From a virus (taxonomy: Duplodnaviria; Heunggongvirae; Uroviricota; Caudoviricetes): a stretch of 64,000 nt of DNA. The position numbers were made by a program, and so were the translations under genes. Location: IMG/VR virus record IMGVR_UViG_3300033142_000627, positions 13,280-77,279 of that record, one strand, 5' to 3'. Below the pieces are notes generated by a model. It was not told where the DNA came from and searched no databases. It saw nothing but the letters and a program-made list of their open reading frames with translations. Positions 1 to 64,000 of the stretch are shown here, one piece after another. Numbering within the stretch: the first letter of the stretch is position 1; each line of letters begins with the position of its first letter.

Positions 1-765
1 ATAGTATTAAGAATCGGCGGCGCTATAGCAGGAGGCCTCGCTGGTCTCGGTGAAGGAATTCTTGATGCTTTCGGAATTGACCCAAAAATACTATCAGACT
101 TTGGCAGACTGGCGGGTTCAGCGGTGTTTGATTTCTTCACTTCTGTTGGAGTATGGTTTGATGAAGCCATGGTAGATGTTGGTGTAGTATTTGCAAACTT
201 AATACCATCCATTGGAAAAGGATTAACAGATATCCTTAGTTGGGTTGGAGATAAATTCTCTTCAATAGGCGATGACATAATGGGATATATTAACCAGGCA
301 ATACCTTGGGTTAGTAATATAGCTGGTTTTATTGGAGATAAGTTAACCAAATCAATAATGTCTATTGTTGGATTAGTAACAAATGTTCTAACAAACATAT
401 CAACATTTATATCCTCAGCGATGGATAACGTTCTTGCTAGTATTTCTACAATGGTGATTAATCCAATTACTGATGCAACTGTGGGTGATTACTTTGATTT
501 CTTTGGTGACGCTGCAAAACGTGTAGAACAGGCCAACCTTGACAAACAAGTTGCTGCTTCTTCTAAACCTTCTACAGCTGCTGGAGTTTATTCGGCACAA
601 CAAGGTCTAAATGAAAAACAAACCCAAAAAATCCAACAAACAACAATATCAGCGCCGACTGTTACCACTACAAAGAACACAACTATTAAAACTCAAGTTC
701 CTTCTGCAACATCACCAGAACAGTCACACATTGGCAACCAGATGTTACAGGCTGCCGGCGCATAA
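1..765 (+). CDS. C-terminal part of a large hypothetical protein (5' end outside window); Gly/Ile/Val/Ser-rich and low-complexity, possibly a virion or tape-measure-like protein
   Basis: Frame 1 is open from nt 1 to the stop at 763-765. The gene converges on the gp32 gene at a shared hairpin terminator. No catalytic motif recognised. Confidence 0.4.
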   Translation: MVLRIGGAIAGGLAGLGEGILDAFGIDPKILSDFGRLAGSAVFDFFTSVGVWFDEAMVDVGVVFANLIPSIGKGLTDILSWVGDKFSSIGDDIMGYINQAIPWVSNIAGFIGDKLTKSIMSIVGLVTNVLTNISTFISSAMDNVLASISTMVINPITDATVGDYFDFFGDAAKRVEQANLDKQVAASSKPSTAAGVYSAQQGLNEKQTQKIQQTTISAPTVTTTKNTTIKTQVPSATSPEQSHIGNQMLQAAGA

Positions 766-790
766 AAAAAGGGACCCGAAGGTCCCTTTA
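764..790. terminator. Bidirectional rho-independent terminator
   Basis: A-run, GGGACC-CGAA-GGTCCC hairpin, then T-rich tract, lying between convergent genes. Confidence 0.8.
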
Positions 791-812
791 ATAACAACAC
801 TACAGGTATTGT

Positions 813-1760
813 TTAACTTTCTGCTAGACTCGCAAAGTAAGATAGTGCGTCATCATCGTCATCATTACTTGATGCTTCGACAACTGGCGTCTCCTTAGGT
901 TCGTCTGCTTTATCTTTCTTGCCACCAAAGACTGGCTTCTCAGCAATCTTATCTACTGGTGCTGGTTCGTCAAGAGACTCATCAACACTAGGTTTAGCGG
1001 CAGTTGTGTTACCTTCAACACGGTTAAAGTTCTTTTGTAGGTCATCCATTTCCTTGAACTTATCTGCCGCAATCAGGTCAGAAAGGGTGTATTCTTGTTT
1101 GTACACTTTCTCCATTTCTTTGTCAGTAGGCAACAGTTGTGATGGGTCTTCAAAAGAAGACGAATCATAGTTGGTTTGACGGTCGACCTTACGAATCTTC
1201 AACTTGAAGTTAGCACCATCCCAAAAATCGAATGGTTGAATTGCTGTTTCGTCTTTGAACTCTGGAGCAGCTGCTGATTGCAACTTGTCCATAATCTTCT
1301 TACCATACTTGAATAAGAAGACCTTTCCTTCGTTCTCAGGTGTCTCAGGGTCGCTTACCACGTAAATGTTAGAGTAGTAGTTCATCTTACGCTTACGATT
1401 GCGGATAACGCCGTCCTTAACGTCCTTTGGTGTAGATTCCCAACCACCATGAGATTCTACAATCTCGCGGTTAGCTGCACACACAGGACAGTCATTGTTT
1501 AATGTAGTAGGACAGTTCTCAAAGTACCATTTACCGGTGCCACCTTTGAAACCATGCGCGTACATCTGTACAAATGGTAGTTCATCGTTCTCACTTGCTG
1601 GAAGGAAACGAATTACTGCATATCCATTACCGACATCATCTGTCTTTGGATACCATACACGTTCATCATCGTAGTTTTTACTGCCGCCTGACGCTTCATT
1701 TAGTTTTGATGATAGGTCATCGAAGGACATACGGTTTTTCTTCATGCTTGCAAAAGTCAT
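813..1760 (-). CDS. 32: Single-stranded DNA-binding protein gp32
   Basis: GNGYAVIRFLP and FENCP...CPVC zinc-binding core match T4 gp32. Acidic DDDDD C-terminal tail. Strong AGGAG SD 10 nt upstream of the ATG. Confidence 0.95.
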   Translation of the reverse strand: MTFASMKKNRMSFDDLSSKLNEASGGSKNYDDERVWYPKTDDVGNGYAVIRFLPASENDELPFVQMYAHGFKGGTGKWYFENCPTTLNNDCPVCAANREIVESHGGWESTPKDVKDGVIRNRKRKMNYYSNIYVVSDPETPENEGKVFLFKYGKKIMDKLQSAAAPEFKDETAIQPFDFWDGANFKLKIRKVDRQTNYDSSSFEDPSQLLPTDKEMEKVYKQEYTLSDLIAADKFKEMDDLQKNFNRVEGNTTAAKPSVDESLDEPAPVDKIAEKPVFGGKKDKADEPKETPVVEASSNDDDDDALSYFASLAES

Positions 1761-1839
1761 GTTTTTCTCCTAATTGTTGGCTTGCGGGATTCACCCTAGC
1801 GCCTAGTTAATTGTATTGCAGGACTTGCTCCTACAGTGG

Positions 1840-1846
1840 TATTTAT
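1840..1846 (-). promoter_or_regulatory. Possible T4-type late promoter core (ATAAATA) upstream of gene 32, inside the 3' end of gene 59
   Basis: Plus-strand TATTTAT is the reverse complement of ATAAATA, about 80 nt upstream of the gp32 start. T4 gene 32 has promoters inside gene 59. Confidence 0.25.
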
Positions 1847-2463
1847 CCTTTCTGGATATAAATTTCCTTCATAATATGCTTGAATTTCTCAACGTCCACA
1901 TACTTAAAGAAGTAATTATATTTTCTCATCCTTAAAGAAAAATCATTCCAAATATGATTGTGGTCTGATTGGTATATTTTATCAAATCCGGCAGAAAAGT
2001 GCAAGACTTTTTCCATAATAACGTATGTTTCAAAATGAACCTTCTTTTCCATCACTAATCTTGCAATGATAGGAAACTTGTGTTCATCTGTCTTGAATAG
2101 GTCATTAAAAGAAAGGTCCTTTGATTCCATGAACGCGAGAATGTTTTTGCTATCATCCCTAAAGATATAACTCAAACTCTCCATACGACCTTTCCAACGG
2201 TTGTAGGTGGAAACCGATAACTCAAGGTTATCCACCATATCGATGATGTACTTCTCACCTTCAACCATATTCGCAACAAAGAAAGATTTAATCTCCTTTG
2301 ATTTGAATTTTCTGCCTATATACTCAAAAAACTTACGGTCGTTTCTATTGTTATAATTATCTGGAGTAAATTTTACGCTAGCATACTTTGTGGCGTCAAA
2401 CTGGTCTTGTGTGAAGTGTAACTTTACAGATATGTATTGTTTACATACTTCATATCCATTCAT
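1843..2463 (-). CDS. 59: gp59-like helicase loading protein
   Basis: 206 aa and basic/aromatic-rich. Sits immediately upstream of gene 32 as in T4. Loose similarity to T4 gp59 (217 aa). Confidence 0.55.
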   Translation of the reverse strand: MNGYEVCKQYISVKLHFTQDQFDATKYASVKFTPDNYNNRNDRKFFEYIGRKFKSKEIKSFFVANMVEGEKYIIDMVDNLELSVSTYNRWKGRMESLSYIFRDDSKNILAFMESKDLSFNDLFKTDEHKFPIIARLVMEKKVHFETYVIMEKVLHFSAGFDKIYQSDHNHIWNDFSLRMRKYNYFFKYVDVEKFKHIMKEIYIQKG

Positions 2464-2709
2464 CTAAAACAGAGATTCGGGCAACTCGTTATCTTTCATC
2501 ATCCTTAAAGAACGTGCTTCGTACATAATCTTGTTCTTAACATTATCATCTAAGGCACCTTTCAAAGAATCCATCTCAACGCCTTCTTTGTCACAGATAT
2601 CGATAACAGCATCCATGTAGGTCGTTTTGTTCTTCAACACATACTTCTCTACCTCGATAGAGAAATTAGGTGCTATGATGTGTTCGTTGTTTTCAATTTC
2701 TTCTTTCAT
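2464..2709 (-). CDS. Hypothetical 81-aa protein in the gp33/DsbA-equivalent position
   Basis: ORF abutting gene 59 and ending in acidic ...NELPESLF. Identity not established. Confidence 0.45.
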   Translation of the reverse strand: MKEEIENNEHIIAPNFSIEVEKYVLKNKTTYMDAVIDICDKEGVEMDSLKGALDDNVKNKIMYEARSLRMMKDNELPESLF

Positions 2710-2719
2710 GATATTCTCC

Positions 2720-3685
2720 CTACCAAGGCAAATCGGTCATCAAAACTGATAACGTTTCTTTGTTGTATTTAAGTATCTCTTGAGGTGTAGTACCTTTAAC
2801 GAAAGATATACCACCTGCGGCCGCATGGCCACCAGCGCTGACAATCATATCATTGTTGTTCTCTTGAGAACGTAGGATATCATTCACATTGATGGTTGGT
2901 CTATTCTTAACTCTAACAGACTGTTTGTATTCATCATTGATTGAATCATGCATTATAATGAACAGCACTTCCATTTCAGGATGCACCAAACCAACCCAGT
3001 TCAGTTGTGAACCATCAGATACCATAATGGTCATACAAGTATCACCATGTTCCTCTAATGGCACCTCTTCAAGTTGTTCTCTGATAGAAAATTCTTGTTG
3101 TTCAAGGAATTCTGACTCCTCGGCCGAAAATCCTTCAAATCCATCAACAAATTTCTTCTCAAAGTCCCAGAACGAATATCTCCAGAATAGTTGATTCAGT
3201 TTGAATGCCTTGGTGAATAGTTTGTGTTCTTGTCTCCACACATCATAGACATCACACAACATGGCCAGTTCTGCCTCTTCCATTGAAGGTGTTGAATCGT
3301 GTTGAAGCTTCAGATACTTGATGTACTCTTTGAACATAATGCCAGTGGCACTCATTTCCTTTGTCCAAATACATTGTTTCATATTGGGATGGTCTTTGAA
3401 TTTCTCTACAACTTCATCTGAACCGTCATGGTGGTCATAGAAAAACACATTGTCGAAGTTATCAACAACTACTTGCATCTGTTCTACGGTAAAGTTTAAG
3501 TCTGTGATGACAATAGAATCGAATCCTTTGTCAATCATATGTTGAACATTCTGGTCGATTTTGCCATAACCAGAACATTTGTTATAGATGGTTTCTTGTC
3601 CTGATATAGGACCGAAAATCTTGTCTGCGAATATCTTACTGCCTACTCCGTCTAAATCGAAGTGAGTCATACTACATAATTTCAT
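2720..3685 (-). CDS. DHH/DHHA1 family phosphoesterase (NrnA/nanoRNase-like)
   Basis: Ordered motifs: DLDG, ITD, DHHDGS (DHH) and GGHAAAGG (the GGGH-type DHHA1 motif). Confidence 0.75.
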   Translation of the reverse strand: MKLCSMTHFDLDGVGSKIFADKIFGPISGQETIYNKCSGYGKIDQNVQHMIDKGFDSIVITDLNFTVEQMQVVVDNFDNVFFYDHHDGSDEVVEKFKDHPNMKQCIWTKEMSATGIMFKEYIKYLKLQHDSTPSMEEAELAMLCDVYDVWRQEHKLFTKAFKLNQLFWRYSFWDFEKKFVDGFEGFSAEESEFLEQQEFSIREQLEEVPLEEHGDTCMTIMVSDGSQLNWVGLVHPEMEVLFIIMHDSINDEYKQSVRVKNRPTINVNDILRSQENNNDMIVSAGGHAAAGGISFVKGTTPQEILKYNKETLSVLMTDLPW

Positions 3686-3712
3686 AATTTCTCCAAATTT
3701 TTAACCATTGTA

Positions 3713-3874
3713 CTACTTGTCGTTGGTAATGTCAATATCTTTGAAGTGAAACATATCTTTATACCACTCTTTCCAAGAACAATATACATATTTGCCACAT
3801 TCGTATAACATCACCACAGCAGTAGCGTAGGCGATAACCAACAGAACTACCACAGTGAACATAGTAATAGACAT
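3713..3874 (-). CDS. Small membrane protein (53 aa, one TM helix)
   Basis: Hand-translated ORF MSITMFTVVVLLVIAYATAVV.... Its start overlaps the upstream stop by TAATG. Confidence 0.4.
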   Translation of the reverse strand: MSITMFTVVVLLVIAYATAVVMLYECGKYVYCSWKEWYKDMFHFKDIDITNDK

Positions 3875-4257
3875 TATTCTTCCTCGGTATCAACCACAAC
3901 TACAGGCCAAGGAGACAGAGTTTCCATAAGAATCTCTGTTTTCTCTTCTATAGAATTCTTTTCACAAGATGTTAAACCATGGTTTCCTGTTTCGATGTGT
4001 TTAACTTCAACAACATTAAGGAATTCATAGTGGGTTGTTATCGTTACTGTGAAGTCATCCTTTTTCCAATCTTTGCCGGTAGTTTTTGCTTTCTTGGTGA
4101 CTCCATATTTGCCTCGGCCAACTTTATATGTTTCCCAGAATTCTCCAGGAATAATATATCCGTTGGTCTTGGCAATCGTCTTGATTTCTCCCCTGCTGTA
4201 TTGCACACCAGGAGAGAATAGACGTATGAACTCATGTAGAGGATGTTTCTTTGCCAT
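3874..4257 (-). CDS. Hypothetical protein (127 aa)
   Basis: Co-directional, tightly packed ORF. No motif recognised. Confidence 0.5.
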   Translation of the reverse strand: MAKKHPLHEFIRLFSPGVQYSRGEIKTIAKTNGYIIPGEFWETYKVGRGKYGVTKKAKTTGKDWKKDDFTVTITTHYEFLNVVEVKHIETGNHGLTSCEKNSIEEKTEILMETLSPWPVVVVDTEEE

Positions 4258-4445
4258 TACTTCAAAGGTTCCGTTTTGTGATAATCTACATGACTCTCAT
4301 AATACCAGATATGTTCCAGAGGATAATTTCTTGTTCGGCCACTGTCAAATATAACGACAAGTGTTGGACCTTCAAGAGCATATCCACTGACATTCTCTAA
4401 TATCATTTTGCAAAGATTATCTTTTGGACTTAGTATTAACTTCAT
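4257..4445 (-). CDS. Hypothetical protein (62 aa)
   Basis: Start-stop overlap with the neighbouring gene. No motif. Confidence 0.35.
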   Translation of the reverse strand: MKLILSPKDNLCKMILENVSGYALEGPTLVVIFDSGRTRNYPLEHIWYYESHVDYHKTEPLK

Positions 4446-4448
4446 AAT

Positions 4449-4658
4449 TTAATCCTTAAAAGGTTTAACTTCTAAACCAACAATTTCGTATGTTCCTGGC
4501 AAAGCGTCAAAGTAATGATGAAATTTTAAACCAAGAACTTCCCACCTTTCACAAAGAGGTTCGATTATATCTCCGACTTCCGGAATTTTATCGTCATAGA
4601 TATTTCTTCCGTGGTCTATATAATTTTCATCAATGAAATAGTGGTAGTTTCTGTTCAT
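4449..4658 (-). CDS. Hypothetical protein (69 aa)
   Basis: Packed ORF. No motif. Confidence 0.4.
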   Translation of the reverse strand: MNRNYHYFIDENYIDHGRNIYDDKIPEVGDIIEPLCERWEVLGLKFHHYFDALPGTYEIVGLEVKPFKD

Positions 4659-4909
4659 TACAGTTCGACAGTGTTACTTGGGTTCTGATAAGAAGCTTTC
4701 AACTTATGATACATTGCACGACCACACATTGGGTCTAGTTCACAGGACTTGCCTGGTTTTACCTTGATGTATCTGTCCATATCAGGAGACTCTCCTGGAA
4801 TCCTCATAAACTCAGGTGGATTCCAAGGCATGAATAGTTTCTCTGATGCGTCTGCATTGAAAAGTTCTTTTGTTGCCTTGCGTAAGGCTTTTGCTTTTTT
4901 TCCATTCAT
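4658..4909 (-). CDS. Hypothetical protein (83 aa)
   Basis: ATGA-type overlap with the downstream ORF. Confidence 0.4.
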   Translation of the reverse strand: MNGKKAKALRKATKELFNADASEKLFMPWNPPEFMRIPGESPDMDRYIKVKPGKSCELDPMCGRAMYHKLKASYQNPSNTVEL

Positions 4910-4921
4910 AGATAGTTTACC

Positions 4922-5215
4922 TTATTCTGATGCAGGGAAGATTGTTTCGTAAAGAGTCTCAAGGTCTTCATTCTGACCAAAAGTAACATCTTTGTTCTGC
5001 TTGTGATAGATACGAGCAATCTTGTTAATCATTGCTTTTGTAATACCATTAGACTTATAACCAAGTGCGATATCTTCAACGATAGTCTTAATCTGTTCTT
5101 TCTGGCCGTCGATATGGGTTAAGGCGACACTAATCTCCTTAACTGCGCCCATAATCTCCTTGCGAGATTTGTCGTCTGATGGTAATACGATTGATGTTGG
5201 TACTGTTGTTGCCAT
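4922..5215 (-). CDS. Hypothetical protein (97 aa)
   Basis: Packed ORF. No motif. Confidence 0.45.
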   Translation of the reverse strand: MATTVPTSIVLPSDDKSRKEIMGAVKEISVALTHIDGQKEQIKTIVEDIALGYKSNGITKAMINKIARIYHKQNKDVTFGQNEDLETLYETIFPASE

Positions 5216-5279
5216 GGTTGTTCTCCATAATATAGTTCAAGTGTCCATTATAGGACACCAAGGTTTACCTGTCAAGACA

Positions 5280-5561
5280 TTAGTGAAATGTCTCTGAGAT
5301 TTTAGTTATTTCGAATGTTTCAAAGTTATCGCCTGGATTCCAATAATCATTTAACTCGTTTATAGTAAGTGATAGTGTATTTGGTATACCTTCTATATCT
5401 TTCTTCACCCAAGCAAATGGTATAACATTAACTTTATCTAATGAAGCATCTTTCCATACTTCAAGAAATTCGCTGCCTTCTTTTATATACACACCTGTTT
5501 TTATAGGGATTTCTCCCTCTTTGTATGTTATAACAGGTATATGGGATAGGTCAAAGATCAA
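5280..5561 (-). CDS. Hypothetical protein (93 aa)
   Basis: Packed ORF. No motif. Confidence 0.45.
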   Translation of the reverse strand: MIFDLSHIPVITYKEGEIPIKTGVYIKEGSEFLEVWKDASLDKVNVIPFAWVKKDIEGIPNTLSLTINELNDYWNPGDNFETFEITKISETFH

Positions 5562-5917
5562 CTTAGTAGAATCTCTGATGAACCTGTCTTGATGCCGCCA
5601 TGATTAGGCGTCAAGATTTTACCTTCTTCTTTGCCAAACTTGTCTTCCATCATCTTGATCATGCCATCTGTAGGTTTGCCAGCGGTCACAACAAGTCGTT
5701 TGTTAATAGCAAGCACCTGTTCAAAGTCGCCTAACGCGAGAATTGGTGATAGAGACATAACCTTTTCTCTATTCGATGGCATACCATTAGCGGCGTTGAG
5801 GGATACATCTTCGTGTACCGAAACGCAATGTCTAACTGCGTAGACCTCATCTGTGTCTTCTACCAATTCAGCAAGGTACTCTTCGCCTGAAATTAGTTTG
5901 ATATCAATAATATCCAT
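5558..5917 (-). CDS. Hypothetical protein (119 aa)
   Basis: Overlaps the downstream ORF by 4 nt. Confidence 0.45.
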   Translation of the reverse strand: MDIIDIKLISGEEYLAELVEDTDEVYAVRHCVSVHEDVSLNAANGMPSNREKVMSLSPILALGDFEQVLAINKRLVVTAGKPTDGMIKMMEDKFGKEEGKILTPNHGGIKTGSSEILLS

Positions 5918-6255
5918 TATTTCTCCTGTTTTAGTTTTTCAAAACCTTCATCAATTAAGATTTGGGTCAAAGTGGTATCGTCAAGTATTACTTCTCCAAT
6001 CCAGCGACCATATTTGCCGGTCTTGTGGGAAATAACAATGATTCGTTTGTTTAGTATTAGTTCTGAGACTCTATCTTTTGCCAAGAGTCCGTGGGTTCTT
6101 TCTTCTTCTGATTTAGGACGGAAGATTTCTGATGTGTCGATTCCGGCCAATCTAAATTTGACATCTACCGAGACTGTGAATCCTAAATCTACCGATGCGT
6201 AGAATGTGTCGCCGTCAACAACTCTGTAAACGTCAGCTTTATATTTGTATTCCAT
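5917..6255 (-). CDS. Staphylococcal-nuclease (SNase/thermonuclease)-like protein
   Basis: VVDGDTFY...FRLAGIDTSE and GRWIGEV resemble the SNc motifs DGDT and R..GIDxPE. Confidence 0.55.
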   Translation of the reverse strand: MEYKYKADVYRVVDGDTFYASVDLGFTVSVDVKFRLAGIDTSEIFRPKSEEERTHGLLAKDRVSELILNKRIIVISHKTGKYGRWIGEVILDDTTLTQILIDEGFEKLKQEK

Positions 6256-6560
6256 TATGATACCTTGTGTGCGTAGTGTTCTATATTTATGTTGGCACCT
6301 ATCTCGTAGGTTTCTAATTTTGAGTTGTTGTCATAGACGAAGATTTTCATAGTATTGTTCACAAGATGAAACTCTCCGGAGTTAGCAAATTTAATCGCAG
6401 CGCAATAGTGATTCACCGCCCATTGTTTATATCCATCTCCGGCCTCATCCATTATATCAAATTCACGACAGTCGCAGTCTTGTGGTTCTCTATTTACGCC
6501 TGGTACATTATCAATCCAATGTTTGTCGCATTTGTTACATTTCCACATATCAATTACCAA
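6255..6560 (-). CDS. Hypothetical Cys-rich protein (101 aa)
   Basis: CNKCDKHW...CDC pattern suggests metal binding. Confidence 0.45.
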   Translation of the reverse strand: MVIDMWKCNKCDKHWIDNVPGVNREPQDCDCREFDIMDEAGDGYKQWAVNHYCAAIKFANSGEFHLVNNTMKIFVYDNNSKLETYEIGANINIEHYAHKVS

Positions 6561-6850
6561 ACGTTAGGCAAGCCAGCGATGATTAGGTCTTCACCAAGTA
6601 AAGGTGCTAATTTATTCTGTGCTTCATTGATATAACCAATCAATTTGCCGGCCTCGGAAATTGGTGTGTCTGGTATTGTCAAACCAATAAACCACTCCAT
6701 AGGTTCAGAATCGTAATAAGGAGATGCTGTACTCAGTTCATTATCTTCAACAAACTTCCATAATTCATCACCTGTCTCCAATTCAAGTTTTTCAGCAACA
6801 TCTTCAACCCATGCACCAACCATCATTTTACCATCAATATCAATACCCAT
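6554..6850 (-). CDS. Hypothetical acidic protein (98 aa)
   Basis: Packed ORF. Confidence 0.45.
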   Translation of the reverse strand: MGIDIDGKMMVGAWVEDVAEKLELETGDELWKFVEDNELSTASPYYDSEPMEWFIGLTIPDTPISEAGKLIGYINEAQNKLAPLLGEDLIIAGLPNVW

Positions 6851-6859
6851 AATAAACTC

Positions 6860-7252
6860 CTATAGTTTAACGAAACTAACCGACTCAGAATAATAACCAT
6901 TAGATTCTCCGTACCAACGAATGGTAACAGAACCTTTAAAGGTGCTCAATTTGTAGAATGTCCAAGTGAACGACTCTTGCCAATCTCTTGAGTATCCTTC
7001 TGGATTCTCATTGCTGGTAACTTCCTCAGCAAGAAGAATTGGCGTATCTACCAGATCACTAAAATCACCGCAGATATCCTCCACAGTGACAGACTCACAA
7101 CAATCTTGCGAGTGATACAGTTTATATCGATTTCCTTCAAGAGTGAGAAATGTGATTTCATCTCGCCCATCGTTAACCTGAATGTCTGTTAATATTACAC
7201 CTTTCAATGTCTCAAAAGGAACTGTTGAATCATAATAATCGTACATAATCAA
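6860..7252 (-). CDS. Hypothetical protein (130 aa)
   Basis: Packed ORF. Confidence 0.45.
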   Translation of the reverse strand: MIMYDYYDSTVPFETLKGVILTDIQVNDGRDEITFLTLEGNRYKLYHSQDCCESVTVEDICGDFSDLVDTPILLAEEVTSNENPEGYSRDWQESFTWTFYKLSTFKGSVTIRWYGESNGYYSESVSFVKL

Positions 7253-7605
7253 TCCTGTAATTTGTGTTTCTTTCTGCGAGTGTATTTGGTCTTGTCTCGT
7301 TCTACGCGCATCCTAAACAATGGCGTCCAAACCAAGTTCTTGCCCTTTTTTATTCGTTTCTTTTTCATCGCTCTCATTTTCCCAGACATATATTCTTCAT
7401 TGCTCACATAAGCGAGATAGATTAATGTTCTACTTCCCTTCGGAATCATCATCGGTCCCCATAGAAAAACAAAGAATGAAAATAACAGGCTTCGTAAAAA
7501 GAAACCCACAATGGTGTTTGCTTCTGGATTATAGGGACGGTGTGTTCTGTATGACACGTAGTTGGTTAACCCAACAGCCAGATAACACATAATAAAGATA
7601 GTCAT
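7249..7605 (-). CDS. Membrane protein (118 aa, two TM helices, basic C-terminus)
   Basis: Hydrophobic N-terminal segments. It is the first gene downstream of promoter cassette 1. Confidence 0.5.
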   Translation of the reverse strand: MTIFIMCYLAVGLTNYVSYRTHRPYNPEANTIVGFFLRSLLFSFFVFLWGPMMIPKGSRTLIYLAYVSNEEYMSGKMRAMKKKRIKKGKNLVWTPLFRMRVERDKTKYTRRKKHKLQD

Positions 7606-7638
7606 TCAATTACCTGTGAATATTTATACATAAGTGTA

Positions 7639-7670
7639 CCATTATACAGGTACCGGTGGGAAAATCAAGC
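7639..7670 (-). promoter_or_regulatory. Early sigma70-type promoter cassette 1 (minus strand TTGATT-16-TATAAT)
   Basis: Plus-strand ccATTATAcagg at 7639-7650 is the reverse complement of the -10 box; aatcaa at 7663-7668 gives the -35. Sits 34 nt upstream of the ORF start at 7605. Confidence 0.6.
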
Positions 7671-7671
7671 G

Positions 7672-7863
7672 TTATTCAGTCTCTTCCTCTGCATCACACG
7701 CCTCTAGGAACGCTTTCCATCGTTCAACCTCGCGGTTGTCAATATCTTTGTGTTCAAACACACCACACTCAATACAAGTAGCAAGGAACTGTTCATCCGA
7801 GATAGAATCGAAGTGTTCATCAATCAATCGTAGTGATTTTTCGTGTATATCTTCTTTACTCAT
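7672..7863 (-). CDS. Hypothetical protein (63 aa)
   Basis: Packed ORF. Confidence 0.35.
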   Translation of the reverse strand: MSKEDIHEKSLRLIDEHFDSISDEQFLATCIECGVFEHKDIDNREVERWKAFLEACDAEEETE

Positions 7864-8045
7864 ACAAATATGTCAACTCGTTTATAGATTGGTTCGGTGC
7901 CAGAAACCCGTTTATTTGGGTTCTTAGGACGATATTCATCAAGTTCAATTGGTGTGAAGTCTCCAGACTTGAACTCTATATATCTATTTAGTTCGAATAT
8001 TCTGGTTGTGTCGATTACATTATTGGTAGATGAAACTGTGGCCAT
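7860..8045 (-). CDS. Hypothetical protein (61 aa)
   Basis: Packed ORF. Confidence 0.35.
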   Translation of the reverse strand: MATVSSTNNVIDTTRIFELNRYIEFKSGDFTPIELDEYRPKNPNKRVSGTEPIYKRVDIFV

Positions 8046-8213
8046 TTGTGTTTCTCACTCTCTTGTATTTGATGCCTTTCCAACCTTTGCAAGGTGTTAT
8101 CTTACCTATCTTCACATCTGGTCCTGTACGGTAATCGTATTTGTCACATAGACCTCCACGAAACCTAGCACCAAGATGTTGATAGTATTTACAGCTGCCG
8201 CAGGATTTACTCA
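8020..8213 (-). CDS. Small Cys-rich protein (about 63 aa; start revised to MSKSCGSCKYY)
   Basis: As listed the ORF overlaps its upstream neighbour by 160 nt. The internal ATG at 8213 gives an ATGA overlap with the stop of 8207-8614. Confidence 0.4.
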
Positions 8214-8614
8214 TCGTTTTCTCTGTAGTAATATTCCCAGTCAAGATCGGCCGTTTGTATTTGTATAGATGTTCCCTCAATATCAGGAATGTCGTGTTTC
8301 TTTCTATTACAAATAACGATACCTTCGCCAACAATTCGCCACTGTTTACTAGGTCTATCACTCTCAATCAATCGATATTTGCACATCAATGGTTTAACAC
8401 ACTCGAATACATTTTTGATAACTTCATTTCTGAATTCAATGTTACTTTCGTGAACCCATATCTTGAAAAACCATCCTTTGTGTTCAATCCATAGATGAAT
8501 ATCTTCGTTGTGTGGAGTGGTCTCTAATTTCCATTTTCCTGTCGGCTTAAGAGGTTTCCAGTCATAACCATAATCAACATCAATTTTTCTGTAGGCTATT
8601 TGATTGATTTTCAT
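8207..8614 (-). CDS. Hypothetical protein (135 aa)
   Basis: Packed ORF. Confidence 0.5.
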   Translation of the reverse strand: MKINQIAYRKIDVDYGYDWKPLKPTGKWKLETTPHNEDIHLWIEHKGWFFKIWVHESNIEFRNEVIKNVFECVKPLMCKYRLIESDRPSKQWRIVGEGIVICNRKKHDIPDIEGTSIQIQTADLDWEYYYRENDE

Positions 8615-8997
8615 TCTACAATCTCTTCTTTAGCCTCTTTTATCTCGCGTACATTTGTTACAAGGGCATTATATCCAAGTATGTGTAACAAGAAGAAGAA
8701 TCCAGTTATAGGATATCCAACATAGGCAAGATAAACAACAATTACAATATCTACAACCACATCAACCCATATCGGCATTGAACGTTGATTGAGAATATCA
8801 TCAACATTCTTTTCCTTCTTTGATACTTCCTTGGCGAAACCCTGTGAGAATCCGAATAGGCCTATAATAATTGTGACCCAGATTGCCATGATTCCTAATA
8901 CTTCAAATCCTCCGATATCAAAGTATATACCCGCCGTAATCAATACTGGACCAAATGCGTTATATGCTGCCCATCTAAGTTTCTTAATAATCTTCAT
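8611..8997 (-). CDS. Integral membrane protein (128 aa, 3-4 TM helices)
   Basis: Long hydrophobic segments. Confidence 0.5.
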   Translation of the reverse strand: MKIIKKLRWAAYNAFGPVLITAGIYFDIGGFEVLGIMAIWVTIIIGLFGFSQGFAKEVSKKEKNVDDILNQRSMPIWVDVVVDIVIVVYLAYVGYPITGFFFLLHILGYNALVTNVREIKEAKEEIVE

Positions 8998-9020
8998 AGT
9001 AATTTCAAGTTTCCTGTGGT

Positions 9021-9428
9021 TTATACAGTAAGTAATTTGTCAAAATCTGTGTTGGTAACGTTCTCAATGTCGTTTCTCCACACAGTAATGAGTTCCAGTG
9101 TGTGATCTTTCTTCTTGTTCATGACGATATTCAATTGAGATTCCGCATCATACACAAGATATTTGACTCTTGGTGAACAACGGAACTCTTCATTATATGA
9201 TAAGAACATTCTTGTGAACATTCTTTCAAGTTCAGGAATACCAATCCAGTTACGGTGATTTCTTACATGATTCACCCGTTCTCTGAAATGCTTGGTCGCC
9301 ATGAACATAAAGTCCATCTTGCGACCAAAACCATTAATCAAGTCGATGAATTCTTGTTGATTCACATATTCATCTTTCCGACTTGGTCTGATTCTAAGAC
9401 TTGTCATCGATAAGGATATTCGTGTCAA
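9021..9428 (-). CDS. Hypothetical protein (135 aa)
   Basis: Packed ORF. Confidence 0.45.
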   Translation of the reverse strand: MTRISLSMTSLRIRPSRKDEYVNQQEFIDLINGFGRKMDFMFMATKHFRERVNHVRNHRNWIGIPELERMFTRMFLSYNEEFRCSPRVKYLVYDAESQLNIVMNKKKDHTLELITVWRNDIENVTNTDFDKLLTV

Positions 9429-9648
9429 AAGGAGGATTCATATTACCCAGACGCAAAAGGTGACCGAATGTGTTCATAAGGTCCCATCCTTGCCAGCGCG
9501 ACCAACCGTCCTTGTCTTCCTGTACAGGCACATACTCTCTATCGAACGGTAGTCCGGCATAAAGAATATCATGTTGTTTTTTATGTTCGGCACGACCAGC
9601 GTCAGTCAATCGAACCTTCACATAATTGTTGATATTAAAACTTAACAT
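9394..9648 (-). CDS. Hypothetical protein (84 aa)
   Basis: Start uncertain because it overlaps the downstream ORF by 35 nt. Confidence 0.4.
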   Translation of the reverse strand: MLSFNINNYVKVRLTDAGRAEHKKQHDILYAGLPFDREYVPVQEDKDGWSRWQGWDLMNTFGHLLRLGNMNPPFDTNILIDDKS

Positions 9649-10094
9649 TTCAATTCAGCCAAAGCACGTTTCAGGCGTAGATAAGATTTGTTGTATTTCT
9701 TGATACGCTCAAAGTCTTTGTCACGTACACCTTTCAAACGTGTGATATCTGAGTTGTGCTCGATGTCTGCCATTTTGATTTTCATGGCAGTTTTGTTACC
9801 AGATTCAATCAAACGATCAATAAAGTCTTCGTATGTCTCACCATCAAGTTTTGACAACAGTACAACAATCTCAACTTCGTCTTTCGTGAATCCTGCCTCG
9901 TTCAACATTAATGCTGTGTAGTGGGTGTCTTCAATGACATCATGCAGAACAGCGGAGATCATTGCAATCTCACCAAGATGTGAGACTTTGTTCATCACCG
10001 TGAGGCAATGCAAGATATATGGCTTTCCGCCGCGGTCTGTTACATCAACAAAGAGTGTCGATGTCAGTGCTATGGCGCGTGATAGTCGTTTCAT
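9642..10094 (-). CDS. HD-domain small alarmone hydrolase-like protein (SpoT/Mesh1-type (p)ppGpp hydrolase fold)
   Basis: H...LHDVIEDT motif (ILHCLTV ... AVLHDVIEDTHYT). About 150 aa from the ATG at 10094, which has an AAGAGAGAA SD. The listed start at 10115 is a GTG. Confidence 0.6.
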   Translation of the reverse strand: MKRLSRAIALTSTLFVDVTDRGGKPYILHCLTVMNKVSHLGEIAMISAVLHDVIEDTHYTALMLNEAGFTKDEVEIVVLLSKLDGETYEDFIDRLIESGNKTAMKIKMADIEHNSDITRLKGVRDKDFERIKKYNKSYLRLKRALAELKC

Positions 10095-10128
10095 TATTTT
10101 GTGTTCTCTCTTCACTCAATCTATGGTT

Positions 10129-10215
10129 CCATTATACAGGTATGGCCACCACCGGCAACCAGCTGACGTAAGTTATTGAAATGATTGTGCTTATATGGGT
10201 ATAAGCAGGGCTTAT
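10129..10215 (-). promoter_or_regulatory. PeSL-like cassette 2: stem-loop, 28-nt box and TTGCCG-16-TATAAT promoter
   Basis: -10 at 10131-10136, -35 at 10153-10158, conserved box at 10167-10194, ATAAGC-AGG-GCTTAT hairpin at 10201-10215. Confidence 0.6.
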
Positions 10216-10430
10216 TTTGCCACCAGAGAGCGGCCAGAATAATTAAATATTGCGCCGTTATTACAAATTGCGCTGAACAACCCACGATAACTAATGGCCT
10301 GAGAAGTAACTTTTCCCACTCCGTTGTTTGTGGAACATTTATCATCAGCATAGTTCCAAGCTTCGCCAGGAACACTCGCTGTACAACCGACCATAAACAG
10401 CAGTGGTACAACTAATAGTAACTTTTTCAT
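10212..10430 (-). CDS. Small lipoprotein (signal peptide MKKLLLVVPLLF, lipobox MVGC)
   Basis: Signal peptide and lipobox Cys. Confidence 0.55.
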   Translation of the reverse strand: MKKLLLVVPLLFMVGCTASVPGEAWNYADDKCSTNNGVGKVTSQAISYRGLFSAICNNGAIFNYSGRSLVAK

Positions 10431-10657
10431 TTGATGGTTTCCATTGTTCTGTGATTAAACTTGATATTGACTAAATTAATTAAAGTTCCGTCATGACAGG
10501 TAACCTCGGTCTGACCGGTCCAATATTCTGTCAGTGTCTTGATTCCCGACTTGTCTTTACAGAAGTATTCAGCCTTTGTATATGTTTCCATATCAATTGT
10601 CTGGTAAAAACAACCAGTTAAAAATAATAACGGTACAACTAATAACAACTTTTTCAT
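10427..10657 (-). CDS. Small lipoprotein paralogue (identical signal peptide, lipobox LTGC)
   Basis: N-terminal 12 aa identical to the adjacent lipoprotein. Confidence 0.55.
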   Translation of the reverse strand: MKKLLLVVPLLFLTGCFYQTIDMETYTKAEYFCKDKSGIKTLTEYWTGQTEVTCHDGTLINLVNIKFNHRTMETIK

Positions 10658-10869
10658 TTGTAATATTCCTCTTTTAGTTGTTGAACTTTATTCAATAAAG
10701 ACCTATATGGTTCATGTAAAATGGCCTTGGGATTATCATCAGATTCTATAATAAAATCTTCAATCTTGTCAAAGATTATTTCAACACATCTTTGTTGGTA
10801 ATCCCAAGCTTCTCTTGTTTCAGAATCAGGGATTATGCCGACCTTGGCACACCACTTTTCATAGGTCAT
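10654..10869 (-). CDS. Hypothetical protein (71 aa)
   Basis: Packed ORF. Confidence 0.4.
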   Translation of the reverse strand: MTYEKWCAKVGIIPDSETREAWDYQQRCVEIIFDKIEDFIIESDDNPKAILHEPYRSLLNKVQQLKEEYYK

Positions 10870-11201
10870 TCGATAACCTCATAACCTAGTGATTTTTGTT
10901 TTTTGTGAAGTTCTTTCCAGAACTCTTCAGCGAATAGTAACCCATCACCGTATGTCGGAACATTTCTGTTCATTATTCTCCGAGCATGAGAATCACAAAT
11001 CCTTTCCCGAATATCTGTGTCGTAACAACCCCATTTAAGAACTTCAAAGAATAAATCATCCATGTGACACGCTTCATCAATAAGTTGATTGTCTGTCAAT
11101 CGTACATTAAGATATTCTTGGTAGAATTCGTCCATTTCTGTAATGGTCTTTCCTGCCTCAGCAAGACTTAGAATTCCCAATATAAGTTTTCTATTTTCCA
11201 T
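10866..11201 (-). CDS. Hypothetical protein (start revised to the internal MENRKL)
   Basis: The listed start at 11270 overlaps the upstream ORF by 80 nt. Confidence 0.4.
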   Translation of the reverse strand: MENRKLILGILSLAEAGKTITEMDEFYQEYLNVRLTDNQLIDEACHMDDLFFEVLKWGCYDTDIRERICDSHARRIMNRNVPTYGDGLLFAEEFWKELHKKQKSLGYEVIE

Positions 11202-11385
11202 TTGATTCGGACTCTTCGTTAGTTTCTTCTTTGGAACCCCAAAATTCTTCGCCCATGCGGACATGACCAAATTCTTTTACATCTTCGCAAGCAGGACAGA
11301 CGCCAAAGTATTCGCCACCACAACCACACACATGAGGGGTTCCGTCACCGGAGAACATCTTAACTACTTCGTATTCTTCTTCCAT
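11191..11385 (-). CDS. Small Cys-rich acidic protein (64 aa)
   Basis: CGCGG...CPAC motif. It is the first gene after cassette 3. Confidence 0.4.
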   Translation of the reverse strand: MEEEYEVVKMFSGDGTPHVCGCGGEYFGVCPACEDVKEFGHVRMGEEFWGSKEETNEESESNGK

Positions 11386-11413
11386 AATCTCTCACTCAAC
11401 TCAATTTATGGTT

Positions 11414-11480
11414 CCATTATACGCAAAAAAAGGGGCCATGTAAAGCCCCTTTCGTAAGTATTTGAAATGATTGTGCTTAT
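11414..11480 (-). promoter_or_regulatory. Cassette 3: conserved 28-nt box, terminator hairpin in place of the -35, and TATAAT -10
   Basis: -10 at 11416-11421, box at 11453-11480. The leader is shared with the other cassettes. Confidence 0.5.
11425..11454. terminator. Rho-independent terminator (GGGGC-N8-GCCCC flanked by A and T runs)
   Basis: aaaaaaaGGGGCcatgtaaaGCCCCtttcg. On the minus strand it follows ORF 11498-12097 and directly abuts a TATAAT box. Confidence 0.7.
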
Positions 11481-11497
11481 GGGTACATCAGCCAGAT

Positions 11498-12097
11498 TTA
11501 TAGGTCTGAGATATCGACCTCATCGATGTGTTGAATCGAACGAATGTGTGTTGGACTATGGTCCAGTTTAGTCAGGATAGTACTTTCTTTAAACACAAAG
11601 GCACGTCCATTGACCTTAGAGAAACCGTCAAGACCAGACTTACCGAACACCGGTTTTCCCAGCTTCGCTGATTTGCGTAGTTTGCCGAATCCTGGCCACG
11701 CATCACCGCACTCGTTTGTGGAAATGGCGTAGTAGTCGCCTCCTTTATCCGCATAAGTGATAGCATCTTGTTCGAACTCAATACCAAGGACAATCAATTC
11801 CTTCTTGAGTTTGCCTGTGTTCTTGAGGTCTGTGACGAAAAATGACTCTTCGTTCACAAGTTTATCTCCAGATTCATACCACGAACCCTGTACCTTGGTG
11901 ACACCAAACCCTCGTTTAAGTAATTTCGCTTTCAGTACCGCATTTCTAGCTTTCTTTGACTTGGTAGTGTACTTCTCACCTGTACCACAATCTTTATTGT
12001 CTCTAAAGGCAGTGATAGTACCTGTGTCGTGTTCTGACCACTGGCGTTGCACCCGCGATAGTGACGACTCACTCAAAAATTCTTTCTTGGTCTTCAT
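11498..12097 (-). CDS. Hypothetical protein (199 aa, Lys/Gly-rich)
   Basis: First ORF after cassette 4. No motif. Confidence 0.5.
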   Translation of the reverse strand: MKTKKEFLSESSLSRVQRQWSEHDTGTITAFRDNKDCGTGEKYTTKSKKARNAVLKAKLLKRGFGVTKVQGSWYESGDKLVNEESFFVTDLKNTGKLKKELIVLGIEFEQDAITYADKGGDYYAISTNECGDAWPGFGKLRKSAKLGKPVFGKSGLDGFSKVNGRAFVFKESTILTKLDHSPTHIRSIQHIDEVDISDL

Positions 12098-12134
12098 ACG
12101 TGTCTCTCTATATAGATTATCTATATTTATTACT

Positions 12135-12211
12135 CCATTATACAGATACCATCCGTGGTGTCAAGACATTGATTATAAAGAGATTTTATTAGGGTATAAG
12201 AAGGACTTATA
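12135..12211 (-). promoter_or_regulatory. PeSL-like cassette 4 (TTGACA-16-TATAAT plus a TATAAG-N5-CTTATA stem-loop)
   Basis: -10 at 12137-12142, -35 at 12159-12164, hairpin at 12195-12211. Confidence 0.6.
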
Positions 12212-12401
12212 TCTCATATGCCCAATTGATAATTACCCAGTCTTCGATGCATCTCTCTTTCGAGATAAGCATTCCTTTGCCGACCATCACCATTTGTTTT
12301 TCCCAATATGGACCATAGATAGAAATAATTTCTTCTTCCGTGACGGTGACAAGAACATCATTACCGTCATCGTCTATCTCGCCGTATTGGAATTTTCTCA
12401 T
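12207..12401 (-). CDS. Hypothetical protein (64 aa)
   Basis: Packed ORF overlapping the ligase start. Confidence 0.35.
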   Translation of the reverse strand: MRKFQYGEIDDDGNDVLVTVTEEEIISIYGPYWEKQMVMVGKGMLISKERCIEDWVIINWAYEI

Positions 12402-13747
12402 CCTTTCTTCAATTCATTTAGAGTGTTTGCCTTATTCTTATCAGGACGCAACTTAACAAAGACCGGCAAGAAGAATGACATCTCATCTGCTTTCTCAGAG
12501 GCAATAACTTCATTGTACTTTACTTCGACAATGGTATCAACAAGGTCTTCTGTGAAATATTCTTTTCTCATCTCATCAGTAAATCCTGTACCAACGTTCA
12601 CAACTAATTGTCCGTCTGCCGACTCGCAAAGAAAGGAACCTAACATACCTCTGAACTTACCGGTGCCTCCTACTACCGCTTTAATAATCAGTTCGCCAGT
12701 AGACTCATTCTTCATCTTAACTTGGTGTGTAGCACGATTTGGTTTCCATTCACCATCAAGGTTCTTGATGATAGCACCTTCTTGTCCATCTGCCAACTTC
12801 TCTTCGAAGAATTGAACCGCAGCATCTTGGTCATCAACCATTCGACTCTCAATCATTTCAAGTCGTTCATAACCACCATCTTTCTGTAGACCTAAATTAA
12901 AGTGTTTGTTTATGAATTTAAGACGTTCGCCGTATGTGATTGTACAGAGTCCGTTTCTCCAATCGTCCACAGGAATGATATCCCAAATAACAGCGTAGAC
13001 ATTATCGAAGACTTCTTGCGGGGCGGTGCCTCGTTGAATCTTTGTAAGTAGACCATTGCCCTTTTTACGTGCCATTGGTTTACCTGAATCGGTACGCATC
13101 AACAGTTCACCATCGATTAGATAGTCTTGGTGCTGTGCAGGACGATACAACATCTTTGAGAGGTCTTTAAGGAACTTATTACCCAAGTCTAACTCTTTGC
13201 CGCTTCGTGCGAACACACGGACACCTTCGGTTTTACTCAGCAAGAAGTTAACCCTCATACCATCAGACTTTGCCTGAATGACAGCGGGATATTTAATCTT
13301 GGTCAAATTCTTTTCATTGTAACTGGCACAACGCATCACATCAAAGACAGGAATGAACTTCTCTCCGAGTGCCTTGTTAACAGTCGATGCGCCCATACCA
13401 CAACGTAGGTCTTTCTTGATGATACGAATAACAACTTCTCTATCATCAGGAGATAACATCGATAGTGTTGCTGACAACATCTTGATTGCTCTCTTTCCTG
13501 TCACATCACGATTAGACAACTGTTTTAGTTTCTCGACAATGGATGAGAACTTTAGTGTGGTCTTGTAACCTTTCTTGTGATCTGGAATCTTCTTGATGTT
13601 GAACTTGATGAATGGGTCCAATGCGTAACGCAAGGTCAATAGGAAGTCTTTGTATTTAATATTTGCTTTGATGATTTCAACTTTCTCATTTTTACTTGAG
13701 GTCGCTGCGATTTCATTCAAAATGTCTAGGGTGCTCTTACGTGCCAT
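12398..13747 (-). CDS. 30: ATP-dependent DNA ligase (T4 gp30-like)
   Basis: N-terminus ILNEIAATSSKNEKVEII matches T4 ligase ILNEIASIGSTKQKQAIL. Motif I KSDGMR. C-terminus LRPDKNKANT matches T4 LREDKTKANT. Confidence 0.9.
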   Translation of the reverse strand: MARKSTLDILNEIAATSSKNEKVEIIKANIKYKDFLLTLRYALDPFIKFNIKKIPDHKKGYKTTLKFSSIVEKLKQLSNRDVTGKRAIKMLSATLSMLSPDDREVVIRIIKKDLRCGMGASTVNKALGEKFIPVFDVMRCASYNEKNLTKIKYPAVIQAKSDGMRVNFLLSKTEGVRVFARSGKELDLGNKFLKDLSKMLYRPAQHQDYLIDGELLMRTDSGKPMARKKGNGLLTKIQRGTAPQEVFDNVYAVIWDIIPVDDWRNGLCTITYGERLKFINKHFNLGLQKDGGYERLEMIESRMVDDQDAAVQFFEEKLADGQEGAIIKNLDGEWKPNRATHQVKMKNESTGELIIKAVVGGTGKFRGMLGSFLCESADGQLVVNVGTGFTDEMRKEYFTEDLVDTIVEVKYNEVIASEKADEMSFFLPVFVKLRPDKNKANTLNELKKG

Positions 13748-13778
13748 AATGTATCTCTATGTTGGGTTATTGTTCTAT

Positions 13779-14639
13779 TTATACGAATGAATCTATATCA
13801 TCTATGAGTCTAGGAAGTCTATTGGCCATTAGATAGTCAAATATCTTTCCTTTTGATGTTGGTTCAACATGCACAGCATATTTCTCCATGATGTTCTTTG
13901 TCACAAAATCTGGTATAAAGTTGAAGTCTAATAGGAACTCATTCTGCTTGTATCGACCATATTCTTCCTTGGTCAACACATCTTTAGGGTCTTTGTACAT
14001 CACATTAGACAGAAACTTCTTGGTGATTGATTTCTGATTACCAATACCTTCTGTAATAAAATGGTCAGCGATTGACTTGCAGTTAGGTATGCCGTCCTTC
14101 TTATCACCAGAGATTTTCTTCTGTACTAACCACCAAGTAGGATCTTTCTCAATCACAAATTTGGAATGAATGCCGCTATATTGCTTGACGTTCTTTAGAC
14201 CTTGTAACTGTTTGAAGTCACCATCAGAGGACAAGATTAGAATCTTCTCATGTACGTGGAACTTCTTTGTAAGAATAGCGATAACATCATCAGCCTCTGC
14301 CCATTCAGCATTGATTGTTTTATAACCAAAGTGGTCAGGCAATACGGTCTCCATCTCTGTCATAATCTTGAAGAGAGTTTCCCAAGGCAACTCAGATTTA
14401 GCTCTGGCCTTCTTACGATTCGCTTTGTACGCTTTGAAGTACTTGCGTCTCCAATACTTACGGTTATCGATAGCAATAATCATATCACCATATGTAGGAC
14501 CAAACTTCTTCTTGTATGAACGGAGAATATTAAGAATGAAATGACGAATCAGTTCTTCATCTTCTTCAACACTTCGTCCCTTGGTAAGATATACCGAGGC
14601 CGCTGATACAACGGTTTGTGAAAAGTCAACTATAATCAT
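13779..14639 (-). CDS. rnh: RNase H / 5'-3' exonuclease (T4 rnh, FEN-1 family)
   Basis: ILILSSDGDFKQL and KKISGDKKDGIP match T4 RNase H ILIISSDGDFTQL and KILKGDKKDN. Confidence 0.9.
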   Translation of the reverse strand: MIIVDFSQTVVSAASVYLTKGRSVEEDEELIRHFILNILRSYKKKFGPTYGDMIIAIDNRKYWRRKYFKAYKANRKKARAKSELPWETLFKIMTEMETVLPDHFGYKTINAEWAEADDVIAILTKKFHVHEKILILSSDGDFKQLQGLKNVKQYSGIHSKFVIEKDPTWWLVQKKISGDKKDGIPNCKSIADHFITEGIGNQKSITKKFLSNVMYKDPKDVLTKEEYGRYKQNEFLLDFNFIPDFVTKNIMEKYAVHVEPTSKGKIFDYLMANRLPRLIDDIDSFV

Positions 14640-14772
14640 AATGGTGTTACTCTGGTTACCCGCTTAAATGGAAAGTAGGGTTTCTGATACGATTCTGCTC
14701 TTACTGTCCAATTTGATTTCTGACAGATCAGGTATAACCTAACTTGTTCATCAGTGCGTAAACAAGATATCA

Positions 14773-14979
14773 TTATTGCACTACCGTAATAGCCGATTGA
14801 ATTGAATCCATTTTTAACCATAATACAGCGCCAACAGAAAAAACATTGGAACAAATAAGACCGCCCCAAAAACCAACTTGGTTGTTCCAGTTGAGTAATC
14901 CAGCAATCAACATTAATCCTGATAAGGCCATATATACTAAACCTGTGTCCATAATATAAACTCCTCTATTATATTTCAA
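14773..14979 (-). CDS. Small membrane protein (68 aa)
   Basis: Two hydrophobic helices. Confidence 0.4.
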   Translation of the reverse strand: MKYNRGVYIMDTGLVYMALSGLMLIAGLLNWNNQVGFWGGLICSNVFSVGAVLWLKMDSIQSAITVVQ

Positions 14980-15787
14980 TTAAAAATCGTGGTTTATGGT
15001 ATTCGTTCTCAAGACCACCATAAACATTAGGATATCCCATAGGGTTACACATCAAACGGGTCTCGCCAATATTGAAGTCGTAACCATCGTGAGTATGTCC
15101 ACTAAACCATAGGTCAGGTTGATATTCACGAATGAATCCATCAAGGTGTGACGCATAAGCATAGTTAAGTGTAGCCATTTTCGTTGTCTTGTATCTTGGA
15201 TGAACACACTCAAACGAAGGAAGATGATGAGTAACCACAACCCGTTTCTTGTCTTTGTGTTCTTTCAGTGCGTTCCAAATTGCCTTGAGATGTTTCTTGT
15301 GAATCTCGTATGCATCAGCAGGACGAAACTTTCTGTAATGGTTGCTCTGTCTAATGGTGATTGCTTGATAGTCATTCATGAACAGTTTGGCATCGGCCAT
15401 CTCCAGAGGACTAAAGTTGTTGAAGTCTGTCCATAGGGTGCCACCGGTGAACAGAACACCATCAATAACTCTCCAATCTCCGTTAAGGAAATGGAAGTTC
15501 TCTACAGAGTCATCAAAGTTGATCATGAAGTTGTCAACTTTATCAATACGACCACCGTAGTATTCGTGGTTTCCATTAACAAAGACAACATGTTTGAATC
15601 GTTCACAGAAGTTATCAAGAAGTTCTTCAAGCATAGAGTTAATCATCTTACCATTGCCCGGTTTGCCGATGTCTCCAGCAAGCACCAGAACCGTTTCAGA
15701 ATCATCAGGCCCAATGAGGTCCAGACCGAGGAATGTTTTCGTACGGTAGAATTCTGAATGGATATCTGATAGTAGTTTGATTTTCAT
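14969..15787 (-). CDS. Calcineurin-like metallophosphoesterase (272 aa from the MKIKLLSDIH start)
   Basis: Motifs DIH, GDIG, GNHE and GHTH in order. The ATG at 15787 gives an ATGA overlap with the upstream ORF; the listed 15934 start is an N-terminal over-extension. Confidence 0.7.
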   Translation of the reverse strand: MKIKLLSDIHSEFYRTKTFLGLDLIGPDDSETVLVLAGDIGKPGNGKMINSMLEELLDNFCERFKHVVFVNGNHEYYGGRIDKVDNFMINFDDSVENFHFLNGDWRVIDGVLFTGGTLWTDFNNFSPLEMADAKLFMNDYQAITIRQSNHYRKFRPADAYEIHKKHLKAIWNALKEHKDKKRVVVTHHLPSFECVHPRYKTTKMATLNYAYASHLDGFIREYQPDLWFSGHTHDGYDFNIGETRLMCNPMGYPNVYGGLENEYHKPRFLIEI

Positions 15788-16095
15788 AATGTTTTTAGTA
15801 TTCTTTCTAATTCTTTGTCCATTTCCTGCAAGTCTTCGACAGGCATATGTCCAACAAATGGCCAAACACCATATTGTTCCATCTTGGTGATTGGTTCGAT
15901 CAATACGTTCTGACGAACACCTTTGTTTATCCAAGATACTATACGATATGGAAAATAATAATCTCTTTCTTCGCCAACAGCCGCGACCTTTTTCATTTTC
16001 TCAGAGTCACGAATCTCCATACGTTCCAGGCCATGGTGCCTTGCTAACATCTGGAGATGTTGGTTTTTTACTTTTGTGAATGTATTAGTATTCAT
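15784..16095 (-). CDS. Hypothetical protein (103 aa)
   Basis: First gene after cassette 5. Confidence 0.5.
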   Translation of the reverse strand: MNTNTFTKVKNQHLQMLARHHGLERMEIRDSEKMKKVAAVGEERDYYFPYRIVSWINKGVRQNVLIEPITKMEQYGVWPFVGHMPVEDLQEMDKELERILKTL

Positions 16096-16099
16096 TGTT

Positions 16100-16130
16100 C
16101 CATTATACAGGTCCGACCAGTGGAGTCAAG
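16100..16130 (-). promoter_or_regulatory. Early promoter cassette 5 (TTGACT-16-TATAAT)
   Basis: -10 at 16102-16107, -35 at 16124-16129, placed 7 nt upstream of the ORF start region. Confidence 0.6.
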
Positions 16131-16132
16131 AG

Positions 16133-16525
16133 TTATTCGTAGAATTTGGGTCTTGATACCTCTCCATCATACACCACCACAACAATCACCTGTAGACCTA
16201 GTTTATTTGCGGCCGAAATCATGTGTTGAGTGCCTCGACTCTTTCCGTCCCATACAGCAAATAGACCATCAGCATACTCGGCCATTTCTGTGTTTCTAAT
16301 AGGACCAGCACCTTTGCCGTATTTGTCCCAATCAGCAGGAAATTTCTTGAACTTGATATCAAAATACTCAGCAGTTTTCTCTGCGTATGTGTCAACGCCT
16401 CGAGCTCCACCAGAAACAATCTCAGATGGTGTACACCAATCAAAATATGTTTCTAGTGCTTTGGTATATTCTTCAACGGTAATATCTCTGCTGCCGGCAA
16501 TAATAACTTTGTCTGGGTCAAACAC
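16133..16525 (-). CDS. DUF2493 / SLOG (LOG/YspA-like) family protein
   Basis: VIIAGSRD...GGARGVDT...GPIRNTEM...VWDGKSRGT pattern. Confidence 0.55.
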   Translation of the reverse strand: MFDPDKVIIAGSRDITVEEYTKALETYFDWCTPSEIVSGGARGVDTYAEKTAEYFDIKFKKFPADWDKYGKGAGPIRNTEMAEYADGLFAVWDGKSRGTQHMISAANKLGLQVIVVVVYDGEVSRPKFYE

Positions 16526-17028
16526 TATGCTATCCTATTCAAGATTCGTTCTGCCTTGTAAATGTTTCTTGGAGTTAAACCAATGAAATTATCGACTACA
16601 ATGAAATTATCTTTCTGCCAGTAGAGCATATCACTATCGTCATCAAGGATAACATACTCTTTGAAATTGTAAGACTCTTCTATGTTATCTTTCATCCAAT
16701 CATAGATTTCATTTCCACGAAATACCGATTTCTGATCGAAACTTGGAGTCCTGTCGATGATATTACCAGTAACACCAGCAAAGCCAAGAACATCTCTCAG
16801 TTCATCAACGGTACGACCAAGGCGCCAGGTTGAGGACACAACAATATCCGCATTGGTGTTATCGGTTAGTTCATTAAGATTTGATACCGAACGAGGACAT
16901 AATCCATCGGTTAAATAACCATCTCCGTTGTCTACTCGCCATTGTTCTCTAGTCATACTCTGGTGATTCAATACACCATCAATATCTAGGAAAATAAGTT
17001 TATTCATCAATCCGTTCCCATTCATCAT
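16525..17028 (-). CDS. HAD-superfamily phosphatase (polynucleotide 3'-phosphatase-like)
   Basis: Motif I FLDIDGVLN (DxDGxL). ATGA overlap with the downstream gene. Confidence 0.55.
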   Translation of the reverse strand: MMNGNGLMNKLIFLDIDGVLNHQSMTREQWRVDNGDGYLTDGLCPRSVSNLNELTDNTNADIVVSSTWRLGRTVDELRDVLGFAGVTGNIIDRTPSFDQKSVFRGNEIYDWMKDNIEESYNFKEYVILDDDSDMLYWQKDNFIVVDNFIGLTPRNIYKAERILNRIA

Positions 17029-17215
17029 TAATCATCTTGTAGATTTCAATTGCGTATGTCTTTGCATTCCACATAGGTCCACTACCATATCTTTTGATAA
17101 CTCCGGGAGAATGGTCGTTGAATTTCTTGTCGCCAATATATTCCCATTTCTTATGTTGTTTGCCGGTGTCGATATCTCGGGCAATCACTTTGTATATGTT
17201 AGTCATCTTATCCAC
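17000..17215 (-). CDS. Hypothetical protein (71 aa)
   Basis: Packed ORF. Confidence 0.35.
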   Translation of the reverse strand: MDKMTNIYKVIARDIDTGKQHKKWEYIGDKKFNDHSPGVIKRYGSGPMWNAKTYAIEIYKMINDEWERIDE

Positions 17216-17391
17216 GACTCACTTTTATAGTAAATACCAAAACACAACCGATGATAATACTCTGTTGTGTCATTAACCATCTTACAATTTACATATTCTT
17301 TTCCACCGAACGAATACGAATTTACGCCATCAAATAACTTGGTAAACATTAATTCGAATCCAAATAAAGAAAACTTTCTACGACTCATCAA
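17203..17391 (-). CDS. Hypothetical protein (62 aa)
   Basis: Packed ORF. Confidence 0.3.
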   Translation of the reverse strand: MMSRRKFSLFGFELMFTKLFDGVNSYSFGGKEYVNCKMVNDTTEYYHRLCFGIYYKSESWIR

Positions 17392-17608
17392 GTTTCACCA
17401 AAAAGTGGTCGTCAATGTGTGCATGAACCCACCGCGAGGCATTAGGATTACCATTGTCGATTAACAACCAAGGTCCTTTCTTCTGACTGAATTGAATCTT
17501 ATCTTCAACCTTACGGACAACCCACTTGTCACCATCACGTTTGAGGCGTTGTTTTGCCTTGGCACTACGAGCACCAATGATAACTTTTTTATTTAGCCAG
17601 TCGGTCAT
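17378..17608 (-). CDS. Hypothetical protein (76 aa)
   Basis: Packed ORF. Confidence 0.4.
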   Translation of the reverse strand: MTDWLNKKVIIGARSAKAKQRLKRDGDKWVVRKVEDKIQFSQKKGPWLLIDNGNPNASRWVHAHIDDHFLVKLDES

Positions 17609-17924
17609 TTTGTTTCTTTTCCCATTTGTCCAGTTTTGTTTGGAACATCTCTACGGCCGCTTCTTCAAGAATATCATTATCCATTGTGACAGCGTTCATA
17701 ATATCCATAGCGACATTAATAACATCACAAGTTTCCTCGATAATATCAAAGGCGCTGCCAGAAGCTGATACTGAGGTATTCTTTGCGCCGTCATACTTTA
17801 GAAACGCTTGAGCAAGTTCTCCAGATTCTTCTTGTAGTTTGATAATCTTTTGATATAAAGGAACATCTTTGTCAGCGATACTTAGATAGTGAACCCTTTC
17901 TTCATCAATATAATCTCTATCCAT
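17589..17924 (-). CDS. MazG-like nucleotide pyrophosphohydrolase
   Basis: EESGELAQAF helix and an all-alpha acidic composition. Confidence 0.5.
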   Translation of the reverse strand: MDRDYIDEERVHYLSIADKDVPLYQKIIKLQEESGELAQAFLKYDGAKNTSVSASGSAFDIIEETCDVINVAMDIMNAVTMDNDILEEAAVEMFQTKLDKWEKKQNDRLAK

Positions 17925-18129
17925 CGTTTTTATCTCCTTTCCAGGCCGTGATTAGAATCTTTAAAGGCAACCAAAGCGGCGCAGTCAATAGACTCCATTT
18001 AATAAAAAAGAACATCAGATAGAACATGAACGGAATCAAGAATGGTATGTATAACCACGGACTAGAAAAGACCGCAACATCAAACAACCAAAAACTAACT
18101 AGTACATCTATTACTTCGTTCATTACCAA
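17917..18129 (-). CDS. Small membrane protein (70 aa)
   Basis: Two hydrophobic helices. Confidence 0.4.
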   Translation of the reverse strand: MVMNEVIDVLVSFWLFDVAVFSSPWLYIPFLIPFMFYLMFFFIKWSLLTAPLWLPLKILITAWKGDKNDG

Positions 18130-18656
18130 CTCACCTCGATACGATATTCTCCCTTAGGAAGAACACCAGCATTAACAAGATAATTCATATATGCTCGAGC
18201 CTTGTAATGCAACTTTGATACATCTTCGATTTCGCCAAGGTCGTATTGGTCCAAATGACCATCGCCTCTGAACATATGACTTGAATCGTTGCCCCATTCT
18301 TCATAGGCAATGACTTCATAATTTTTTACGCCAGGAACATGTTTGTTCACCAACATATCGAAATCGTCATAGTCGAGAACGAAACATTTTTCTTCTTCGA
18401 CATTAAAAGGAACGATCGGTTCAATGGCCTTCAAGAACGCAATCTCATGAATCATCTTTTCCAAGATTTCATCGTATGTAATGACACCGGTTCTGACAGC
18501 ATTATCAAATCCATCAGTACCTAGGTCTTCATCTTCCTTTCGGTCGTAATAGAATAGGTTACCGAATGAATCTCCGATAGTATCTAAAATGTGTTGTTTA
18601 AGGTTTTTTGACATTATTTCTTCTCCAGAAATGTTTCGATAAATTTTGTTTTCCAA
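18123..18656 (-). CDS. Hypothetical acidic protein (177 aa)
   Basis: Packed ORF. Confidence 0.5.
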   Translation of the reverse strand: MENKIYRNISGEEIMSKNLKQHILDTIGDSFGNLFYYDRKEDEDLGTDGFDNAVRTGVITYDEILEKMIHEIAFLKAIEPIVPFNVEEEKCFVLDYDDFDMLVNKHVPGVKNYEVIAYEEWGNDSSHMFRGDGHLDQYDLGEIEDVSKLHYKARAYMNYLVNAGVLPKGEYRIEVSW

Positions 18657-18856
18657 GTTCTCTTAAACTCGATAGAAATAACGTTCCGCGGATTGTAAAT
18701 CTTCGTACCTATTTTAATATGGGCCAATTCTGTGATACGATTGGCCATATCATAGAATGGGTCAGCTTCGTCAGAATCAACAACAACAGAAACAGAATTA
18801 TTGTTACCGAGAGCGACCAGTGTAATTTTGTAAGTCTTTTTCATTTTCTCTCTCAT
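18614..18856 (-). CDS. Hypothetical protein (80 aa)
   Basis: Packed ORF. Confidence 0.4.
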   Translation of the reverse strand: MREKMKKTYKITLVALGNNNSVSVVVDSDEADPFYDMANRITELAHIKIGTKIYNPRNVISIEFKRTWKTKFIETFLEKK

Positions 18857-19028
18857 TTCAATGTTTTAAATTTGCGGCGTGTACGGGTAAAGAATAGTGG
18901 TTTCTTGAACATCTTCCACTCTGTCTCTCCTCTACGCAGAAAACCGATAAGTCGTCCACCTCCATTCAACATGTAGGTATGGTTAGCGAATTCCCAATCA
19001 GTGATTTCTTGAATTACTTTGTTCATAT

Positions 19029-19310
19029 CTATTCTCTAGTACAGGCAATATATCCTGCTTCATCAACGGTTAACGTTCTTGTCACACCATCATAATCAAC
19101 CAACGAGAATCTATGATAGTTGTTGTATTTTATAACATCAAACAAAGTTTCCTCACTATAACCGAATGTGGTACCATCGTTGTTGTTAATACAATCCCAT
19201 CTATCGTATGCCGCTGGAGGCAATCTTGGAGGTTCAAACTCGGTCGGTTCATCAGTAGTACAACCCATTGTGATGGATATAATAACCGCCAGTAAAAGTT
19301 TAACCTTCAA
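19029..19310 (-). CDS. Small lipoprotein (93 aa; lipobox TMGC)
   Basis: Signal peptide and Cys lipobox. Confidence 0.5.
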   Translation of the reverse strand: MKVKLLLAVIISITMGCTTDEPTEFEPPRLPPAAYDRWDCINNNDGTTFGYSEETLFDVIKYNNYHRFSLVDYDGVTRTLTVDEAGYIACTRE

Positions 19311-19764
19311 TGGTCAATGGTCCAGTAAGAATCTGGGCACCGGTCTCGGAAAGTTCAATCTCTTCTTGATTGGTGACATCCGCAGCGTTGCATAGACGTA
19401 CCAATTTTTTCAGATTTTGTACACGTTCCTCTCGGTACATATAATCAGAACGCCAACCATTAATATTCCTTGCGTGATAGTGATGACCTTTTAGTTTGTC
19501 TTTACGGTCAAGCCACGCTACTGCTTCTTCATCAGTAACAGTGACATCTAACTCAGCAAGGGGAATCAACCACAACAGTTTAGCCCATTTTCTCATTTGA
19601 GTTTTTGCGCCGGCGATCATTGCTTCATCTACACCGGCCCGGACATCACGAATTCTATTCATTTCTTCCATGGCCTTCTCGCGCACATATCGAACTGGTA
19701 CTCTTGTTGTTGCTAACATATTAAACTCCACAAAAATATAAAATAGAAAAGAACACACAACCAA
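19300..19764 (-). CDS. Hypothetical protein (154 aa)
   Basis: Packed ORF. Confidence 0.45.
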   Translation of the reverse strand: MVVCSFLFYIFVEFNMLATTRVPVRYVREKAMEEMNRIRDVRAGVDEAMIAGAKTQMRKWAKLLWLIPLAELDVTVTDEEAVAWLDRKDKLKGHHYHARNINGWRSDYMYREERVQNLKKLVRLCNAADVTNQEEIELSETGAQILTGPLTIEG

Positions 19765-19830
19765 TCAGTATTGTCAATGACAACCACACGACTGGGTGTT
19801 TAACAGGTACTTCCAACAAATCATCAATAT

Positions 19831-20028
19831 TCATCGTGGAGTCCTTATCATATAAATCTTAGAAAATTCCAGAGCAAGTTTTTCGTCTTTAAGATCATAG
19901 ATGAAATAATCAATCATCTCTACCAACTGGTCTTGTGAGAATCCTTGAACCTGTCGAAACGCTTGGTCACGTTGACCGTTACGGATAGAATCACAAACAC
20001 CATCATACTCACTTCGCATCGAATACAT
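19831..20028 (-). CDS. Hypothetical protein (65 aa)
   Basis: Packed ORF. Confidence 0.4.
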   Translation of the reverse strand: MYSMRSEYDGVCDSIRNGQRDQAFRQVQGFSQDQLVEMIDYFIYDLKDEKLALEFSKIYMIRTPR

Positions 20029-20387
20029 TATTTCTTCTCCAATTTAGGTGTACGGTCATTGTCAATACGTTCTTGACAAGGCATAGACAAAACGCCGAGT
20101 TGGAACGATGCAGGCATCCCGGACGTTGATTCGCCAACAAAACAATCTTTGTACTCGGTACGTCCATCCTTATATGTGATTAACATTGTAGGAGTCGCCC
20201 AAATAGAACCATCGATTCCACCGATAAGCAAATCTTTATCATCAAAGTCTAATATGATTCGTGAATCTTCATAGGCGGATTCAGCAGTCCAAAACCAATC
20301 TTCAATCAAACCAATAGACACAGACTCTACTACATCCGAGTGCATCTGAATCCACTTCTTTATTGCTTTGTAATCATATGTTTTCAT
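20028..20387 (-). CDS. Hypothetical protein (119 aa)
   Basis: Packed ORF. Confidence 0.45.
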   Translation of the reverse strand: MKTYDYKAIKKWIQMHSDVVESVSIGLIEDWFWTAESAYEDSRIILDFDDKDLLIGGIDGSIWATPTMLITYKDGRTEYKDCFVGESTSGMPASFQLGVLSMPCQERIDNDRTPKLEKK

Positions 20388-20390
20388 AAT

Positions 20391-20588
20391 TCACATCCAA
20401 TATACATTCATTCGACCTTGAGTACTGGCCTGATAGTCAGCATTGTATTCATCACTAAGATGTTCCTTAATTGAACCAATAGTAGTAGAAACTTTCTCTT
20501 GTTTCGCCTCTGGGTACTCAAATAGTTTTTGACGCAGGCGCCTCTTGGTACTCTCAAGTTGTGCTCTACGTTTATTAGTAAAATACAT
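20391..20588 (-). CDS. Hypothetical protein (65 aa)
   Basis: Packed ORF. Confidence 0.4.
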   Translation of the reverse strand: MYFTNKRRAQLESTKRRLRQKLFEYPEAKQEKVSTTIGSIKEHLSDEYNADYQASTQGRMNVYWM

Positions 20589-20736
20589 TATTCTTTCTCC
20601 GCTAACGATTCAGCAAGATCATCAATAATATTGATAACACGATCTCTGATTTCTTCAACATCATTAACCTTATAGACATACTCAAAATAATCATCAATCT
20701 GATTGATTGCTTTGGCATATTTCTCAAGTTTAGTCA

Positions 20737-20931
20737 TTACTTGGCTTTCGCTTGTTTGATAAGACACTTTTTAGAGTTCTCTTTACAATCAGAAAGAGGA
20801 CATTTGAAACACAACTTTTCAAGGTCGGTCAACTCATAAGAAACATTATCACGAATCTTGTTACCATCTTCGTCATACTTAGGGTAGTTGCCGTAGATAG
20901 GGTCTGTTTGAATATTAATATAATCGTTCAT
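20737..20931 (-). CDS. Hypothetical protein (64 aa from the MNDYINIQ start)
   Basis: ATG at 20931 with a GAGAGA SD. The listed 20958 start is a TTG. Confidence 0.4.
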   Translation of the reverse strand: MNDYINIQTDPIYGNYPKYDEDGNKIRDNVSYELTDLEKLCFKCPLSDCKENSKKCLIKQAKAK

Positions 20932-20970
20932 GTTTTTAATCTCTCTCTCTTTTCTCAATCAATACGGATC

Positions 20971-21039
20971 ATTATACAGGTATCTCACCCAATGACAACC
21001 ATTATTTTCGATTTTACCACTGAATGTTTCTATAGTGGT
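20971..21039 (-). promoter_or_regulatory. PeSL-like cassette 6 (TTGTCA-16-TATAAT plus an ACCACT/AGTGGT stem-loop)
   Basis: -10 at 20971-20976, -35 at 20993-20998, hairpin at 21016-21039. Confidence 0.55.
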
Positions 21040-21050
21040 ATAAATTCTGC

Positions 21051-21509
21051 TTATGATTTGTTCTTGTAGAAAATATGGTCGCCAATCTGTATAGTTTTCA
21101 ACAACTTATGACGCCAGATTGGTTTTGAGTAGTAGGCGTGGTAGAACAGCGCTCCCTCGGTCTTATCTTCAACGTTGTAGTAGTTAATCAAAAAGACTTC
21201 CGCAACCGTCCTGGCGACAATCCAGTAAGTCTGATCCTTCGGAGTGTCAGATAATCCGTCCCAATACCATGAAAATTGCGCTGGTTGCTTCACCACACTA
21301 CAGATTGTGTTGGGAAACTTGCTGGAAACCATTCTATTGATGGTGACAGACGCTACCGCATACATTCCTTCTACTGGTTGATTTCTCGCCTCGAAATAGA
21401 TGTTCTTCGCTAGGCAGTCTAGTTCAGATGACCGAATCACCATTGACGGCTCTGCATAAGAATTTCCTATACCAGCCAAAATCAATAGTATTGCACCTAT
21501 TGACTTCAT
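21051..21509 (-). CDS. Secreted SleB-like cell-wall hydrolase (Hydrolase_2 domain)
   Basis: Signal peptide. NIYFEARNQPVEG...VASVTINR motif. Confidence 0.55.
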   Translation of the reverse strand: MKSIGAILLILAGIGNSYAEPSMVIRSSELDCLAKNIYFEARNQPVEGMYAVASVTINRMVSSKFPNTICSVVKQPAQFSWYWDGLSDTPKDQTYWIVARTVAEVFLINYYNVEDKTEGALFYHAYYSKPIWRHKLLKTIQIGDHIFYKNKS

Positions 21510-21667
21510 TCTTCCGTCTCAAAGTATACCAATACCACAGAACCGTCACGAACAGACAGGCTAGCATCTTCTCCGTACTCTTCCAAGAGTTCATTGAGGT
21601 CTTCTATCACATATTTTAGGTCTCCGGAGATGCGGATGAGTTTTTCTTTTCTAACTATGTTAGACAT
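21506..21667 (-). CDS. Small acidic protein (53 aa)
   Basis: Hand-translated ORF coupled by ATGA and TAATG overlaps on both sides. Confidence 0.35.
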   Translation of the reverse strand: MSNIVRKEKLIRISGDLKYVIEDLNELLEEYGEDASLSVRDGSVVLVYFETEE

Positions 21668-21873
21668 TACACATACTCCAAATCAACAGAAGGATCATTA
21701 GGAACAGTAACTAAAATTGTATCTTTTGTGAGGGTGTCCACCACAGTGGCCTCAAGTGAAGTGCCGTACTTAGCACGTACAGATTTGAATACGACTAAGG
21801 AGGTGAGACCGAAACGACTCAACCACAGTTTGGTACCTGATTTAAGGTTCCATAGTTCATTCATATCAATCAT
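21667..21873 (-). CDS. Hypothetical protein (68 aa)
   Basis: Packed ORF. Confidence 0.4.
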   Translation of the reverse strand: MIDMNELWNLKSGTKLWLSRFGLTSLVVFKSVRAKYGTSLEATVVDTLTKDTILVTVPNDPSVDLEYV

Positions 21874-21876
21874 TTC

Positions 21877-22038
21877 TTATCTCCCAAATACACTACCAAA
21901 TGCAGAATCAACGCCCATATTCCACGCATCTCTTTCGAAAGACGACCAGAAGGGACAACTCAATGGCCAGAATGGGTGCGAAGCAGCAGTACGACCTGCT
22001 TGAAACGCTCTGACTTCTCGACCAATTATTGGATTCAT
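21877..22038 (-). CDS. Small protein (53 aa)
   Basis: Hand-translated ORF. First gene after cassette 7. Confidence 0.35.
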   Translation of the reverse strand: MNPIIGREVRAFQAGRTAASHPFWPLSCPFWSSFERDAWNMGVDSAFGSVFGR

Positions 22039-22068
22039 CTTTTCTCTCACTCAACTCAATTTAGGTGT

Positions 22069-22155
22069 CCATTATACAGGTATGTGGAACACCGGCAACC
22101 AGCTAACGTAAGTATTTGAAATGATTGTGCTTATGGGCGTATAAGAAGAACTTAT
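22069..22155 (-). promoter_or_regulatory. PeSL-like cassette 7 (stem-loop, 28-nt box, TTGCCG-16-TATAAT)
   Basis: -10 at 22071-22076, -35 at 22093-22098, box at 22107-22134, ATAAG-N5-CTTAT hairpin at 22141-22155. Confidence 0.6.
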
Positions 22156-22376
22156 GTCTTCTCCCTGACATCATTCTGATTGACCACTCTCATTTCTGTA
22201 CGGTCAGAGATATCATCATAAAAACTTATGTAGTATTCATCTGGGTCGGTGTATGTATCAAGAATCTCACAGTCAACATAGAAAGAAGCGGCCATTACTG
22301 ACCATAGATATTCGTATTGTTTGTCCATATTATCTTCTCTTTGTTGGTTCAGTTTTGAAAGCATACTTGTGACCAA
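22152..22376 (-). CDS. Hypothetical acidic protein (74 aa)
   Basis: Packed ORF. Confidence 0.4.
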   Translation of the reverse strand: MVTSMLSKLNQQREDNMDKQYEYLWSVMAASFYVDCEILDTYTDPDEYYISFYDDISDRTEMRVVNQNDVREKT

Positions 22377-23094
22377 ATCCTTTTTGATTCTTCATATCAG
22401 CATCCGAGATTGTGGTCATTCTAGGGGATTTCCCACCCATAACACCAGAGATATACATATCAAGTTCTTGGTATGCGGAATATGGGTCCTTTGCTTGAGC
22501 GAATCCATAATCCTTTAACCTAGGATTCTTCACAACAGTTTTCTGATTGCCGCGGTATCCTCCAGTTTTACACTGACGACTAACAATCATGAATACAGGA
22601 GCATCAAGTTGAAAATGAATATCATCATCGGTCTTTTGTTCATTAAAGAAGTTTGTGATTCTCTCAAGCGTCTTGACAGAATTTCTCTTATATCCGTGTC
22701 TTCTTGCCCAACCGTTAAGATATTCTCTTTCTTCTTCGATATTTTTACTATCGATATAGTGGTCGAGTTCATCTAAAGAATAATGAGTCTTTAGTATAGG
22801 TCCGCCGAGTTGATGCGATGGCCTAGGAATAGATGTCAACAAACCATTGTATCTTTGTCCGCAGAAGAACACAGAGAAACCTTCTTCAATCTCTACGCCT
22901 CTATACTTGTCAACACCAGAAAGATAACCCACCGTATCTTCGCGCCAAGAACTGTAAGATGCCCGGCGATAGTAGTCATTGATGATTTTTTGGTCAACAA
23001 GTTCTTCTTCTTTTCTGATATAGACTACAGTTTGGTCCTGACCGTAGGCCTGAATCGAATCATAGTAATCTTGAAATTTTGAGATGATACGCAT
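22330..23094 (-). CDS. Hypothetical protein (254 aa)
   Basis: Long ORF with no recognised motif. Confidence 0.5.
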   Translation of the reverse strand: MRIISKFQDYYDSIQAYGQDQTVVYIRKEEELVDQKIINDYYRRASYSSWREDTVGYLSGVDKYRGVEIEEGFSVFFCGQRYNGLLTSIPRPSHQLGGPILKTHYSLDELDHYIDSKNIEEEREYLNGWARRHGYKRNSVKTLERITNFFNEQKTDDDIHFQLDAPVFMIVSRQCKTGGYRGNQKTVVKNPRLKDYGFAQAKDPYSAYQELDMYISGVMGGKSPRMTTISDADMKNQKGFGHKYAFKTEPTKRR

Positions 23095-23103
23095 TGTTAT
23101 TTC

Positions 23104-23361
23104 CTAATTAATGCAAACGACCTGTTCTGTTGTTGGGATTTCATACCCATCATTGTGCCACTCTTCGGCCATTTCGTTATAATTTTCTTCGCTTTCGTAT
23201 TCGCCATCGTCTTCCATCAGACGATACTTTGATGGTCCATAACCCACTTCTTGATAACCATTGCCCTCATCATCCCTTGAATAGATAACTTTCATATCTA
23301 ATGCCTCAGGATTCTCTTTGACAAACTCATTCAGTTGTTCAATATATTTACTCAGTTTCAT
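23104..23361 (-). CDS. Hypothetical acidic protein (85 aa)
   Basis: Packed ORF. Confidence 0.4.
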   Translation of the reverse strand: MKLSKYIEQLNEFVKENPEALDMKVIYSRDDEGNGYQEVGYGPSKYRLMEDDGEYESEENYNEMAEEWHNDGYEIPTTEQVVCIN

Positions 23362-23581
23362 CTTCTATTCTCTCTATGGTTTTAATCATGTGGGGCATAA
23401 TGTAATACTTACGCATACTGTCAATACTAGCCATGTCAAATTTGTCATCGACCCAAAAACCAGACAGAATGTATTCGATATCACCGGTATAGATTGCCCA
23501 TCCATGTTTGGTGTAAATAGTCTTTGCCCAACACTTCTCAATACCAAACGTAATTCTAAATCTTGATCTCATAATGGCCAA
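23348..23581 (-). CDS. Hypothetical protein (77 aa)
   Basis: Packed ORF. Confidence 0.4.
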   Translation of the reverse strand: MAIMRSRFRITFGIEKCWAKTIYTKHGWAIYTGDIEYILSGFWVDDKFDMASIDSMRKYYIMPHMIKTIERIEDETE

Positions 23582-23799
23582 AACCTCTTTATCTTTCTCA
23601 ATCTCTCGTCAGGAGAATCCTTCCAAGATTGTTCCATTGTAACTGGCCGAGCAAATAACCATTGTTCATGACCACACCATCTACAATACCGTTTGGCATA
23701 ATTGACACCATGTTCTTCCTCGCCTTCGTCACAGCGATGTTCATACTTGTGAACATGAGGTATCAAACGATTAAGTTTGTGCCATAGATTAGACATCAT
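23569..23799 (-). CDS. Hypothetical His/Cys-rich protein (76 aa)
   Basis: Packed ORF. Confidence 0.4.
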   Translation of the reverse strand: MMSNLWHKLNRLIPHVHKYEHRCDEGEEEHGVNYAKRYCRWCGHEQWLFARPVTMEQSWKDSPDERLRKIKRFWPL

Positions 23800-24001
23800 A
23801 GTATTTGATCGTTCTCTTAATAAAGTGTTTGTTAATCCACTCTTGCGCCGAAGATTCGCTGTAACTAATCATTGATGTTGGATTCTGTCCGGGTATATAT
23901 ACTACCTGAATATTTTCCCACCACCATAGAACTTTCTTTTGGGGGTAAAAACTACTGTCGCCGTTTCCATCAACAATCTTTTTAATTCTGTATTTACTCA
24001 T
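23789..24001 (-). CDS. Hypothetical protein (70 aa)
   Basis: Packed ORF. Confidence 0.4.
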   Translation of the reverse strand: MSKYRIKKIVDGNGDSSFYPQKKVLWWWENIQVVYIPGQNPTSMISYSESSAQEWINKHFIKRTIKYYDV

Positions 24002-24311
24002 CTTCGTATTTGATACTGATGTTGTAGTTCATTAAATCTGAATCAGGCATAGAAAATCCTGATGTCACCTCTGTGCCATCTCCGCACCAAATTGGTGTAG
24101 GCATTTCCCACGGCGCGGGTACCAGACCTGGTCCATAGAAATCGTTTTTAGGAGGATAATTAGGAAAGATTGGTGTATAGTCTTTCACAATTACAGGTTC
24201 AATCACCGGTTTCAATGCATAGAAGATTGTCTTCCACTCCTCATATGATAATGTAATCTCTTTACCATCATCATCAATGGTGATTGTAATTTCTTTAATG
24301 CCTTTATTCAT
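23994..24311 (-). CDS. Hypothetical protein (105 aa)
   Basis: Packed ORF. Confidence 0.45.
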   Translation of the reverse strand: MNKGIKEITITIDDDGKEITLSYEEWKTIFYALKPVIEPVIVKDYTPIFPNYPPKNDFYGPGLVPAPWEMPTPIWCGDGTEVTSGFSMPDSDLMNYNISIKYEDE

Positions 24312-24897
24312 TGGTAAACCTCTCGATATTTCCTAAACTGGTGATTTCATCGTCTGACAAGTTAAGTTCTACACAATCCAATGTTTCTAGTAGACTAGCA
24401 GAATCTTTAAAGTCTTTTATATTCTTTATGACATCATCGTATCTAACTAATCTTCTAATGATGTTTTGATATTGGTTATTATAGAAATATTCACCAGTAG
24501 GCAGACTCTCAATATCAAGTGTTCCTTGTATATATTGTTTTGTTGTGTTCCATTCTCTACGAAAATCTTCCTTATTCCGTTTTATAATGGCAACTTCATC
24601 TTCAATATTGCGAGCCGGCATATCATTCATATACATAGGAGTACAATTATGTAGGAACCGTTTAAATTTGTTCTTGAATTTCTTGTACTCAGGATTAGGT
24701 ATCCATGGTCTGTTGTAGTATGAACCCCGACTTTTAAGACCCTCAAATCTATCATAAGACCGGAAAACACGTCCATCCAATTCTCTACTCAAGAATGTAT
24801 TGTGTTGTTCTTTGAGTTCGTTGTATTCTTTTTCGATTTTGCTCAGATAGTAATTTGTAAACTCGAGCAACTTCTTTGATGATGTTATTGCTTCCAC
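24304..24897 (-). CDS. Hypothetical protein (197 aa)
   Basis: Packed ORF. Confidence 0.5.
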   Translation of the reverse strand: MEAITSSKKLLEFTNYYLSKIEKEYNELKEQHNTFLSRELDGRVFRSYDRFEGLKSRGSYYNRPWIPNPEYKKFKNKFKRFLHNCTPMYMNDMPARNIEDEVAIIKRNKEDFRREWNTTKQYIQGTLDIESLPTGEYFYNNQYQNIIRRLVRYDDVIKNIKDFKDSASLLETLDCVELNLSDDEITSLGNIERFTNE

Positions 24898-24984
24898 TAT
24901 TTTATCCTATGTAATGTTGTACTAATACAATTGATGTACCTACGGCAAAGCAGATACTACCGGCGAGATAGAACCAATAAGGCA

Positions 24985-25203
24985 TCATTTGAATGAATAC
25001 CACTCGGTCGTAGGTTTGTCCATATCACTTGGCTTTGGATTATTAATCAACCATTGTTCCCAATCTTCTCTTGAATATCCATTACTGGTTACTTTTCCAT
25101 TACAACAGCCCATGCAACCACATACACTTGCTGTACACCAGCGCCACTTAGATGACATAGGCACAGTCATCATCACATCGTTTATTGTCGGTCTCTTATC
25201 CAT
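24985..25203 (-). CDS. Hypothetical Cys-rich protein (72 aa)
   Basis: CTASVCGCMGCC cluster. Confidence 0.4.
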   Translation of the reverse strand: MDKRPTINDVMMTVPMSSKWRWCTASVCGCMGCCNGKVTSNGYSREDWEQWLINNPKPSDMDKPTTEWYSFK

Positions 25204-25478
25204 TAAGATTTTCCTTTCCTATATTCGATCTCACATAATTCTCCAGGCAACATCTTGTAACGTTTTGAACCGTCAAGAACAACACCGTTTTCAAGGCCAA
25301 TAGAATAACCTCTTGTCCATTCTGTAGTATAGTTGTCACAGACAATTCTCGATTCTCTTGAAATCATATCATCATAAACAACAACAGAGGACCACATCAT
25401 ATAGACAAGCATCGAAATTGTTCCAATAGAAAACGTTATCCAAAAAGTATCCCAGAATCGATCACTATTTGTTCTCAA
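25203..25478 (-). CDS. Small membrane protein (91 aa)
   Basis: N-terminal TM helix. Confidence 0.4.
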   Translation of the reverse strand: MRTNSDRFWDTFWITFSIGTISMLVYMMWSSVVVYDDMISRESRIVCDNYTTEWTRGYSIGLENGVVLDGSKRYKMLPGELCEIEYRKGKS

Positions 25479-26349
25479 GACTATTCTCCCAGTTCTCTTT
25501 CATACGTTCTTGAAGCATTGCAGCAACAACCTTGCTCAAAGGACCACAAATAGACCTACGGTTATCTTCTTGACCTTCGTTCTCTTTGATGAAATCTTCC
25601 CAAGCGTCTTCAATGATGCCTTTGATATAAACACCAAGTTGCTTCTTGTCCTCAATCTCACCTTCTTTTGAGATGAACGAAAGCATCCTATTCTCATTCA
25701 CGAATGGGAACATAGGATTGTCCTCGATAGGAGTGATAACCCTTGGCTTCTTCTTCGAGTTGTCCTTCTCGGAAAACTTCTTAGACTTCAGCTTGATGGT
25801 CATTGGATTACCAAAACGGTCAATCATCACATCATTGTAACCAGTGATAACAATTCCTTCGGCAGGATGTTTCTCATCAATCAACAGAGTGTCGAAATCC
25901 TCCACATCAAACTCAATAGCTTCTTTGAGAGTCATTCTTCCTATTTCCGAATGAACAAGTTCTGGGTATCCAATAGCGGTCATGTAGATAGCGAATTGTT
26001 GTTTGCTCTGTAGAACACCATCAATTGTCATGGCGTAGAAAAGTACCCGAGCATCTCCGTAGGGGATACGTTTCAGAATCTTACTAGAGAACACCTCCCC
26101 GTAGATATTGACGTTCTTGTGTAATGACATCACTTTGTTGATGAACTCTTGTGGTACAAGTTCACCAAGATTATTCCATGTTGGATCAACCTTCTGATTT
26201 CGTGACGCAAAACTCCAATCAGCATCTCTCACACAAAGAGACATATTAGAACCGTCGATCTTCTCAGAGATTGATACCATGGCGTTCATGTGTTCGTGTG
26301 ATAGAACTGTTGAATGTAGATTGTCCAAACTATTGAATTTAATAAACAA
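25465..26349 (-). CDS. rnlB: RNA ligase 2 (Rnl2-like)
   Basis: N-terminus MFIKFNSLDNLHS matches T4 Rnl2 MFKKYSSLENHYNS. Motif I EKIDGSN. Confidence 0.8.
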   Translation of the reverse strand: MFIKFNSLDNLHSTVLSHEHMNAMVSISEKIDGSNMSLCVRDADWSFASRNQKVDPTWNNLGELVPQEFINKVMSLHKNVNIYGEVFSSKILKRIPYGDARVLFYAMTIDGVLQSKQQFAIYMTAIGYPELVHSEIGRMTLKEAIEFDVEDFDTLLIDEKHPAEGIVITGYNDVMIDRFGNPMTIKLKSKKFSEKDNSKKKPRVITPIEDNPMFPFVNENRMLSFISKEGEIEDKKQLGVYIKGIIEDAWEDFIKENEGQEDNRRSICGPLSKVVAAMLQERMKENWENSLENK

Positions 26350-26361
26350 TGTTATAGTTCC

Positions 26362-26709
26362 TTAATATTTGAATGTAATGCCGAGTTGATAGTTATGTAA
26401 TACACCGACCAATTTAACAGATGCATTTATACCATACCACATATTCTTTTGGTTACCCATAAACTTTTCACCAATTATATTAGTTGCTAATAGAACCAAT
26501 ATGAAATGATTGTTAACTCTTCGTAATGTTGGGTCTTTTCCTATAAGAGGATTTGCTTCATAGTAATTGGGATTGTTCACGACTTGTCTAGTCTGAATCC
26601 AATCAGCAACTATTAGTGTATTTGCTGATACTCGATACCAGTTGATATCATCCTTTGCAAATGCCGAGGCCGACAAAAATAGACCAATTACAATAATGAG
26701 AACTCTCAT
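26362..26709 (-). CDS. Secreted protein (115 aa, signal peptide)
   Basis: N-terminal signal peptide ending in ASAFA. Confidence 0.5.
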   Translation of the reverse strand: MRVLIIVIGLFLSASAFAKDDINWYRVSANTLIVADWIQTRQVVNNPNYYEANPLIGKDPTLRRVNNHFILVLLATNIIGEKFMGNQKNMWYGINASVKLVGVLHNYQLGITFKY

Positions 26710-26736
26710 TCACTATCTCCAACTCAATTTATGGTC

Positions 26737-26766
26737 CCATTATACAGGTGTGACCAATGGAGTCAA
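26737..26766 (-). promoter_or_regulatory. Early promoter cassette 8 (TTGACT-16-TATAAT)
   Basis: -10 at 26739-26744, -35 at 26761-26766, with the conserved leader. Confidence 0.6.
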
Positions 26767-26935
26767 CCACTTATGCACAAAAGTTTTCTATATGGTCATT
26801 AAACTGGCTTATTGTCTTTCTGCCGTTGCTTTATGACTCTTCTGAGTGTTGCCAACTTCTCATCGATGATTGGGTCCATCTTTTTGAATATCTCAGCAAT
26901 CGCCTCTGATATTGATTGTTTTTCTTTATCGTTAC

Positions 26936-27238
26936 TCATAGATTTGCCGATAATCGCACAGCGAGTTTCATGCCTTCGTCACTTGGTTCGAATCGTGCGA
27001 TAGGAGATATACCAGTTTCGGAGAAATGAGGGTCAAGATTTGATTGTTCTGTATATTTACCTTTGTACACCATGATTTTCACACCTTCGTAGTTTGTACA
27101 GTCGTGGTACTTTACCTTCATCAGATAGGCATTGTTGAACTCAAGAAGTTTCAACAGAGTCCATCTATCGGGACTAGGATTAGGAGCAGGTTGGTCACAA
27201 TTCACTGAACAGGTACCGCCGAACATTCTCATTCCCAT
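26936..27238 (-). CDS. Hypothetical protein (100 aa)
   Basis: Packed ORF. Confidence 0.45.
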   Translation of the reverse strand: MGMRMFGGTCSVNCDQPAPNPSPDRWTLLKLLEFNNAYLMKVKYHDCTNYEGVKIMVYKGKYTEQSNLDPHFSETGISPIARFEPSDEGMKLAVRLSANL

Positions 27239-27282
27239 CTACTTTTCTCCTAGATATTCAAGAAGAGCATCTTTGTGGGTCA

Positions 27283-27678
27283 TTACTCTACCTCACAGAT
27301 ACCGGCGCAACCGCCGTTGTAGTAATAGAACACTTTTAATTTCCATTCGAAATGTTCTGGGTCAGCAAGAAATTTCTTTTCGAATTTCTTCAGCACATCA
27401 TCAACCATTTCTTTTGTGATGTCAATGTCTATGCCGCGGTCATCGGTATCATTAAACATATAGTCAATGTACATCACGTTATTAGGAAAGTTTACAGTGA
27501 AACCATCATTAAACTTTGGGTAGTAAACGAAATAATCTAGTTCGTAATCATCTCCACCATCAACCTCGTCGGCCGATTTCTTGAACCACTTCTGAGCAAT
27601 TTCATAGTGGTAACCTTTATCAGCAATCAGTCGTTCAATCTTGAATCTGACCGCGACCTGTAATTGCATTGAACTCAT
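27283..27678 (-). CDS. Hypothetical protein (131 aa)
   Basis: Packed ORF. Confidence 0.45.
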   Translation of the reverse strand: MSSMQLQVAVRFKIERLIADKGYHYEIAQKWFKKSADEVDGGDDYELDYFVYYPKFNDGFTVNFPNNVMYIDYMFNDTDDRGIDIDITKEMVDDVLKKFEKKFLADPEHFEWKLKVFYYYNGGCAGICEVE

Positions 27679-27823
27679 CTGATTTGTCTTCCTAGTGGGT
27701 CAACGGCGATTGCCATAAGTCGTTTCAGACTGGCAACTTCTTCCTGCAACTCTTTAACCTTTAAGTTTAGTGGATTTGTATATTTCTCCACAATATATCT
27801 TATTCGGATTTCTTCTGGTGTCA

Positions 27824-28081
27824 TTATGCCGGTCCAAATTTAACATCGGTGACACCATCCCAAGAAGAAGGTTTCTCACCAAACAGTTCTTGAACTTCCG
27901 TCATGCGTTCGCCGCCTGTAGAATTCAAAGGATGATCGTCATCCCATACTCCGATATCGGCCGTCTTTGAACTAAGAACAAATCCGGTCATTGCTCCGGA
28001 CTGTTCTATCATAGTTTCATATTCTTCGACTCCATAACCTTCAAAGTCAAGGACGATGATTTCAATCTTGTGTGCTTTCAT
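27824..28081 (-). CDS. Hypothetical protein (85 aa)
   Basis: Packed ORF. Confidence 0.4.
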   Translation of the reverse strand: MKAHKIEIIVLDFEGYGVEEYETMIEQSGAMTGFVLSSKTADIGVWDDDHPLNSTGGERMTEVQELFGEKPSSWDGVTDVKFGPA

Positions 28082-28284
28082 TATACAAATCCTGTTATCA
28101 GTGAAAATGGTCCAATAATAATACTCAGAGCTTTGTTCTTATTATCATCTTCCACAATGTGGATAGAGAACAACATTGTTCTAAATTCTCTATTTGATGT
28201 CATTGTCCATAAACCGGACTTAGCAAAACCGAGTTGTATGACAAATCTCCAAATGTTAAATATTTTCGTCATTTTGTTCCTCAA
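28081..28284 (-). CDS. Hypothetical protein (67 aa)
   Basis: Packed ORF. Confidence 0.35.
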   Translation of the reverse strand: MRNKMTKIFNIWRFVIQLGFAKSGLWTMTSNREFRTMLFSIHIVEDDNKNKALSIIIGPFSLITGFV

Positions 28285-28486
28285 AGTATTTCATATCATG
28301 GATGGTAAACCAACCATCGTCACCGATGATTCCTACTACCGGACTAGACCAGATTGGTGAATCAGTAGGAGAGACAGTGGTAACTTTATACAATTTTCCT
28401 AAAGTTATGTTCAGGTCATCTCCAACTTTGATACACTTTATAAAGTCTGTGGCCTTAATCACCTTTAACAATACCTTCATGAACAT
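28256..28486 (-). CDS. Hypothetical protein (76 aa)
   Basis: Packed ORF. Confidence 0.35.
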   Translation of the reverse strand: MFMKVLLKVIKATDFIKCIKVGDDLNITLGKLYKVTTVSPTDSPIWSSPVVGIIGDDGWFTIHDMKYFEEQNDENI

Positions 28487-29468
28487 CCCGCATCCACGCC
28501 CACCAAGGAGTCATATTTGCACGTTCAGGGTAGTCGCTGACTTCGGCAAGCATCATCACTTTATCAACAAGTTCTTCCAGAATAGGTTGAACCTCTGTTG
28601 TGTAGTCAAGTTCACCACGTTTTACAGCAAGGATAAAATTTGTCTCGCCAAGAGGGTATGAGAAACCACCATCTTCATAGATGTGTTTCGCTTGAACACC
28701 AGCACGAATCGCGTGACTCACTGCCTTCCAATCAACACCTTGGTTCTCTTTCGCTGCCTGAGCACGAGCACCGTAACTTGACCATAGGTTCTTTAGTTGT
28801 TGTCTAAAGATACCGATTTTCAGAGTCGATTGGTACTTGCGACCAAGAAGTTCGTAGAAAGTCTGAATCTCGCCTTTGGTTCCCACTGTAGCAGTAACAA
28901 TGCCAGAGTGTTCGCTGACAGGTAGACTATTCATAAATGAACCCAGTGTGGTAGGCACCATATGGCCACCATCACCGTCTTCTCTTGGACGGAACATCTC
29001 ATCAGAAATAAGGTCAACTTTCTTCATCGCCTCTTCAAGAACAGCAAGGCGTGAACCCTTCACGCCATACTTGGCAGCCTGCTTACGCACGTAACCAATG
29101 TATGACTTCATGTTCTTAGTGTAGAAACCTTCACGACCTTTCTTGAGATGGTCCCAAAGATACAGAGCGTCACCACCGACCACATTCTTTTCTTGTGAAT
29201 GAAGCATATCGATTGCAACAGTCTCGCCTTTGCCAATCAGCTCAAGGAACCGTTGAAGAGAGAAGTATTCGGTATCGATATCGCCTGCGCCATTCTTCGA
29301 ACCATCATCGCCAGTTGAATGACTGATATGAAAGGACGTATTTCCCATAAGGATATCTTCCTTTGAAGGAAGAACAATGCCTTTGTAATCACGGTCAGAA
29401 TCAGGTCCGGATAGACCATAAAGATGCGATCCAAACTCAAGTTTTACAATTAGTTTTCTTTCGGTCAT
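28455..29468 (-). CDS. Pol-beta superfamily nucleotidyltransferase (337 aa)
   Basis: GSHLYGLSGPDSDRDY fits the GS-x9-13-DxD NTase signature; a downstream Asp follows (VAIDML). Confidence 0.5.
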   Translation of the reverse strand: MTERKLIVKLEFGSHLYGLSGPDSDRDYKGIVLPSKEDILMGNTSFHISHSTGDDGSKNGAGDIDTEYFSLQRFLELIGKGETVAIDMLHSQEKNVVGGDALYLWDHLKKGREGFYTKNMKSYIGYVRKQAAKYGVKGSRLAVLEEAMKKVDLISDEMFRPREDGDGGHMVPTTLGSFMNSLPVSEHSGIVTATVGTKGEIQTFYELLGRKYQSTLKIGIFRQQLKNLWSSYGARAQAAKENQGVDWKAVSHAIRAGVQAKHIYEDGGFSYPLGETNFILAVKRGELDYTTEVQPILEELVDKVMMLAEVSDYPERANMTPWWAWMRDVHEGIVKGD

Positions 29469-29500
29469 TGTTCTCTCTCAGAATTTTGAGGTTGGTGCCA

Positions 29501-29525
29501 GAACGGCACCAACCAGATAGTTTAA
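29501..29525. terminator. Strong 10-bp stem-loop (GGTTGGTGCC-agaac-GGCACCAACC)
   Basis: Perfect inverted repeat between the HTH gene stop and the NTase start. The flanks are only weakly T-rich. Confidence 0.45.
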
Positions 29526-29531
29526 AGTCTA

Positions 29532-29768
29532 TTAAAGACTATAGGTTGTAGCGATGTTACCAGTTACTTTGCATTGGCGCTTATCTTCATAAGCCCATAC
29601 GCCGGTAGAATCATCAGTTGCTGTGTATTGCATTGTGCCAAGATTGTTACGTACAGTCTTGAGGCGTGACTTTGTGCCGCGAGCAATCTCGCCAGCGGTC
29701 ATTGGGTTCTTACAACGCTTCAAATACGTGCGAATCTTTTGTGCGGTTGATGCAGTCTTCTTTGCCAT
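29532..29768 (-). CDS. Small HTH DNA-binding protein (78 aa)
   Basis: PMTAGEIARGTKSRLKTVRNNL helix-turn-helix pattern. Confidence 0.45.
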   Translation of the reverse strand: MAKKTASTAQKIRTYLKRCKNPMTAGEIARGTKSRLKTVRNNLGTMQYTATDDSTGVWAYEDKRQCKVTGNIATTYSL

Positions 29769-29857
29769 AATATAGTTTTACCTTCTTTAATTTAAGTGAA
29801 TTTAAAGGCGTCACTTGTCACCTGTAGATACCATTATTACATATCAGATAGGTGATG

Positions 29858-30097
29858 TCAAGAGTTTCTTGTATCCTGTTTCTCATTCCAAGGATTGACG
29901 CCAGGACGTGTCACGGAACCATTATTCTTGATGTCCGCCCATGACCAATCCTCAGCGCCATTAACATGGAGTGTGAAGGAAATCTCTCCCTCAGGCAACT
30001 CAGGATGTTTCGTGTCGGCCAGAATCTTTTGGACCGCCTCTGATATTTCTCGTTTTTGTTGTATTGAAAACATTAGCAATACACCGCGTTTTCCCAC
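29858..30097 (-). CDS. Hypothetical protein (79 aa)
   Basis: Packed ORF. Confidence 0.4.
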   Translation of the reverse strand: MGKRGVLLMFSIQQKREISEAVQKILADTKHPELPEGEISFTLHVNGAEDWSWADIKNNGSVTRPGVNPWNEKQDTRNS

Positions 30098-30309
30098 CGG
30101 CCATTCTCCGGGTCAGCATATTGTGCTTCTTTGATATCTTCTAATGTATATGTACAACCCATTAGATAGATTTCTTCTGGCCAGTCCGGAATTATTCTAT
30201 CGTTGATCTCGGTGCCTAAAATCCTCACGGTGCCATTCGGTTGTCGATAACCACCCAAATCAAATCCGGCCATTTCGCCATTTCGAACTTCAAATTCTTC
30301 TTCCATCAT
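30073..30309 (-). CDS. Hypothetical protein (78 aa)
   Basis: Packed ORF. Confidence 0.4.
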   Translation of the reverse strand: MMEEEFEVRNGEMAGFDLGGYRQPNGTVRILGTEINDRIIPDWPEEIYLMGCTYTLEDIKEAQYADPENGRWENAVYC

Positions 30310-30521
30310 TATAGTAACTTAATCTCCTTTACTTTATAACTATTGTATTTGTCAAAACTTGTTCTAAAATTCTCTGCCTTTCTTTCTGAATCGAATGCTG
30401 GAGATGGTTCTCCTAAATCAAACCATTCTCCGTCTGTATGTAATGACAGATATGGCTCTCCGGGTTCACCGTGACCGTGAGGACCACGAACTTCTCGTAC
30501 AATTAAAAATATTGAGTTCAT
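30309..30521 (-). CDS. Hypothetical protein (70 aa)
   Basis: Packed ORF. Confidence 0.4.
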   Translation of the reverse strand: MNSIFLIVREVRGPHGHGEPGEPYLSLHTDGEWFDLGEPSPAFDSERKAENFRTSFDKYNSYKVKEIKLL

Positions 30522-30539
30522 AACAATAAATCTCCTAAA

Positions 30540-30755
30540 CTAGTTCAGTGATAAAAATACGCTTTCGTCAGGTTCAGCGGATACAATGACAATCTCATCC
30601 TCTGGCACCCAACCAACCTTTTCGCCATCTTCATCATACTCAAGATTACCAGCAAGATATTCATCAACCCGTTTTTCTGCCTTCTCTTCTGTAGAGAAGA
30701 TGCCGAGAACCACGGTATCAGGCGAACCACACACATTATGTATAACAACAAACAT
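30540..30755 (-). CDS. Small acidic protein, member of a 3-copy family (see 63503 and 63756)
   Basis: VVLGIFSTEEKAEKRVDEYL resembles LLLGIYSTERKAIEAKE and IYGVYSTNGLAEKAVEEL. Confidence 0.45.
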   Translation of the reverse strand: MFVVIHNVCGSPDTVVLGIFSTEEKAEKRVDEYLAGNLEYDEDGEKVGWVPEDEIVIVSAEPDESVFLSLN

Positions 30756-30759
30756 ACTA

Positions 30760-31080
30760 TTAACCTCTCAATGAATGTATAAACTCATCGCCTTTTGGAG
30801 ACAAGTACAATTTTTTAGTTTTTGTGTCATACTCTGTCCAACCCATTTTCGCAATCGCGCCAAACGTGTGTGACAAATATCCCGGACGATTCTCACGACC
30901 CAAGACATTTTTTAACAATTCTGTTTTACTTTGCGGACCCGACTCAAGGCCTTCGACCAGTCGAGCATAGATAGTTTTAGTACCATCAGATTTAACAGGA
31001 CTATTACAAGCATATCCTGACCATCTACATAGTGTATTTACACTCATTTGATTTCTCCATCTGTGTTCAGTACGTTCCAA
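30760..31080 (-). CDS. Hypothetical protein (106 aa)
   Basis: Packed ORF. Confidence 0.45.
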   Translation of the reverse strand: MERTEHRWRNQMSVNTLCRWSGYACNSPVKSDGTKTIYARLVEGLESGPQSKTELLKNVLGRENRPGYLSHTFGAIAKMGWTEYDTKTKKLYLSPKGDEFIHSLRG

Positions 31081-31340
31081 ACTTCATCACGTTCAGCGAC
31101 AAGTTCATCAATTCGGTCATCTAACCGTTCAAGTTGATCGAGAGCGTTCTTTTCGAATTTCTTAATCCATTTCGACCACTCGCCGACATCAGAGGTGCAA
31201 TTATTCTTACCAGCCAAACACTTACCGTTTTTAACCAAGTAATATCGAGCATGACGAATTCCATTATAAACAGAATAACCATCTTGTTCAAACACCAATT
31301 CATAATTCTCATTAGGAGTAAACGCGCCGAATTTACTCAT
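31044..31340 (-). CDS. Hypothetical protein (start revised to MSKFGAF)
   Basis: The listed start at 31352 is a GTG. An ATG lies at 31340. Confidence 0.4.
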   Translation of the reverse strand: MSKFGAFTPNENYELVFEQDGYSVYNGIRHARYYLVKNGKCLAGKNNCTSDVGEWSKWIKKFEKNALDQLERLDDRIDELVAERDEVWNVLNTDGEIK

Positions 31341-31342
31341 GA

Positions 31343-31495
31343 TTAAGCCCACCCAAACATAAATTTAAAACGGAAAATCTTAATACCGAAAAATGTATTA
31401 ACAGTACTACCCTTAATAAGGTTCATCTCCTCTAAACGCAAGTACTTCCAACCTATGAAGCTAGATTTCATTGTCACATCATTTAATGGTTGCAT
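31343..31495 (-). CDS. Small protein (about 50 aa)
   Basis: Hand-translated ORF. First gene after cassette 9. Confidence 0.3.
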   Translation of the reverse strand: MQPLNDVTMKSSFIGWKYLRLEEMNLIKGSTVNTFFGIKIFRFKFMFGWA

Positions 31496-31526
31496 CTCGT
31501 TTTCTCTCTCAACTCAATTTATACGT

Positions 31527-31592
31527 CCATTATACAGGTATTGGTACCACCGGCAACCAGCCAGCGTAAGTATTTGAAATGATTGTGCTTAT
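31527..31592 (-). promoter_or_regulatory. Cassette 9 (28-nt box plus TTGCCG-16-TATAAT)
   Basis: -10 at 31529-31534, -35 at 31551-31556, box at 31565-31592. Confidence 0.6.
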
Positions 31593-31672
31593 CTGCACAT
31601 TAGTCCAGTTTATGGAGCGCCAGACACTAAAATGACGCCACAAGGGCGCCACATTAGCGAGAGAGTCGTTAT

Positions 31673-32584
31673 CTACTTCTTGGTGTTGAACATGTTCACT
31701 TGAGCACCTACAGACGACAGGGCATCAAATGGGAGGTAGGTAGTGTTGTTAGTACCATTCTCCATGCCTACTGCAACTGCTTCGGCGTAAATCTCTTGAA
31801 TAGCGAGTTCACGTAGTCGAATGACCTGTGGTGTCGCTGAACTACCAAGTGCTACGTTCTGTGCAGCAAGCGATTCAGCATCAATCAGTTCTTTCTGAGC
31901 ACGTTTGGACGCCAATGCAATACGGTTATCAGACTTTGTTAAAGCGATTGCTTGTTTCGCATTTTCTTCAAACAATTTAAGTTCTCTATCCTTGTTTGTC
32001 TTGATTCTGTCCTTAATCAGTTTCGGCAATGCCATCGAAGGAACAGACACATCGCTGAAGGTGATAGGAAGCTTCTTTGCAGCAGCAACTACAGCATCAT
32101 TCAAAGCTTTGTTAACAACAGCACGATTAGCAAGCGCTTCTTCTGGCGTATACTGCGAAAGAATCTCGCGTGATTTTGTCTCGATGAGAATAGCACCATA
32201 CATTCCATAAATCGATTCAGCAGAAATAAACTTATTTTCTGGTAGTTTGATATCGTCAAACATTGCGTTAACTGTTGCAGGGTCATTCTTCAACTTGTAA
32301 CGGAATTTTACCGTGTGTTTCATATCAAGTCCAAACTTTGCCGAACCATCGGGATTTGAATCTTTCATTGTGACATCAAGCGGCATACGACCAAGTTTTG
32401 TTGAACCATCAAGGACAACCATCTCATCACGTCCCCATAGGGTGTATTTTCCGGTCGGCAAGATTTCAGGCAGATAACCATCTACGCCTACTACTTTACC
32501 ATAACTCACTGGCGGGATTGTCTCAAATGAACAACCAGTTACCATTGCGGTGGCCATTGCTAGTGCGATTAACTTCTTTTTCAT
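31673..32584 (-). CDS. Lipoprotein with a possible SPFH/band-7-like coiled-coil domain (303 aa)
   Basis: Signal peptide with lipobox VTGCS. Ala/Glu/Lys-rich helical C-terminal half. Confidence 0.45.
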   Translation of the reverse strand: MKKKLIALAMATAMVTGCSFETIPPVSYGKVVGVDGYLPEILPTGKYTLWGRDEMVVLDGSTKLGRMPLDVTMKDSNPDGSAKFGLDMKHTVKFRYKLKNDPATVNAMFDDIKLPENKFISAESIYGMYGAILIETKSREILSQYTPEEALANRAVVNKALNDAVVAAAKKLPITFSDVSVPSMALPKLIKDRIKTNKDRELKLFEENAKQAIALTKSDNRIALASKRAQKELIDAESLAAQNVALGSSATPQVIRLRELAIQEIYAEAVAVGMENGTNNTTYLPFDALSSVGAQVNMFNTKK

Positions 32585-32599
32585 AATATGTTTACTCTC

Positions 32600-32947
32600 T
32601 TACTTAGTTTTAGATTTAAAATCGTCAGCAGCATCAACTTTTGCGGCTTCACGTTTTTCTTTGGTGTAACGTTGGTCAACAGAAGGAACAAACTCTTTCT
32701 GTTCGGCCGGAACACTCTCAAAGGTAGAACGTTGGTAGTTTGTGGCGCGTGTATCAGTCAGTTTGATAGGCACAAACAATAGTAGTGCTACAGTGATACC
32801 AACAGCGATGAATTCCCAAGTCTTATAGGTTGGTGTTTCCATCTCAAAGATTGCTTCTTTGTTTCTACGGAAGAATGTGTAGAAAGCGACAAACATCGGC
32901 GATAGTTTCAGCAACTTAATTAAAATTGCTAGTCCTACGATTTCCAT
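32600..32947 (-). CDS. Membrane protein (115 aa)
   Basis: Two TM helices. Confidence 0.45.
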   Translation of the reverse strand: MEIVGLAILIKLLKLSPMFVAFYTFFRRNKEAIFEMETPTYKTWEFIAVGITVALLLFVPIKLTDTRATNYQRSTFESVPAEQKEFVPSVDQRYTKEKREAAKVDAADDFKSKTK

Positions 32948-33210
32948 TATTTGGTTTCTCCATTCAGAACAATGCCAATATCTTCCGCGATAACTCGTTG
33001 CGAGGCATCACGTACCAACATAGAACCGTCAAATACATTGACAATACTAACGCGGGAATCTTTTACAGTACTACAAACCATCCAGAATAGGTCCTCTTTG
33101 ATCGCATCTTCACGCGACATATGGGCAAATCTGAATGTGTTGCCTTGGTCTATCGTGTTAAGGGCGACAGAACTTTCAAGAACCTCGGTAGAGGATATTT
33201 GGCGTTTCAT
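32947..33210 (-). CDS. Hypothetical protein (87 aa)
   Basis: Packed ORF. Confidence 0.4.
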   Translation of the reverse strand: MKRQISSTEVLESSVALNTIDQGNTFRFAHMSREDAIKEDLFWMVCSTVKDSRVSIVNVFDGSMLVRDASQRVIAEDIGIVLNGETK

Positions 33211-33375
33211 AATATATGTTTTCTCTCTTTTTCAAATTAACAGACTCCATCATATCAACCCAGACTACGGATGTCAAGACAAATGGGAATATAGTTTTTA
33301 ATAAATAAAGGTACGAATACAGGAGATGCTGAAACATCTCCTCCACTCTAATCACAACTTAATGGTACTTAAGCA

Positions 33376-34038
33376 ATGACTACATCTATTTATACGCACT
33401 ATACATATTTAATAACCAATACAACTTCTAATAAAATGTATATTGGTCTACGTTCTTGTGTGGGTCCGGCCGAAGATGACCCATATATGGGATCATCCCA
33501 CGATAAAAAATTTAAAAAGCTTCTCTCAGATAAACCAAAAATATTCACAAAGATTATTATTGGATTATGGCCAAGTAGAAATCTGGCAGCTGCTCATGAG
33601 ATATGGTTACATGGTTATTATAATGTTGCGACAAACCCATTATATTACAATAAGTGTAACGCTATTGGTTCTGGGTTTAGTATGTTAGGTGTAAAAACAT
33701 CACCAGAGACAAAATTAAAACAAAGTTTATCCTCTATAGGACAAGAAAGAAGTGCTGAGTATAGAAAAAACATCAGCAAAGCTAAAATCGGTTCTCGTAA
33801 TCCGTTATTTAAAGGATGGTGTATACATAATGGAACAAAATATACACCTGTTGAATTATCTAAACATTTAGGTCACAAAATAACAAGAGGATGTTGTGAT
33901 AAATGGTGTAAAAATAACAATAGTGTTATATCAATTTATACGTATATCAACTCCCATTACCTACAATCATTAGGACCATCAGAATCATTGATAGGCAAAA
34001 CATTCGAACAGTTAGGATTTTCTTTCGAATTCGTTTAA
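33376..34038 (+). CDS. GIY-YIG homing endonuclease (Seg-like, with NUMOD-type DNA-binding repeats)
   Basis: YTYLITNTTSNKMYIG is a GIY-YIG motif. EYRKNISKAKIGSRNP is NUMOD3-like. It is the only plus-strand gene in a minus-strand array. Confidence 0.75.
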   Translation: MTTSIYTHYTYLITNTTSNKMYIGLRSCVGPAEDDPYMGSSHDKKFKKLLSDKPKIFTKIIIGLWPSRNLAAAHEIWLHGYYNVATNPLYYNKCNAIGSGFSMLGVKTSPETKLKQSLSSIGQERSAEYRKNISKAKIGSRNPLFKGWCIHNGTKYTPVELSKHLGHKITRGCCDKWCKNNNSVISIYTYINSHYLQSLGPSESLIGKTFEQLGFSFEFV

Positions 34039-34040
34039 CG

Positions 34041-34442
34041 TCAAGATTTTTTCTGAGAGTCTCCAAAAACAAGTTGGTCGTCACTCATAATCTGTTCAAG
34101 GGTAGCGCCATCATAGTCGTCTGTGTATGGTTTGAATCCTTTTCCGTTGTTATTAGAATCAAAAAGGCCAAAGATGTTGTTCAACTCTTTAGCAATATCT
34201 TCTAATTCGGGAACTTTCCGTTCGACACCAAATATCTCAGTTTCCAATATACATTCATTTTGTTTTGAAATCAAAGCATCCATAGGAGTCTTTCCTGTTG
34301 GTATACCATTCTTATCAATGAATGTTACAGCACTCAATCCTCTAAGTCCCTTTTCGTTAATCTCTTTATTCATGTACTTGATGAATTTGTCAATCTCGCT
34401 CATAATGATTCCTTTAATAATAAAATTTTCTCTTTGTTGCAT
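34041..34442 (-). CDS. Hypothetical protein (133 aa)
   Basis: Packed ORF. Confidence 0.45.
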   Translation of the reverse strand: MQQRENFIIKGIIMSEIDKFIKYMNKEINEKGLRGLSAVTFIDKNGIPTGKTPMDALISKQNECILETEIFGVERKVPELEDIAKELNNIFGLFDSNNNGKGFKPYTDDYDGATLEQIMSDDQLVFGDSQKKS

Positions 34443-34696
34443 TGTTTTCGTATTGAATTATACTCGGCATTTGTCAACTTGTCTCCGGAGGAAATCATTT
34501 CAGACAATACCGGTTTCAAACTAGGACAATCTGCCTTAGCCCTGTCAATGATATATTCGTATGATGCAACATTTACTTCTTTTGATCTTTGGTTCTCGAC
34601 TATAGCTGCGGTGACTTGCCATAAAACAATCATCACAACAATGAGAACCAAAGTGGGCCATGTAGCATCAAAGAACATCTTTAATTTTCTTATCAT
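34400..34696 (-). CDS. Membrane protein (98 aa)
   Basis: TM helix near the N-terminus. Confidence 0.4.
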   Translation of the reverse strand: MIRKLKMFFDATWPTLVLIVVMIVLWQVTAAIVENQRSKEVNVASYEYIIDRAKADCPSLKPVLSEMISSGDKLTNAEYNSIRKQCNKEKILLLKESL

Positions 34697-34902
34697 TTTT
34701 GTAATCCTCCATAATAAATTGTACTAGACATCACTCTATAATTAAACTCAGTCCGACCAATAGGTTCGTTAAAGTCTTTTGGACCATAGGTATTATAAAG
34801 GTCTCCTCCGCGCCAACCGTCTGGGTCCATTATGATAATGCCTCGTTCAGTTGCCCATTCGGTTGGTGTCTTTAGTTCTTCATCGGTCATTCTATTCTCC
34901 AT
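34693..34902 (-). CDS. Hypothetical protein (69 aa)
   Basis: Packed ORF. Confidence 0.4.
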   Translation of the reverse strand: MENRMTDEELKTPTEWATERGIIIMDPDGWRGGDLYNTYGPKDFNEPIGRTEFNYRVMSSTIYYGGLQK

Positions 34903-35173
34903 GATACTGCCATAGAACAGCGTTACAATAGTTGTGTACTGCGCCGATTGTCATGCCGGTACGGTGGTCATGATGTAGGTGCACCGGCCATTTAAAGAAC
35001 CCAGTTGGGAATAGTTTTCTATTCACCGGCATATCAGTTATCTTTTTAGGCGGATGACCACCAAGAGGCGAACCACAGTGACAACAGTTGCCATCTTGTA
35101 TCTTCGCATACTCTTCGCGTATAAGACGCCTTTGGTATTGAGGCACCTCGTTGTAATTAACAGGTAATTTCAT
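34892..35173 (-). CDS. Endonuclease VII-domain protein (short, gp49-like nuclease core)
   Basis: DGNCCHCGSPL ... HLHHDHRTGMTIGAVHNYCNAVL matches T4 endo VII NGKCLICQREL ... HLDHDHELNG...GLLCNLCNAAEG. Confidence 0.65.
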   Translation of the reverse strand: MKLPVNYNEVPQYQRRLIREEYAKIQDGNCCHCGSPLGGHPPKKITDMPVNRKLFPTGFFKWPVHLHHDHRTGMTIGAVHNYCNAVLWQYHGE

Positions 35174-35184
35174 TGTTCGTTCCG

Positions 35185-35619
35185 TTAAATGTGTTTGTCC
35201 ATTTTCCCAAAGAACTTTTCCACATCAAGATATTTGTTCAAATTTGGAACATAGAATTGTTTCTCTTTGTCCCTAAAATCCAAATATTCTGAGTATGCAA
35301 CAACATCAATGAGATTTGTTCTTCTGTTGTCCATCATCATTGGATTCCATACCGAAATCTTTTTGATACGTGTGTTGATAAATTTATTATCTTGTAACGC
35401 ATCAATAGATTTAAGATACTCTTCGCATCCTTCTTGAATTATCCATAGACCATTCTGTATCTTTGGTTCAAGACCATTCCAGAAGAGATCTACAGAGAAC
35501 TTGTTTGTGGTGTCTCCACATATAATGCCTTCATCCGCTTTACTAAAAACAGTTCCAATAGCACTAAAGTAGTCATTTCTACAAAATTCTATTCTATTGA
35601 TTCTCGCATCTAGTTTCAT
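35185..35619 (-). CDS. Hypothetical protein (144 aa)
   Basis: Packed ORF. Confidence 0.45.
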   Translation of the reverse strand: MKLDARINRIEFCRNDYFSAIGTVFSKADEGIICGDTTNKFSVDLFWNGLEPKIQNGLWIIQEGCEEYLKSIDALQDNKFINTRIKKISVWNPMMMDNRRTNLIDVVAYSEYLDFRDKEKQFYVPNLNKYLDVEKFFGKMDKHI

Positions 35620-35825
35620 TCTTCAAAAACCTTCGCTCCGAATACAGGCACACAATGTTTGTCTCTTGGTAATGATTTTTCACATTCTACAATAGACTGA
35701 TTTGTTTGTGTGCCATATTCATATACAGGCGTTTTTTTCATTATCCACATTCCAAAAAACATTGAAATGATAACCGCCCAGACAAAAGCGAGAAGGATTC
35801 CATTGTTGTTCATTGTACTCTCCAA
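35616..35825 (-). CDS. Small membrane protein (69 aa)
   Basis: TM helix. Confidence 0.4.
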   Translation of the reverse strand: MESTMNNNGILLAFVWAVIISMFFGMWIMKKTPVYEYGTQTNQSIVECEKSLPRDKHCVPVFGAKVFEE

Positions 35826-36913
35826 TTAACATCTTTAAAAATAAACTCACGGTTCTTAAACACGAAAGTCTTGTAGTTAACATCTTTGCCTAACCACTTC
35901 TGCATCACCAAGGAGAACACATCAGACATATCCTTTTGACCTTTGATAGCAAAGTCCTTACGTTCAAGTTCTTTGTTGTTCTCTACGAACTCTTCCACTC
36001 TAGCAACAATATGATTGTACTTGTGGAATACCATTTCTTCAAAGTCGTCAATGATCTTGATAGTCAATGGGTCATCATGGAACAATGAACGTAGGTCATC
36101 AGAACCTTCCTCAAGAACACAACCAAGAAGTCTCTTTGGATGATTCACATCGTCCTTAGCATGATGCAACTCAACGTAACGGTCAGTCTTGCACTTCACC
36201 TTGTGTTGTGACACAGGATGTTGGAATACAAAACCTTCGATAACAGTACCATCTTCGCCTTTCATAGCGGCAACATCTTCCATCTTGATATCTGTTTCGT
36301 ATTTTACCCAATACTTTTTTAGACTAGGAGATGGATCTCTCAAATATTTCGCCGGCATGTAATCGCCATATTTTCGATTACGCACATTCAAGATAACAAG
36401 TTTTGTTTCTGGATAAAGAATGACGATACGGTTATTAGGAGATACAATCTCCATATTAATGGTGTAACCTTCTTCTTCAATCTCTAATAAGATAGCTTTG
36501 AATTTTGGTTGTGTGTTTAACCAAATCTCAGCAAGATGTACTTGGTCAGAGTGTAGAGAACCTTTAGTCTTCAATCGAAGATTTCCTTTAACGTCAAGAT
36601 AGGTAGAGATAAGAGAGCCATCCTCTTTAACCATAATCTCGGTGTATTCGTCCCAGTTAGTCTCTTCATGTTCAGGCCATTGATTGCACTCACCATGATT
36701 CCAAAACTTTTCCATCGGGCGAGATACAATCTCTCCGTCACGGAACATAATACCACGCGCCTCTATTGCGCCTGGTTCTTGGAAGTCGGTGTATGATGCA
36801 AGACGATACAAAAAGATTTCGTATGTCGAACCATCATCACCAGATTGGGTGGACTTGTAGAACGCCTCGTTGTTTTCAACAAGGTCGTTTAAATTTTCGT
36901 ATAACGTTTTCAT
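35810..36913 (-). CDS. rnlA: RNA ligase 1 (T4 gp63 / Rnl1-like)
   Basis: VSRPMEKFWNHG and KEDGSLISTYLDVKG match T4 Rnl1 ASRPMEKFFNL and KEDGSLVSTYLDG. Confidence 0.85.
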   Translation of the reverse strand: MKTLYENLNDLVENNEAFYKSTQSGDDGSTYEIFLYRLASYTDFQEPGAIEARGIMFRDGEIVSRPMEKFWNHGECNQWPEHEETNWDEYTEIMVKEDGSLISTYLDVKGNLRLKTKGSLHSDQVHLAEIWLNTQPKFKAILLEIEEEGYTINMEIVSPNNRIVILYPETKLVILNVRNRKYGDYMPAKYLRDPSPSLKKYWVKYETDIKMEDVAAMKGEDGTVIEGFVFQHPVSQHKVKCKTDRYVELHHAKDDVNHPKRLLGCVLEEGSDDLRSLFHDDPLTIKIIDDFEEMVFHKYNHIVARVEEFVENNKELERKDFAIKGQKDMSDVFSLVMQKWLGKDVNYKTFVFKNREFIFKDVNWRVQ

Positions 36914-37082
36914 AGGTCCCTCTCAAGTACCTCTAATCTCTTCTCTACTAACCAGAACGAATCCCAGTCAAGCAATTTTGCCTTCTGTGCCAGAACTATA
37001 TAGTTCAATGCTACATCACATTGTTCTTTTGTGATACAACTATCAACAACAGCAAGACATCTAATATATACCGATTGAGTCA

Positions 37083-37322
37083 TTATTCTAATACCACCGG
37101 GAATTTTTTATGAGTCAACATATACATAGGATAACTGATATGTTCAAGTTTCATAACAATATCATTATCATCATAACCAAGATTTTCCATCATGGCATAC
37201 AGGTCGATTCGTGCCTTCTCAAGGTCTTTCAACAATCGAACAGGTACACAAACCTCTGTATTCCCATCCGTTCCATCAGTATAATCTTCTACGCCATTAA
37301 GTGTTTTTGATACGTAGCTCAT
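37083..37322 (-). CDS. Hypothetical acidic protein (79 aa)
   Basis: Packed ORF. Confidence 0.4.
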   Translation of the reverse strand: MSYVSKTLNGVEDYTDGTDGNTEVCVPVRLLKDLEKARIDLYAMMENLGYDDNDIVMKLEHISYPMYMLTHKKFPVVLE

Positions 37323-37591
37323 CGTGTGACTCGGATGCTGGTGCTGGTCATCATTGCAATACCCAGCCAGAAACCGAAGTCATACCAACCGCCATTGTTA
37401 TAGATTGCGTAGACCGCGATTGAATCCCAGAACAGTGAACCGAACCAAGCGAATCCAAATGTGACTCCGTGCCATAGTCCATACCAGAATCCTACAGGTT
37501 CCATTGTTGCAGCGCCAGCGAATGTTACGGTGTCTGCACAACCTGTCATTAGTAATAGTGCGCCCACTAGGGCAAGAATTTTGAATTTCAT
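37319..37591 (-). CDS. Membrane protein (90 aa, signal peptide and Trp/Gly-rich TM segments)
   Basis: Hydrophobic profile. First gene after cassette 10. Confidence 0.45.
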   Translation of the reverse strand: MKFKILALVGALLLMTGCADTVTFAGAATMEPVGFWYGLWHGVTFGFAWFGSLFWDSIAVYAIYNNGGWYDFGFWLGIAMMTSTSIRVTR

Positions 37592-37621
37592 AATCTCTCT
37601 CTGTTTATTAGTCGATATACA

Positions 37622-37695
37622 CCATTATACAGGTATCATTGGGAGAGTCAAGAGTTTACGTAAGTGGTTGATTTTGCATAGTATTTCTATGCAAA
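37622..37695 (-). promoter_or_regulatory. PeSL-like cassette 10 (TTGACT-16-TATAAT plus a 9-bp stem-loop TTTGCATAG/CTATGCAAA)
   Basis: -10 at 37624-37629, -35 at 37646-37651, hairpin at 37673-37695 that contains the stop codon of the upstream gene. Confidence 0.6.
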
Positions 37696-38487
37696 CAAGT
37701 CTTCCAGTGAACCTTCTTTTGTCTGATTTATGTTCTTGAGGTTGTATTTTGCGTCTTCAAACGTGAACGGCGGTTGGTCAATCTGAATCTTAGGTCGTTC
37801 TGTCTTGTCGAACCATGCTAGATCCTTCTCTTTAGGATAGTTCAATCCCCAAGTCATAGTAGAACCACGTTTCATCAGCTTCTTCGCCTTCTTATTCAGA
37901 GGCCAAATATATCTGAACATATAACCCTCAATGAACTTGATGTTTTTGGACTTCATAAAGGGTCTGGTCATCCAGAACAACTTCTCTTTGCCTTCAAAGA
38001 TAGCGTTCTCTTTGAGTAATCCCTTTGTGCTTCTTGGATGCAACTTCTCGCCATTCTCCATCATATAGACTTGAGTGAGATATTTTTCACCAAAGTAGGC
38101 ATTAGAGGCCTGATAGACATAACCTACCTTGCCCATGATTCCATCCGCCATGGTGTATAGGAATAACTTCTCTGGATATTCTTTCTTCAACCACTTGATG
38201 GTCTGAGAGACCATCTGCGATTCACTATTGCGCGGCATATCATCATCCATGCACATCTTGCCGATTTCAAAATAAGATTCTGTGCCCAATCCGGGAAACA
38301 TCTTATTGATAGTCTGTCGTGGTTGAGTTCCCCATCCTAAGGTAAGGACACCAACAAGTTCATCTTCAAGATAGAAACCAAGAAAATGTTTTGTGATTGA
38401 GGGGAATACAGGAGAATAGTGGTACTTCTGCACAAACTCCATGGCCTTCCATTTAGGAAGGTCACGAATTAAGAAGTTATACTTCAC
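37687..38487 (-). CDS. Hypothetical protein (266 aa)
   Basis: Long ORF. No confident motif. Confidence 0.5.
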   Translation of the reverse strand: MKYNFLIRDLPKWKAMEFVQKYHYSPVFPSITKHFLGFYLEDELVGVLTLGWGTQPRQTINKMFPGLGTESYFEIGKMCMDDDMPRNSESQMVSQTIKWLKKEYPEKLFLYTMADGIMGKVGYVYQASNAYFGEKYLTQVYMMENGEKLHPRSTKGLLKENAIFEGKEKLFWMTRPFMKSKNIKFIEGYMFRYIWPLNKKAKKLMKRGSTMTWGLNYPKEKDLAWFDKTERPKIQIDQPPFTFEDAKYNLKNINQTKEGSLEDLFA

Positions 38488-38768
38488 TCTTTATTCGCGA
38501 ACTCTTCGTATGCTTTGATGAAACGTGGGTCATTTCCGTCTGCCATTTCATATGAAATGATGTTATCATTCAACATCGAACGGAATCCATCTGCGACCAA
38601 GTCATACGCGACTGTTACATCTGGGTTTGGTTTTCTGTCTGTGCCTTCTTTCTTCTCAGGCAGCAAGTCAGAGTTTAGTGTACAGAACATTTCACGTTCA
38701 TCGCCGTTCTTCTTAACGAATACGGCACGCACTGGTCCTTCGACCAACATCTCTTTCAATGATTTCAT
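38484..38768 (-). CDS. Hypothetical protein (94 aa)
   Basis: Packed ORF. Confidence 0.45.
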   Translation of the reverse strand: MKSLKEMLVEGPVRAVFVKKNGDEREMFCTLNSDLLPEKKEGTDRKPNPDVTVAYDLVADGFRSMLNDNIISYEMADGNDPRFIKAYEEFANKE

Positions 38769-38844
38769 AATCTTTCTCCAAGTTCATAATATAATGTATT
38801 TCATCAACGACCATTATCACATATCATGGCACTTTTGTCAAGAC

Positions 38845-38872
38845 AATAAAAAAGGGACCGAAGTCCCTTTCT
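38845..38872. terminator. Rho-independent terminator (GGGAC-CGAA-GTCCC with A and T flanks)
   Basis: aaaaaagggaccgaagtccctttct. Same hairpin family as the terminator at 764-790. Confidence 0.75.
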
Positions 38873-38890
38873 AAGTTATTGATTTACTTA

Positions 38891-39358
38891 TTAAAAATAA
38901 GCTTTATCGATTGCTGCGTAGTCATTGAACTTCATTGCCTCAGCAATATCTGCATCATCAACAGTCCTATTAGACATTTGGCTAGCAAGTCGCGCATACT
39001 TGGCACCTTTAAGACGCATTTTCTTAATCTTGTTCATTCTCGATGGAACACCTTTTTGAACAACCGCTGGAGCAGGTTCTTCTGTCTTTTCATTTGGAGC
39101 GCCGGTTTCGGTGGTTGTATCCTCGGTGATGTCTTCTTCCGTTTTAACCTCTTCGTCAACAGGTGTTGCAACTTCCGGTCCATCTGTTAAATCAGTATCT
39201 TCTGTTATTGGGTCTTCATCTTGAGTTTCTTCTACAGCAGTCTCTTCAACTACTGGAGTTTCTTCTACAACAGTCTCTTCAACCACTGGAGTCTCTACAA
39301 CTTCTTTCTTAACGGCAGCCTTAGTTGCCGATTTCTTTGTGCTTTTTCTTGCTGCCAT
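38891..39358 (-). CDS. Lys-rich N-terminus / acidic-repeat protein (155 aa), possibly histone-like or an internal protein
   Basis: KKSATKAAVKK N-terminus followed by repeats of the form PVVEETVVEET. Confidence 0.5.
   Translation of the reverse strand: MAARKSTKKSATKAAVKKEVVETPVVEETVVEETPVVEETAVEETQDEDPITEDTDLTDGPEVATPVDEEVKTEEDITEDTTTETGAPNEKTEEPAPAVVQKGVPSRMNKIKKMRLKGAKYARLASQMSNRTVDDADIAEAMKFNDYAAIDKAYF
39223..39304. repeat. 33-bp tandem repeat (about 2.5 copies) encoding the 11-aa unit PVVEET(V/A)VEET
   Basis: Adjacent near-identical 33-nt units inside ORF 38891-39358. Confidence 0.6.
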
Positions 39359-39359
39359 T

Positions 39360-39608
39360 TTACTTTCCTATATGTGTTTTAATTTCAGTCTCAAAATAGT
39401 TGTTGACGAACTCTACGTTTGTCTTTCCTATCTTGCCGATTAATCTATTTATGTCGCCAGTATATTTATATATAGCGGACATACGTTGGATATACTTAGG
39501 TAGAGAGTATCTTAATTCTTCTGCCTGCTTTACCAATTTGTGTACTTCTACAAGATGTGCATCAGGTAGAGACTCTACTTTGGTACTTCTTTTCTTTCTT
39601 GCAACCAT
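39360..39608 (-). CDS. Hypothetical basic protein (82 aa)
   Basis: Packed ORF. Confidence 0.4.
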   Translation of the reverse strand: MVARKKRSTKVESLPDAHLVEVHKLVKQAEELRYSLPKYIQRMSAIYKYTGDINRLIGKIGKTNVEFVNNYFETEIKTHIGK

Positions 39609-39609
39609 T

Positions 39610-40038
39610 TTAATCTACCAACTCAAAGTGTATGCCATCGAAGAATCCATTGCGGTCAAATGCAAACTTCGCGTCTGCCTCTGTGGACCAATTTCCTCCC
39701 CAACGCAACAAGTGACTAATCTTGCCATCAACGTACAATTGGTGTGCCACAGCCATAACGATGCCCGCGAAATACAATACATTCTCCATATCATATGGGT
39801 CGTCACCTTTCTTGTATGGCGCAATGTCTATTCCCATTGAAGGAAGAGTATTGTGTGTGCCGTCTGGAAACTTAACCTGTGAAGTGCCGTTTGAATAGTA
39901 CTCATTCTGTTTCTGTTCACCACGGTGTCCTTCTAATACAGAACAGTCGTGAATTTCTAATACCGTATTTGCGATTAGTTGGATGTCTGAGTGACAAGTA
40001 TCCAGTTTTGCTTGTGATTTAGATGACCATTTTGCCAT
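39610..40038 (-). CDS. L-alanyl-D-glutamate peptidase endolysin (peptidase M15 / VanY fold, T5-lysin-like)
   Basis: GHRGEQ, GIDIAPY and GGNW...DGIHFELV match T5 endolysin GIRTVAQ, AIDFAPY and GADW...DGGHVELV. Confidence 0.75.
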   Translation of the reverse strand: MAKWSSKSQAKLDTCHSDIQLIANTVLEIHDCSVLEGHRGEQKQNEYYSNGTSQVKFPDGTHNTLPSMGIDIAPYKKGDDPYDMENVLYFAGIVMAVAHQLYVDGKISHLLRWGGNWSTEADAKFAFDRNGFFDGIHFELVD

Positions 40039-40067
40039 AATATTTGCCTCTTTGCTTAATCGGTCTA

Positions 40068-40628
40068 TTATTTATCTTGGTTGTATTGTTCAAAACCAAG
40101 TTTGCATATCCAGTATGCATCAACATAGTCGGAGATAGGGTTGCCGTGGGCAATCATACCAAACCTCTCGGAGATGTTGTCCTTTGTGTCCTCAACGAAC
40201 GACTCATACATCTTGTCTTTCTTTGAGTTTCCCTTACCTGTAGCATATTTCTTAATGACTGTAGGTGGGATTGCCTCAAGAGAGTAGTAATCTTTCCATA
40301 TGAGATGTTTTATTAGTCCAGCGTTCTCAGCAATGTGAAACACTTTTCCTGTTGAACCAAACGAATAGTCCTCTATGAACACCTTGTCTGGTTGCACGTC
40401 CTTGATTACATCCATAAAATACACAGCAAGATTATAGAACCTTTCTTGTGCCACTGTCCAATCAGGTATGGTTGACATATTGAACTTGCCTGTCGGGTCT
40501 TGTAGTGGTCGTTTCTTTGTACTGTAACAATAGAATTTACAATTGTCGTATGACCATTCATCGCCATCATGTACACACATCGCTGGTGATGACATACTAT
40601 AATCTATACCAGCTATAATCAAATCCAA
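40068..40628 (-). CDS. Possible RuvC-like Holliday-junction resolvase / RNase H-fold nuclease
   Basis: N-terminus LIIAGIDYSMSSPAMCV resembles RuvC IxGIDPG. VFIEDYSF supplies an acidic residue; the C-terminus SDYVDAYWICKLG resembles the RuvC DxxDAxAIA tail. Confidence 0.4.
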   Translation of the reverse strand: MDLIIAGIDYSMSSPAMCVHDGDEWSYDNCKFYCYSTKKRPLQDPTGKFNMSTIPDWTVAQERFYNLAVYFMDVIKDVQPDKVFIEDYSFGSTGKVFHIAENAGLIKHLIWKDYYSLEAIPPTVIKKYATGKGNSKKDKMYESFVEDTKDNISERFGMIAHGNPISDYVDAYWICKLGFEQYNQDK

Positions 40629-40819
40629 TTCTCCAACTTTCTATCCTTGTCATAGTTACCTGTACCAACAACAATCCAGTTATTATATCCTTCTTCGCCA
40701 CAGACAGGACAATCATATCTAGCGACATCATCCATATTATATTCTCTTGAACTCATGTATAGTTTATGATTACACTTTCTACACAAGAAAATGTTATCAA
40801 CATTTGTTAAAATACTCAA
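40619..40819 (-). CDS. Small zinc-ribbon protein (66 aa)
   Basis: CRKCN...CPVCG motif. Confidence 0.4.
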   Translation of the reverse strand: MSILTNVDNIFLCRKCNHKLYMSSREYNMDDVARYDCPVCGEEGYNNWIVVGTGNYDKDRKLENWI

Positions 40820-41055
40820 CTAAACGCCGGTACCTTCTTTAAAAGATGATCCATAACCACCAGGCATTTTCATTGTTTCTGTACTACTCATCTTCGTCTT
40901 CTCCTACATCAGGTAATTCTTGACCTTGTACTTCGATAGACTCACTACCACAAAAGGAACAGGTTGTTACCGTATATTGTGTGGTGTCCATCTCTGTGAC
41001 TATCTCATACGAAGCATCACAGTCCAAACAGACCACCTCTAAACTATTCTCCACG

Positions 41056-41487
41056 TTATTCTCCGTTATCTAATTTGGTGTACTTATCCACAATAATGCC
41101 TTGGGATTTAAGAAATTCTTCATCGGTCTGCGATTCAATATGTTCATAAACGATTCTGATAATGCCTGATTGTACAATCATCTTAGAACATTCGATATTC
41201 GGATAGTTGGTAGTGTATAATGTTGAACCATCAGATGATTCGCCGGTCATGGCCAATCGCAGAATAGCATTGGTAGTAGAGTGTATAACGGTGTCCTTTA
41301 GATTGCCGCGTTCGTCTTCACAATCGTTTACCATACCTTTCGGTTGGCCATTGTATCCCGCAGCAACAATGTTTCTGTCTCTAACAATTACAGAACCATG
41401 TTTGTACTCCTCACAATAAGACATTTCTGCGAATCTCTCAGCAATGTCCATAAAGAGGTCGTCATATCGTTGTCTAGTTTCCATCAT
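41056..41487 (-). CDS. dCMP deaminase-like protein with a degenerate active site
   Basis: VIVRDRNIVAAGYNGQPKG aligns to dCMP deaminase. The HAE motif reads HST and PCxxC reads PNIEC; both were re-translated from the DNA by hand. Confidence 0.65.
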   Translation of the reverse strand: MMETRQRYDDLFMDIAERFAEMSYCEEYKHGSVIVRDRNIVAAGYNGQPKGMVNDCEDERGNLKDTVIHSTTNAILRLAMTGESSDGSTLYTTNYPNIECSKMIVQSGIIRIVYEHIESQTDEEFLKSQGIIVDKYTKLDNGE

Positions 41488-41975
41488 TTACTCCACGAAA
41501 GATCAAGGTCTTCCATATATTCTTTTCTTAGTTGTATAAAGGCAGCGAATCTAGGCAGTGTTGTGATATCAAAGTCACCAACGTTATATGATAACGTCAC
41601 ATGAGGTTTATATTCATCAAAGTCATAGGTTGCGCCATGAGCATCCATCAGTTCTTGGTGTCTGTCAGTCATCCATTGTGACTCAACCTCCATCACCAGT
41701 GCGTTCTCCCCGTCTTTATTAGGCCACACATCAAATCCCTTGAAGACTGCTTGTTCTTCGATAGGACCTAAAGGGACGTAATTTTGGAGATGTTTTCTTG
41801 AGAACAACAATGTAGAATGAAAGTCATCAACACCCATAGTAGATGGAATCTTGTGTGTCTTAATGAACCATATCAAATCCTTTATAGTATCCCATGAGAA
41901 TCTAATACCTGCGTATGTTCCTTTCTGTTCCTCTGTGAGGAATTCCTTTACTGTCTTCATATTTACTAGTACCAA
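41484..41975 (-). CDS. 2H phosphoesterase (LigT / cyclic phosphodiesterase-like; candidate Acb1-like)
   Basis: Two H-x-T-x motifs, HSTLLF and HVTLSY, spaced about 70 aa apart in a 163-aa protein. Confidence 0.6.
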   Translation of the reverse strand: MVLVNMKTVKEFLTEEQKGTYAGIRFSWDTIKDLIWFIKTHKIPSTMGVDDFHSTLLFSRKHLQNYVPLGPIEEQAVFKGFDVWPNKDGENALVMEVESQWMTDRHQELMDAHGATYDFDEYKPHVTLSYNVGDFDITTLPRFAAFIQLRKEYMEDLDLSWSK

Positions 41976-42301
41976 ATTCTATGTTCTTCGTGGACACTTT
42001 CTTGACCACATTCGTTTTCAAATATGTACCAGTCTATATCGTCCGGCACCTCTACAATCTTTAGCTCACACCTTCTACTTATGTTATCTATACCAAGTTC
42101 GTCAACAACTCGCATTAGGTCTGAGTCGTTCCGCTTAATGTAACATAATGAATAATAATCAAACGGAGATCCATCAGACATAATATCATTGATAACGGCC
42201 ATTTCTTCAATCGCAGCTGGATTACCTAGTTCGATGAGTCTATCAAAGGCTTCTTTGGTTACACCGAACCCTCCAATAGATGTGTTAATCAATACTCTCA
42301 T
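41966..42301 (-). CDS. Hypothetical protein (111 aa)
   Basis: Packed ORF. Confidence 0.45.
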   Translation of the reverse strand: MRVLINTSIGGFGVTKEAFDRLIELGNPAAIEEMAVINDIMSDGSPFDYYSLCYIKRNDSDLMRVVDELGIDNISRRCELKIVEVPDDIDWYIFENECGQESVHEEHRIWY

Positions 42302-42621
42302 TGTTCTGTGTTTATCTCCATCATAGCGTCAAGTACATCGTGTGGTATATTGCTCCACTCTTTCAATTTGGTTAGTTTATTGTTTATTCCTCTGAAAAGT
42401 TTATCCTCATCCAGTTCATAAATGCCAGAGATAATGACCATCATTGCCATCAAATCAGCCATTTCCTTTCCTAAATTTTCTCTATTGGTCACTTTATCAG
42501 CAGGATTAGTGTCATCTATACCAAATCGTTTAATCTTGGATGCAACTTGAATCACCTCAGCACACTCCTCTTGGAGTATATCAAGTGCTTCATTTATTTC
42601 TTTATCTTTTAATGTTCTCAT
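42298..42621 (-). CDS. MazG-like / all-alpha NTP pyrophosphohydrolase (second copy)
   Basis: EECAEVIQVASKIKRFG helix and an acidic helical composition. Confidence 0.45.
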   Translation of the reverse strand: MRTLKDKEINEALDILQEECAEVIQVASKIKRFGIDDTNPADKVTNRENLGKEMADLMAMMVIISGIYELDEDKLFRGINNKLTKLKEWSNIPHDVLDAMMEINTEQ

Positions 42622-42848
42622 CGTATCTGTCCTGTGCTTAGGTTTATTTCAACCGGTGCATGTTTCCTTTCATATTCAAGAGCCTTTCTAATCTCATCAC
42701 CAAGTCGTTTGTATCTGGCAACCTTCTCTTCATAGGTTTCGTTGACATAGAAATCTTCAAGTTTCTTGACCAGTTTTTCTTGTTCTGGGTTTAACATAAT
42801 ATCACCATTGATGAGCAGCATTGGCAACAATTGCCACAATGGCAACAA
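42618..42848 (-). CDS. Hypothetical protein (76 aa)
   Basis: Packed ORF. Confidence 0.4.
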   Translation of the reverse strand: MLPLWQLLPMLLINGDIMLNPEQEKLVKKLEDFYVNETYEEKVARYKRLGDEIRKALEYERKHAPVEINLSTGQIR

Positions 42849-42947
42849 GTTCCAATCCCATCCATATTAATCTAATGTAACAACAGGTATCCGCTGTCTT
42901 CTTATCATCGGCACACTTAGGCGCCAGAGACTTACAGATTAGTCGTT

Positions 42948-43349
42948 TCAATGTTTGTTCTTAGGAAGATTCTCCATCTTCTCGTCCCACGCATCATCAA
43001 GTTTCATATCTCTAACGATAGGATATTGTGGCTGTAGATTATCCTTATAACAAATCCACTTGATAGAACCCCATTTCTTCGACGCTCTTGTGAGTTTATA
43101 TAGGTCGAACATCTCATCAAGGTCAGCACAATCAAAATTGGAATATCCCCACGCGAACACATCACTGGTGTTAACATATAAGGCGGTCGTGACAATACCA
43201 GTTTCATCATCTTTAACCGCATGAGGAACAAGATGTTCCTCGATAAGGAGAATCGCCAGCATCATGTTCTCGTCCGGTTCTTCTACTCCCTTATATTCGA
43301 ACATTACCTCATCTTCGTCTACACAATGTTTCACTCTACAATCTCCCAC
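42948..43349 (-). CDS. Hypothetical acidic protein (133 aa)
   Basis: Packed ORF. Confidence 0.45.
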   Translation of the reverse strand: MGDCRVKHCVDEDEVMFEYKGVEEPDENMMLAILLIEEHLVPHAVKDDETGIVTTALYVNTSDVFAWGYSNFDCADLDEMFDLYKLTRASKKWGSIKWICYKDNLQPQYPIVRDMKLDDAWDEKMENLPKNKH

Positions 43350-43603
43350 TCATCCCAAAGCATATCAAGTTGCGATGGTGTCCAAGGCACAATAGAACCA
43401 TCAGCAGTACGCATATCGATATGACCGTTGTATGTAATCTCAGTATCAGCAGGATAGATGCCCAATAGAGGTGCTCTATTTACCTTAAAAGTGGAACCAT
43501 CGACAAGGAAGACAAACATTCCAGTTCCGTTCCACGCTCGACTGGTTACTTTCTTGCCGGCTTTAATCTGTTTAATCGCCCATGCAAAATCTTTAAATTC
43601 CAT
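43331..43603 (-). CDS. DUF2829-like protein (Tad2-like candidate), 90 aa from the MEFKDF start
   Basis: MEFKDFAWAIKQIKAGKKVTSRAWNGTGMFVFL matches the DUF2829 N-terminal signature. The ATG at 43603 is TAATG-coupled to the upstream stop. Confidence 0.55.
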   Translation of the reverse strand: MEFKDFAWAIKQIKAGKKVTSRAWNGTGMFVFLVDGSTFKVNRAPLLGIYPADTEITYNGHIDMRTADGSIVPWTPSQLDMLWDEWEIVE

Positions 43604-44022
43604 TATTTTCTCCTGTTCCAAATATCTTTGGCTTCTTGTTCTGTGTAATAACTTCCTGTATGCACACAACCTCTTGTACAGGCAACATAATATTCCATAT
43701 CGCCTCCGTTCATCGTGGTCTTTATTGCGCCTTTAGCACCACACATAGGACACGATTCGAGTTCCTTTGGTATCCAACCGGCAATCCTACCACATCCTTC
43801 ACAAGGATGTGTCACATGACTTAAACATCCCGGATGACCACAAGGAAGACCGTCTCTTAATTCCTGATCACCATAGGCACAATCTGCACAATGACCAGCA
43901 CGTTTATCGCCAACAAAATAATCTCCACATTGCAGACACTTGTTTGAATAACCTCCAGGCGCCCACCAACCTCTAGCAGGTCGGCGGTCTTCTTTCATAT
44001 TGTCCCAATCTTCTTTATTCAT
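43603..44022 (-). CDS. Cys-rich zinc-binding protein with a Lar-like (restriction alleviation) C-terminus
   Basis: Multiple CxxC pairs. The C-terminus YYVACTRGCVHTGSYYTEQEAKDIWNRR resembles the Lar family ending ...EA...WN.R. Confidence 0.35.
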   Translation of the reverse strand: MNKEDWDNMKEDRRPARGWWAPGGYSNKCLQCGDYFVGDKRAGHCADCAYGDQELRDGLPCGHPGCLSHVTHPCEGCGRIAGWIPKELESCPMCGAKGAIKTTMNGGDMEYYVACTRGCVHTGSYYTEQEAKDIWNRRK

Positions 44023-44178
44023 AATTAATATCCATCATCAAAATCGATTTGTTCTAAAAGAAAGTGAGAATAGTCTACTAGACCTTTTATCTTCTCTTCT
44101 TCCTCTTTAGGAACAGTTATATAACCATACTCCAACAAAACGGTCAATGTGTCCATCATATCTTGAATCTTTTCATTA

Positions 44179-44355
44179 TCAAGATTCAAGACTCTTCTCC
44201 ATTATCTTTCCTGCAGCCTCAAGTTGTTCTTTAATCTTACCACATAGTATCAACTCATTAGAATCAAGAGCGATGTTTCCATGCTTAAGAATCTCTATAC
44301 GAGAATGACAATGTTTTCTATTAAGAGAACAAGTACATTCTCTCTTAATCTTCAT
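44179..44355 (-). CDS. Hypothetical Cys-rich protein (start revised to MKIKRE)
   Basis: The listed start overlaps the upstream ORF by 62 nt. Confidence 0.35.
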   Translation of the reverse strand: MKIKRECTCSLNRKHCHSRIEILKHGNIALDSNELILCGKIKEQLEAAGKIMEKSLES

Positions 44356-44362
44356 TGCGCCA

Positions 44363-44686
44363 TTACATCCAGCGATAAGTTTTTTCAAAGATTTCTTTAT
44401 CACAGATATATAGTTCATCATCAATTCCTCTCATAAGATAATCTCCAGGTTTGCCCTGTTTGTAATCGCCCTCAAGACTGTTAACTCTAAAATGTTCCTC
44501 AACTTGCATTGCATGAACCTCGATTGGTCTCTTCATACAAGTTGACATATCATCAACGACTTCAAATGTTTCAAATGTTTTCATACTATTTTCCTTTTCT
44601 GGGTAACAACAAGCAGAGAAATGGGTTATACCTTCTGTCGAATGACAAGAACATGTACAACCGTTATATGCGGGAGGAAGTGCCAT
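44363..44686 (-). CDS. Hypothetical Cys-rich protein (107 aa)
   Basis: CTCSCH...CC motif. Confidence 0.45.
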   Translation of the reverse strand: MALPPAYNGCTCSCHSTEGITHFSACCYPEKENSMKTFETFEVVDDMSTCMKRPIEVHAMQVEEHFRVNSLEGDYKQGKPGDYLMRGIDDELYICDKEIFEKTYRWM

Positions 44687-45273
44687 TAACTACACTTCGA
44701 GTAGTCACACTCACCATTCACACATTCCTCACAACCATCACTCTTAATAAGTGACTTCTCGCCACATACATGACACATCACAGCGTTAGGTGGGTATATA
44801 ACCTCTTTCTTCTCTGTATCTCTTAGATGTTCTTCTAAAGTGATACCAATTTCAGAGACAATAGACTTAATGTATTTGCCTTTTGACCAATAACCTCCAT
44901 TTGGGTCGACCACTGACTTGAGTTCATCAACAAGGAATTTGATATCTTCCTTATCCTCTTTACGCATCACAGCGGAGATAACTCTAGTGATAGCAGTTGT
45001 CCACTGGAAGTGAGTCGTGTCCTTTGAGTTAATAAAAATCTCAAAAGGATTTCCATCAACATCATCATTGATGGTGATATATGCTGATGCTGAACCCGGT
45101 GGTTTAATCTTATAAGTATAACCCTGTAGTTTTTCTTCTCTAACCTTTAGTACAGGTTTTACACGTTCGGCCGGTGCTGCCTCAGGCAACACCTCCACTG
45201 GTCTTAGTTTGGATTCGTCTGCATTTACTTTTAGAGAGACAATCTTTCCACTTAGTTTTTTAATTTCTGGCAT
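44686..45273 (-). CDS. nrdJ: Possible NrdJb-like C-terminal subunit of a split class II RNR (195 aa, C-terminal Cys cluster)
   Basis: Immediately downstream of NrdJa. The C-terminus CHVCGEKSLIKSDGCEECVNGECDYSKCS resembles the RNR C-terminal redox/zinc tail. Confidence 0.45.
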   Translation of the reverse strand: MPEIKKLSGKIVSLKVNADESKLRPVEVLPEAAPAERVKPVLKVREEKLQGYTYKIKPPGSASAYITINDDVDGNPFEIFINSKDTTHFQWTTAITRVISAVMRKEDKEDIKFLVDELKSVVDPNGGYWSKGKYIKSIVSEIGITLEEHLRDTEKKEVIYPPNAVMCHVCGEKSLIKSDGCEECVNGECDYSKCS

Positions 45274-45275
45274 TG

Positions 45276-47339
45276 TTATAGTTTCCCGTAGTATCCTTCT
45301 TTGATGGCGTCATATAGATTCGCCGCGGTGGTTTCTTCGCCTTCATACTCAATGATGTCATCACCTTGGAAAGTGTGTTCTTCGCCATCATCCATAACAA
45401 ATGTATATCCTGTATTCGCAAGGTCTTCTTTCTTTACCAATACCCCTTGGAAGTTTTCTGGATTGAATCTGAATGTTGTGCAACCCTTTAGATTCTGGTC
45501 ATAAGCATCCATGTAGATATCTTTAAATTCATCATAGTTAAAATCGGTTGGGATATTAACAGTCTTACTAATAGAGCTATCAATCCATTTCTGTGAAGCG
45601 GCCTGTACAGCGATGTGCTGTCTAGGAGAAATGTTGTCTGTTTCTCCCCATGTATCAGGAAGTTCTACAGATTCTCCAAACGTATGACGATACAGCAATG
45701 CTTCATAACTCCACACATCAACATTTTCCTTTGTCTTCTTTCCAGGTTTGATGATGTTACGGGTGTAGTGATGTGCAAAAGATGGTTCGATTCCATTAGA
45801 ACAGTTATTGTTAATAGATAACGCGATTGTACCTGTAGGAGCAATTGATGAGTGATGAGTGAAACGACAACCATCTTTACGAATATTGTCCCATAATTCA
45901 GGATTGGCCTTGCGAATCTTCAACATATAGTAAGAGAATACGAATAGTTCCTTACCCTTTAGTTTGTCTCCAATCTTAACTTTCTTATCACCGCCGCGAG
46001 TCTGATACTCTTCAAGCATTTTATGGTCAAGAACAAAGTCTTCTTCCATAATAGGCGCAGCACCTTTCTCAATAGCAAGTTCGTGACCAATCTTATAACC
46101 AGTCATGGCAATAATCTTAGAAACTTTCTCGGTGAATCTAACAGAAGCAGCATCACCATATGCCATACCCATCATGTTCATTGCTGAACCGAGTCCGAGA
46201 TATCCCATACCATGACGGCGTTTATGTGTGATTTCGTGTCGTTGACTCTTCAAAGGAAGACCATTGAATTCTACAACGTTGTCTAGCATACGTGTGAAGA
46301 TAGCAACAATCTCTTCAAATGCTTTCCAATCAAATGATGCGCGGGATGTAAATGCGTCTTTGATGAATCTTGTCAAGTTGACAGAACCAAGTAGACAAGA
46401 ACCGTCTTCTGGTAGAGGTTGTTCGCCGCATGGATTGGTTGCGCGGATGTTCTCACAGAACCAGTTGTTGTTCATCTTGTTCACTTCATCAATCAGAATG
46501 AATCCAGGTTCAGCAAAATCATATGTAGATTGCATGATGATATCCCACACATCTTTAGCCTTCATTGTGTCAAAGATGCGGTGTGCTACAAGATTAGTTT
46601 TCTCATCTCGTATAACATCACCTTCAACAACAGGCCAGTTTGGTTCTTTCCAAACATAGGCATCGTTCTCATCATATTCTTTCTTGTGTACAGGGAATAC
46701 AAAGTTCCAATCTTTGTTATCTTTAACGGCGTCCATGAACTCTTTGGTGATCAATAGAGATAGGTTGAATTGTCTGAATCGACCATCTTCGCGTTTCGCC
46801 TTGATAAAGTTGATTGCGTCAGGATGTGAGATATCAAATGTTCCCATCTGAGCACCTCTACGGCCGCCGGCAGAACTTACAGTGAAACACATCTTGTCAT
46901 AGATGTCCATGAACGACAATGAACCGGATGTTGTTGCGCCGACACCACCAACATGAGCGCCGCCTGGACGTAACACAGAGAATTCATATCCAATACCACA
47001 ACCCGCAGCGAGTGTAATGCCTGCTTGTTTGACACCTTCGAGAATTCCTGGCATCGAGTCTTCGATTGTAGATGATACTGTACAGTTGATTAATGATGTT
47101 GCTGGTTTATATTTTGATGCACCAGCGTTTGAGATGATGCGCCCAGCCGGTGTCGCGCCGCTTCGCAAGGCATATAAAAATGCTTCTTGCCAGGTGTCCT
47201 TTGACTTCTCGTTGGAAGCTAATGCAGCTGCAACTCTTAGAAAGGTTGCTTCGATATCTTTATCGATAATGTTTTCGTCTTTGTCTTTTAGTCTATACTT
47301 TTTATCGTATATGTCAAATGATGCTGGTTGTAAATCCAT
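45276..47339 (-). CDS. nrdJ: Class II (B12-dependent) ribonucleotide reductase large fragment NrdJa
   Basis: ATNPCGEQPL...CLLGSVNL active-site signature. Length 687 aa from the ATG at 47339; the listed 47438 start overlaps the upstream gene by 91 nt. Confidence 0.8.
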   Translation of the reverse strand: MDLQPASFDIYDKKYRLKDKDENIIDKDIEATFLRVAAALASNEKSKDTWQEAFLYALRSGATPAGRIISNAGASKYKPATSLINCTVSSTIEDSMPGILEGVKQAGITLAAGCGIGYEFSVLRPGGAHVGGVGATTSGSLSFMDIYDKMCFTVSSAGGRRGAQMGTFDISHPDAINFIKAKREDGRFRQFNLSLLITKEFMDAVKDNKDWNFVFPVHKKEYDENDAYVWKEPNWPVVEGDVIRDEKTNLVAHRIFDTMKAKDVWDIIMQSTYDFAEPGFILIDEVNKMNNNWFCENIRATNPCGEQPLPEDGSCLLGSVNLTRFIKDAFTSRASFDWKAFEEIVAIFTRMLDNVVEFNGLPLKSQRHEITHKRRHGMGYLGLGSAMNMMGMAYGDAASVRFTEKVSKIIAMTGYKIGHELAIEKGAAPIMEEDFVLDHKMLEEYQTRGGDKKVKIGDKLKGKELFVFSYYMLKIRKANPELWDNIRKDGCRFTHHSSIAPTGTIALSINNNCSNGIEPSFAHHYTRNIIKPGKKTKENVDVWSYEALLYRHTFGESVELPDTWGETDNISPRQHIAVQAASQKWIDSSISKTVNIPTDFNYDEFKDIYMDAYDQNLKGCTTFRFNPENFQGVLVKKEDLANTGYTFVMDDGEEHTFQGDDIIEYEGEETTAANLYDAIKEGYYGKL

Positions 47340-47347
47340 GCGGGCTC

Positions 47348-47701
47348 CTATTTTTGGTTCCAATATTTGGGTTTCTTTAAACAATTTTGAACAACTTCCC
47401 ATCCGCCCAATTCGTGCGTCAAGGTACATTGTGAACAATCTTTTCTTTTTACTCCTATCGGAGATTCAATAACTTCATAGTTTCCTGGACATTGTAGAAA
47501 TGCCAGAGGACAGTAACACATCAAACAATTCTGTTCTTGTCCTTCTTTTACATTGTGACAAGGATAGAACTCACACTCCTTATGAGAGAACCATTTATAC
47601 TTCTCAGTTTCAACGGTGTCTTTGGGTTCTACTCTTATCTTCATATATGGTACATTATATAGGTTGATGGGCGGGAATGTAAGGTCCGGCCAATTAACCA
47701 T
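47348..47701 (-). CDS. Cys-rich metal-binding protein (117 aa)
   Basis: FYPCHN...CLMCYCP...CPG...CSQC motif. Confidence 0.45.
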   Translation of the reverse strand: MVNWPDLTFPPINLYNVPYMKIRVEPKDTVETEKYKWFSHKECEFYPCHNVKEGQEQNCLMCYCPLAFLQCPGNYEVIESPIGVKRKDCSQCTLTHELGGWEVVQNCLKKPKYWNQK

Positions 47702-47894
47702 TGTTACTAGGGTTGTTTCTTTCTATCAGACCTACTTCATAAATGTCTAGTCGAGCTCTTGCTTCGGTTCTAGTTTCACAGGTCATTAAGTATTCTCCAA
47801 CTTCGTCATAACAATCATAACAGTTATTTTCTTCGTCATAATGAATATGAGCATCTTGCCAGAACTCATAATCGCGTTCTCTATTTATACCCAA
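47694..47894 (-). CDS. Hypothetical acidic protein (66 aa)
   Basis: Packed ORF. Confidence 0.4.
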   Translation of the reverse strand: MGINRERDYEFWQDAHIHYDEENNCYDCYDEVGEYLMTCETRTEARARLDIYEVGLIERNNPSNNG

Positions 47895-48959
47895 CTAAAC
47901 CTTTCTCCACTGATTAAATTTAGATAATCCCATTAAACCACTGAAAGCATTAGAGATTAAATATTCTGTTATTTTTTCTGGCGACCAATGATGATTCAAT
48001 ACAATATCATTGATATCTTCTCCAGTCTTAAATTTCTTGTTCCATAGTACTACTTTATGGCCGGATTGTAAAGACTTTTTCACTTTATCTACGATTGCCG
48101 TGTTTCTGGCGTCATTATCATACACCATGATGGCATCAGGGAACAAATCCATATACGACTCCAGATTGGAACCAGTGGCAGCGATGGCATTGTTCACGAA
48201 TAGAGAGTTGAGTGGTCCTTCGAGAAGGAGGATTGGTTTGGATTCGTCCACGGTGTCTAATCCGTAGATTTTAGGCATCTCATCATCAATTTTGATAGTG
48301 ATATACTTTGCTTTTGATTTAGGATTGAATGAACGACCTTGCATTGCGAACATCTTACCTTCCTTATCAAAGAACGGTATGACCAGTCTTGGTGTGTCGT
48401 ACTTTGTTGATTCAAAGGAACCACGTTTACAGAAGTTTGCGTAATCTTTGAACTTGTTTGTGTAGTATAGTCTATCGAGATATGGTTCAAGGCCTCTTTC
48501 ACGACAATATATTTTTGCTGGGTGATTATCATCAAGTCCAGATACTTTACGAACAAAGTTGTCTACCAGTAGATGATTGTATGTCTTATCAGATGTGAAG
48601 TCTAGGGCATGAGACACAAATGTTGGTTTCTGGTTCGCGAATACAGAATCATCGTCTTCTTTTATTGTTACTCTTTTCTTTGGAGCTCCGAATGACTCCT
48701 TGACGTATTCATTATATAGTGTATGGTCAATCTTCTTTAGGAAGGCACCAAACGGTAGAGATTCATTACATCTATAACAACCAGAGAACACCTGTCCTTT
48801 ATATATTTGGAAGTTGCCTCTAGTTACGTCAAGTTTATCCTTAGAGTCCCCACATATAGGGCATCGAAATGCCCATACGTCTTTCTTGACCTTATGGAAC
48901 TTCTCCAGTTTATGCGAAATCTTGTGTATATACTGGGTGTCTAGGAAAATGTCGCTCAT
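47895..48959 (-). CDS. 61: DNA primase gp61
   Basis: N-terminal zinc ribbon FRCPICGDSKDK. TOPRIM LLEGPLNSLFV...AIAATGS. About 354 aa, as in T4 gp61. Confidence 0.9.
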   Translation of the reverse strand: MSDIFLDTQYIHKISHKLEKFHKVKKDVWAFRCPICGDSKDKLDVTRGNFQIYKGQVFSGCYRCNESLPFGAFLKKIDHTLYNEYVKESFGAPKKRVTIKEDDDSVFANQKPTFVSHALDFTSDKTYNHLLVDNFVRKVSGLDDNHPAKIYCRERGLEPYLDRLYYTNKFKDYANFCKRGSFESTKYDTPRLVIPFFDKEGKMFAMQGRSFNPKSKAKYITIKIDDEMPKIYGLDTVDESKPILLLEGPLNSLFVNNAIAATGSNLESYMDLFPDAIMVYDNDARNTAIVDKVKKSLQSGHKVVLWNKKFKTGEDINDIVLNHHWSPEKITEYLISNAFSGLMGLSKFNQWRKV

Positions 48960-48988
48960 AATGTAGTAATAAATAAATTCAAGTAGTA

Positions 48989-49192
48989 TTAGTTATGTTT
49001 GGAGTAATTGCTTAATCGCGCTCCATCTTGAAACCCAGAGGATTTAAAATGAAGATGTTCTATATATTTTGTGTGGCCACATTTGTTACACTTAACTACA
49101 TGGTGGGACTCAGTTTTGATAATGTTTCCACACTCACAAATAACAGTGTTAGTTATAACACCCTTATCAACACCAATAGACTTTAATATCAT
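48989..49192 (-). CDS. Small zinc-ribbon protein (start revised to MILKSIG)
   Basis: CECG...CNKCGH motif. The listed start would overlap the plus-strand gene by 44 nt. Confidence 0.4.
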   Translation of the reverse strand: MILKSIGVDKGVITNTVICECGNIIKTESHHVVKCNKCGHTKYIEHLHFKSSGFQDGARLSNYSKHN

Positions 49193-49589
49193 GTTTAACT
49201 CCGATAATTTTGAAAAACCATTAAACAGTAACACATATCTTATATATGCCGCGAAGAACTATCACAATAAGTTTTGTAACGGCCTTGATGAATTCACACA
49301 GGATATCAAAACTCTATCTTCAATCAAAAGATCGTTGAGAAAGTATTCTAAAACTGGTGACATTAAGTTACAATTGACACTTAATCACATCATTACGTTC
49401 AGGAACCTCTTTGGTTCAATACAAGCTGGACGTATATTATTCTATTATTGTGACACTTTTACATATCCGGCGCTCAAGACACTGCTTACTTATCTTGAAT
49501 GCTGTCCTGCGGATATTCCAGAGGTAGATATAGCTAACATCAAGTATGATGATCATTTGATAGACATAATTCGGACTTACAATAAATAA
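49191..49589 (+). CDS. Hypothetical protein (132 aa), first gene of the plus-strand operon
   Basis: ATG at 49191 (MFNSDNFEKPL). Opposite strand to its neighbours. Confidence 0.45.
   Translation: MFNSDNFEKPLNSNTYLIYAAKNYHNKFCNGLDEFTQDIKTLSSIKRSLRKYSKTGDIKLQLTLNHIITFRNLFGSIQAGRILFYYCDTFTYPALKTLLTYLECCPADIPEVDIANIKYDDHLIDIIRTYNK
49582..49588 (+). promoter_or_regulatory. Late-promoter-like ATAAATA core
   Basis: caATAAATAataac sits 40 nt upstream of the ATG at 49628. Confidence 0.3.
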
Positions 49590-49627
49590 TAACATTATCA
49601 AACACTTTAGTCAAGAGAATATCTAAA

Positions 49628-50146
49628 ATGGGTCTACTTCAATCACTCGCAGCATATAAAATCATAAAAGCTCTTGCCACGCCGTTTCCTAAATGGCCTG
49701 CATACAAGCTTGGTTTGATTGACGACAAAGGACGTACACTCAGAGAACCAAAGACCAAAGAAGAGAAAGATTCTCTATCTCTATTCGACAGGGTCATCAA
49801 AAACGTAAAGAAACTCATCATGAGAGCTCCTATGGGTTCATTTGCTGTTGGTTCACTCATTGTTGCACTAAAGATTCTCAAAGAAGATGCCGGGCATGAT
49901 GTTACTGATATTGTACTTGAATACCTAGATGATAATGGTATTGTTTTACAACTGAATGAGGATGATAACTCAAAAGAACCTTTCTGTCAAGGCAAATACA
50001 TAGATAATCTATCAGAGAAGATGTTTATTGTCAAGGAAGAGTTATTCCCTTGTGATATCATCATGGGATGCCCAGTTTACGAGGTTACAGATGTGGTTGG
50101 TAAAGACGTATTATTCGTCACAAGAGATAATGTAAGAATGGTATGA
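49628..50146 (+). CDS. Hypothetical protein (172 aa)
   Basis: Plus-strand operon ORF. Confidence 0.5.
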   Translation: MGLLQSLAAYKIIKALATPFPKWPAYKLGLIDDKGRTLREPKTKEEKDSLSLFDRVIKNVKKLIMRAPMGSFAVGSLIVALKILKEDAGHDVTDIVLEYLDDNGIVLQLNEDDNSKEPFCQGKYIDNLSEKMFIVKEELFPCDIIMGCPVYEVTDVVGKDVLFVTRDNVRMV

Positions 50147-50167
50147 CAAGATCCGTACCATAATTTG

Positions 50168-50174
50168 ATAAATA
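50168..50174 (+). promoter_or_regulatory. Late-promoter-like ATAAATA core
   Basis: tgATAAATAataat sits 27 nt upstream of the ATG at 50201. Confidence 0.3.
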
Positions 50175-50200
50175 ATAATAAGATTTAATAGGAATAGTAA

Positions 50201-50791
50201 ATGAAGTCGTTTAAAGATTTTGGCAATCACCAAGAATTCTCTCTGGAGTTGAATAACATTATTGAATTAATGGAATTTGAGAAGATGGGAGTAGATACCC
50301 TAACAGAGGAAACACTGGACGAATTTAAGATGCCTGATATAACCGGCGCATTGAAGACCGCTGGGTTCCATGTAAAGAAGGGACGAGGCCTAATGCAAAT
50401 CATTGCTGCTTCTGGTACCCATATGGCGAAGATTCTATACCATGCTGTGAAGGCAGCGAAAGGTGATGAAGCTTCCGTCGCAGAATTAAAGAAATTACTA
50501 GCAAAGAAAATAACCAAAGAGGACATCATTGATGTTCTTTTAAAGATTGACCAATTAACATTACACGCATTGACTGGTCCTATTCATGCGATTGAGGCGA
50601 TTACAGGTTGGCATATTGCAGCTGCGATTAAGAATGTAAGAAAGGTCAGTGATGATATCAAGCAGAAGGTTGTTAATGTCATTGATACCTTAAAGACACT
50701 CGCAAAGAAGGTTGATAAGGCCATCGCGGCAAAGGTGACCTCTTTGACAACCGATATTTCAAACACATTCAAAGATTATACGGTAGCATAA
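50201..50791 (+). CDS. Candidate head internal protein with a capsid-targeting-like N-terminus (196 aa)
   Basis: N-terminus MKSFKDFGNHQEF resembles the T4 internal-protein leader MKTYQEFIAE. Ala/Lys-rich helical body. Confidence 0.4.
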   Translation: MKSFKDFGNHQEFSLELNNIIELMEFEKMGVDTLTEETLDEFKMPDITGALKTAGFHVKKGRGLMQIIAASGTHMAKILYHAVKAAKGDEASVAELKKLLAKKITKEDIIDVLLKIDQLTLHALTGPIHAIEAITGWHIAAAIKNVRKVSDDIKQKVVNVIDTLKTLAKKVDKAIAAKVTSLTTDISNTFKDYTVA

Positions 50792-51282
50792 TGAGATCAT
50801 TTAAGAAATGGGTAGATGATAATGTCATCGGCAATATTGTTTATTATATCGACAAGGGCGATAATGTAGATAAGATTGTTAAAAATATTAATAGTCATAC
50901 TGGTACCAATATGAAGAAGATGTTGAAAAAGTCTTTCTCAAGGATGAAACCAGAAGAGGTTTCAAAAACAACATATGATAAACTAAAACGTATCGTATCA
51001 TTGGTAGAAGAAGCATCAACAACCGTCGCAGGAGTCTCAGGAGGACCCGGTGGTTCGTTTGAACCTCACGGCATGGCATTCGGTAAGCCTTACTTTGATG
51101 TATGTCAGGACACCTTCTCAGCATGTTACAAAGGTGGCAAAGAACATCGTAAACATTGGTTAAAGAAACTAGGCAATACGGAATCATCACATCTGATTCG
51201 TAGATGGACGGCAAAGAATCCCGGCAAACAGTTTCTATTGAAGTTGAAAGACCAGAATCAATGGGTTAACGGTAGAGCATAA
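50791..51282 (+). CDS. Candidate internal protein (163 aa) with a similar MRSFKKW N-terminus
   Basis: Same M-[KR]-S-F-K N-terminal pattern as the preceding gene. ATGA coupling. Confidence 0.4.
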   Translation: MRSFKKWVDDNVIGNIVYYIDKGDNVDKIVKNINSHTGTNMKKMLKKSFSRMKPEEVSKTTYDKLKRIVSLVEEASTTVAGVSGGPGGSFEPHGMAFGKPYFDVCQDTFSACYKGGKEHRKHWLKKLGNTESSHLIRRWTAKNPGKQFLLKLKDQNQWVNGRA

Positions 51283-51605
51283 TGATACTAAAACCTAAAA
51301 CGACCATTTTACTATCAGAGATAGGCATTAGCGCTCTGATGATTGCAAGTTGTTACATATTCCTTGTGGATTACATTAGTCTCAGAGAAGACAACGAAAT
51401 AGCCATGGAATATATTGAAAATTTCAGAACTGACCACGGTTCAATGAAAATAGAACTTCAAAATAAAATTAAGATAGTTGAACACAGCTCAACGAAATTA
51501 AAAAATAGTAAATTACTATACGATGGAAGAATAAGTCGAATCAAGGAACTAGAAGAAAGAATAAAATCACTTGAGAAGACGGCACTTTCTAATGACGGAA
51601 CTTAA
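51282..51605 (+). CDS. Membrane-anchored coiled-coil protein (107 aa)
   Basis: N-terminal TM helix then a heptad-like region. Confidence 0.45.
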   Translation: MILKPKTTILLSEIGISALMIASCYIFLVDYISLREDNEIAMEYIENFRTDHGSMKIELQNKIKIVEHSSTKLKNSKLLYDGRISRIKELEERIKSLEKTALSNDGT

Positions 51606-52170
51606 TAAAAACGATAAAGCGAACGACAACAATCAACAAAATATTTTCAATGACTTGCAAAAGCAAATTAAAGTATTAGAAGATGAACTCGTTGCGGTCT
51701 CAAAAGGAGATAGCGTATCAACCAAAGATGTTGTGAAAATAAATCGTCTTGTTAAATCTATATGGTCTCTGGCCAGTATCTTTCTCGCCTTGGTGTCCTC
51801 AACATCCTATATATACATAGAATCAAAAAGAGCACTAGATGCGATTGAAGAAAATAACACAGCAATCGTTGAAATAAGAAAAGAAGACAAAAAGGTATTA
51901 GAACTTGTCAAAAAAGCTTTAGAAAAGAACGACGAAGAATTATCAAAAATAATCAATATCAAAGTTGATGATAGATTATCAGATTTGGTAAAGATAACAA
52001 AAGAGGCCGCCGACGATGCGAAGGATTCCAGAGAGTTGGTTGAGGAATCTGCTCAGGCAATGGCAGGAATGAATGACTCTGTGAGAGCTAACTATAAAGA
52101 ACTTCTTAGATATAAGAAAGAGGTTACTGTTAGACTACAAAGAATCGAAAAGAAGTTAAAAGCTAAATAA
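51589..52170 (+). CDS. Coiled-coil protein with a central TM segment (start revised to MTELNK)
   Basis: Heptad repeats. Hydrophobic stretch IWSLASIFLALVSSTSYIYI. Confidence 0.45.
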   Translation, partial: LMTELNKNDKANDNNQQNIFNDLQKQIKVLEDELVAVSKGDSVSTKDVVKINRLVKSIWSLASIFLALVSSTSYIYIESKRALDAIEENNTAIVEIRKEDKKVLELVKKALEKNDEELSKIINIKVDDRLSDLVKITKEAADDAKDSRELVEESAQAMAGMNDSVRANYKELLRYKKEVTVRLQRIEKKLKAK

Positions 52171-52173
52171 ATA
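52167..52173 (+). promoter_or_regulatory. Late-promoter-like ATAAATA core
   Basis: aaATAAATAcac sits 34 nt upstream of the ATG at 52207. Confidence 0.3.
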
Positions 52174-52206
52174 CACAAAATAAGAATCGACAAATGAGAA
52201 TCGAGA

Positions 52207-52662
52207 ATGAATTTATTAAAAGCAATAACTTTATGTTTTGTGATAAGTTTAGCTGGCAAACCATCAATAACACAGGCCGAGTTTTCCATACAACAGAACG
52301 AACTGGTAGGACCAGTACCTACTAAAGATACAAATTCATTCATCACTCAATATGAACTATATAACATATTCAGTTTTAATGAGACAGAAAGTTGGAACGG
52401 AGGTCGTATTGTGGTTGTAATGTTCGACATACACTCTAGGGAACACAAGAATTTTGTAAAAGATACCATTCTGTATCCTTGGAAGTCCTATATGAAGTAC
52501 GCTGAACGTAGATACAAGTCAGCTGATACTATTATTGTTAAGAACTATAGCGAGATGATAGAAGCAATCACATACAACTTGGGTGCTATTGGTTACTTGC
52601 CAAAAGGTAGTGTGTTGTACAATAGCAAACATAACGGAATTGTAGAGGTGAAGATTAGATAA
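52207..52662 (+). CDS. Secreted protein (151 aa, signal peptide)
   Basis: Signal peptide MNLLKAITLCFVISLAGKPSITQA. Confidence 0.5.
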   Translation: MNLLKAITLCFVISLAGKPSITQAEFSIQQNELVGPVPTKDTNSFITQYELYNIFSFNETESWNGGRIVVVMFDIHSREHKNFVKDTILYPWKSYMKYAERRYKSADTIIVKNYSEMIEAITYNLGAIGYLPKGSVLYNSKHNGIVEVKIR

Positions 52663-53363
52663 TGCCCGATTCATACATATATAAAATGGCGGATAAACAC
52701 AACGTAACTGTGGACAGAACAGAAGAGTTGTGGTTCAAAGCAAGAAAACTTGCTGCAGAGGCAGGTCACAAAGACGAATATGATTACATTACAGGAATAT
52801 TTAAGAAAATGATAGGCGAAGAGATGAACGAAGATTACTGGTCAGACTTTCCAGAAAAGATTGACGATAAGAAAGTACAACTATTCTTGGGTCGTATGCA
52901 ACCTATCCATAAGGGACACGATGCAATCATTAAGATGATGAAGAATCCAGTCGTTGTTCTTGTAAAAGGAAAGGAGTCTTCAAAGGACAAGTCAAGGAAT
53001 CCACTGGACGCGAAGTATCAGACCAAGTTGATACACAAACTCAACCCTAGAGCGATGGTCATTGTGGCGAAAACTGGTTACATTCCAGACACTATCTCAT
53101 TACTACGTGACCAAGGACTTGATGTTGATTTAGTATTAGCAGGCAACGACCGCATTGGTTCATATAAGAAACAGATTGATTCAGCGAATAAGAAACTTGA
53201 TGACTGGCAACAAATGGAAGTTAAGTATAAGGAAACGCCTAGAATTACATCAGCTACAGATGTTCGTAACGCTATTAAGAGTGATGACAGAGAGACATTT
53301 GAAAAGCTTGTCCCTAAGAAACTTCATTCTGAATGGGACAAACTACGCAAACTGGTTAAGTAA
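52662..53363 (+). CDS. NadM-type nicotinamide-mononucleotide adenylyltransferase-like protein (HxGH cytidylyltransferase fold)
   Basis: LFLGRMQPIHKGHDAII matches archaeal-type NMNAT GRFQPFHKGH. C-terminal ITSATDVRNAI matches the ISSTxIR motif. Confidence 0.6.
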   Translation: MPDSYIYKMADKHNVTVDRTEELWFKARKLAAEAGHKDEYDYITGIFKKMIGEEMNEDYWSDFPEKIDDKKVQLFLGRMQPIHKGHDAIIKMMKNPVVVLVKGKESSKDKSRNPLDAKYQTKLIHKLNPRAMVIVAKTGYIPDTISLLRDQGLDVDLVLAGNDRIGSYKKQIDSANKKLDDWQQMEVKYKETPRITSATDVRNAIKSDDRETFEKLVPKKLHSEWDKLRKLVK

Positions 53364-54416
53364 TTAGAACTTAATATTGTTATCGAAAGAAACTAAAGGT
53401 TCTACTTGTAGAAAGTCCATAAGGTTCTTGTAACTTTTCTTTACCCAAGATATAATCTTCATTATAATGGACTTAATGAATGATTTTGCCTTGTTGAATA
53501 TATCTGCGATTACGCCTTCTGTTAATGCATACTCTGGAATATCATCGATATCTTCTTGGAGTTTATCCACAATAAGACCTACAACAGACCAGTAACGGTA
53601 GTTCCCTGTCTTCTGTTTCTTTCCATCAATAACTTTCTTCTCTGAACCAGACTTGAAGCGTACAGACACCTTCATCTTCTTTGCGATAGATGAAACGTAT
53701 GCCTTATCATTAACAGGTACGTGATGAATCTTTGAACCATCCCATGTTACAACAAGGAAACTTGAACAAGCACCATCGTTGCCACCAAACTTAACATCTC
53801 CTGACATTGCTTCATACGCAAATGCATCTCTGAACGATTGGTTGGTTGAGAAAACCTTGGTCAACTCTCTCATCAGGTCTTTATGTACAGCATCGGCCTG
53901 TTTAACAAGTTCGTCTTTGCCGCTTTTTATTGCTGCGCGTAGATTCCCTTTTGTTACTCCTGCTGGAGACAACTGGTCAAATCCTTTTCTCAAGGTATCA
54001 GAAACTTTCTTATCGACACCCTTTAATTGATTCGCAGCGGCGTAGAATGTTGCGCGGGCCTCATTACGACCACCTGACATTAATTGTGCTGCTTGTCCCG
54101 TCTTGAGAGATATCTTATCCGAGCCGATGACGATATCAGTCTTAGGAGTCTTTGTGCCGCCTGGAACCTTACCTTCTGGCCAGTATGTTGACCACTCTTT
54201 AGTAACAGGCATAGTGGAGGCGCCAAGAGAAGAGGCTTTGCCTGACTCGCCTTTACTCTTCAACTCAGCAACAATCTTTTCAACGTTCTCTTGTGTGATA
54301 CGTTTATCTGTTATATCACTAGGAATCTCTTGACCATTCCATACCGCGATAATGGCATTCTCCATCTGTATACCAGGAGATGCTGCTTCGTTAATATATT
54401 CTTTGAAACCTTTCAT
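53364..54416 (-). CDS. Hypothetical protein (350 aa, Lys/Gly-rich)
   Basis: Long ORF with no recognised motif. Confidence 0.5.
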   Translation of the reverse strand: MKGFKEYINEAASPGIQMENAIIAVWNGQEIPSDITDKRITQENVEKIVAELKSKGESGKASSLGASTMPVTKEWSTYWPEGKVPGGTKTPKTDIVIGSDKISLKTGQAAQLMSGGRNEARATFYAAANQLKGVDKKVSDTLRKGFDQLSPAGVTKGNLRAAIKSGKDELVKQADAVHKDLMRELTKVFSTNQSFRDAFAYEAMSGDVKFGGNDGACSSFLVVTWDGSKIHHVPVNDKAYVSSIAKKMKVSVRFKSGSEKKVIDGKKQKTGNYRYWSVVGLIVDKLQEDIDDIPEYALTEGVIADIFNKAKSFIKSIIMKIISWVKKSYKNLMDFLQVEPLVSFDNNIKF

Positions 54417-54700
54417 TATTTACCAACTTTTTTAATGTTCTTATCAATGAATTTTTTAACATCTTGGCGTTTAACTTTGTCTTTGAAAGCAGGTTCAAAA
54501 TCATGTTCACCAGTTTTCATATCCAAATATACTGTCCAAATATTGTAATGATTTCCGTTCTCGGCCTTGGCACCTACCAAGTATATATCTCCCTTCACTT
54601 GTCGAACATACTCAACAACATCTGTATCAAATACATTTGACTCAAACCATTTTACATCTTTCTTTATGGATTCGTTCAAGAGTTGTTTTACTGTTTTCAT
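54416..54700 (-). CDS. Hypothetical protein (94 aa)
   Basis: ATGA-coupled to both neighbours. Confidence 0.45.
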   Translation of the reverse strand: MKTVKQLLNESIKKDVKWFESNVFDTDVVEYVRQVKGDIYLVGAKAENGNHYNIWTVYLDMKTGEHDFEPAFKDKVKRQDVKKFIDKNIKKVGK

Positions 54701-55941
54701 TATAGTCTCCAGACCAGATTTGTTATTTGGTTAACAGGCGCGAATACACCAGTGAATTTGAGTAGTTCGCCTTTGTAGAAGAATGTAATGCCTTCTGTAG
54801 GCATAAGATTCTTTATTCCACCAAGAGCATCTAATTTCTTTAGTTGTGCATCAAGCGTCTTTTTCAGACCTTCGTTATCCGAGGCCTTAATCTTGTTAAC
54901 CGAATTCCACATATTGTCAGCAATCTTCTGCATAGACTTATCAGGATTAACGGTCATCATTGAAGAGATGGTCTTCATCAACTCTGTACCAACACCAAGA
55001 AATACATTCTCGATAGGGTGCATCATCTCTTTCCATACCTTCTGCATAGACTTGTCAATCTTTTGAATCCAAGACTTCAACTCTGGTACCAGTTTATAGA
55101 TACTAGTGATGGTCACAGACTTGTCGCCATGCGCCCATCTGTTAACCAATGAGGTATGTACATCATCAGGCAACGATGTCTTCTTGATCACGTTGTTGAT
55201 TATGTAGTTTCGTTTATATGTAGAAAGTTTATCTGAATTCTTTACACCTTGAGACTTCATAATCTTATTGAGTTTGACAAGGTACTTGTCTGTACGTTTC
55301 TTGTGGTCTTTCATTGCACCAACTTTGACCTTAGATAGACCTTTCATTTCGAAACGCTTTCCTTTGTCCAGACCTTTACCACGTAGAATCTTCTCAAGAT
55401 ATCTGCCGTCTGATTGGTTCAACTTAGAAATAGGGTTGCCGTCTTCGTCCAGTTCGATAGTGCCGTGGAAACGAATCTCTGATACACCGTAGTGTACGAT
55501 GTTCTCATTCTCTGGTACCATAACCTCAATAGAAATCCACTTGTGACCTTCATTGAAGAAATATTCTTTGTCGGCCGGACTAAGTTGTGACATTGCATGT
55601 GATAGTTCATTCATCACATCAGAGTATGCTGTAAGTAATGCACCACGACCGGAGAACTTGGCAACAATTCCTGCTTTATCCAGTGCGTTCTCACCAAAGT
55701 TCTTTTGATGACCCTTATTACGAGAGGCGATTAACTTATTGTTTTTCCAAGAGAACATCAGGTTTTGGCCATCGGTTTTCTCTGTGACTTGTTCAAGTCT
55801 ACCTTGAAATGCTCTTACAATGATGCCTTTGATTTCGTTGAATGTGAAATCAATATCATATGGATGCGAAAGGTGACCGAAACCACCGCCTTCTGATAAG
55901 GTATGGGTTTCATTGTATTCTTTGAATCTAAGCACACACAA
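54700..55941 (-). CDS. Covalent nucleotidyltransferase of the ligase superfamily (third ligase-like protein; KxDG motif I)
   Basis: EKTDGQNLMFSW is a ligase/capping-type motif I. Downstream ISIEVMVP and FEMKGLSKVK resemble motifs III/IV and V. Confidence 0.5.
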   Translation of the reverse strand: MCVLRFKEYNETHTLSEGGGFGHLSHPYDIDFTFNEIKGIIVRAFQGRLEQVTEKTDGQNLMFSWKNNKLIASRNKGHQKNFGENALDKAGIVAKFSGRGALLTAYSDVMNELSHAMSQLSPADKEYFFNEGHKWISIEVMVPENENIVHYGVSEIRFHGTIELDEDGNPISKLNQSDGRYLEKILRGKGLDKGKRFEMKGLSKVKVGAMKDHKKRTDKYLVKLNKIMKSQGVKNSDKLSTYKRNYIINNVIKKTSLPDDVHTSLVNRWAHGDKSVTITSIYKLVPELKSWIQKIDKSMQKVWKEMMHPIENVFLGVGTELMKTISSMMTVNPDKSMQKIADNMWNSVNKIKASDNEGLKKTLDAQLKKLDALGGIKNLMPTEGITFFYKGELLKFTGVFAPVNQITNLVWRL

Positions 55942-56023
55942 CTCCTATAAATGAATAAAGGCATCGGGGTGGTGGCAACCCCTGAGTACCTTCCTAATAT
56001 AGTTATTTATGTTATCTTACCGT

Positions 56024-56275
56024 TTACCAACTCGGTCTACACTCATACAACGCTCTTCTAAGTTCTTCTTTGAAGTGTTGTAGTTTATATTCTTCTACTT
56101 CTGTACGGTATTCTGGGTCAATAATCTCATAGTTGTATACCTGTTCGTCATAATAGTCAATTTTTCTATCACATAATTCTCGGCTCAGTGGCGCGTTACG
56201 AACCAGTTCCTTCATCTCTCCAGCAGAGGATGTGTATGAGGTAAATAATAAGATGAATATTGCAATATATTTCAT
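56024..56275 (-). CDS. Small secreted protein (83 aa)
   Basis: Signal peptide MKYIAIFILLFTSYTSSA. Confidence 0.45.
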   Translation of the reverse strand: MKYIAIFILLFTSYTSSAGEMKELVRNAPLSRELCDRKIDYYDEQVYNYEIIDPEYRTEVEEYKLQHFKEELRRALYECRPSW

Positions 56276-56277
56276 GA

Positions 56278-56652
56278 TTAATGGTCGCCTTGTAGTCGTT
56301 CTATCCTTTTATTTAGTGTTTGTATTTGTAGTTTATACAATTCTACCTCACCAATGGTATCTGCACTACCTAAAAGGGTGTTCAACTTTGAGATTTGTGA
56401 AGTGAGGTCTTCTATATATGTGGTACGAATAGTCACCGCCTCTTTTTCGAACCTCTCGGTGATGCGTGTTTCCATTGCGGACAGGTCTTTATGAGTCACC
56501 AACACAGAATCAACAGCTGTAATCATTTTACTACCAAAACCTAAAATGGTAAAGAGAGCTCCTATCACCGCAGCAGTTGTTAGTATAGTTTTTACTGGGT
56601 TTTCTTTGACCTTGGCCAAGAACCCTTCTTTTTCTTGTGTCTTATTAGGCAT
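56278..56652 (-). CDS. Membrane-anchored coiled-coil protein (124 aa)
   Basis: TM helix then heptad repeats. Confidence 0.45.
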   Translation of the reverse strand: MPNKTQEKEGFLAKVKENPVKTILTTAAVIGALFTILGFGSKMITAVDSVLVTHKDLSAMETRITERFEKEAVTIRTTYIEDLTSQISKLNTLLGSADTIGEVELYKLQIQTLNKRIERLQGDH

Positions 56653-56666
56653 AAGACTATTTATGT

Positions 56667-56936
56667 TTATCTAATGAAATCCCAGTAATCCATAGGTTCT
56701 ATACCTCTTGGCATATCATCAATCCAATCATCAAACGCCTGCATTTCCTTTTTAGATGCATGGTCATAAACAATATCCGTAGCTTCTCCCCACTCACCAT
56801 CCTCAAGAGCAACAGATAATTCATGTGAGTCATTTGTTTTCTTAATCTTTTTGATTAGATTAAAAATAATCTTTGGTATATCTTTTTTATCAGCGCGCTT
56901 AACGGCCTCGTTAAGGAATTCTTTTGTTGTTTTCAT
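56667..56936 (-). CDS. Hypothetical acidic protein (89 aa)
   Basis: Packed ORF. Confidence 0.45.
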   Translation of the reverse strand: MKTTKEFLNEAVKRADKKDIPKIIFNLIKKIKKTNDSHELSVALEDGEWGEATDIVYDHASKKEMQAFDDWIDDMPRGIEPMDYWDFIR

Positions 56937-56940
56937 TTAT

Positions 56941-58023
56941 CTACCTTATCATTTGTATGTCGTCTGTATGTATATTATCCAAAGACCATACTTCAAGGTC
57001 CTTTTTTAATCTATCCTCAGAACGAAGTTTTTCCCAACGCTTTACAGATTTCTTTTTCCATATCGATATCATCTCTTCGCTAGATTTACTGATATTGTTA
57101 CAGTAATAGTAATTCTTCTTGGTTGTTATATTAGACTTCGTTTTTATCATATTAGAGAATTCATGGTATTTATCTATATCATGATGTTTTAATGAATTCT
57201 TTATTGTCCTGATAAGGCCATTAAATCTCTTTGTCTTTACTGAACTTGAGTTGACCGTTATGTTGACAACATGATTACCTTCATTCTCGGATTTGATGAT
57301 AATTGTTAACTTTTTGATAACATCATCAGAAGGGTACATCATCAGGTTTGAATCAGTTCTTACCTTAGACCTCTTTATAATGGGTTTAAGTCCATCGTAT
57401 TGAGAAGACTGTTTAATGGAACCATATAGACTGGTCGTTTCGAAGTATTGTATATCAGTGTCATACTTGTTGTTGAAACGGTCTCTTATGTCTGTAGATG
57501 CCGCTATTAGTGCAAGTAGTTTGCCGCCGAGATAGTTAAAACCAAACGGTTGAACCGGCACGATTACGATGCCATTATAGAAGGTACGGTTCAATTCTTC
57601 TGGTTTTATGACATAATCCAACATCGTGTTACGAGGTTTCATATTGATTGTCGGGGAAGACATCTTAATAAAACCTAATAACTTTTTCGTGTTGTTCTCC
57701 CACACCTTAACACACAATGACCGACCCGGAGTGGGCCCGACGACAAACGACGAAACGTATTGTAACTGATTATAATACTCTCTGTTCTCTGGTGTATACT
57801 CTAATCTAATGTCCATATCCATTGGAGACATATCATAATCATTAAAATATATATCAGAATACATGTGATTACCAAAAATGTCATAGGATTCCATATCTAA
57901 TAACTTGATTCCTTTTCTAATTCTTTGGTATTGTTCTATATCAGTAATATCAGCGTAAGCATCCATTAATATATCATAACACCTAAGTGTGTTACGTTCG
58001 GACAATATTAGTTTATCTACCAT
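56941..58023 (-). CDS. Unknown-function protein, paralogue A of a tandem pair (360 aa)
   Basis: About 60% identical by eye to ORF 58344-59570 over the whole length. Confidence 0.55.
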   Translation of the reverse strand: MVDKLILSERNTLRCYDILMDAYADITDIEQYQRIRKGIKLLDMESYDIFGNHMYSDIYFNDYDMSPMDMDIRLEYTPENREYYNQLQYVSSFVVGPTPGRSLCVKVWENNTKKLLGFIKMSSPTINMKPRNTMLDYVIKPEELNRTFYNGIVIVPVQPFGFNYLGGKLLALIAASTDIRDRFNNKYDTDIQYFETTSLYGSIKQSSQYDGLKPIIKRSKVRTDSNLMMYPSDDVIKKLTIIIKSENEGNHVVNITVNSSSVKTKRFNGLIRTIKNSLKHHDIDKYHEFSNMIKTKSNITTKKNYYYCNNISKSSEEMISIWKKKSVKRWEKLRSEDRLKKDLEVWSLDNIHTDDIQMIR

Positions 58024-58024
58024 A

Positions 58025-58339
58025 TTAGTAATCAGTGTGTTCTAGGTACCGTTCTTTATGTACTCTTTCGCTAATGATAGTTCCGTCGGTAACTCTTGTT
58101 ATAACAACTTTCTGTTCTTCCTCGACCCATTTTGTATTCAATTGGTAGTATTTCAGTTTGGCCTGTAGTTCTTTCAAGATTTGGTTATAGGTCTCATCTT
58201 CCATATAGTCAGGATAACTTTCAGCAATACGAATCAGGTAGTCGGTAACCTCTTGAAATTCATCATTCTCTTGTGATGTGTATTCCGATATCTGTTTGCA
58301 CATCTCATACACATCATCTCTGTTCATTATATCTTTCAT
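58025..58339 (-). CDS. Hypothetical acidic protein (104 aa) between the paralogues
   Basis: Packed ORF. Confidence 0.45.
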   Translation of the reverse strand: MKDIMNRDDVYEMCKQISEYTSQENDEFQEVTDYLIRIAESYPDYMEDETYNQILKELQAKLKYYQLNTKWVEEEQKVVITRVTDGTIISERVHKERYLEHTDY

Positions 58340-58343
58340 AGTA

Positions 58344-59570
58344 TTACCTTATCATCTGAATTTTGTCACCAAGAACCGTATCTAGATCCCAAATCTCAAG
58401 TTCTGTACGAATTCTATCATCGGCTGCAAGATTGTCATATCGTCTTTGTGCCTTGCGTTTCCACCAAACAACCATTTCTTCAACGCTCTTATTAATGTTG
58501 TTGCAGTAATAGTAATTCTTTTTGGTAGTAATCTCCTTCTTCACAGCAAGGAACTCTTTCAAGTGGTCGTGTTTCTCCATATCATGTACCTTTAGAGAAG
58601 CATATAGACGCGAGAACATACCGTTCATTCGTTTCAACTTGACAGAACCACTATTTGCCTCTACGGCGTGTTGACCATTATTCTCGCTCTTGAAGATTAA
58701 CGCCATCTTTCCGAGAACTTCATCGGATGGGTACATCATAAGATTTGAATCTGTTTGTGCCTTACAACGGCGAATCATAGGTTTCAGACCGTCATACTGT
58801 GAAGACTGTTTGATTGATCCATATAAGCTGGTTGTTTCAAATGTCTGAATGTCAGTACCATATTTCTTATTGAACATATCACGTACATCAGTTGAAGCAG
58901 CGATTAACGCCATCAGTTTACCACCAAGGGCATTATAACCGAATGGTTGTACAGGTACAAGAATGATACCGTTATAGAACGTGCGATTCAATTCTTCGGG
59001 TTCAACGATTCTATCCATCATCACATTACGAGGTTTCATATTGAGAGTAGGTGAACCCAACTTCATAAATCCAAGTGTCTTGCCTGTGTTCGCCTCAACA
59101 GCGCGTAGGTGCAAGGTACGACCCGGTGACGGTACAATCGCCATAGAGGACACTACTTGTATCTGTTCATAGAAATCTCTTGAGGAGAGTTCTTCCACGC
59201 GGATTTCCATATCATCTGGACGCATATCATAGTCATTAAACAGAATATCGTCATACCATTCCGTACCATCGATAGACTGTGAAGAACCGGTCTTCATCAA
59301 CATCTCAAGTTTACGGAATCTCTGATATGATTCAATGTCGTGAAAGTTTGAGTAGTAGTCAATAAGAAGTTTATAACAGGCAATTGCCTTATCCTTAGGG
59401 AGAATCAACATCTCGCCTTCTTTTCTATCAGATTCGAATAACGCCTGTGGTTTTTCTGGTTGGTCCGGTTCTTTGTCCGGACGTTTGAACTTTCCTACTG
59501 TACTCTCTTTCTCAACGGCAAGGTCTTCGCCGAATAAATCTTGTGAACTCATAATATTTCCCATAATCAA
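58344..59570 (-). CDS. Unknown-function protein, paralogue B of the tandem pair (408 aa)
   Basis: Shares the blocks NRTFYNGI..VPVQPFG.N.LGGKL.ALIAAST and TKKNYYYCNNI with paralogue A. Extra 48-aa N-terminus. Confidence 0.55.
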   Translation of the reverse strand: MIMGNIMSSQDLFGEDLAVEKESTVGKFKRPDKEPDQPEKPQALFESDRKEGEMLILPKDKAIACYKLLIDYYSNFHDIESYQRFRKLEMLMKTGSSQSIDGTEWYDDILFNDYDMRPDDMEIRVEELSSRDFYEQIQVVSSMAIVPSPGRTLHLRAVEANTGKTLGFMKLGSPTLNMKPRNVMMDRIVEPEELNRTFYNGIILVPVQPFGYNALGGKLMALIAASTDVRDMFNKKYGTDIQTFETTSLYGSIKQSSQYDGLKPMIRRCKAQTDSNLMMYPSDEVLGKMALIFKSENNGQHAVEANSGSVKLKRMNGMFSRLYASLKVHDMEKHDHLKEFLAVKKEITTKKNYYYCNNINKSVEEMVVWWKRKAQRRYDNLAADDRIRTELEIWDLDTVLGDKIQMIR

Positions 59571-59603
59571 TTTATACCATTATATAGTAAGCGAACGTAT
59601 TTA

Positions 59604-59858
59604 TCAAGACATTCTTCGTTCAAACTCTGGAAAAGATGTTTTTCCGAAACCAGTAAACTTGTAATCTCTATGAAATGCGATCTTTGCTCTTTTGGTCATA
59701 GGTATAACAAGTTTCTCCATATGAAACGCCGGATTGAATCCTGGTTCCTCGGATGTGAACTCCTGTTCGGCCTCATTAGGTCGTAACAAATAAAATGCCA
59801 CGACCGGAACCGTGTGGAGTTGATTAATCTGTTTTTTAAACATATCATATAGTGTCAT
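59604..59858 (-). CDS. Hypothetical protein (84 aa)
   Basis: Packed ORF. Confidence 0.4.
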   Translation of the reverse strand: MTLYDMFKKQINQLHTVPVVAFYLLRPNEAEQEFTSEEPGFNPAFHMEKLVIPMTKRAKIAFHRDYKFTGFGKTSFPEFERRMS

Positions 59859-59866
59859 AATATCTC

Positions 59867-61300
59867 CTAAACTATAAAGTCATCAAAAGGATTTCCGTCC
59901 TTCTTATTATCACCGAACATCAATTCCTGTCCAGCACCAAATGTTGGTTTATCCGCTATGGTTTTCCCATCAGTAGTTGAGGCACCCATCATCGTACCGG
60001 CAGTATCATCAAGGTCATAGAATCGCATCTGTTTGAAATCAACACCACACATAAACTTATTGGTGCTGGATATATCATAGAAACGGTTCTTCAACTGTTT
60101 GAACATCACCTTGCCCTGTTCGCGTAGCTCTTCTGTAGAAATCATACCAAAGAAAGTATCAACAGTATGTAATAGACCGGCTGATTCTGATACATCAGAC
60201 ATTTCCATATCAGAGGCATTTAGTCCACCACGATTAACCTGTGTAGCACTAACAATAGGACAATTATTCTCAATTGCGAATCCACGAAGTTCTTCTGCGA
60301 TACTCTTAACAAGTGTGTACGAGTTTGCGCCTTTTGCTGCACGACTTGAAGAACAAATATTAAGGTAATCGATAAAGATAATATCAGGCACAAAGTTCTG
60401 TTTGGTCTTTAGTTCTCTAACAAGATGTCTAAAGTGACCAACATGTGCCGATGTGGTAGGATATTCCTTAATCATCAATCGACCAGCGCACTTCTCTTTT
60501 ACATCTTCGACCTGTTTGAGATACTTGTCTCTATCGATGCCGTGTAGTTTATTAAGGTCGACCTCTAAGAGATTGGCGTCGATACGTTCACCAATTCTTT
60601 CTTCGGCCAACTCTAATGAGATGTATAGAACATTCTTGCCCTGTAAATACAACTGACTACCGATATGAATCATAATGGCAGACTTACCAGAACCGGCTCC
60701 GCCCATGAAAACATTCAATGTCTTGTCAACAAAACCACCACGGGTTACCTTATCAAGATAGTGTAGACCAGTGGCCAATCTATCTTCTTTCAGGTGTAAC
60801 AAATCGTAACGCGCATCAGCATCATTGATATAGTCGTGACCTACAGAACTATCAAACGAAACACTCAAGGCATCTTGTAGCAGTTCAGGTATGGCACCTT
60901 TGTCCATATCTTTCTTCTCACCATTGATAATGGCGATAGCAGTTTCAACAGACCTGTGAACGGCACGTTCAGAACAGAATTTCTCCGTTTCGTCCCTTAA
61001 CCATTCTGAATTAGGTTTTTCTTCCGTAATGATTCTATACGAATCGAGTCTTGTTACTATTTCTTTGTATTCATCTTCGGTAATATTTTTACGGTCACCT
61101 ACCTGTACAATGATAGACTCTATTGTAGGTACATCATTATACTTTTCAAAGAAGCCTTTGTATTCTTCAAAGATAACCCTATATTGATCATCAGAGTAAT
61201 ATTCATCCTTTAGATACGGTAGAACATCTCTTACATAGGCGCTATCAACGAATAGATTCTTGAATAGTACATCTTCAAAATCTATATCAATCAATAACAC
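59867..61300 (-). CDS. 41: Replicative DNA helicase gp41 (DnaB family)
   Basis: Walker A GGAGSGKS. The N-terminus aligns with T4 gp41. GTG start preceded by an AAGGAGA SD. Confidence 0.9.
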   Translation of the reverse strand: MLLIDIDFEDVLFKNLFVDSAYVRDVLPYLKDEYYSDDQYRVIFEEYKGFFEKYNDVPTIESIIVQVGDRKNITEDEYKEIVTRLDSYRIITEEKPNSEWLRDETEKFCSERAVHRSVETAIAIINGEKKDMDKGAIPELLQDALSVSFDSSVGHDYINDADARYDLLHLKEDRLATGLHYLDKVTRGGFVDKTLNVFMGGAGSGKSAIMIHIGSQLYLQGKNVLYISLELAEERIGERIDANLLEVDLNKLHGIDRDKYLKQVEDVKEKCAGRLMIKEYPTTSAHVGHFRHLVRELKTKQNFVPDIIFIDYLNICSSSRAAKGANSYTLVKSIAEELRGFAIENNCPIVSATQVNRGGLNASDMEMSDVSESAGLLHTVDTFFGMISTEELREQGKVMFKQLKNRFYDISSTNKFMCGVDFKQMRFYDLDDTAGTMMGASTTDGKTIADKPTFGAGQELMFGDNKKDGNPFDDFIV

Positions 61301-61556
61301 TCTCCTTGGTCATAGATTCTAACTCAGAGATTATTCCGTTTGTGAAATTTGTTACAATCTCGCTGACCTCTTCTTTAATATTTTCGGGGATTTCAATCGC
61401 AATAGATTTGTCCCTCTCTACTAGTCCGTATTCGGCATTAACCGCGTACTGGCCAGTTTCGTCAGGTTCCTCGGAGAAGGACACATTAGTAATAACAACA
61501 TCAAAGTCATCACCAAATGCAATAACAACTTGTTTCATTTTATCACTCATCGTCAT
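61287..61556 (-). CDS. Small acidic protein in the gene-40-equivalent position
   Basis: Lies between uvsX and 41 as T4 gene 40 does. No motif; start uncertain. Confidence 0.35.
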   Translation of the reverse strand: MTMSDKMKQVVIAFGDDFDVVITNVSFSEEPDETGQYAVNAEYGLVERDKSIAIEIPENIKEEVSEIVTNFTNGIISELESMTKESVID

Positions 61557-62586
61557 CCTCCTGCAACATTTTGATTTGTGCAACCTTGTATTTTTCTTCT
61601 ATCGCCTTGGTGAAGTTTGTCTTCTCTAAGATAGGCATCCAGAAATCGGGAGTGTTCGTGTCCTTTGCGCGCCAGTTTTTGTCCTCTTGAACAACTCCAT
61701 CAGCATCAGGAATAATTCTTGTATACCAACCAACTTTTGGTTTCTCCACAAATCCCATTTCGGTAGCAATATCTAATAGACCAGACCATTTAGAGATGCC
61801 GCCTTCATATGTAACGGTGATAGGCAGTTTTGATTTCTCTTTAACGAAACGTGACTTCTCGATATTGATTGTAAAGTTATAACCAACAATTTCTTTGCCT
61901 TCTTTCTGTTGAGACTTGCCTACCATCAATACAGTATTGGCAGAGTACATTGCACCAGTACCACCAGACATCACCTGTTTACTGAACATCTCAATCGTTT
62001 GATATGAGTGGTTCACAGCAACCATTGGGATATCAAGCTTGGTTAGATATGGAGTCACCATTCTGAATAGAGACTTCAATTGTTTTGCGCGGGTCATATC
62101 GGCAACGGACTTTCCTTCAAGAGCATCATCAACTTCTTTCTTAGATGCAAGGTTACCGATAGAGTCAATGAAGATGAATACATTATCACTCTTCTTGAGA
62201 CTATCAAGTTGTTTCATAATGTCCTGTTTCAGTTCTTCGATGTTCATAATAGGAACATGGATAACTCGGTCAGAGTCGATACCGAATGAATCAAAATAGT
62301 CCTTAGATGCACCAAACTCTGAATCATAGAATAGAATAACAGAGTCTTTCACTTCATCAAGATAGGCCTTTGCCATGATGAGCGCGTATGCAGTTTTAAA
62401 GTGACGGGAAGGTCCTACAACGAATGTTAAGCCAGATGACAGACCTCCGTCAAGGGAACCACTAAGGGCAACATTCAATAACGGTACAGATGTTCGTACC
62501 ACGGTAGTTTTCATAAATGACGAATGAGTTAGCAACTCGGATTCTTTGATGGTACTATTTTTGATCAGTTGTTCCAATATACTCAT
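61543..62586 (-). CDS. uvsX: UvsX recombinase (RecA-like)
   Basis: PLLNVALSGSLDGGLSSGL, FYDSEFG, FIDSIGNLASKKE and DMTRAKQLKSLFR are near-identical to T4 UvsX blocks. Confidence 0.95.
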   Translation of the reverse strand: MSILEQLIKNSTIKESELLTHSSFMKTTVVRTSVPLLNVALSGSLDGGLSSGLTFVVGPSRHFKTAYALIMAKAYLDEVKDSVILFYDSEFGASKDYFDSFGIDSDRVIHVPIMNIEELKQDIMKQLDSLKKSDNVFIFIDSIGNLASKKEVDDALEGKSVADMTRAKQLKSLFRMVTPYLTKLDIPMVAVNHSYQTIEMFSKQVMSGGTGAMYSANTVLMVGKSQQKEGKEIVGYNFTINIEKSRFVKEKSKLPITVTYEGGISKWSGLLDIATEMGFVEKPKVGWYTRIIPDADGVVQEDKNWRAKDTNTPDFWMPILEKTNFTKAIEEKYKVAQIKMLQEDDDE

Positions 62587-62623
62587 AGATTCTCCTGGCG
62601 TTAAGTATTAGTTTCGTTTGTCC

Positions 62624-62652
62624 ATTATAAGGTACCAGACCTTGAAAGTCAA
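62624..62652 (-). promoter_or_regulatory. Early promoter cassette 11 upstream of uvsX (TTGACT-17-TATAAT)
   Basis: -10 at 62624-62629, -35 at 62647-62652, placed 38 nt upstream of the uvsX ATG. Confidence 0.6.
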
Positions 62653-62663
62653 GACATTGAAAC

Positions 62664-62688
62664 CGAAAAACCCTGCCGAAGCAGGGTT
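62664..62688 (-). terminator. Rho-independent terminator for the upstream minus-strand transcript
   Basis: CCCTGC-CGAA-GCAGGG stem followed, on the minus strand, by TTTTTCGGTTT. Confidence 0.65.
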
Positions 62689-62738
62689 GGTGGTGTAGCT
62701 CAGCCGGGAGAGGTCTACAGTAAACTACTTATCCAATA

Positions 62739-62899
62739 ATATAGGTCTTGCCTGTTCCTACCATTACATTAACACCATTCTTTGATAACAATGCCTCGAC
62801 TTCATTATCATAGTTGATATTATTTGATACATACTTGTAGTCAAAATCACAATCATTGATAGAGACTACTACACCGTTTTGTTCATATAGTTCTAACAT
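62739..62899 (-). CDS. Small protein (about 55 aa)
   Basis: Hand-translated MLELYEQNGVVVSIND.... TAATG-coupled to the upstream ORF. Confidence 0.3.
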
Positions 62900-63114
62900 T
62901 AAAATGGCCTCCCAAGGTCATCAATTATTTCATTGAGTCTTTTATTCTCTTTCTCAAGTTCTTCAATACGTATGGCGGCCTCATATGAAATTGGAGGAAT
63001 AAAGTCTGAGAATCCGCGCTGGCCGAATTCACCATTTCCGTTCTCATCGATAGGACCAACTTGGTAAATGCCGCGAAGGCGATCAACCAAGGTGTTTCTA
63101 CGTTCTTCAAACAT
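62899..63114 (-). CDS. Hypothetical protein (71 aa)
   Basis: Packed ORF. Confidence 0.4.
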   Translation of the reverse strand: MFEERRNTLVDRLRGIYQVGPIDENGNGEFGQRGFSDFIPPISYEAAIRIEELEKENKRLNEIIDDLGRPF

Positions 63115-63292
63115 TAGATAGTTACGCCGCGTTGCGCCAACACTTTCTTTGCTTTGGCACGGAACCTGTTAGGTTGTTTACTATCAACAAAAGAAATCAA
63201 TTCTTTGTTGGACATTTGATTCGCATCGACAGAACCTTTTGCTTTGTTGCGGGTTTTTGATATTCTAAATTTCATTTCTTTCTCCAAGTTTG

Positions 63293-63490
63293 TTATGAAT
63301 GTTCTCTCGCGATTTCCGTTACGAAGTAATAATTCTTGTGATTCATATTACGAATATGTCCAGACCTAAGGAACCAACGAAGGTTCTCTGGTGTTGGTTG
63401 TTTCCTTTCATTAGGGATAACCATATCTTTTGTTAATCTTTTCCAACGGTCAACATAGTTGTCTCGTTGGTGTTTCTTGTGTGCGTCCAT
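63293..63490 (-). CDS. Hypothetical basic protein (65 aa)
   Basis: Packed ORF. Confidence 0.4.
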   Translation of the reverse strand: MDAHKKHQRDNYVDRWKRLTKDMVIPNERKQPTPENLRWFLRSGHIRNMNHKNYYFVTEIAREHS

Positions 63491-63502
63491 GTGACACCTC
63501 TT

Positions 63503-63751
63503 TTATAATTCATCACCAGTTTTAATCATTACGAATTTATCTGGCAACAATCTACCTTCTTTGCCGGTGATTCCTTCAATACCATTGTCAATTTCGACTT
63601 CAAGTATAAAGCTTCTACTTCTAGGAAACACACCTTTATTTTTTTCTTTGGCCTCAATAGCCTTCCTTTCTGTTGAATAGATGCCAAGTAAGAGTCTTCC
63701 ATTGCGATAATCTTTTCCATCATATGATTCAAGTAGATATACTTTGGTCAT
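63503..63751 (-). CDS. Small protein, family member (82 aa)
   Basis: VYLLESYDG...LLLGIYSTERKAIEAKE motif shared with 63756-63992 and 30540-30755. Confidence 0.45.
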   Translation of the reverse strand: MTKVYLLESYDGKDYRNGRLLLGIYSTERKAIEAKEKNKGVFPRSRSFILEVEIDNGIEGITGKEGRLLPDKFVMIKTGDEL

Positions 63752-63755
63752 TATA

Positions 63756-63992
63756 CTAGAAATCTAAATACTCGGAACGGATGTCGATTGTTCCTTCTTC
63801 ATTCATATTCCGACCATACTCATTGTCTTCTGACTCAAGTTCTTCAACTGCTTTCTCAGCAAGTCCATTGGTAGAATAAACACCATAGATTGTTGAACCA
63901 GCATCAGGAGTATAATCGTCCATTACTATATAAACTTTTTTTCTATCTTTCATTATTATTTTTCCATTTGACACACATTGTATAACCTTCAA
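63756..63992 (-). CDS. Small protein, family member (78 aa), tandem to 63503
   Basis: VYIVMDDYT...IYGVYSTNGLAEKAVEEL motif. Confidence 0.45.
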   Translation of the reverse strand: MKVIQCVSNGKIIMKDRKKVYIVMDDYTPDAGSTIYGVYSTNGLAEKAVEELESEDNEYGRNMNEEGTIDIRSEYLDF

Positions 63993-64000
63993 TTAACTTC

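What the first reader, a model, noticed from the sequence alone, without database searches (positions are those of the whole stretch)
25465..55941. Expanded RNA-repair toolkit: Rnl1, Rnl2, a third ligase-like enzyme, a 2H CPDase-like protein and a HAD phosphatase, but no recognisable kinase
The window encodes RNA ligase 1 (35810-36913), RNA ligase 2 (25465-26349) and a third KxDG nucleotidyltransferase (54700-55941, motif I KTDGQN). It also encodes a 2H phosphoesterase able to open 2',3'-cyclic phosphates (41484-41975) and a HAD DxDGxL phosphatase (16525-17028). In T4, Rnl1 plus polynucleotide kinase-phosphatase reverse anticodon-nuclease attack on tRNA-Lys. I see no P-loop kinase in the window, so either pseT lies elsewhere or the end-healing steps are split among separate proteins. 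The redundancy suggests selection by tRNA-targeting defences such as PrrC/RloC-type anticodon nucleases, PARIS or Retron-type tRNases.
Basis: partly seen in the sequence, partly recalled or inferred. Interest (0 to 1): 0.6.

Follow-up and report, generated by a model that had tools for sequence, protein, structure and literature searches.

The report
Phage RNA-repair kit, new ligase family
A T4-like phage carries the usual RNA-mending enzymes plus a member of a large, unnamed, apparently virus-only family of RNA-ligase-like enzymes that always travels with a second nucleotide-transferring enzyme, while one of the five listed genes is really an anti-CBASS nuclease rather than a repair enzyme.

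Summary
All five ORFs exist at the stated coordinates, on the minus strand of an uncultured T4-like phage.

- **Confirmed as standard T4-type genes:** Rnl1 and a divergent Rnl2.
- **HAD:** a stand-alone "Swiss-army-knife" RNA-repair HAD, common in T4-like phages.
- **2H protein:**
- **No P-loop kinase:** this holds for the window.

I read it as the sealing module of a tRNA heal-and-seal system. No biochemistry has been done, and the role of the HIGH partner is open.

The parts
54700..55941 (-). Third 'ligase' (LIG): a member of an unannotated, virus-associated family of covalent (lysine) nucleotidyltransferases closest to RNA ligases. Motif I is EK55TDGQN, and a helical insert of about 170 aa (roughly residues 205-375) lies between motifs IIIa and IV. 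The true start is probably GTG at 55935.
52662..53363 (+). HIGH-superfamily (CTP_transf_like) nucleotidyltransferase, NadM/NMNAT-like (GRMQPIHKGH ... TSATDVR). It is the conserved partner of LIG, fused to it in most relatives.
   Evidence: PF01467 at 28 bits, above its cutoff of 21. 31% identity to the N-terminal domain of the fused protein P0044. 57% identity to the linked gene in the syntenic locus L001. Profile versus PDB: archaeal NMNATs at E about 1e-11, over the HIGH-motif region only. Model pLDDT 90.9; Foldseek ranks NadM about equal to PPAT. NCBIfam NMNAT models score far below cutoff.
35810..36913 (-). RNA ligase 1 (T4 gp63/RnlA orthologue)
   Evidence: PF09511 and PF20819; phrog_562; E 2e-49 to T4 Rnl1 with KEDGSL aligned; TIGR02308 at 249 bits, above its cutoff of 242.
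25465..26349 (-). RNA ligase 2 family member, divergent
   Evidence: PF09414 and PF18043, both above cutoff; phrog_548. Motifs I (EKIDGSN), IV (AEGIVI) and V (IKLKSKKF) align to T4 Rnl2. TIGR02307 scores 64 bits, below the equivalog cutoff of 197.
28455..29468 (-). RlaP (RNA-ligase-associated Pol-beta nucleotidyltransferase).
   Evidence: PF10127 at 52 bits, above its cutoff of 23; phrog_388. RlaP adds 1-2 NMPs to the 3'-OH of damaged RNA, and T4 NrdC.11 is an RlaP (PMC12776372).
16525..17028 (-). Stand-alone HAD phosphatase of the 'Swiss-army-knife' RNA-repair type (DIDGVL / VSST / DDDSD). Candidate RNA 3'-phosphatase.
   Evidence: PF18143 at 95 bits, E 5.5e-27. Motifs read directly from the sequence. 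Homologues in 340 phage records, best in KVP40-like Vibrio phages. A stand-alone SAK-HAD in large phages is described in PMC7824862.
41484..41975 (-). Acb1 (anti-CBASS 2H phosphodiesterase, T4 57B-like). It is a counter-defence gene, not part of RNA repair. The start is probably the ATG five codons downstream.
   Evidence: PF23474 at 128 bits, E 2.7e-37; the LigT-type models PF13563 (20.7 bits, cutoff 27) and TIGR02258 (18 bits, cutoff 65.7) are below cutoff. HST and HVT motifs are 71 residues apart, against the H44/T46/H113/T115 tetrad of Acb1 (PMC9117128).
12398..13747 (-). ATP-dependent DNA ligase (T4 gp30 type). Its presence shows that LIG is not this phage's replicative DNA ligase.
   Evidence: phrog_114 at E 5e-111; PF01068, PF14743 and PF04675.
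14969..15934 (-). Calcineurin-like metallophosphoesterase near the HAD. It is a possible additional end-healing phosphoesterase, but nothing specific supports that.
   Evidence: PF00149 at 64.5 bits; phrog_1649; no PDB sequence match.
16133..16525 (-). YAcAr SLOG-domain protein. Its start overlaps the stop of the HAD gene, so the two are probably co-translated.
   Evidence: PF10686 at 32.4 bits, above its cutoff of 28.2; coordinates.

Best explanation
The window is the early/replication region of an uncultured T4-like phage. Its RNA-end-repair complement has three parts:
(i) the ordinary T4-type genes Rnl1, Rnl2 and RlaP;
(ii) a stand-alone SAK-type HAD phosphatase, which is common in T4-like phages;
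(iii) a two-gene module made of a NadM-like HIGH nucleotidyltransferase (52662-53363, + strand) and a novel RNA-ligase-like covalent nucleotidyltransferase (54700-55941, - strand).

The 2H protein is Acb1 and belongs to anti-CBASS counter-defence, not to repair.

Shown:
- The third enzyme has the ligase/capping nucleotidyltransferase fold, with RNA ligases as nearest neighbours.
- It keeps an essentially invariant KxDGxN lysine plus motif III/IV/V-like residues.
- It belongs to a very large family that is almost exclusively viral.
- It is fused to or next to the HIGH domain in essentially every locus with enough sequence.
- In subclades it shares one polypeptide with polynucleotide-kinase-like P-loop kinases, an HD phosphohydrolase and a CCA-adding tRNA nucleotidyltransferase.

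Inferred:
- Lys55 is adenylylated, and AMP is passed to a 5'-phosphate RNA end that is then joined to a 3'-OH. On this reading the protein is the sealing step of a tRNA heal-and-seal pathway that counters anticodon-nuclease-type defences.
- In the window the healing steps would be supplied in trans: the HAD for the 3'-phosphate, and a kinase encoded outside the window or by the host.
- The HIGH partner's role is unresolved. The most likely options are local NAD+/adenylate-cofactor supply, or an adenylyl transfer to an RNA end.
For: - Motifs: K55 is near-invariant, and the one exception is an intein-truncated sequence. D57, R74, K80, E139, H159, E383, G384 and K395 are invariant. Motif I/Ia aligns locally with the window's own Rnl2. 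Motif I is K[TL]DGQN in 139 of 161 KxDGxN matches counted.
- An intein is inserted exactly between K55 and T56 in relatives, a hallmark of catalytic sites.
- Family size: 2,361 representatives, 1,152 of them at E <= 1e-30; at least 567 viral contigs; only 6 loci in 185,579 species genomes, all MAG bins.
- HIGH linkage, fused: all 32 complete giant ORFs among the 80 viral loci carry HIGH; 126 of 259 proteins scanned are HIGH-LIG.
- HIGH linkage, split: the gene lies 10 bp to 3.6 kb away in the window, L001, L003, L087, L093, L094, L095 and L096.
- Repair-domain fusions: 17 of 32 complete ORFs are KIN-HIGH-LIG, and 4 more have a kinase gene upstream of the giant ORF, abutting it in three. L014 and L088 are CCA-HIGH-LIG. 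P0241 is HIGH + AAA_33/KTI12 kinase + HD + CCA-adding enzyme + LIG.
- The kinase profile matches tRNA(Sec) kinase PSTK (E 1e-5) and the C. thermocellum Pnkp kinase domain (E 0.005), not NadR ribosylnicotinamide kinase.
- The window has its own gp30-type DNA ligase.
- Acb1, HAD, Rnl1, Rnl2 and RlaP assignments.
Against: - No biochemistry exists for any member.
- Motif V has one conserved lysine rather than the usual K-x-K. There is no C-terminal OB or Rnl-type domain; a helical insert sits inside the NTase domain instead.
- Kinase, HD and CCA fusions occur in subclades only. About 11 of 139 top representatives have a Walker A, and none of these domains is in the window.
- The window's LIG and HIGH genes are on opposite strands, separated by non-conserved genes.
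- A HIGH nucleotidyltransferase has no established role in canonical heal-and-seal repair.
- The 'virus-only' claim rests on a pattern-limited scan.
- The key comparative paper (Burroughs & Aravind 2016, NAR) could not be read, so prior description of this family cannot be excluded.
Confidence: 0.6

Rival explanations
1. NAD+-centred module. The HIGH domain is a genuine NMN adenylyltransferase, and the ligase-like enzyme uses NAD+ rather than ATP or is coupled to NAD+ regeneration. The P-loop kinase in fused relatives would phosphorylate nicotinamide riboside, as in NadR. On this reading the module is mainly a counter to NAD+-depleting defences, with or without RNA sealing.
For: - The HIGH profile's best PDB matches are archaeal NMNATs and NadM-Nudix (E 1e-11 to 1e-5).
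- The top Foldseek hit for the HIGH model is NadM.
- NCBIfam's only hits are NMNAT models.
- Phages are known to carry NadM- and NadR-type HIGH enzymes, some fused to P-loop kinases, for NAD+ synthesis (PMC7824862, PMC9503650).
- The conserved, flexible N-terminal EGGxFGHLxHP segment of LIG (low pLDDT) could in principle play the role of LigA domain Ia.
Against: - The NMNAT match covers only the generic HIGH-motif region (profile positions 24-79). Scores are far below the equivalog cutoffs: 28 bits against 127-181.
- The fold is equally close to PPAT.
- The kinase matches tRNA- and RNA-acting kinases (PSTK, Pnkp), not NadR RNK, and sits N-terminal to HIGH, unlike in NadR.
- CCA-adding and HD fusions point to tRNA.
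- No NadV/Nampt-sized ORF is in the window, although the survey read (PMC9503650) says NadM-carrying phages always have NadV.
- No NAD+-dependent RNA ligase is known (from my own knowledge).
Confidence: 0.17
2. The third enzyme is a DNA-end-joining or DNA-repair ligase, for example a back-up or specialised nick sealer. Fused relatives would use the kinase for DNA 5'-end healing, as in eukaryotic PNKP-ligase pathways.
For: - The gene sits in the replication/recombination cluster between the helicase, UvsX and primase genes, and that synteny is kept in L001/L005.
- A distant relative occurs in the cyanophage S-PM2. From memory, cyanomyoviruses lack a gp30 ligase; I did not test this.
Against: - The window already encodes a full gp30-type DNA ligase.
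- Motif I is KxDGxN, the RNA-ligase style, not KxDGxR.
- There is no OB domain, because the protein ends 18 residues after motif V.
- Fusions to a CCA-adding enzyme with its RNA-binding domain, and a kinase resembling tRNA kinases.
Confidence: 0.1
3. [quoted passage not shown]
For: - The 2H fold and two HxT motifs are present.
- Acb1 catalysis passes through a cyclic-phosphate intermediate (PMC9117128).
- 2H enzymes are proposed as RNA-end healers in jumbo phages (PMC7824862).
Against: - The protein is a confident Acb1 family member (128 bits) and scores below cutoff for the LigT/ThpR models.
- It lies next to dCMP deaminase, not next to any ligase.
- No kinase is available in the window to complete the pathway.
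Confidence: 0.08
4. The third protein is not a ligase. It would be a nucleotidyltransferase that modifies another acceptor, such as a cap-like RNA 5' modification or a protein, or an inactive structural relative.
For: - The architecture is unusual: a helical insert inside the NTase domain, a single motif V lysine and no OB domain.
- The partner HIGH enzyme could build a nucleotide-linked donor.
Against: - The strict conservation of motif I, III and IV residues, and the intein at the lysine, argue for an active enzyme.
- RNA ligases rank well above capping enzymes.
- The fusion partners (kinase, HD, CCA-adding enzyme) are end-healing and tRNA-repair activities.
Confidence: 0.05

Closest known systems
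T4 tRNA repair pathway (Rnl1 + Pnkp), plus T4 Rnl2 and the RlaP NrdC.11
   Same: The window has clear Rnl1, Rnl2-family and RlaP genes in a T4-like replication/early region. The predicted logic (heal the ends, then seal through a lysyl-AMP ligase) is the same.
   Different: The window has no Pnkp or any P-loop kinase. The phosphatase is a stand-alone SAK-type HAD rather than the Pnkp C-terminal domain. There is also an extra LIG + HIGH module that T4 lacks.
Rnl5 (Naegleria/Deinococcus nick-sealing RNA ligase), Rnl2/REL1, and Rnl1/Trl1-LIG adenylyltransferase domains
   Different: Only 10-15% identity, and no sequence-profile match. A helical insert of about 170 aa lies between motifs IIIa and IV. 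There is no N-terminal OB (Rnl5) or C-terminal Rnl1/Rnl2 domain. A conserved N-terminal EGGxFGHLxHP motif is present. Motif V has a single lysine. The HIGH partner appears obligatory.
Multidomain heal-and-seal enzymes: bacterial Pnkp(/Hen1), fungal/plant Trl1, baculovirus/iridovirus Pnk-ligase, and the 'Swiss-army-knife' RNA repair proteins of Burroughs & Aravind 2016
   Same: Fused relatives combine a polynucleotide-kinase-like P-loop domain, a phosphohydrolase (HD), a nucleotidyltransferase (CCA-adding) and a C-terminal ligase in one polypeptide. This follows the same 'syntax'.
   Different: The ligase module is a different, unannotated family. A HIGH-superfamily nucleotidyltransferase is the constant partner, which none of those systems has. 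The window's version is split and reduced to LIG + HIGH.
Phage NadM/NadR NMN adenylyltransferases (NAD+ salvage, NARP-type counter-defence)
   Same: The partner protein has the GRxQPxHxGH and ISxTxxR motifs, and its best sequence matches are archaeal/NadM NMNATs.
   Different: It scores far below the NMNAT equivalog cutoffs. It has no Nudix or NadR-type kinase fusion, and no NadV is nearby. It is linked to a ligase-like enzyme instead.
Acb1 (T4 57B) anti-CBASS 2H phosphodiesterase
   Same: The window's 2H protein is a confident family member with the HxT/HxT tetrad.
   Different: Nothing notable.

Membership tests
Rnl1 (T4 RnlA) - ORF 35810-36913 | Nucleotidyltransferase domain with the motif I lysine (KEDGSL) | tested here: met
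   PF09511 at 75 bits; KEDGSL aligns with T4 Rnl1 K99.
Rnl1 (T4 RnlA) - ORF 35810-36913 | Rnl1-specific C-terminal domain, and equivalog-level score | tested here: met
   PF20819 at 70 bits; TIGR02308 at 249.4 bits, above its cutoff of 242.25.
Rnl2 - ORF 25465-26349 | Motifs I, IV and V, and the Rnl2 C-terminal domain | tested here: met
   EKIDGSN, AEGIVI and IKLKSKKF align to T4 Rnl2; PF09414 at 38.8 bits and PF18043 at 31.3 bits, both above the cutoff of 27.
Rnl2 - ORF 25465-26349 | Equivalog-level similarity (TIGR02307) | tested here: not met
   64.4 bits against a cutoff of 197. It is a divergent family member, not a close orthologue of T4 Rnl2.
Covalent nucleotidyltransferase superfamily (ligases/capping enzymes) - ORF 54700-55941 | Nucleotidyltransferase fold | tested here: met
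Covalent nucleotidyltransferase superfamily - ORF 54700-55941 | Motif I KxDG lysine conserved | tested here: met
   K55 is present in 27 of 28 aligned sequences; the exception is intein-truncated. K[TL]DGQN dominates. An intein lies at K|T.
Covalent nucleotidyltransferase superfamily - ORF 54700-55941 | Motifs III, IIIa, IV and V in the correct structural positions | tested here: inconclusive
   The invariant residues E139, H159, E383-G384 and K395 lie on strands in the expected order. No residue-level superposition was available, and motif V has one lysine only.
Covalent nucleotidyltransferase superfamily - ORF 54700-55941 | Formation of a lysyl-NMP intermediate and strand joining | not testable with these tools
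   Requires biochemistry.
Named RNA ligase families Rnl1-Rnl5 - ORF 54700-55941 | Sequence-profile membership and the family-specific accessory domain | tested here: not met
   No hit in Pfam, PHROGs, NCBIfam or PDB profiles. hhalign to the window's Rnl2 gives only motif I/Ia. The domain layout is different.
ATP-dependent DNA ligase - ORF 54700-55941 | PF01068 adenylation domain, KxDGxR motif, and a C-terminal OB domain | tested here: not met
   No PF01068 hit. The motif is KTDGQN. The protein ends 18 residues after motif V with no OB domain. The genuine DNA ligase is at 12398-13747.
Acb1 - ORF 41484-41975 | Family profile and the HxT/HxT catalytic tetrad | tested here: met
   PF23474 at 128 bits against a cutoff of 27. 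HST (53-55) and HVT (124-126), compared with H44/T46/H113/T115.
Acb1 - ORF 41484-41975 | Cleavage of CBASS cyclic oligonucleotides | not testable with these tools
   Shown for T4 and FBB1 Acb1 only (PMC9117128).
LigT/ThpR RNA 2',3'-cyclic phosphodiesterase - ORF 41484-41975 | Family profile above cutoff | tested here: not met
   PF13563 at 20.7 bits, below 27; TIGR02258 at 18.1 bits, below 65.7.
HAD_SAK_2 (Swiss-army-knife RNA-repair HAD) - ORF 16525-17028 | Family profile and the HAD motifs (DxDG.., S/T, DD) | tested here: met
   PF18143 at 95.3 bits against a cutoff of 27.5; DIDGVL, VSST and DDDSD.
HAD_SAK_2 - ORF 16525-17028 | RNA 3'-phosphatase activity | not testable with these tools
   The function of this family is itself only predicted.
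T4 Pnkp (polynucleotide kinase-phosphatase) anywhere in the window | P-loop (Walker A) kinase domain | tested here: not met
   The only Walker A is in the helicase. Pfam scans show no kinase. Relaxed kinase searches give noise.
NadM/archaeal NMN adenylyltransferase - ORF 52662-53363 | HIGH (GRxQPxHxGH) and ISxTxxR motifs | tested here: met
   GRMQPIHKGH and TSATDVR; G77, R78, P81, H83, G85, H86, S197, T199 and R202 are invariant.
NadM/archaeal NMN adenylyltransferase - ORF 52662-53363 | Equivalog-level similarity or an NMN-specific pocket | tested here: not met
   NF002243 at 28 bits against 127; TIGR01527 at 24.5 bits against 181. The PDB match covers only the HIGH-motif region. The fold is as close to PPAT.
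RlaP - ORF 28455-29468 | PF10127 profile above cutoff | tested here: met
   52.2 bits against a cutoff of 23; phrog_388 at E 2.6e-89.

The most novel reading that the evidence does not exclude
The HIGH + ligase-like pair may be a previously unrecognised kind of RNA sealing system in which the HIGH enzyme is mechanistically required. One version: the ligase is the first NAD+-dependent RNA ligase, with a built-in NMN-to-NAD+ recycling enzyme, which would keep tRNA repair running in cells whose ATP or NAD+ pools are being attacked. Another version: the HIGH domain directly adenylylates an RNA end (5'-P or 3'-P) and hands it to the ligase-like domain. Either way the system would be widespread across marine and freshwater phages, including giant 'all-in-one' tRNA repair proteins of up to about 1,900 aa.
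Probability: 0.12. Interest if true: 0.85.

Novelty: new variant of a known kind. Interest (0 to 1): 0.6.

Why it matters
RNA-ligase families are few and have been intensively studied. Each new one (Rnl3, Rnl4, Rnl5, RtcB, RLIG1) has opened new biology and new tools.

This is a very large family: at least 2,361 clusters at 50% identity and at least 567 viral contigs. It is apparently restricted to viruses. Public databases name its members only after the attached 'cytidylyltransferase-like' domain, and cyanophage papers treat them as an auxiliary metabolic gene of unclear function.

Its fusion to polynucleotide-kinase-like, HD and CCA-adding domains gives a directly testable prediction of single-polypeptide tRNA repair machines in environmental phages. 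It also implies that tRNA-targeting defences are a major selective force in aquatic hosts. The constant HIGH-nucleotidyltransferase partner has no counterpart in known heal-and-seal pathways and is a concrete mechanistic question.

For the window itself, the result also corrects an annotation error that is easy to make, namely reading the 2H protein as an RNA-repair CPDase when it is Acb1.

Tried and rejected
- Megablast of 15 kb of the window against 50,697 phage records found nothing, so the phage has no close cultured relative.
- Single-sequence and profile searches of the third protein against PDB sequences gave only noise.
- hhalign against the window's Rnl2 gave only a weak motif I/Ia alignment.
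- The genome-contig scan with the broad alignment A1 failed for lack of a conserved stretch. It was repeated with the tighter alignment A4.
- Burroughs & Aravind 2016 (NAR) could not be read by DOI or PMC id, so prior description of the family there cannot be excluded. Searches for papers combining RNA ligase, cytidylyltransferase and kinase fusion found none.
- I first took matching 'longest contig' lengths between HIGH and LIG homologues as evidence of co-location. L092 showed that this can be coincidence, so I replaced it with direct inspection of loci.
- blastp of all window ORFs against the giant fusion proteins matched only LIG and HIGH. The unannotated middle segments therefore have no counterpart in the window.
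- The 94-aa and 350-aa ORFs co-transcribed with LIG are not conserved in the syntenic locus L001 and have no family hits. I do not count them as part of the module.
- The calcineurin-like phosphoesterase gave no PDB match, so a link to Pnkp-type phosphatases is unsupported.
- No tRNA genes are in the window.
- The kinase-fusion frequency in the 80 closest viral loci (17 of 32) does not generalise. Only about 11 of 139 top family representatives have a Walker A.

Full report
**Setting.** The window is AT-rich (38-41% GC) and almost wholly transcribed on the minus strand, apart from a plus-strand block at 49.0-53.4 kb. Profile searches identify a T4-type replication/early region:
- gp32 SSB (813-1760) and the gp59 loader (1843-2463);
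- a gp30-type ATP-dependent DNA ligase (12398-13747) and RNase H (13779-14639);
- NrdA (45276-47438) and primase (47895-48959);
- a DnaB-like helicase (59867-61300) and UvsX (61543-62586).

Megablast finds no close cultured relative. Syntenic uncultured contigs of 68-143 kb exist (L001/L002/L005).

**Checking the observation.** All five ORFs sit at exactly the stated coordinates, on the minus strand.
- Rnl1 (35810-36913) is unambiguous. PF09511 and PF20819 hit, TIGR02308 is above its equivalog cutoff, and E is 2e-49 to T4 Rnl1 with KEDGSL aligned.
- Rnl2 (25465-26349) is a genuine but divergent family member. Both Pfam domains are above cutoff and motifs I, IV and V align to T4 Rnl2, but it is well below the equivalog cutoff.
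- The HAD (16525-17028, outside the stated span) is PF18143 HAD_SAK_2, with DIDGVL, VSST and DDDSD motifs. Homologues occur in 340 phage records, best in KVP40-like Vibrio phages and Klebsiella/Cronobacter/Aeromonas T4-likes. A stand-alone SAK-HAD in large phages is already described (PMC7824862).
- The 2H protein (41484-41975) has the two HxT motifs. It is a confident Acb1 (PF23474, 128 bits) and falls below cutoff for the LigT/CPDase models.
- 'No P-loop kinase' holds. The only true Walker A is in the helicase. Pfam scans of essentially all ORFs of 130 aa or more found no kinase. Relaxed searches with both kinase types seen in fused relatives gave noise.

T4 itself has an RlaP (NrdC.11), and RlaP adds 1-2 nucleotides to damaged RNA 3' ends (PMC12776372).

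**The third 'ligase'.** ORF 54700-55941 has no hit in Pfam, PHROGs, NCBIfam or PDB sequences, even as a profile. It has 193 word-indexed homologues. With exhaustive HMMER it has 2,361 representatives at 50% identity, 1,152 of them at E <= 1e-30.

A 28-sequence alignment shows a near-invariant EK55TDGQN, and invariant D57, R74, K80, G98-R99, E139, N147, Y151, H159, R268, P381, E383-G384, F387, K395, T397 and G398. It also shows a conserved N-terminal EGGxFGHLxHP motif.

AlphaFold2 gives a confident model (pLDDT 90.5, pTM 0.83). The beta-strands carry the motif I, III and IIIa residues. A helical insert of about 170 aa (roughly 205-375) follows. Two final strands carry EGITF (motif IV-like) and LLKFTG (motif V-like).

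**An intein marks the catalytic lysine.** P0006 and P0097 begin with a canonical intein C-terminal block ('...YDITVD..CYIANGIVVHN') directly followed by TDGQN. In P0006's contig (L096) the upstream ORF encodes the N-extein ending '...SVAEK', followed by the intein N-block 'CLSGDS...'. A reverse-strand 248-aa ORF separates the two halves. The intein, split or disrupted, therefore sits exactly between K55 and T56. Inteins typically occupy catalytic sites, which supports K55 as the active-site lysine.

**Genomic associations.** The window has a stand-alone HIGH-superfamily nucleotidyltransferase at 52662-53363 on the plus strand (PF01467; GRMQPIHKGH ... TSATDVR).
- It is 31% identical to the N-terminal domain of fused homologues, and 57% identical to the linked gene in syntenic L001.
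- Among the 80 best of at least 567 viral contigs, every complete ORF containing the ligase-like domain also contains a HIGH domain upstream in the same frame. The 32 complete ORFs split into 17 KIN-HIGH-LIG, 14 HIGH-LIG and 1 CCA-HIGH-LIG. Four of the HIGH-LIG loci carry a stand-alone kinase ORF upstream of the giant ORF, abutting it in three.
- Gene callers independently predict the same long proteins, up to 1,930 aa, with LIG C-terminal.
- In split-type loci the HIGH gene lies 10 bp to 3.6 kb from LIG. This holds in the window, L001, L003, L087, L093, L094, L095 and L096, while the intervening genes differ.
- Pfam identifies the extra domains. They are an AAA_33/Zeta-toxin P-loop kinase (L038, L051), and a PolyA_pol head with its RNA-binding domain, meaning the CCA-adding type (L014; also L088 by local HMM).
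- P0241 carries HIGH + DUF5661 + AAA_33/KTI12 kinase (E 2e-19) + HD + CCA-adding enzyme + LIG.
- The kinase profile's best PDB matches are L-seryl-tRNA(Sec) kinase (E 1e-5) and the kinase domain of C. thermocellum Pnkp (E 0.005-0.02). NadR ribosylnicotinamide kinase is not matched.
- Kinase fusions are a subclade feature. Only about 11 of 139 top representatives have a Walker A. HIGH is the general partner, with 126 of 259 proteins scanned being HIGH-LIG; many of the rest are stand-alone or truncated.

**Distribution.** Only three cultured or deposited phage records match by tblastn (Microcystis phage Mel-JY01 and two uncultured huge phages). In Mel-JY01 the 639-aa HIGH-LIG fusion is annotated 'cytidylyltransferase like protein'. 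A pattern-based scan of 185,579 species genomes returned six loci, all metagenome-assembled bins with the same architectures. These are most simply read as viral contigs. In BFVD/UniProt, members are named only 'Cytidyltransferase-like domain-containing protein'. A distant relative is in the cyanophage S-PM2, and annotated RNA ligases of giant viruses appear at weaker scores. Cyanophage papers list the 'cytidylyltransferase' as an auxiliary metabolic gene of unclear function (PMC9146016).

**The HIGH partner.** Its profile matches archaeal NMNATs and NadM-Nudix best (E 1e-11 to 1e-5), but only across the generic HIGH-motif region. NCBIfam NMNAT models score far below cutoff. A confident model (pLDDT 90.9) is structurally as close to PPAT as to NadM. 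Its substrate is therefore unresolved. The Aravind-lab surveys of phage RNA-repair and NAD+ systems that I could read do not mention a HIGH-ligase fusion. The 2016 NAR paper was not available.

**Interpretation.** I read the third enzyme as the sealing (lysyl-AMP) module of a phage tRNA/RNA heal-and-seal system, for three reasons:
- its fold neighbours are RNA ligases and its catalytic motifs are conserved;
- an intein sits at the catalytic lysine;
- it is repeatedly fused to end-healing and tRNA-specific domains.

In the window the system is reduced to LIG + HIGH. The SAK-HAD and RlaP sit elsewhere in the window, and no kinase is present. From my memory of the T4 map, pseT lies between cd and rnlA. 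The corresponding interval here (36.9-41.1 kb) holds only small unknown ORFs and a Mom-like gene, so a kinase, if any, is elsewhere in the genome or comes from the host.

The main rival is an NAD+-centred reading, with HIGH as an NMNAT and the ligase NAD+-dependent or NAD+-coupled. The kinase's affinities and the CCA/HD fusions weaken it but do not exclude it. A DNA-ligase role is unlikely, because a gp30-type ligase is present and the protein has no OB domain.

**Verdict.** The 'expanded toolkit' as a concept is already published for large phages, and most of the parts are standard T4 genes. The third ligase is a new, very abundant and unannotated branch of the RNA-ligase-type nucleotidyltransferases with an unusual constant partner. 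It is worth biochemical follow-up.

Noticed in passing
L096:2756-5176 (contig of P0006); also P0097: A split or disrupted intein sits exactly between the motif I lysine and threonine (…AEK|CLSGDS… and …IVVHN|TDGQN…) of the ligase-like protein. A 248-aa reverse-strand ORF with no family hit separates the two halves.
   Followed up: partly
P0241 (1,930 aa); L038:6131-11236; L014:652-5643; L088:835-6558: Giant single-polypeptide combinations: HIGH + AAA_33 kinase + HD + CCA-adding enzyme + ligase-like domain, KIN-HIGH-LIG, and CCA-HIGH-LIG. Long segments (up to about 800 aa) have no Pfam match. These include a recurrent '…DDGPxTFY..FSDY…' module that is also present in P0035.
   Followed up: partly
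window 56941-58023 and 58344-59570 (-): Two paralogous genes (phrog_19197) with a DruA (Druantia) domain hit lie between the helicase and the ligase-like gene. A DruA-like protein encoded by a phage is unexpected.
   Followed up: no
window 53364-54416 (-) and 54416-54700 (-): Two ORFs (350 aa and 94 aa) are translationally coupled downstream of the ligase-like gene and have no family hits. The 350-aa protein has a 'PKTDIVIGSDKISLK' segment that resembles a PD-(D/E)xK nuclease motif. They are not conserved in the syntenic locus L001.
   Followed up: partly
window 11498-12097, 37687-38487, 43603-44022 (-): A cluster of anti-restriction-type genes: a SAM lyase family protein, a Mom-like DNA modification protein and a Lar-like restriction alleviation protein. 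Together with Acb1, they suggest the region is rich in counter-defence genes.
   Followed up: no
window 31673-32584 (-): An SPFH/Band-7 domain protein (PHROG annotation 'lipoprotein'). From memory, SPFH/Band-7 modules were proposed as scaffolds of some RNA-repair systems (Burroughs & Aravind 2016). I did not test this.
   Followed up: no
window 2720-3685 (-) and 9642-10115 (-): A DHH-family phosphoesterase (weak, below the Pfam cutoff; phrog_4771) and a weak HD-domain protein. Either could act on nucleotides or oligonucleotides.
   Followed up: no
window 16133-16525 (-): A YAcAr SLOG-domain protein whose start overlaps the stop of the SAK-HAD gene. SLOG domains are linked to NAD+/ADP-ribose-derived nucleotide processing in the jumbo-phage survey (PMC7824862).
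   Followed up: no
window 49071-53363 (+): The only plus-strand gene block, with inverted GC/AT skew. It starts with a DUF7207 protein and ends with the HIGH gene. In L001 the homologous block is oriented oppositely to the HIGH gene, so it is an invertible or rearranged segment. The first 52 residues of the window's HIGH protein match the N-terminus of a different 229-aa protein in L001 (7652-8341).
   Followed up: partly
window 33376-34038 (+): A homing-endonuclease-like ORF (phrog_314) on the opposite strand, within the early region.
   Followed up: no
literature: cyanophage S-SZBM1 (PMC9146016): The cyanophage 'cytidylyltransferase' (S-SZBM1_140) and the adjacent hypothetical protein S-SZBM1_139 were both detected in the virion proteome. 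If these are distant HIGH/LIG relatives, the module might be packaged in virions. I did not test this.
   Followed up: no

Follow-up and report, generated by a model that had tools for sequence, protein, structure and literature searches.

A probable counter-defence-enriched accessory block with Acb1- and Tad2-family genes in the replication arm of an uncultured T4-like phage

Anti-defence islands are documented in phages and mobile elements, three of them in T4 (described with AntiDefenseFinder, PMC11724313), and the locus described here raises the question of whether a run of small genes is an island of this kind or an ordinary part of an early-gene arm. The window, by which we mean the whole 64,000-nucleotide stretch that was analysed, is DNA of an uncultured T4-like phage. 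A first-pass annotation had proposed a counter-defence island of four gene products (a 2H phosphoesterase, a MazG-like protein, a DUF2829 protein and a Lar-like protein), and all four ORFs are present where it placed them, on the minus strand. They lie in a block bounded by RNR genes and a RuvC-like gene, with primase, RNR, TSCPD and RuvC-like genes on one strand as flanks. The features are as follows, L019 being a related contig.

37687..38487, minus strand: Mom-family DNA-modification protein, an anti-restriction candidate (Pfam Mom PF25680, 177 bits)
41056..41484, minus strand: dCMP-deaminase homologue, 142 aa, catalytically degenerate (pseudo-enzyme; Pfam dCMP_cyt_deam_1, 59.6 bits)
41484..41960, minus strand: Acb1-family 2H phosphodiesterase, 158 aa from ATG (Pfam Acb1 PF23474, residue conservation)
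41966..42301, minus strand: 111-aa protein without an L019 counterpart; an S-AdoMet lyase fills the slot there
42298..42621, minus strand: MazG-like all-alpha NTP pyrophosphohydrolase, 107 aa (Pfam MazG 24.1 bits, GA 22)
42618..42848, minus strand: 76-aa ORF in a variable slot, without a Pfam match
42948..43334, minus strand: conserved 128-aa protein, its GTG start overlapping the Tad2 stop
43331..43603, minus strand: Tad2-family (DUF2829) putative signal sponge, 90 aa (Pfam Tad2-like PF11195, 73.7 bits)
43603..44022, minus strand: Cys-rich protein, 139 aa, with zinc ribbons at the N-terminus (CxxC..CxxC, conserved) and at the C-terminus (Lar-type, residues 86-139) and a Cys/His cluster between them
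44025..44189, minus strand: 54-aa ORF in a variable slot, without a match in Pfam or PHROG families or an L019 counterpart
44179..44418, minus strand: conserved 79-aa small ORF, overlapping the 3' end of the PGDYG gene
44363..44686, minus strand: PGDYG-domain protein, 107 aa, upstream edge of the block (Pfam PGDYG 30.1 bits), kept in L019
44686..47438, minus strand: RNR catalytic subunit (RNR large-subunit Pfam domains; phrog_84, E 6.5e-125), then a separate TSCPD-domain protein (PF12637); conserved upstream flank
11.5 kb: S-AdoMet lyase (Pfam scan of the window)
57 kb: DruA-like protein (Pfam scan of the window)

The Cys-rich protein had been likened to Lar-family restriction-alleviation proteins through its C-terminus, read as EAKDIWNRR; the protein indeed ends ...EAKDIWNRRK, and the resemblance stands in part. 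Residues 86-139 match Pfam Lar_restr_allev at 34.9 bits (GA 28.6) and phrog_599 (Lar-like restriction alleviation) matches the protein with E 2.9e-6, but the cut-off of NCBIfam anti_R_Lar TIGR03655 is missed (31.1 against 39.6 bits) and the Lar domain is absent from the L019 orthologue, the sole close relative, where only residues 1-57, the N-terminal zinc ribbon, are kept. As in Lar of the E. coli Rac prophage (PF14354, TIGR03655), the C-terminal 54 residues span the whole 58-position Pfam profile, with two Cys pairs and a terminal WNRR; Lar proteins, however, are about the length of these 55-58-position profiles, whereas the window domain is fused behind some 85 residues with two more Cys/His clusters. 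Matches to cultured phages are confined to the N-terminal and central parts, unrelated PHROGs without an assigned function match the N-terminal part, and the PDB gave no sequence match. The missed cut-off, the orthologue lacking the domain and the distribution of the cultured-phage and PHROG matches all suit a reading in which the C-terminal domain, a treble-clef or zinc-ribbon module of a generic kind, plays no part in restriction alleviation, the conserved function residing in the N-terminal ribbon, for example in nucleic-acid or protein binding during early gene regulation. Against it stand the Pfam gathering score, passed over all 58 positions including the WNRR signature, and the annotation of phrog_599, and we regard the question as evenly poised. 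If the domain does act as its resemblance to Lar suggests, it would alleviate type I restriction, and we retain it as a weaker counter-defence candidate.

The MazG-like protein is likewise a weaker candidate. Its Pfam assignment is borderline, although phrog_4856 (NTP pyrophosphohydrolase) matches with E 7e-19 and the acidic EExxE...ExxD pattern is present (QEECAEV, EMAD); the orthologue in the related contig is 59% identical, and the gene start overlaps the upstream stop in an ATGA-type arrangement. A counter-defence role has a precedent in Atd1, the MazG-like anti-defence pyrophosphatase of Pectobacterium phage PcCB7V. Like Atd1 and cyanophage MazG, the window protein is a small all-alpha phage MazG-domain protein with a twin acidic motif, near other anti-defence genes; its Pfam score, however, is only borderline, and no close relationship to Atd1 emerged, its phage matches (31-57% identity) belonging to other lineages. 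The protein may hydrolyse alarmones as Atd1 does, depleting (p)ppGpp, or it may be a house-cleaning enzyme that cleans or reshapes the dNTP pool, a role that the match fits equally well amid RNR, TSCPD and deaminase-like genes.

The deaminase-like neighbour itself, whose start overlaps the Acb1 stop by 1 nt, cannot, judging from its motifs, be counted as an active deaminase, and the first-pass description of a degenerate active site was accurate. It resembles the dCMP deaminases of cyanophage S-TIM5 (PDB 4P9C, 87 bits) and T4 (cd) in fold, size and position beside nucleotide-metabolism genes, but relative to the S-TIM5 enzyme its HAE motif reads HST and its PCxxC motif PNIEC, so that the Glu needed for catalysis and the first of the zinc-binding Cys residues are lost. 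Both motifs are canonical (H[AS]E, PCxxC) in 146 of the 149 other sequences compared; only the window homologue and its L019 orthologue (DPT, PDMAAC), which has lost the zinc-binding His as well, are degenerate at both. Despite this, pN is 0.22 against a pS of 0.74, indicating purifying selection.

Family membership is firmer for the DUF2829 protein, which had been assigned to the Tad2 family: its Pfam score and its conserved pocket bear this out. It is a single DUF2829 domain of about 90 aa, as are SPO1 Tad2 (Gp34.65), ModTad2 and HgmTad2/AcrIIA7; identity with the SPO1 and Mod proteins is 35-36%, and with the L019 orthologue 59%. The equivalents of SPO1 W25, N26, T65, D67, W73, S76 and D79 are kept, among them the residues (Trp-Asn, Trp and Asp) that make contacts in the ADPR-signal pocket. 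By homology, the protein would form a tetramer that sequesters a TIR-derived ADP-ribose signal (3'cADPR/gcADPR, His-ADPR or N7-cADPR), possibly cyclic nucleotides also, and would thereby block Thoeris-type immunity.

The more specific claim, that it is a sponge for gcADPR, holds less well: the ligand need not be gcADPR, because the closest solved homologue is ModTad2 (PDB 8v3e/9eib, 60 bits, against 42 bits for SPO1 Tad2, 8sme, and 36.6 for AcrIIA7), which binds His-ADPR and cUMP and does not inhibit type I Thoeris. The protein may instead sequester His-ADPR, N7-cADPR, cUMP/cCMP or CBASS cyclic dinucleotides, or act as an AcrIIA7-like anti-CRISPR. Tad2 homologues taken together inhibit three Thoeris types as well as CBASS and Pycsar, AcrIIA7 and HgmTad2 are among the matches (37-42 bits), and SPO1 T78 and H71, two adenine/water contacts, correspond to L and V here; two extra residues in the middle loop set the window protein apart from both solved homologues. 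On the other side, the main gcADPR contacts of SPO1 Tad2 (W25, N26, W73, D79) are all kept, most Tad2 homologues tested inhibit type I Thoeris, and the anti-CRISPR activity of DUF2829 has no demonstrated mechanism. We therefore treat a target other than type I gcADPR as a serious possibility, albeit the lesser one, and Tad2-type signal sequestration as the preferred prediction.

Whether these genes form an island was approached through the related contig, in which RNR is 82%, TSCPD 73-76% and primase 66-68% identical, and the conserved genes of the block 58-72%. Both phages share the order PGDYG, small ORF, zinc-ribbon protein, Tad2, 128-aa protein, MazG, Acb1, pseudo-deaminase, and pN lies well below pS in every common gene. 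The small ORF matches a 66-aa L019 ORF of the same position and overlap (40% identity, E 5e-17). The 128-aa protein, 70% identical and directly after Tad2 in both, belongs to a family with four members among 5.8 billion proteins and with TSDVFAWGY and QPQYPIxRDMK as invariant motifs; in L046, which has a more distant member, no Tad2 adjoins it, and the AF2 model has a pLDDT of 49. The differences are insertions and replacements: the S-AdoMet lyase (PF23780, 47 bits) in place of the 111-aa gene, an 81-aa ORF that is not homologous to the 76-aa ORF at the same position, and, in L019, a further gene of 212 aa and an Acb1 lengthened by 170 aa at its N-terminus. This makes the block an accessory locus that is conserved but has variable slots, and not a mobile island. 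It resembles anti-defence islands such as those of T4 (PMC11724313) in carrying inhibitors of different defences within about 1-3 kb among small genes, with content that varies between relatives, and differs in that its core order is kept between two phages some 20-40% apart in protein sequence and is interleaved with nucleotide-metabolism genes, so forming a stable rather than a hypervariable or mobile locus.

This arrangement invites the opposite view, that there is no dedicated island, only early replication and nucleotide-metabolism genes placed together as all small early genes are, with MazG and the deaminase-like protein serving dNTP metabolism and Acb1 long linked to such genes. The single-strand flanks and the order kept in L019 agree with it. 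In T4, 57B (Acb1) adjoins gene 1, the dNMP kinase, and in two distant relatives (L014, L045) Acb1 is placed between primase and RNR or next to them, with none of Tad2, Lar and MazG; the loci of the more distant Acb1-carrying phages held no nearby homologue of these three block genes. Acb1 beside primase and RNR thus appears to be an old position, and part of the co-location may therefore be inherited gene order and not a selected island. An S-AdoMet lyase also lies 30 kb from the block, so counter-defence genes are not confined to it. However, when the remainder of the window was scanned with Pfam, only three further defence-related families appeared (S-AdoMet lyase, Mom and DruA-like), and one of them, the Mom-family gene (phrog_1384, E 3e-37; precomputed Pfam on L020 agrees), sits 3 kb downstream of the block, outside the first-pass coordinates. 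The placing of four of seven defence-related genes within seven consecutive genes of about 150 is matched by about 0.4% of random placements (P ~0.004; post hoc). Moreover, in L019 one of the variable slots at this locus is occupied by an anti-restriction-type S-AdoMet lyase. To our knowledge, neither Tad2 nor the Lar domain has a role in nucleotide metabolism. We consider it unlikely that the block is nothing but ordinary early genes.

The island claim thus survives as clustering, not as a mobile or hypervariable element: from synteny and gene content, the block is probably an accessory, counter-defence-enriched part of a long co-oriented replication and nucleotide-metabolism arm. The tight packing of its genes, whose stops and starts overlap, makes their co-expression with the replication genes probable; a promoter and terminator scan did no better than shuffled sequence, so co-transcription is read from gene packing only.

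The remaining component, the 2H protein, carries both HSTL and HVTL motifs, as had been reported, and its assignment to Acb1 is borne out. The first-pass TTG start at 41975 (163 aa) falls within the upstream gene; the ATG at 41960, chosen by metagenome gene callers, is the likelier one. Pfam Acb1 PF23474 matches at 128.1 bits (E 2.7e-37, profile positions 1-142 of 144), as does PDB 7t26 (Acb1) with E 1.6e-21. Aligned with T4 57B, all nine functional residues are conserved (Y12, H44, T46, W74, F107, H113, T115, E141, W147), which in the T4/FBB1 study (PMC9117128) serve catalysis, base stacking, adenine recognition and the C-terminal lid. The protein thus shares with T4 57B and the Acb1 of Erwinia phage FBB1 (PDB 7T26/7T27) the family, over its full length, the HxT/HxT tetrad, four base-stacking aromatics, the adenine-contacting Glu and the lid Trp, together with a similar size (158 against 152 aa) and a place in a T4-like phage beside nucleotide-metabolism genes, although the genes near it are the pseudo-deaminase and MazG and not 57A and gene 1. 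Identity is 34% with T4 Acb1, about 40% with gp57B of T4-like phages (including RB49), 41-42% with the nearest cultured homologues (Pseudomonas and Ralstonia phages) and 72% with the L019 domain (pN 0.18, pS 0.72).

The fold of the protein had been described as equally that of LigT RNA-repair CPDases, but the HMM search separates the two families: that it is a LigT/ThpR-type RNA/tRNA-repair cyclic phosphodiesterase partnering phage RNA ligases, as the shared fold, the PHROG label 'RNA ligase' and the RNA-repair genes of the window (Rnl1, Rnl2, RlaP, HAD_SAK_2) might suggest, is highly improbable, given scores below cut-off on 2_5_RNA_ligase2 (20.7 bits, GA 27) and TIGR02258 (18.2, cut-off 65.7), the retention of the Acb1-specific stacking, adenine-reading and lid residues, and the origin of that label in a historical misannotation of T4 57B, a gene shown to encode Acb1. 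As an Acb1 enzyme, divergent and from an uncultured lineage, with activity and substrate range predicted from its sequence, it would be a metal-independent 2H phosphodiesterase that clears the CBASS second messenger ahead of effector activation.

Acb1 and the Tad2-family protein are the two components of the block to which homology would assign a mechanism. Within 2.5 kb, this phage therefore carries an Acb1-family gene, predicted to act against CBASS alarm molecules, and a Tad2-family gene, predicted to act against those of TIR/Thoeris systems, together with the MazG-like and Lar-domain proteins, whose effect on host defence is the more tentative. The arrangement is already known, and the block is a clear new example of it rather than a new type of system.

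All credible genes between approximately 38.9 and 48.9 kb lie on the minus strand, and the interval from the RNR to a RuvC-like resolvase holds genes for Acb1, Tad2-family, MazG-like and Lar-domain proteins. The four open reading frames from which a first-pass annotation had proposed a counter-defence island are all present where it had placed them.

Genes of the block, in 5' to 3' order along the minus strand.
47895-48959, minus strand, primase
between primase and RNR, minus strand, small zf-like protein
45276-47438, minus strand, RNR large subunit
44686-45273, minus strand, TSCPD protein, a separate gene
44363-44686, minus strand, PGDYG protein
44179-44418, minus strand, 79-aa ORF
44025-44189, minus strand, 54-aa ORF
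43603-44022, minus strand, Cys-rich 139-aa protein, Lar_restr_allev at residues 86-139
43331-43603, minus strand, DUF2829 protein of 90 aa, Tad2-like PF11195
42948-43334, minus strand, 128-aa protein
42618-42848, minus strand, 76-aa ORF
42298-42621, minus strand, MazG-like protein, Pfam MazG
41966-42301, minus strand, 111-aa protein
41484-41960, minus strand, 2H protein, Acb1 PF23474
41056-41484, minus strand, deaminase-like protein, dCMP_cyt_deam_1
between the deaminase-like and RuvC-like genes, minus strand, two small zinc-ribbon-like ORFs
40068-40628, minus strand, RuvC-like resolvase
past the RuvC-like resolvase, at the end of the list, minus strand, M15 peptidase

The window includes a T4-type gene set, comprising gp32, gp59, RNase H, DsbA, a late-transcription coactivator, UvsX, a gp41-type helicase (45-48% identical to those of cyanophages and Stenotrophomonas T4-like phages), primase, DNA ligase, Rnl1 and Rnl2, while megablast of 41.0-45.3 kb against 50,697 phage records returned no nucleotide match; on these grounds we assign it to an uncultured T4-like phage. 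JGI metagenome 3300033155 has segments identical to the window (contigs L001 and L020). Scans of the window for tRNAs and Rfam families found neither.

Most neighbouring genes in the block overlap stop to start or lie only a few bases apart, the sole sizeable gap (approximately 100-150 nt) separating the 128-aa gene from the 76-aa gene. This gap (42848-42948, minus strand) contains two copies of a direct repeat, TTGTTGCCA, and a short hairpin, TTGCC-ATTGT-GGCAA, immediately upstream of the 76-aa ORF. A scan for promoters and terminators gave counts not above those of shuffled sequence. The 79-aa ORF overlaps the final ~56 nt of the PGDYG gene and, as its counterpart in the related contig L019 retains the same overlap (40% identity, E 5e-17), is probably genuine. 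The longest RNR ORF (720 aa, TTG start) overlaps by ~90 nt a 117-aa zf-like (PF04071) gene at 47348-47701 on the minus strand; metagenome gene calls give an RNR of 687 aa, and the true start therefore probably lies further downstream.

Judged by its sequence, the 2H protein is a bona fide Acb1. It matches the Acb1 profile (PF23474) over positions 1-142 of 144 with 128.1 bits (gathering score 27, E 2.7e-37) and the FBB1 Acb1 structure from an Erwinia phage (7t26) with E 1.6e-21, and in approximately 1,450 T4-like phage records gp57B matches it at roughly 40% identity. T4 gene 57B was shown to encode Acb1, with a catalytic tetrad of H44, T46, H113 and T115, base-stacking residues Y12, W74, F107 and W147, and an adenine-N6 contact through E141 (PMC9117128); all nine residues are identical in the window protein when aligned with T4 57B. 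The catalytic motifs HST (H53, T55) and HVT (H125, T127), numbered here on the 163-aa form, occupy invariant alignment columns, and the alignment pairs the T4 lid with the C-terminal residues ...EDLDLSWSK. The start is more likely the ATG at 41960, giving 158 aa, because metagenome gene callers choose it and the TTG at 41975 falls among the final codons of the gene before it. Enzymatic activity is predicted by homology: the protein would cleave cyclic di- and trinucleotides on the 3' side of adenosine, metal-free, by way of a 2',3'-cyclic phosphate intermediate. The first-pass annotation had held the fold to be equally that of LigT enzymes; identity as a LigT/ThpR RNA 2',3'-cyclic phosphodiesterase is very unlikely, since both the generic 2H profile 2_5_RNA_ligase2 (PF13563, 20.7 bits, gathering score 27) and NCBIfam LigT (TIGR02258, 18.2 bits, cut-off 65.7) fall below threshold. 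The 2H protein was not placed solely with LigT, nor did DUF2829 go undetected, these being the outcomes that the proposal had named against itself.

We regard the DUF2829 protein as a bona fide Tad2-family sponge, its single domain matching Tad2-like PF11195 over residues 5-89 of 90 (73.7 bits, gathering score 25). Its closest solved protein is ModTad2 (8v3e/9eib, 60 bits), with SPO1 Tad2 (8sme) and HgmTad2, whose deposition describes a type II CRISPR-Cas inhibitor, at 42 bits each and AcrIIA7 at 37 bits. The SPO1 study names W25, N26, W73 and D79 as the main contacts of SPO1 Tad2 with 1''-3' gcADPR, and I63, T65, D67, H71, S76 and T78 as further contacts. Aligned with SPO1, the window protein keeps W24, N25, W74, D80, T66, D68 and S77, and has substitutions at three peripheral sites (I63M, H71V and T78L, in SPO1 numbering); the predicted pocket would provide the main contacts and part of the peripheral ones. 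A sponge mechanism is thereby well supported at the level of sequence. Family membership, as first proposed, stands, but the gcADPR ligand proposed with it is one possibility among several, because members of the family bind differing signals: ModTad2 takes His-ADPR and cUMP and not gcADPR, and others bind N7-cADPR or CBASS dinucleotides.

The MazG-like and Lar-domain proteins are candidate counter-defence genes, with a weaker case than had been stated, and neither has a significant match among PDB sequences. The MazG-like protein passes PF03819 marginally (24.1 bits, gathering score 22), its L019 orthologue scoring just 19.5 bits, and matches phrog_4856, NTP pyrophosphohydrolase, with E 7e-19. 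Its translation contains the acidic motifs QEECAEV and KEMADL; we take ExxE ... ExxD to be the acidic metal-binding motif of the MazG family. A MazG-like anti-defence precedent exists in Atd1 of Pectobacterium phage PcCB7V, a (p)ppGpp hydrolase that confers protection from TIR-STING and retron-TIR, although we found no specific link between it and the window protein. The gene's position among the RNR and deaminase-like genes suits a role in dNTP house-cleaning just as well.

The resemblance of the 139-aa protein to Lar-family restriction-alleviation proteins holds at the Pfam cut-off (PF14354, residues 86-139, 34.9 bits, gathering score 28.6), the match spanning the whole profile including the terminal WNRR, but fails that of the NCBIfam Lar subfamily (TIGR03655, 31.1 bits, cut-off 39.6). 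The Lar-type domain forms the C-terminal third, and the remainder holds two other Cys/His clusters. Nor do we see a stand-alone small Lar protein conserved among relatives: this zinc-ribbon protein shares only residues 1-57 with its L019 orthologue, which has no Lar domain.

The deaminase-like gene comes directly after Acb1, with 1 nt shared between its start and the Acb1 stop. Its product matches dCMP_cyt_deam_1 with 59.6 bits, and its best solved match is the dCMP deaminase of cyanophage S-TIM5 (4p9c, 87 bits). The degenerate active site remarked on in the first-pass annotation was borne out: HAE has become HST and PCxxC has become PNIEC, with loss of the catalytic Glu and one zinc-binding Cys, while the L019 orthologue has DPT and PDMAAC and has also lost the zinc-binding His. 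By these motifs the protein does not class as an active dCMP deaminase (zinc-dependent, CDA fold). Among the 151 sequences compared (the window protein included, and taken as the best hits when 1.84 billion cluster representatives were searched exhaustively), only the window protein and its L019 orthologue are degenerate at both motifs, the canonical H[A/S]E and PCxxC being found in 146 of the 149 others. This pair is 65% identical (pN 0.22 against pS 0.74), and since purifying selection has acted despite the loss of motifs, we read the protein as a conserved pseudo-enzyme and not a decaying gene. It also gives a domain hit to the anti-phage dCTP deaminase model NF041025 (47.6 bits), and its fold is common to the catalytic domain of AvcD-type anti-phage dCTP deaminases, which would allow, though not establish, a role, in our view quite improbable, as a decoy or dominant-negative partner that poisons such enzymes; alternatively, it may be a non-catalytic nucleotide binder.

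The 128-aa family has only four members among 5.8 billion proteins, with invariant motifs, and its AF2 model is unusable (pLDDT 49). An obligate pairing with Tad2 was rejected, the distant member on contig L046 instead following an unrelated 87-aa gene. For the 111-aa protein, prediction was confident (pLDDT 86), and the model resembled no solved structure, only uncharacterised viral proteins. On the reading, quite improbable in our view, that the pseudo-deaminase is itself a counter-defence protein, guilt by association would make the 128-aa and 111-aa proteins new anti-defence families.

Conservation of the block was assessed against L019, a 22-kb contig from run SRR22936148 that was found via exact-protein look-up of a deaminase homologue and that is, from its protein identities (RNR 82%, TSCPD 73-76%, primase 66-68%), a true relative of the window phage. 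Gene order is the same in both: PGDYG, a small overlapping ORF, the zinc-ribbon protein, Tad2 (59% identity), the 128-aa protein (70%), MazG-like (59%), the Acb1 domain (72%), the pseudo-deaminase (65%) and a 56-aa ORF (62%). Where the window has the 111-aa gene, L019 has an S-AdoMet lyase (PF23780, 47 bits), and an extra 212-aa gene follows its Acb1. That Acb1 (L019 8397-9350, plus strand) is 317 aa long with the Acb1 domain at residues 172-316; its 170-residue N-terminal region has no Pfam or PHROG match and might serve as an extra domain for binding or regulation. Between the two contigs there is no homology among the small ORFs on either side of the zinc-ribbon gene, nor for the one before MazG. 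With this one close relative as the comparison, three or four slots are variable, one of them occupied by the S-AdoMet lyase. In all shared genes pN (0.11-0.27) is lower than pS (0.59-0.87, saturated), so that they are under purifying selection. No other block gene lies near Acb1 in more distant Acb1 contigs, two of which (L014 and L045) still have Acb1 beside primase and RNR, and scans of IMG/VR and metagenome contigs for Acb1, TSCPD, RuvC and the 128-aa family found relatives at ≤51% identity or none.

Across the rest of the window, a Pfam scan placed other defence-related families at three sites only, 11.5 kb, 37.7 kb and 57 kb. Whole-window scans used concatenated proteins, which reduced sensitivity for weak domains, so that a lack of additional weak anti-defence matches does not count as strong evidence; the GS linkers gave spurious 'Serglycin' hits in two of three such scans.

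Anti-restriction candidates outside the block.
11498-12097, minus strand, S-AdoMet lyase, PF23780, 38.9 bits
37687-38487, minus strand, Mom-family DNA-modification protein, Pfam Mom, 177 bits

The lyase, 31% identical to its in-block counterpart in L019, suggests that the window also has an anti-restriction-type lyase function, 30 kb from the block, and the Mom protein is a further anti-restriction candidate 3 kb away. A WYL_2 (Sm-like/SH3) gene at 38484-38768 (minus strand) precedes and overlaps the Mom gene, and just upstream of the two come a hairpin resembling a terminator (38872-38849) and a promoter-like site close to consensus (38841-38813). Paralogues at 56941-58023 and 58344-59570 (both minus strand) match phrog_19197; the first also matches Pfam DruA, a Druantia defence protein (43.9 bits, cut-off 27), and a DruA-like domain is unexpected in a lytic-type phage genome. 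RNA-repair genes occur at 14969-17028, 25465-26349 and 35810-36913 (minus strand), the set comprising Rnl1, Rnl2, an RlaP-type nucleotidyltransferase (somewhere in the 22-50 kb stretch), a HAD_SAK_2 phosphatase, a YspA-type SLOG protein and a calcineurin-like phosphoesterase; together they may counter anticodon-nuclease defences. A 233-aa cytidylyltransferase-like protein at 52662-53363 (plus strand; PF01467, 28 bits) has a GRMQPIHKGH motif reminiscent of NMN adenylyltransferases and may be linked to NAD salvage, though the window showed no Nampt-like partner. Of two by-eye guesses, a second MazG at 17589-17924 gained no support and an HD/SpoT-like hydrolase at 9642-10115 gave a below-threshold score only.

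Acb1 and Tad2 are spaced 1.4 kb apart, with the Lar-like, MazG and Mom candidates within 6.3 kb, so that at least two predicted inhibitors of different defence systems fall inside the ~1-10 kb by which islands are recognized in PMC11724313. That study credits T4 with three anti-defence islands, and the window block fits the notion. Four of seven defence-related genes lie within seven consecutive genes of ~150, as in ~0.4% of random placements, this being a post hoc test. With the core order conserved in L019, the one close relative compared, we do not read the block as a mobile or hypervariable element, and co-location may in part be inherited gene order. We see in it a stable accessory locus in which counter-defence genes are enriched and a few slots are exchangeable. 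The original interpretation was right in essence, since the block pairs a bona fide Acb1 with a bona fide Tad2-family sponge and has the MazG-like and Lar-domain candidates between and beside them; the island it described is better seen as a conserved accessory locus.

With these results the range of Acb1 and Tad2 takes in an environmental T4-like lineage that has been sparsely sampled, and in which a single compact locus appears to equip one phage against both CBASS cyclic-oligonucleotide and TIR/ADPR (Thoeris) signalling. Current understanding of the workings of these systems is unchanged; the divergent Acb1 and Tad2 sequences offer added diversity for specificity studies. The variable slots and conserved unknowns, namely the pseudo-deaminase, the 128-aa and 111-aa proteins and the N-terminal extension of the L019 Acb1, are reasonable candidates in screens for new anti-defence functions.
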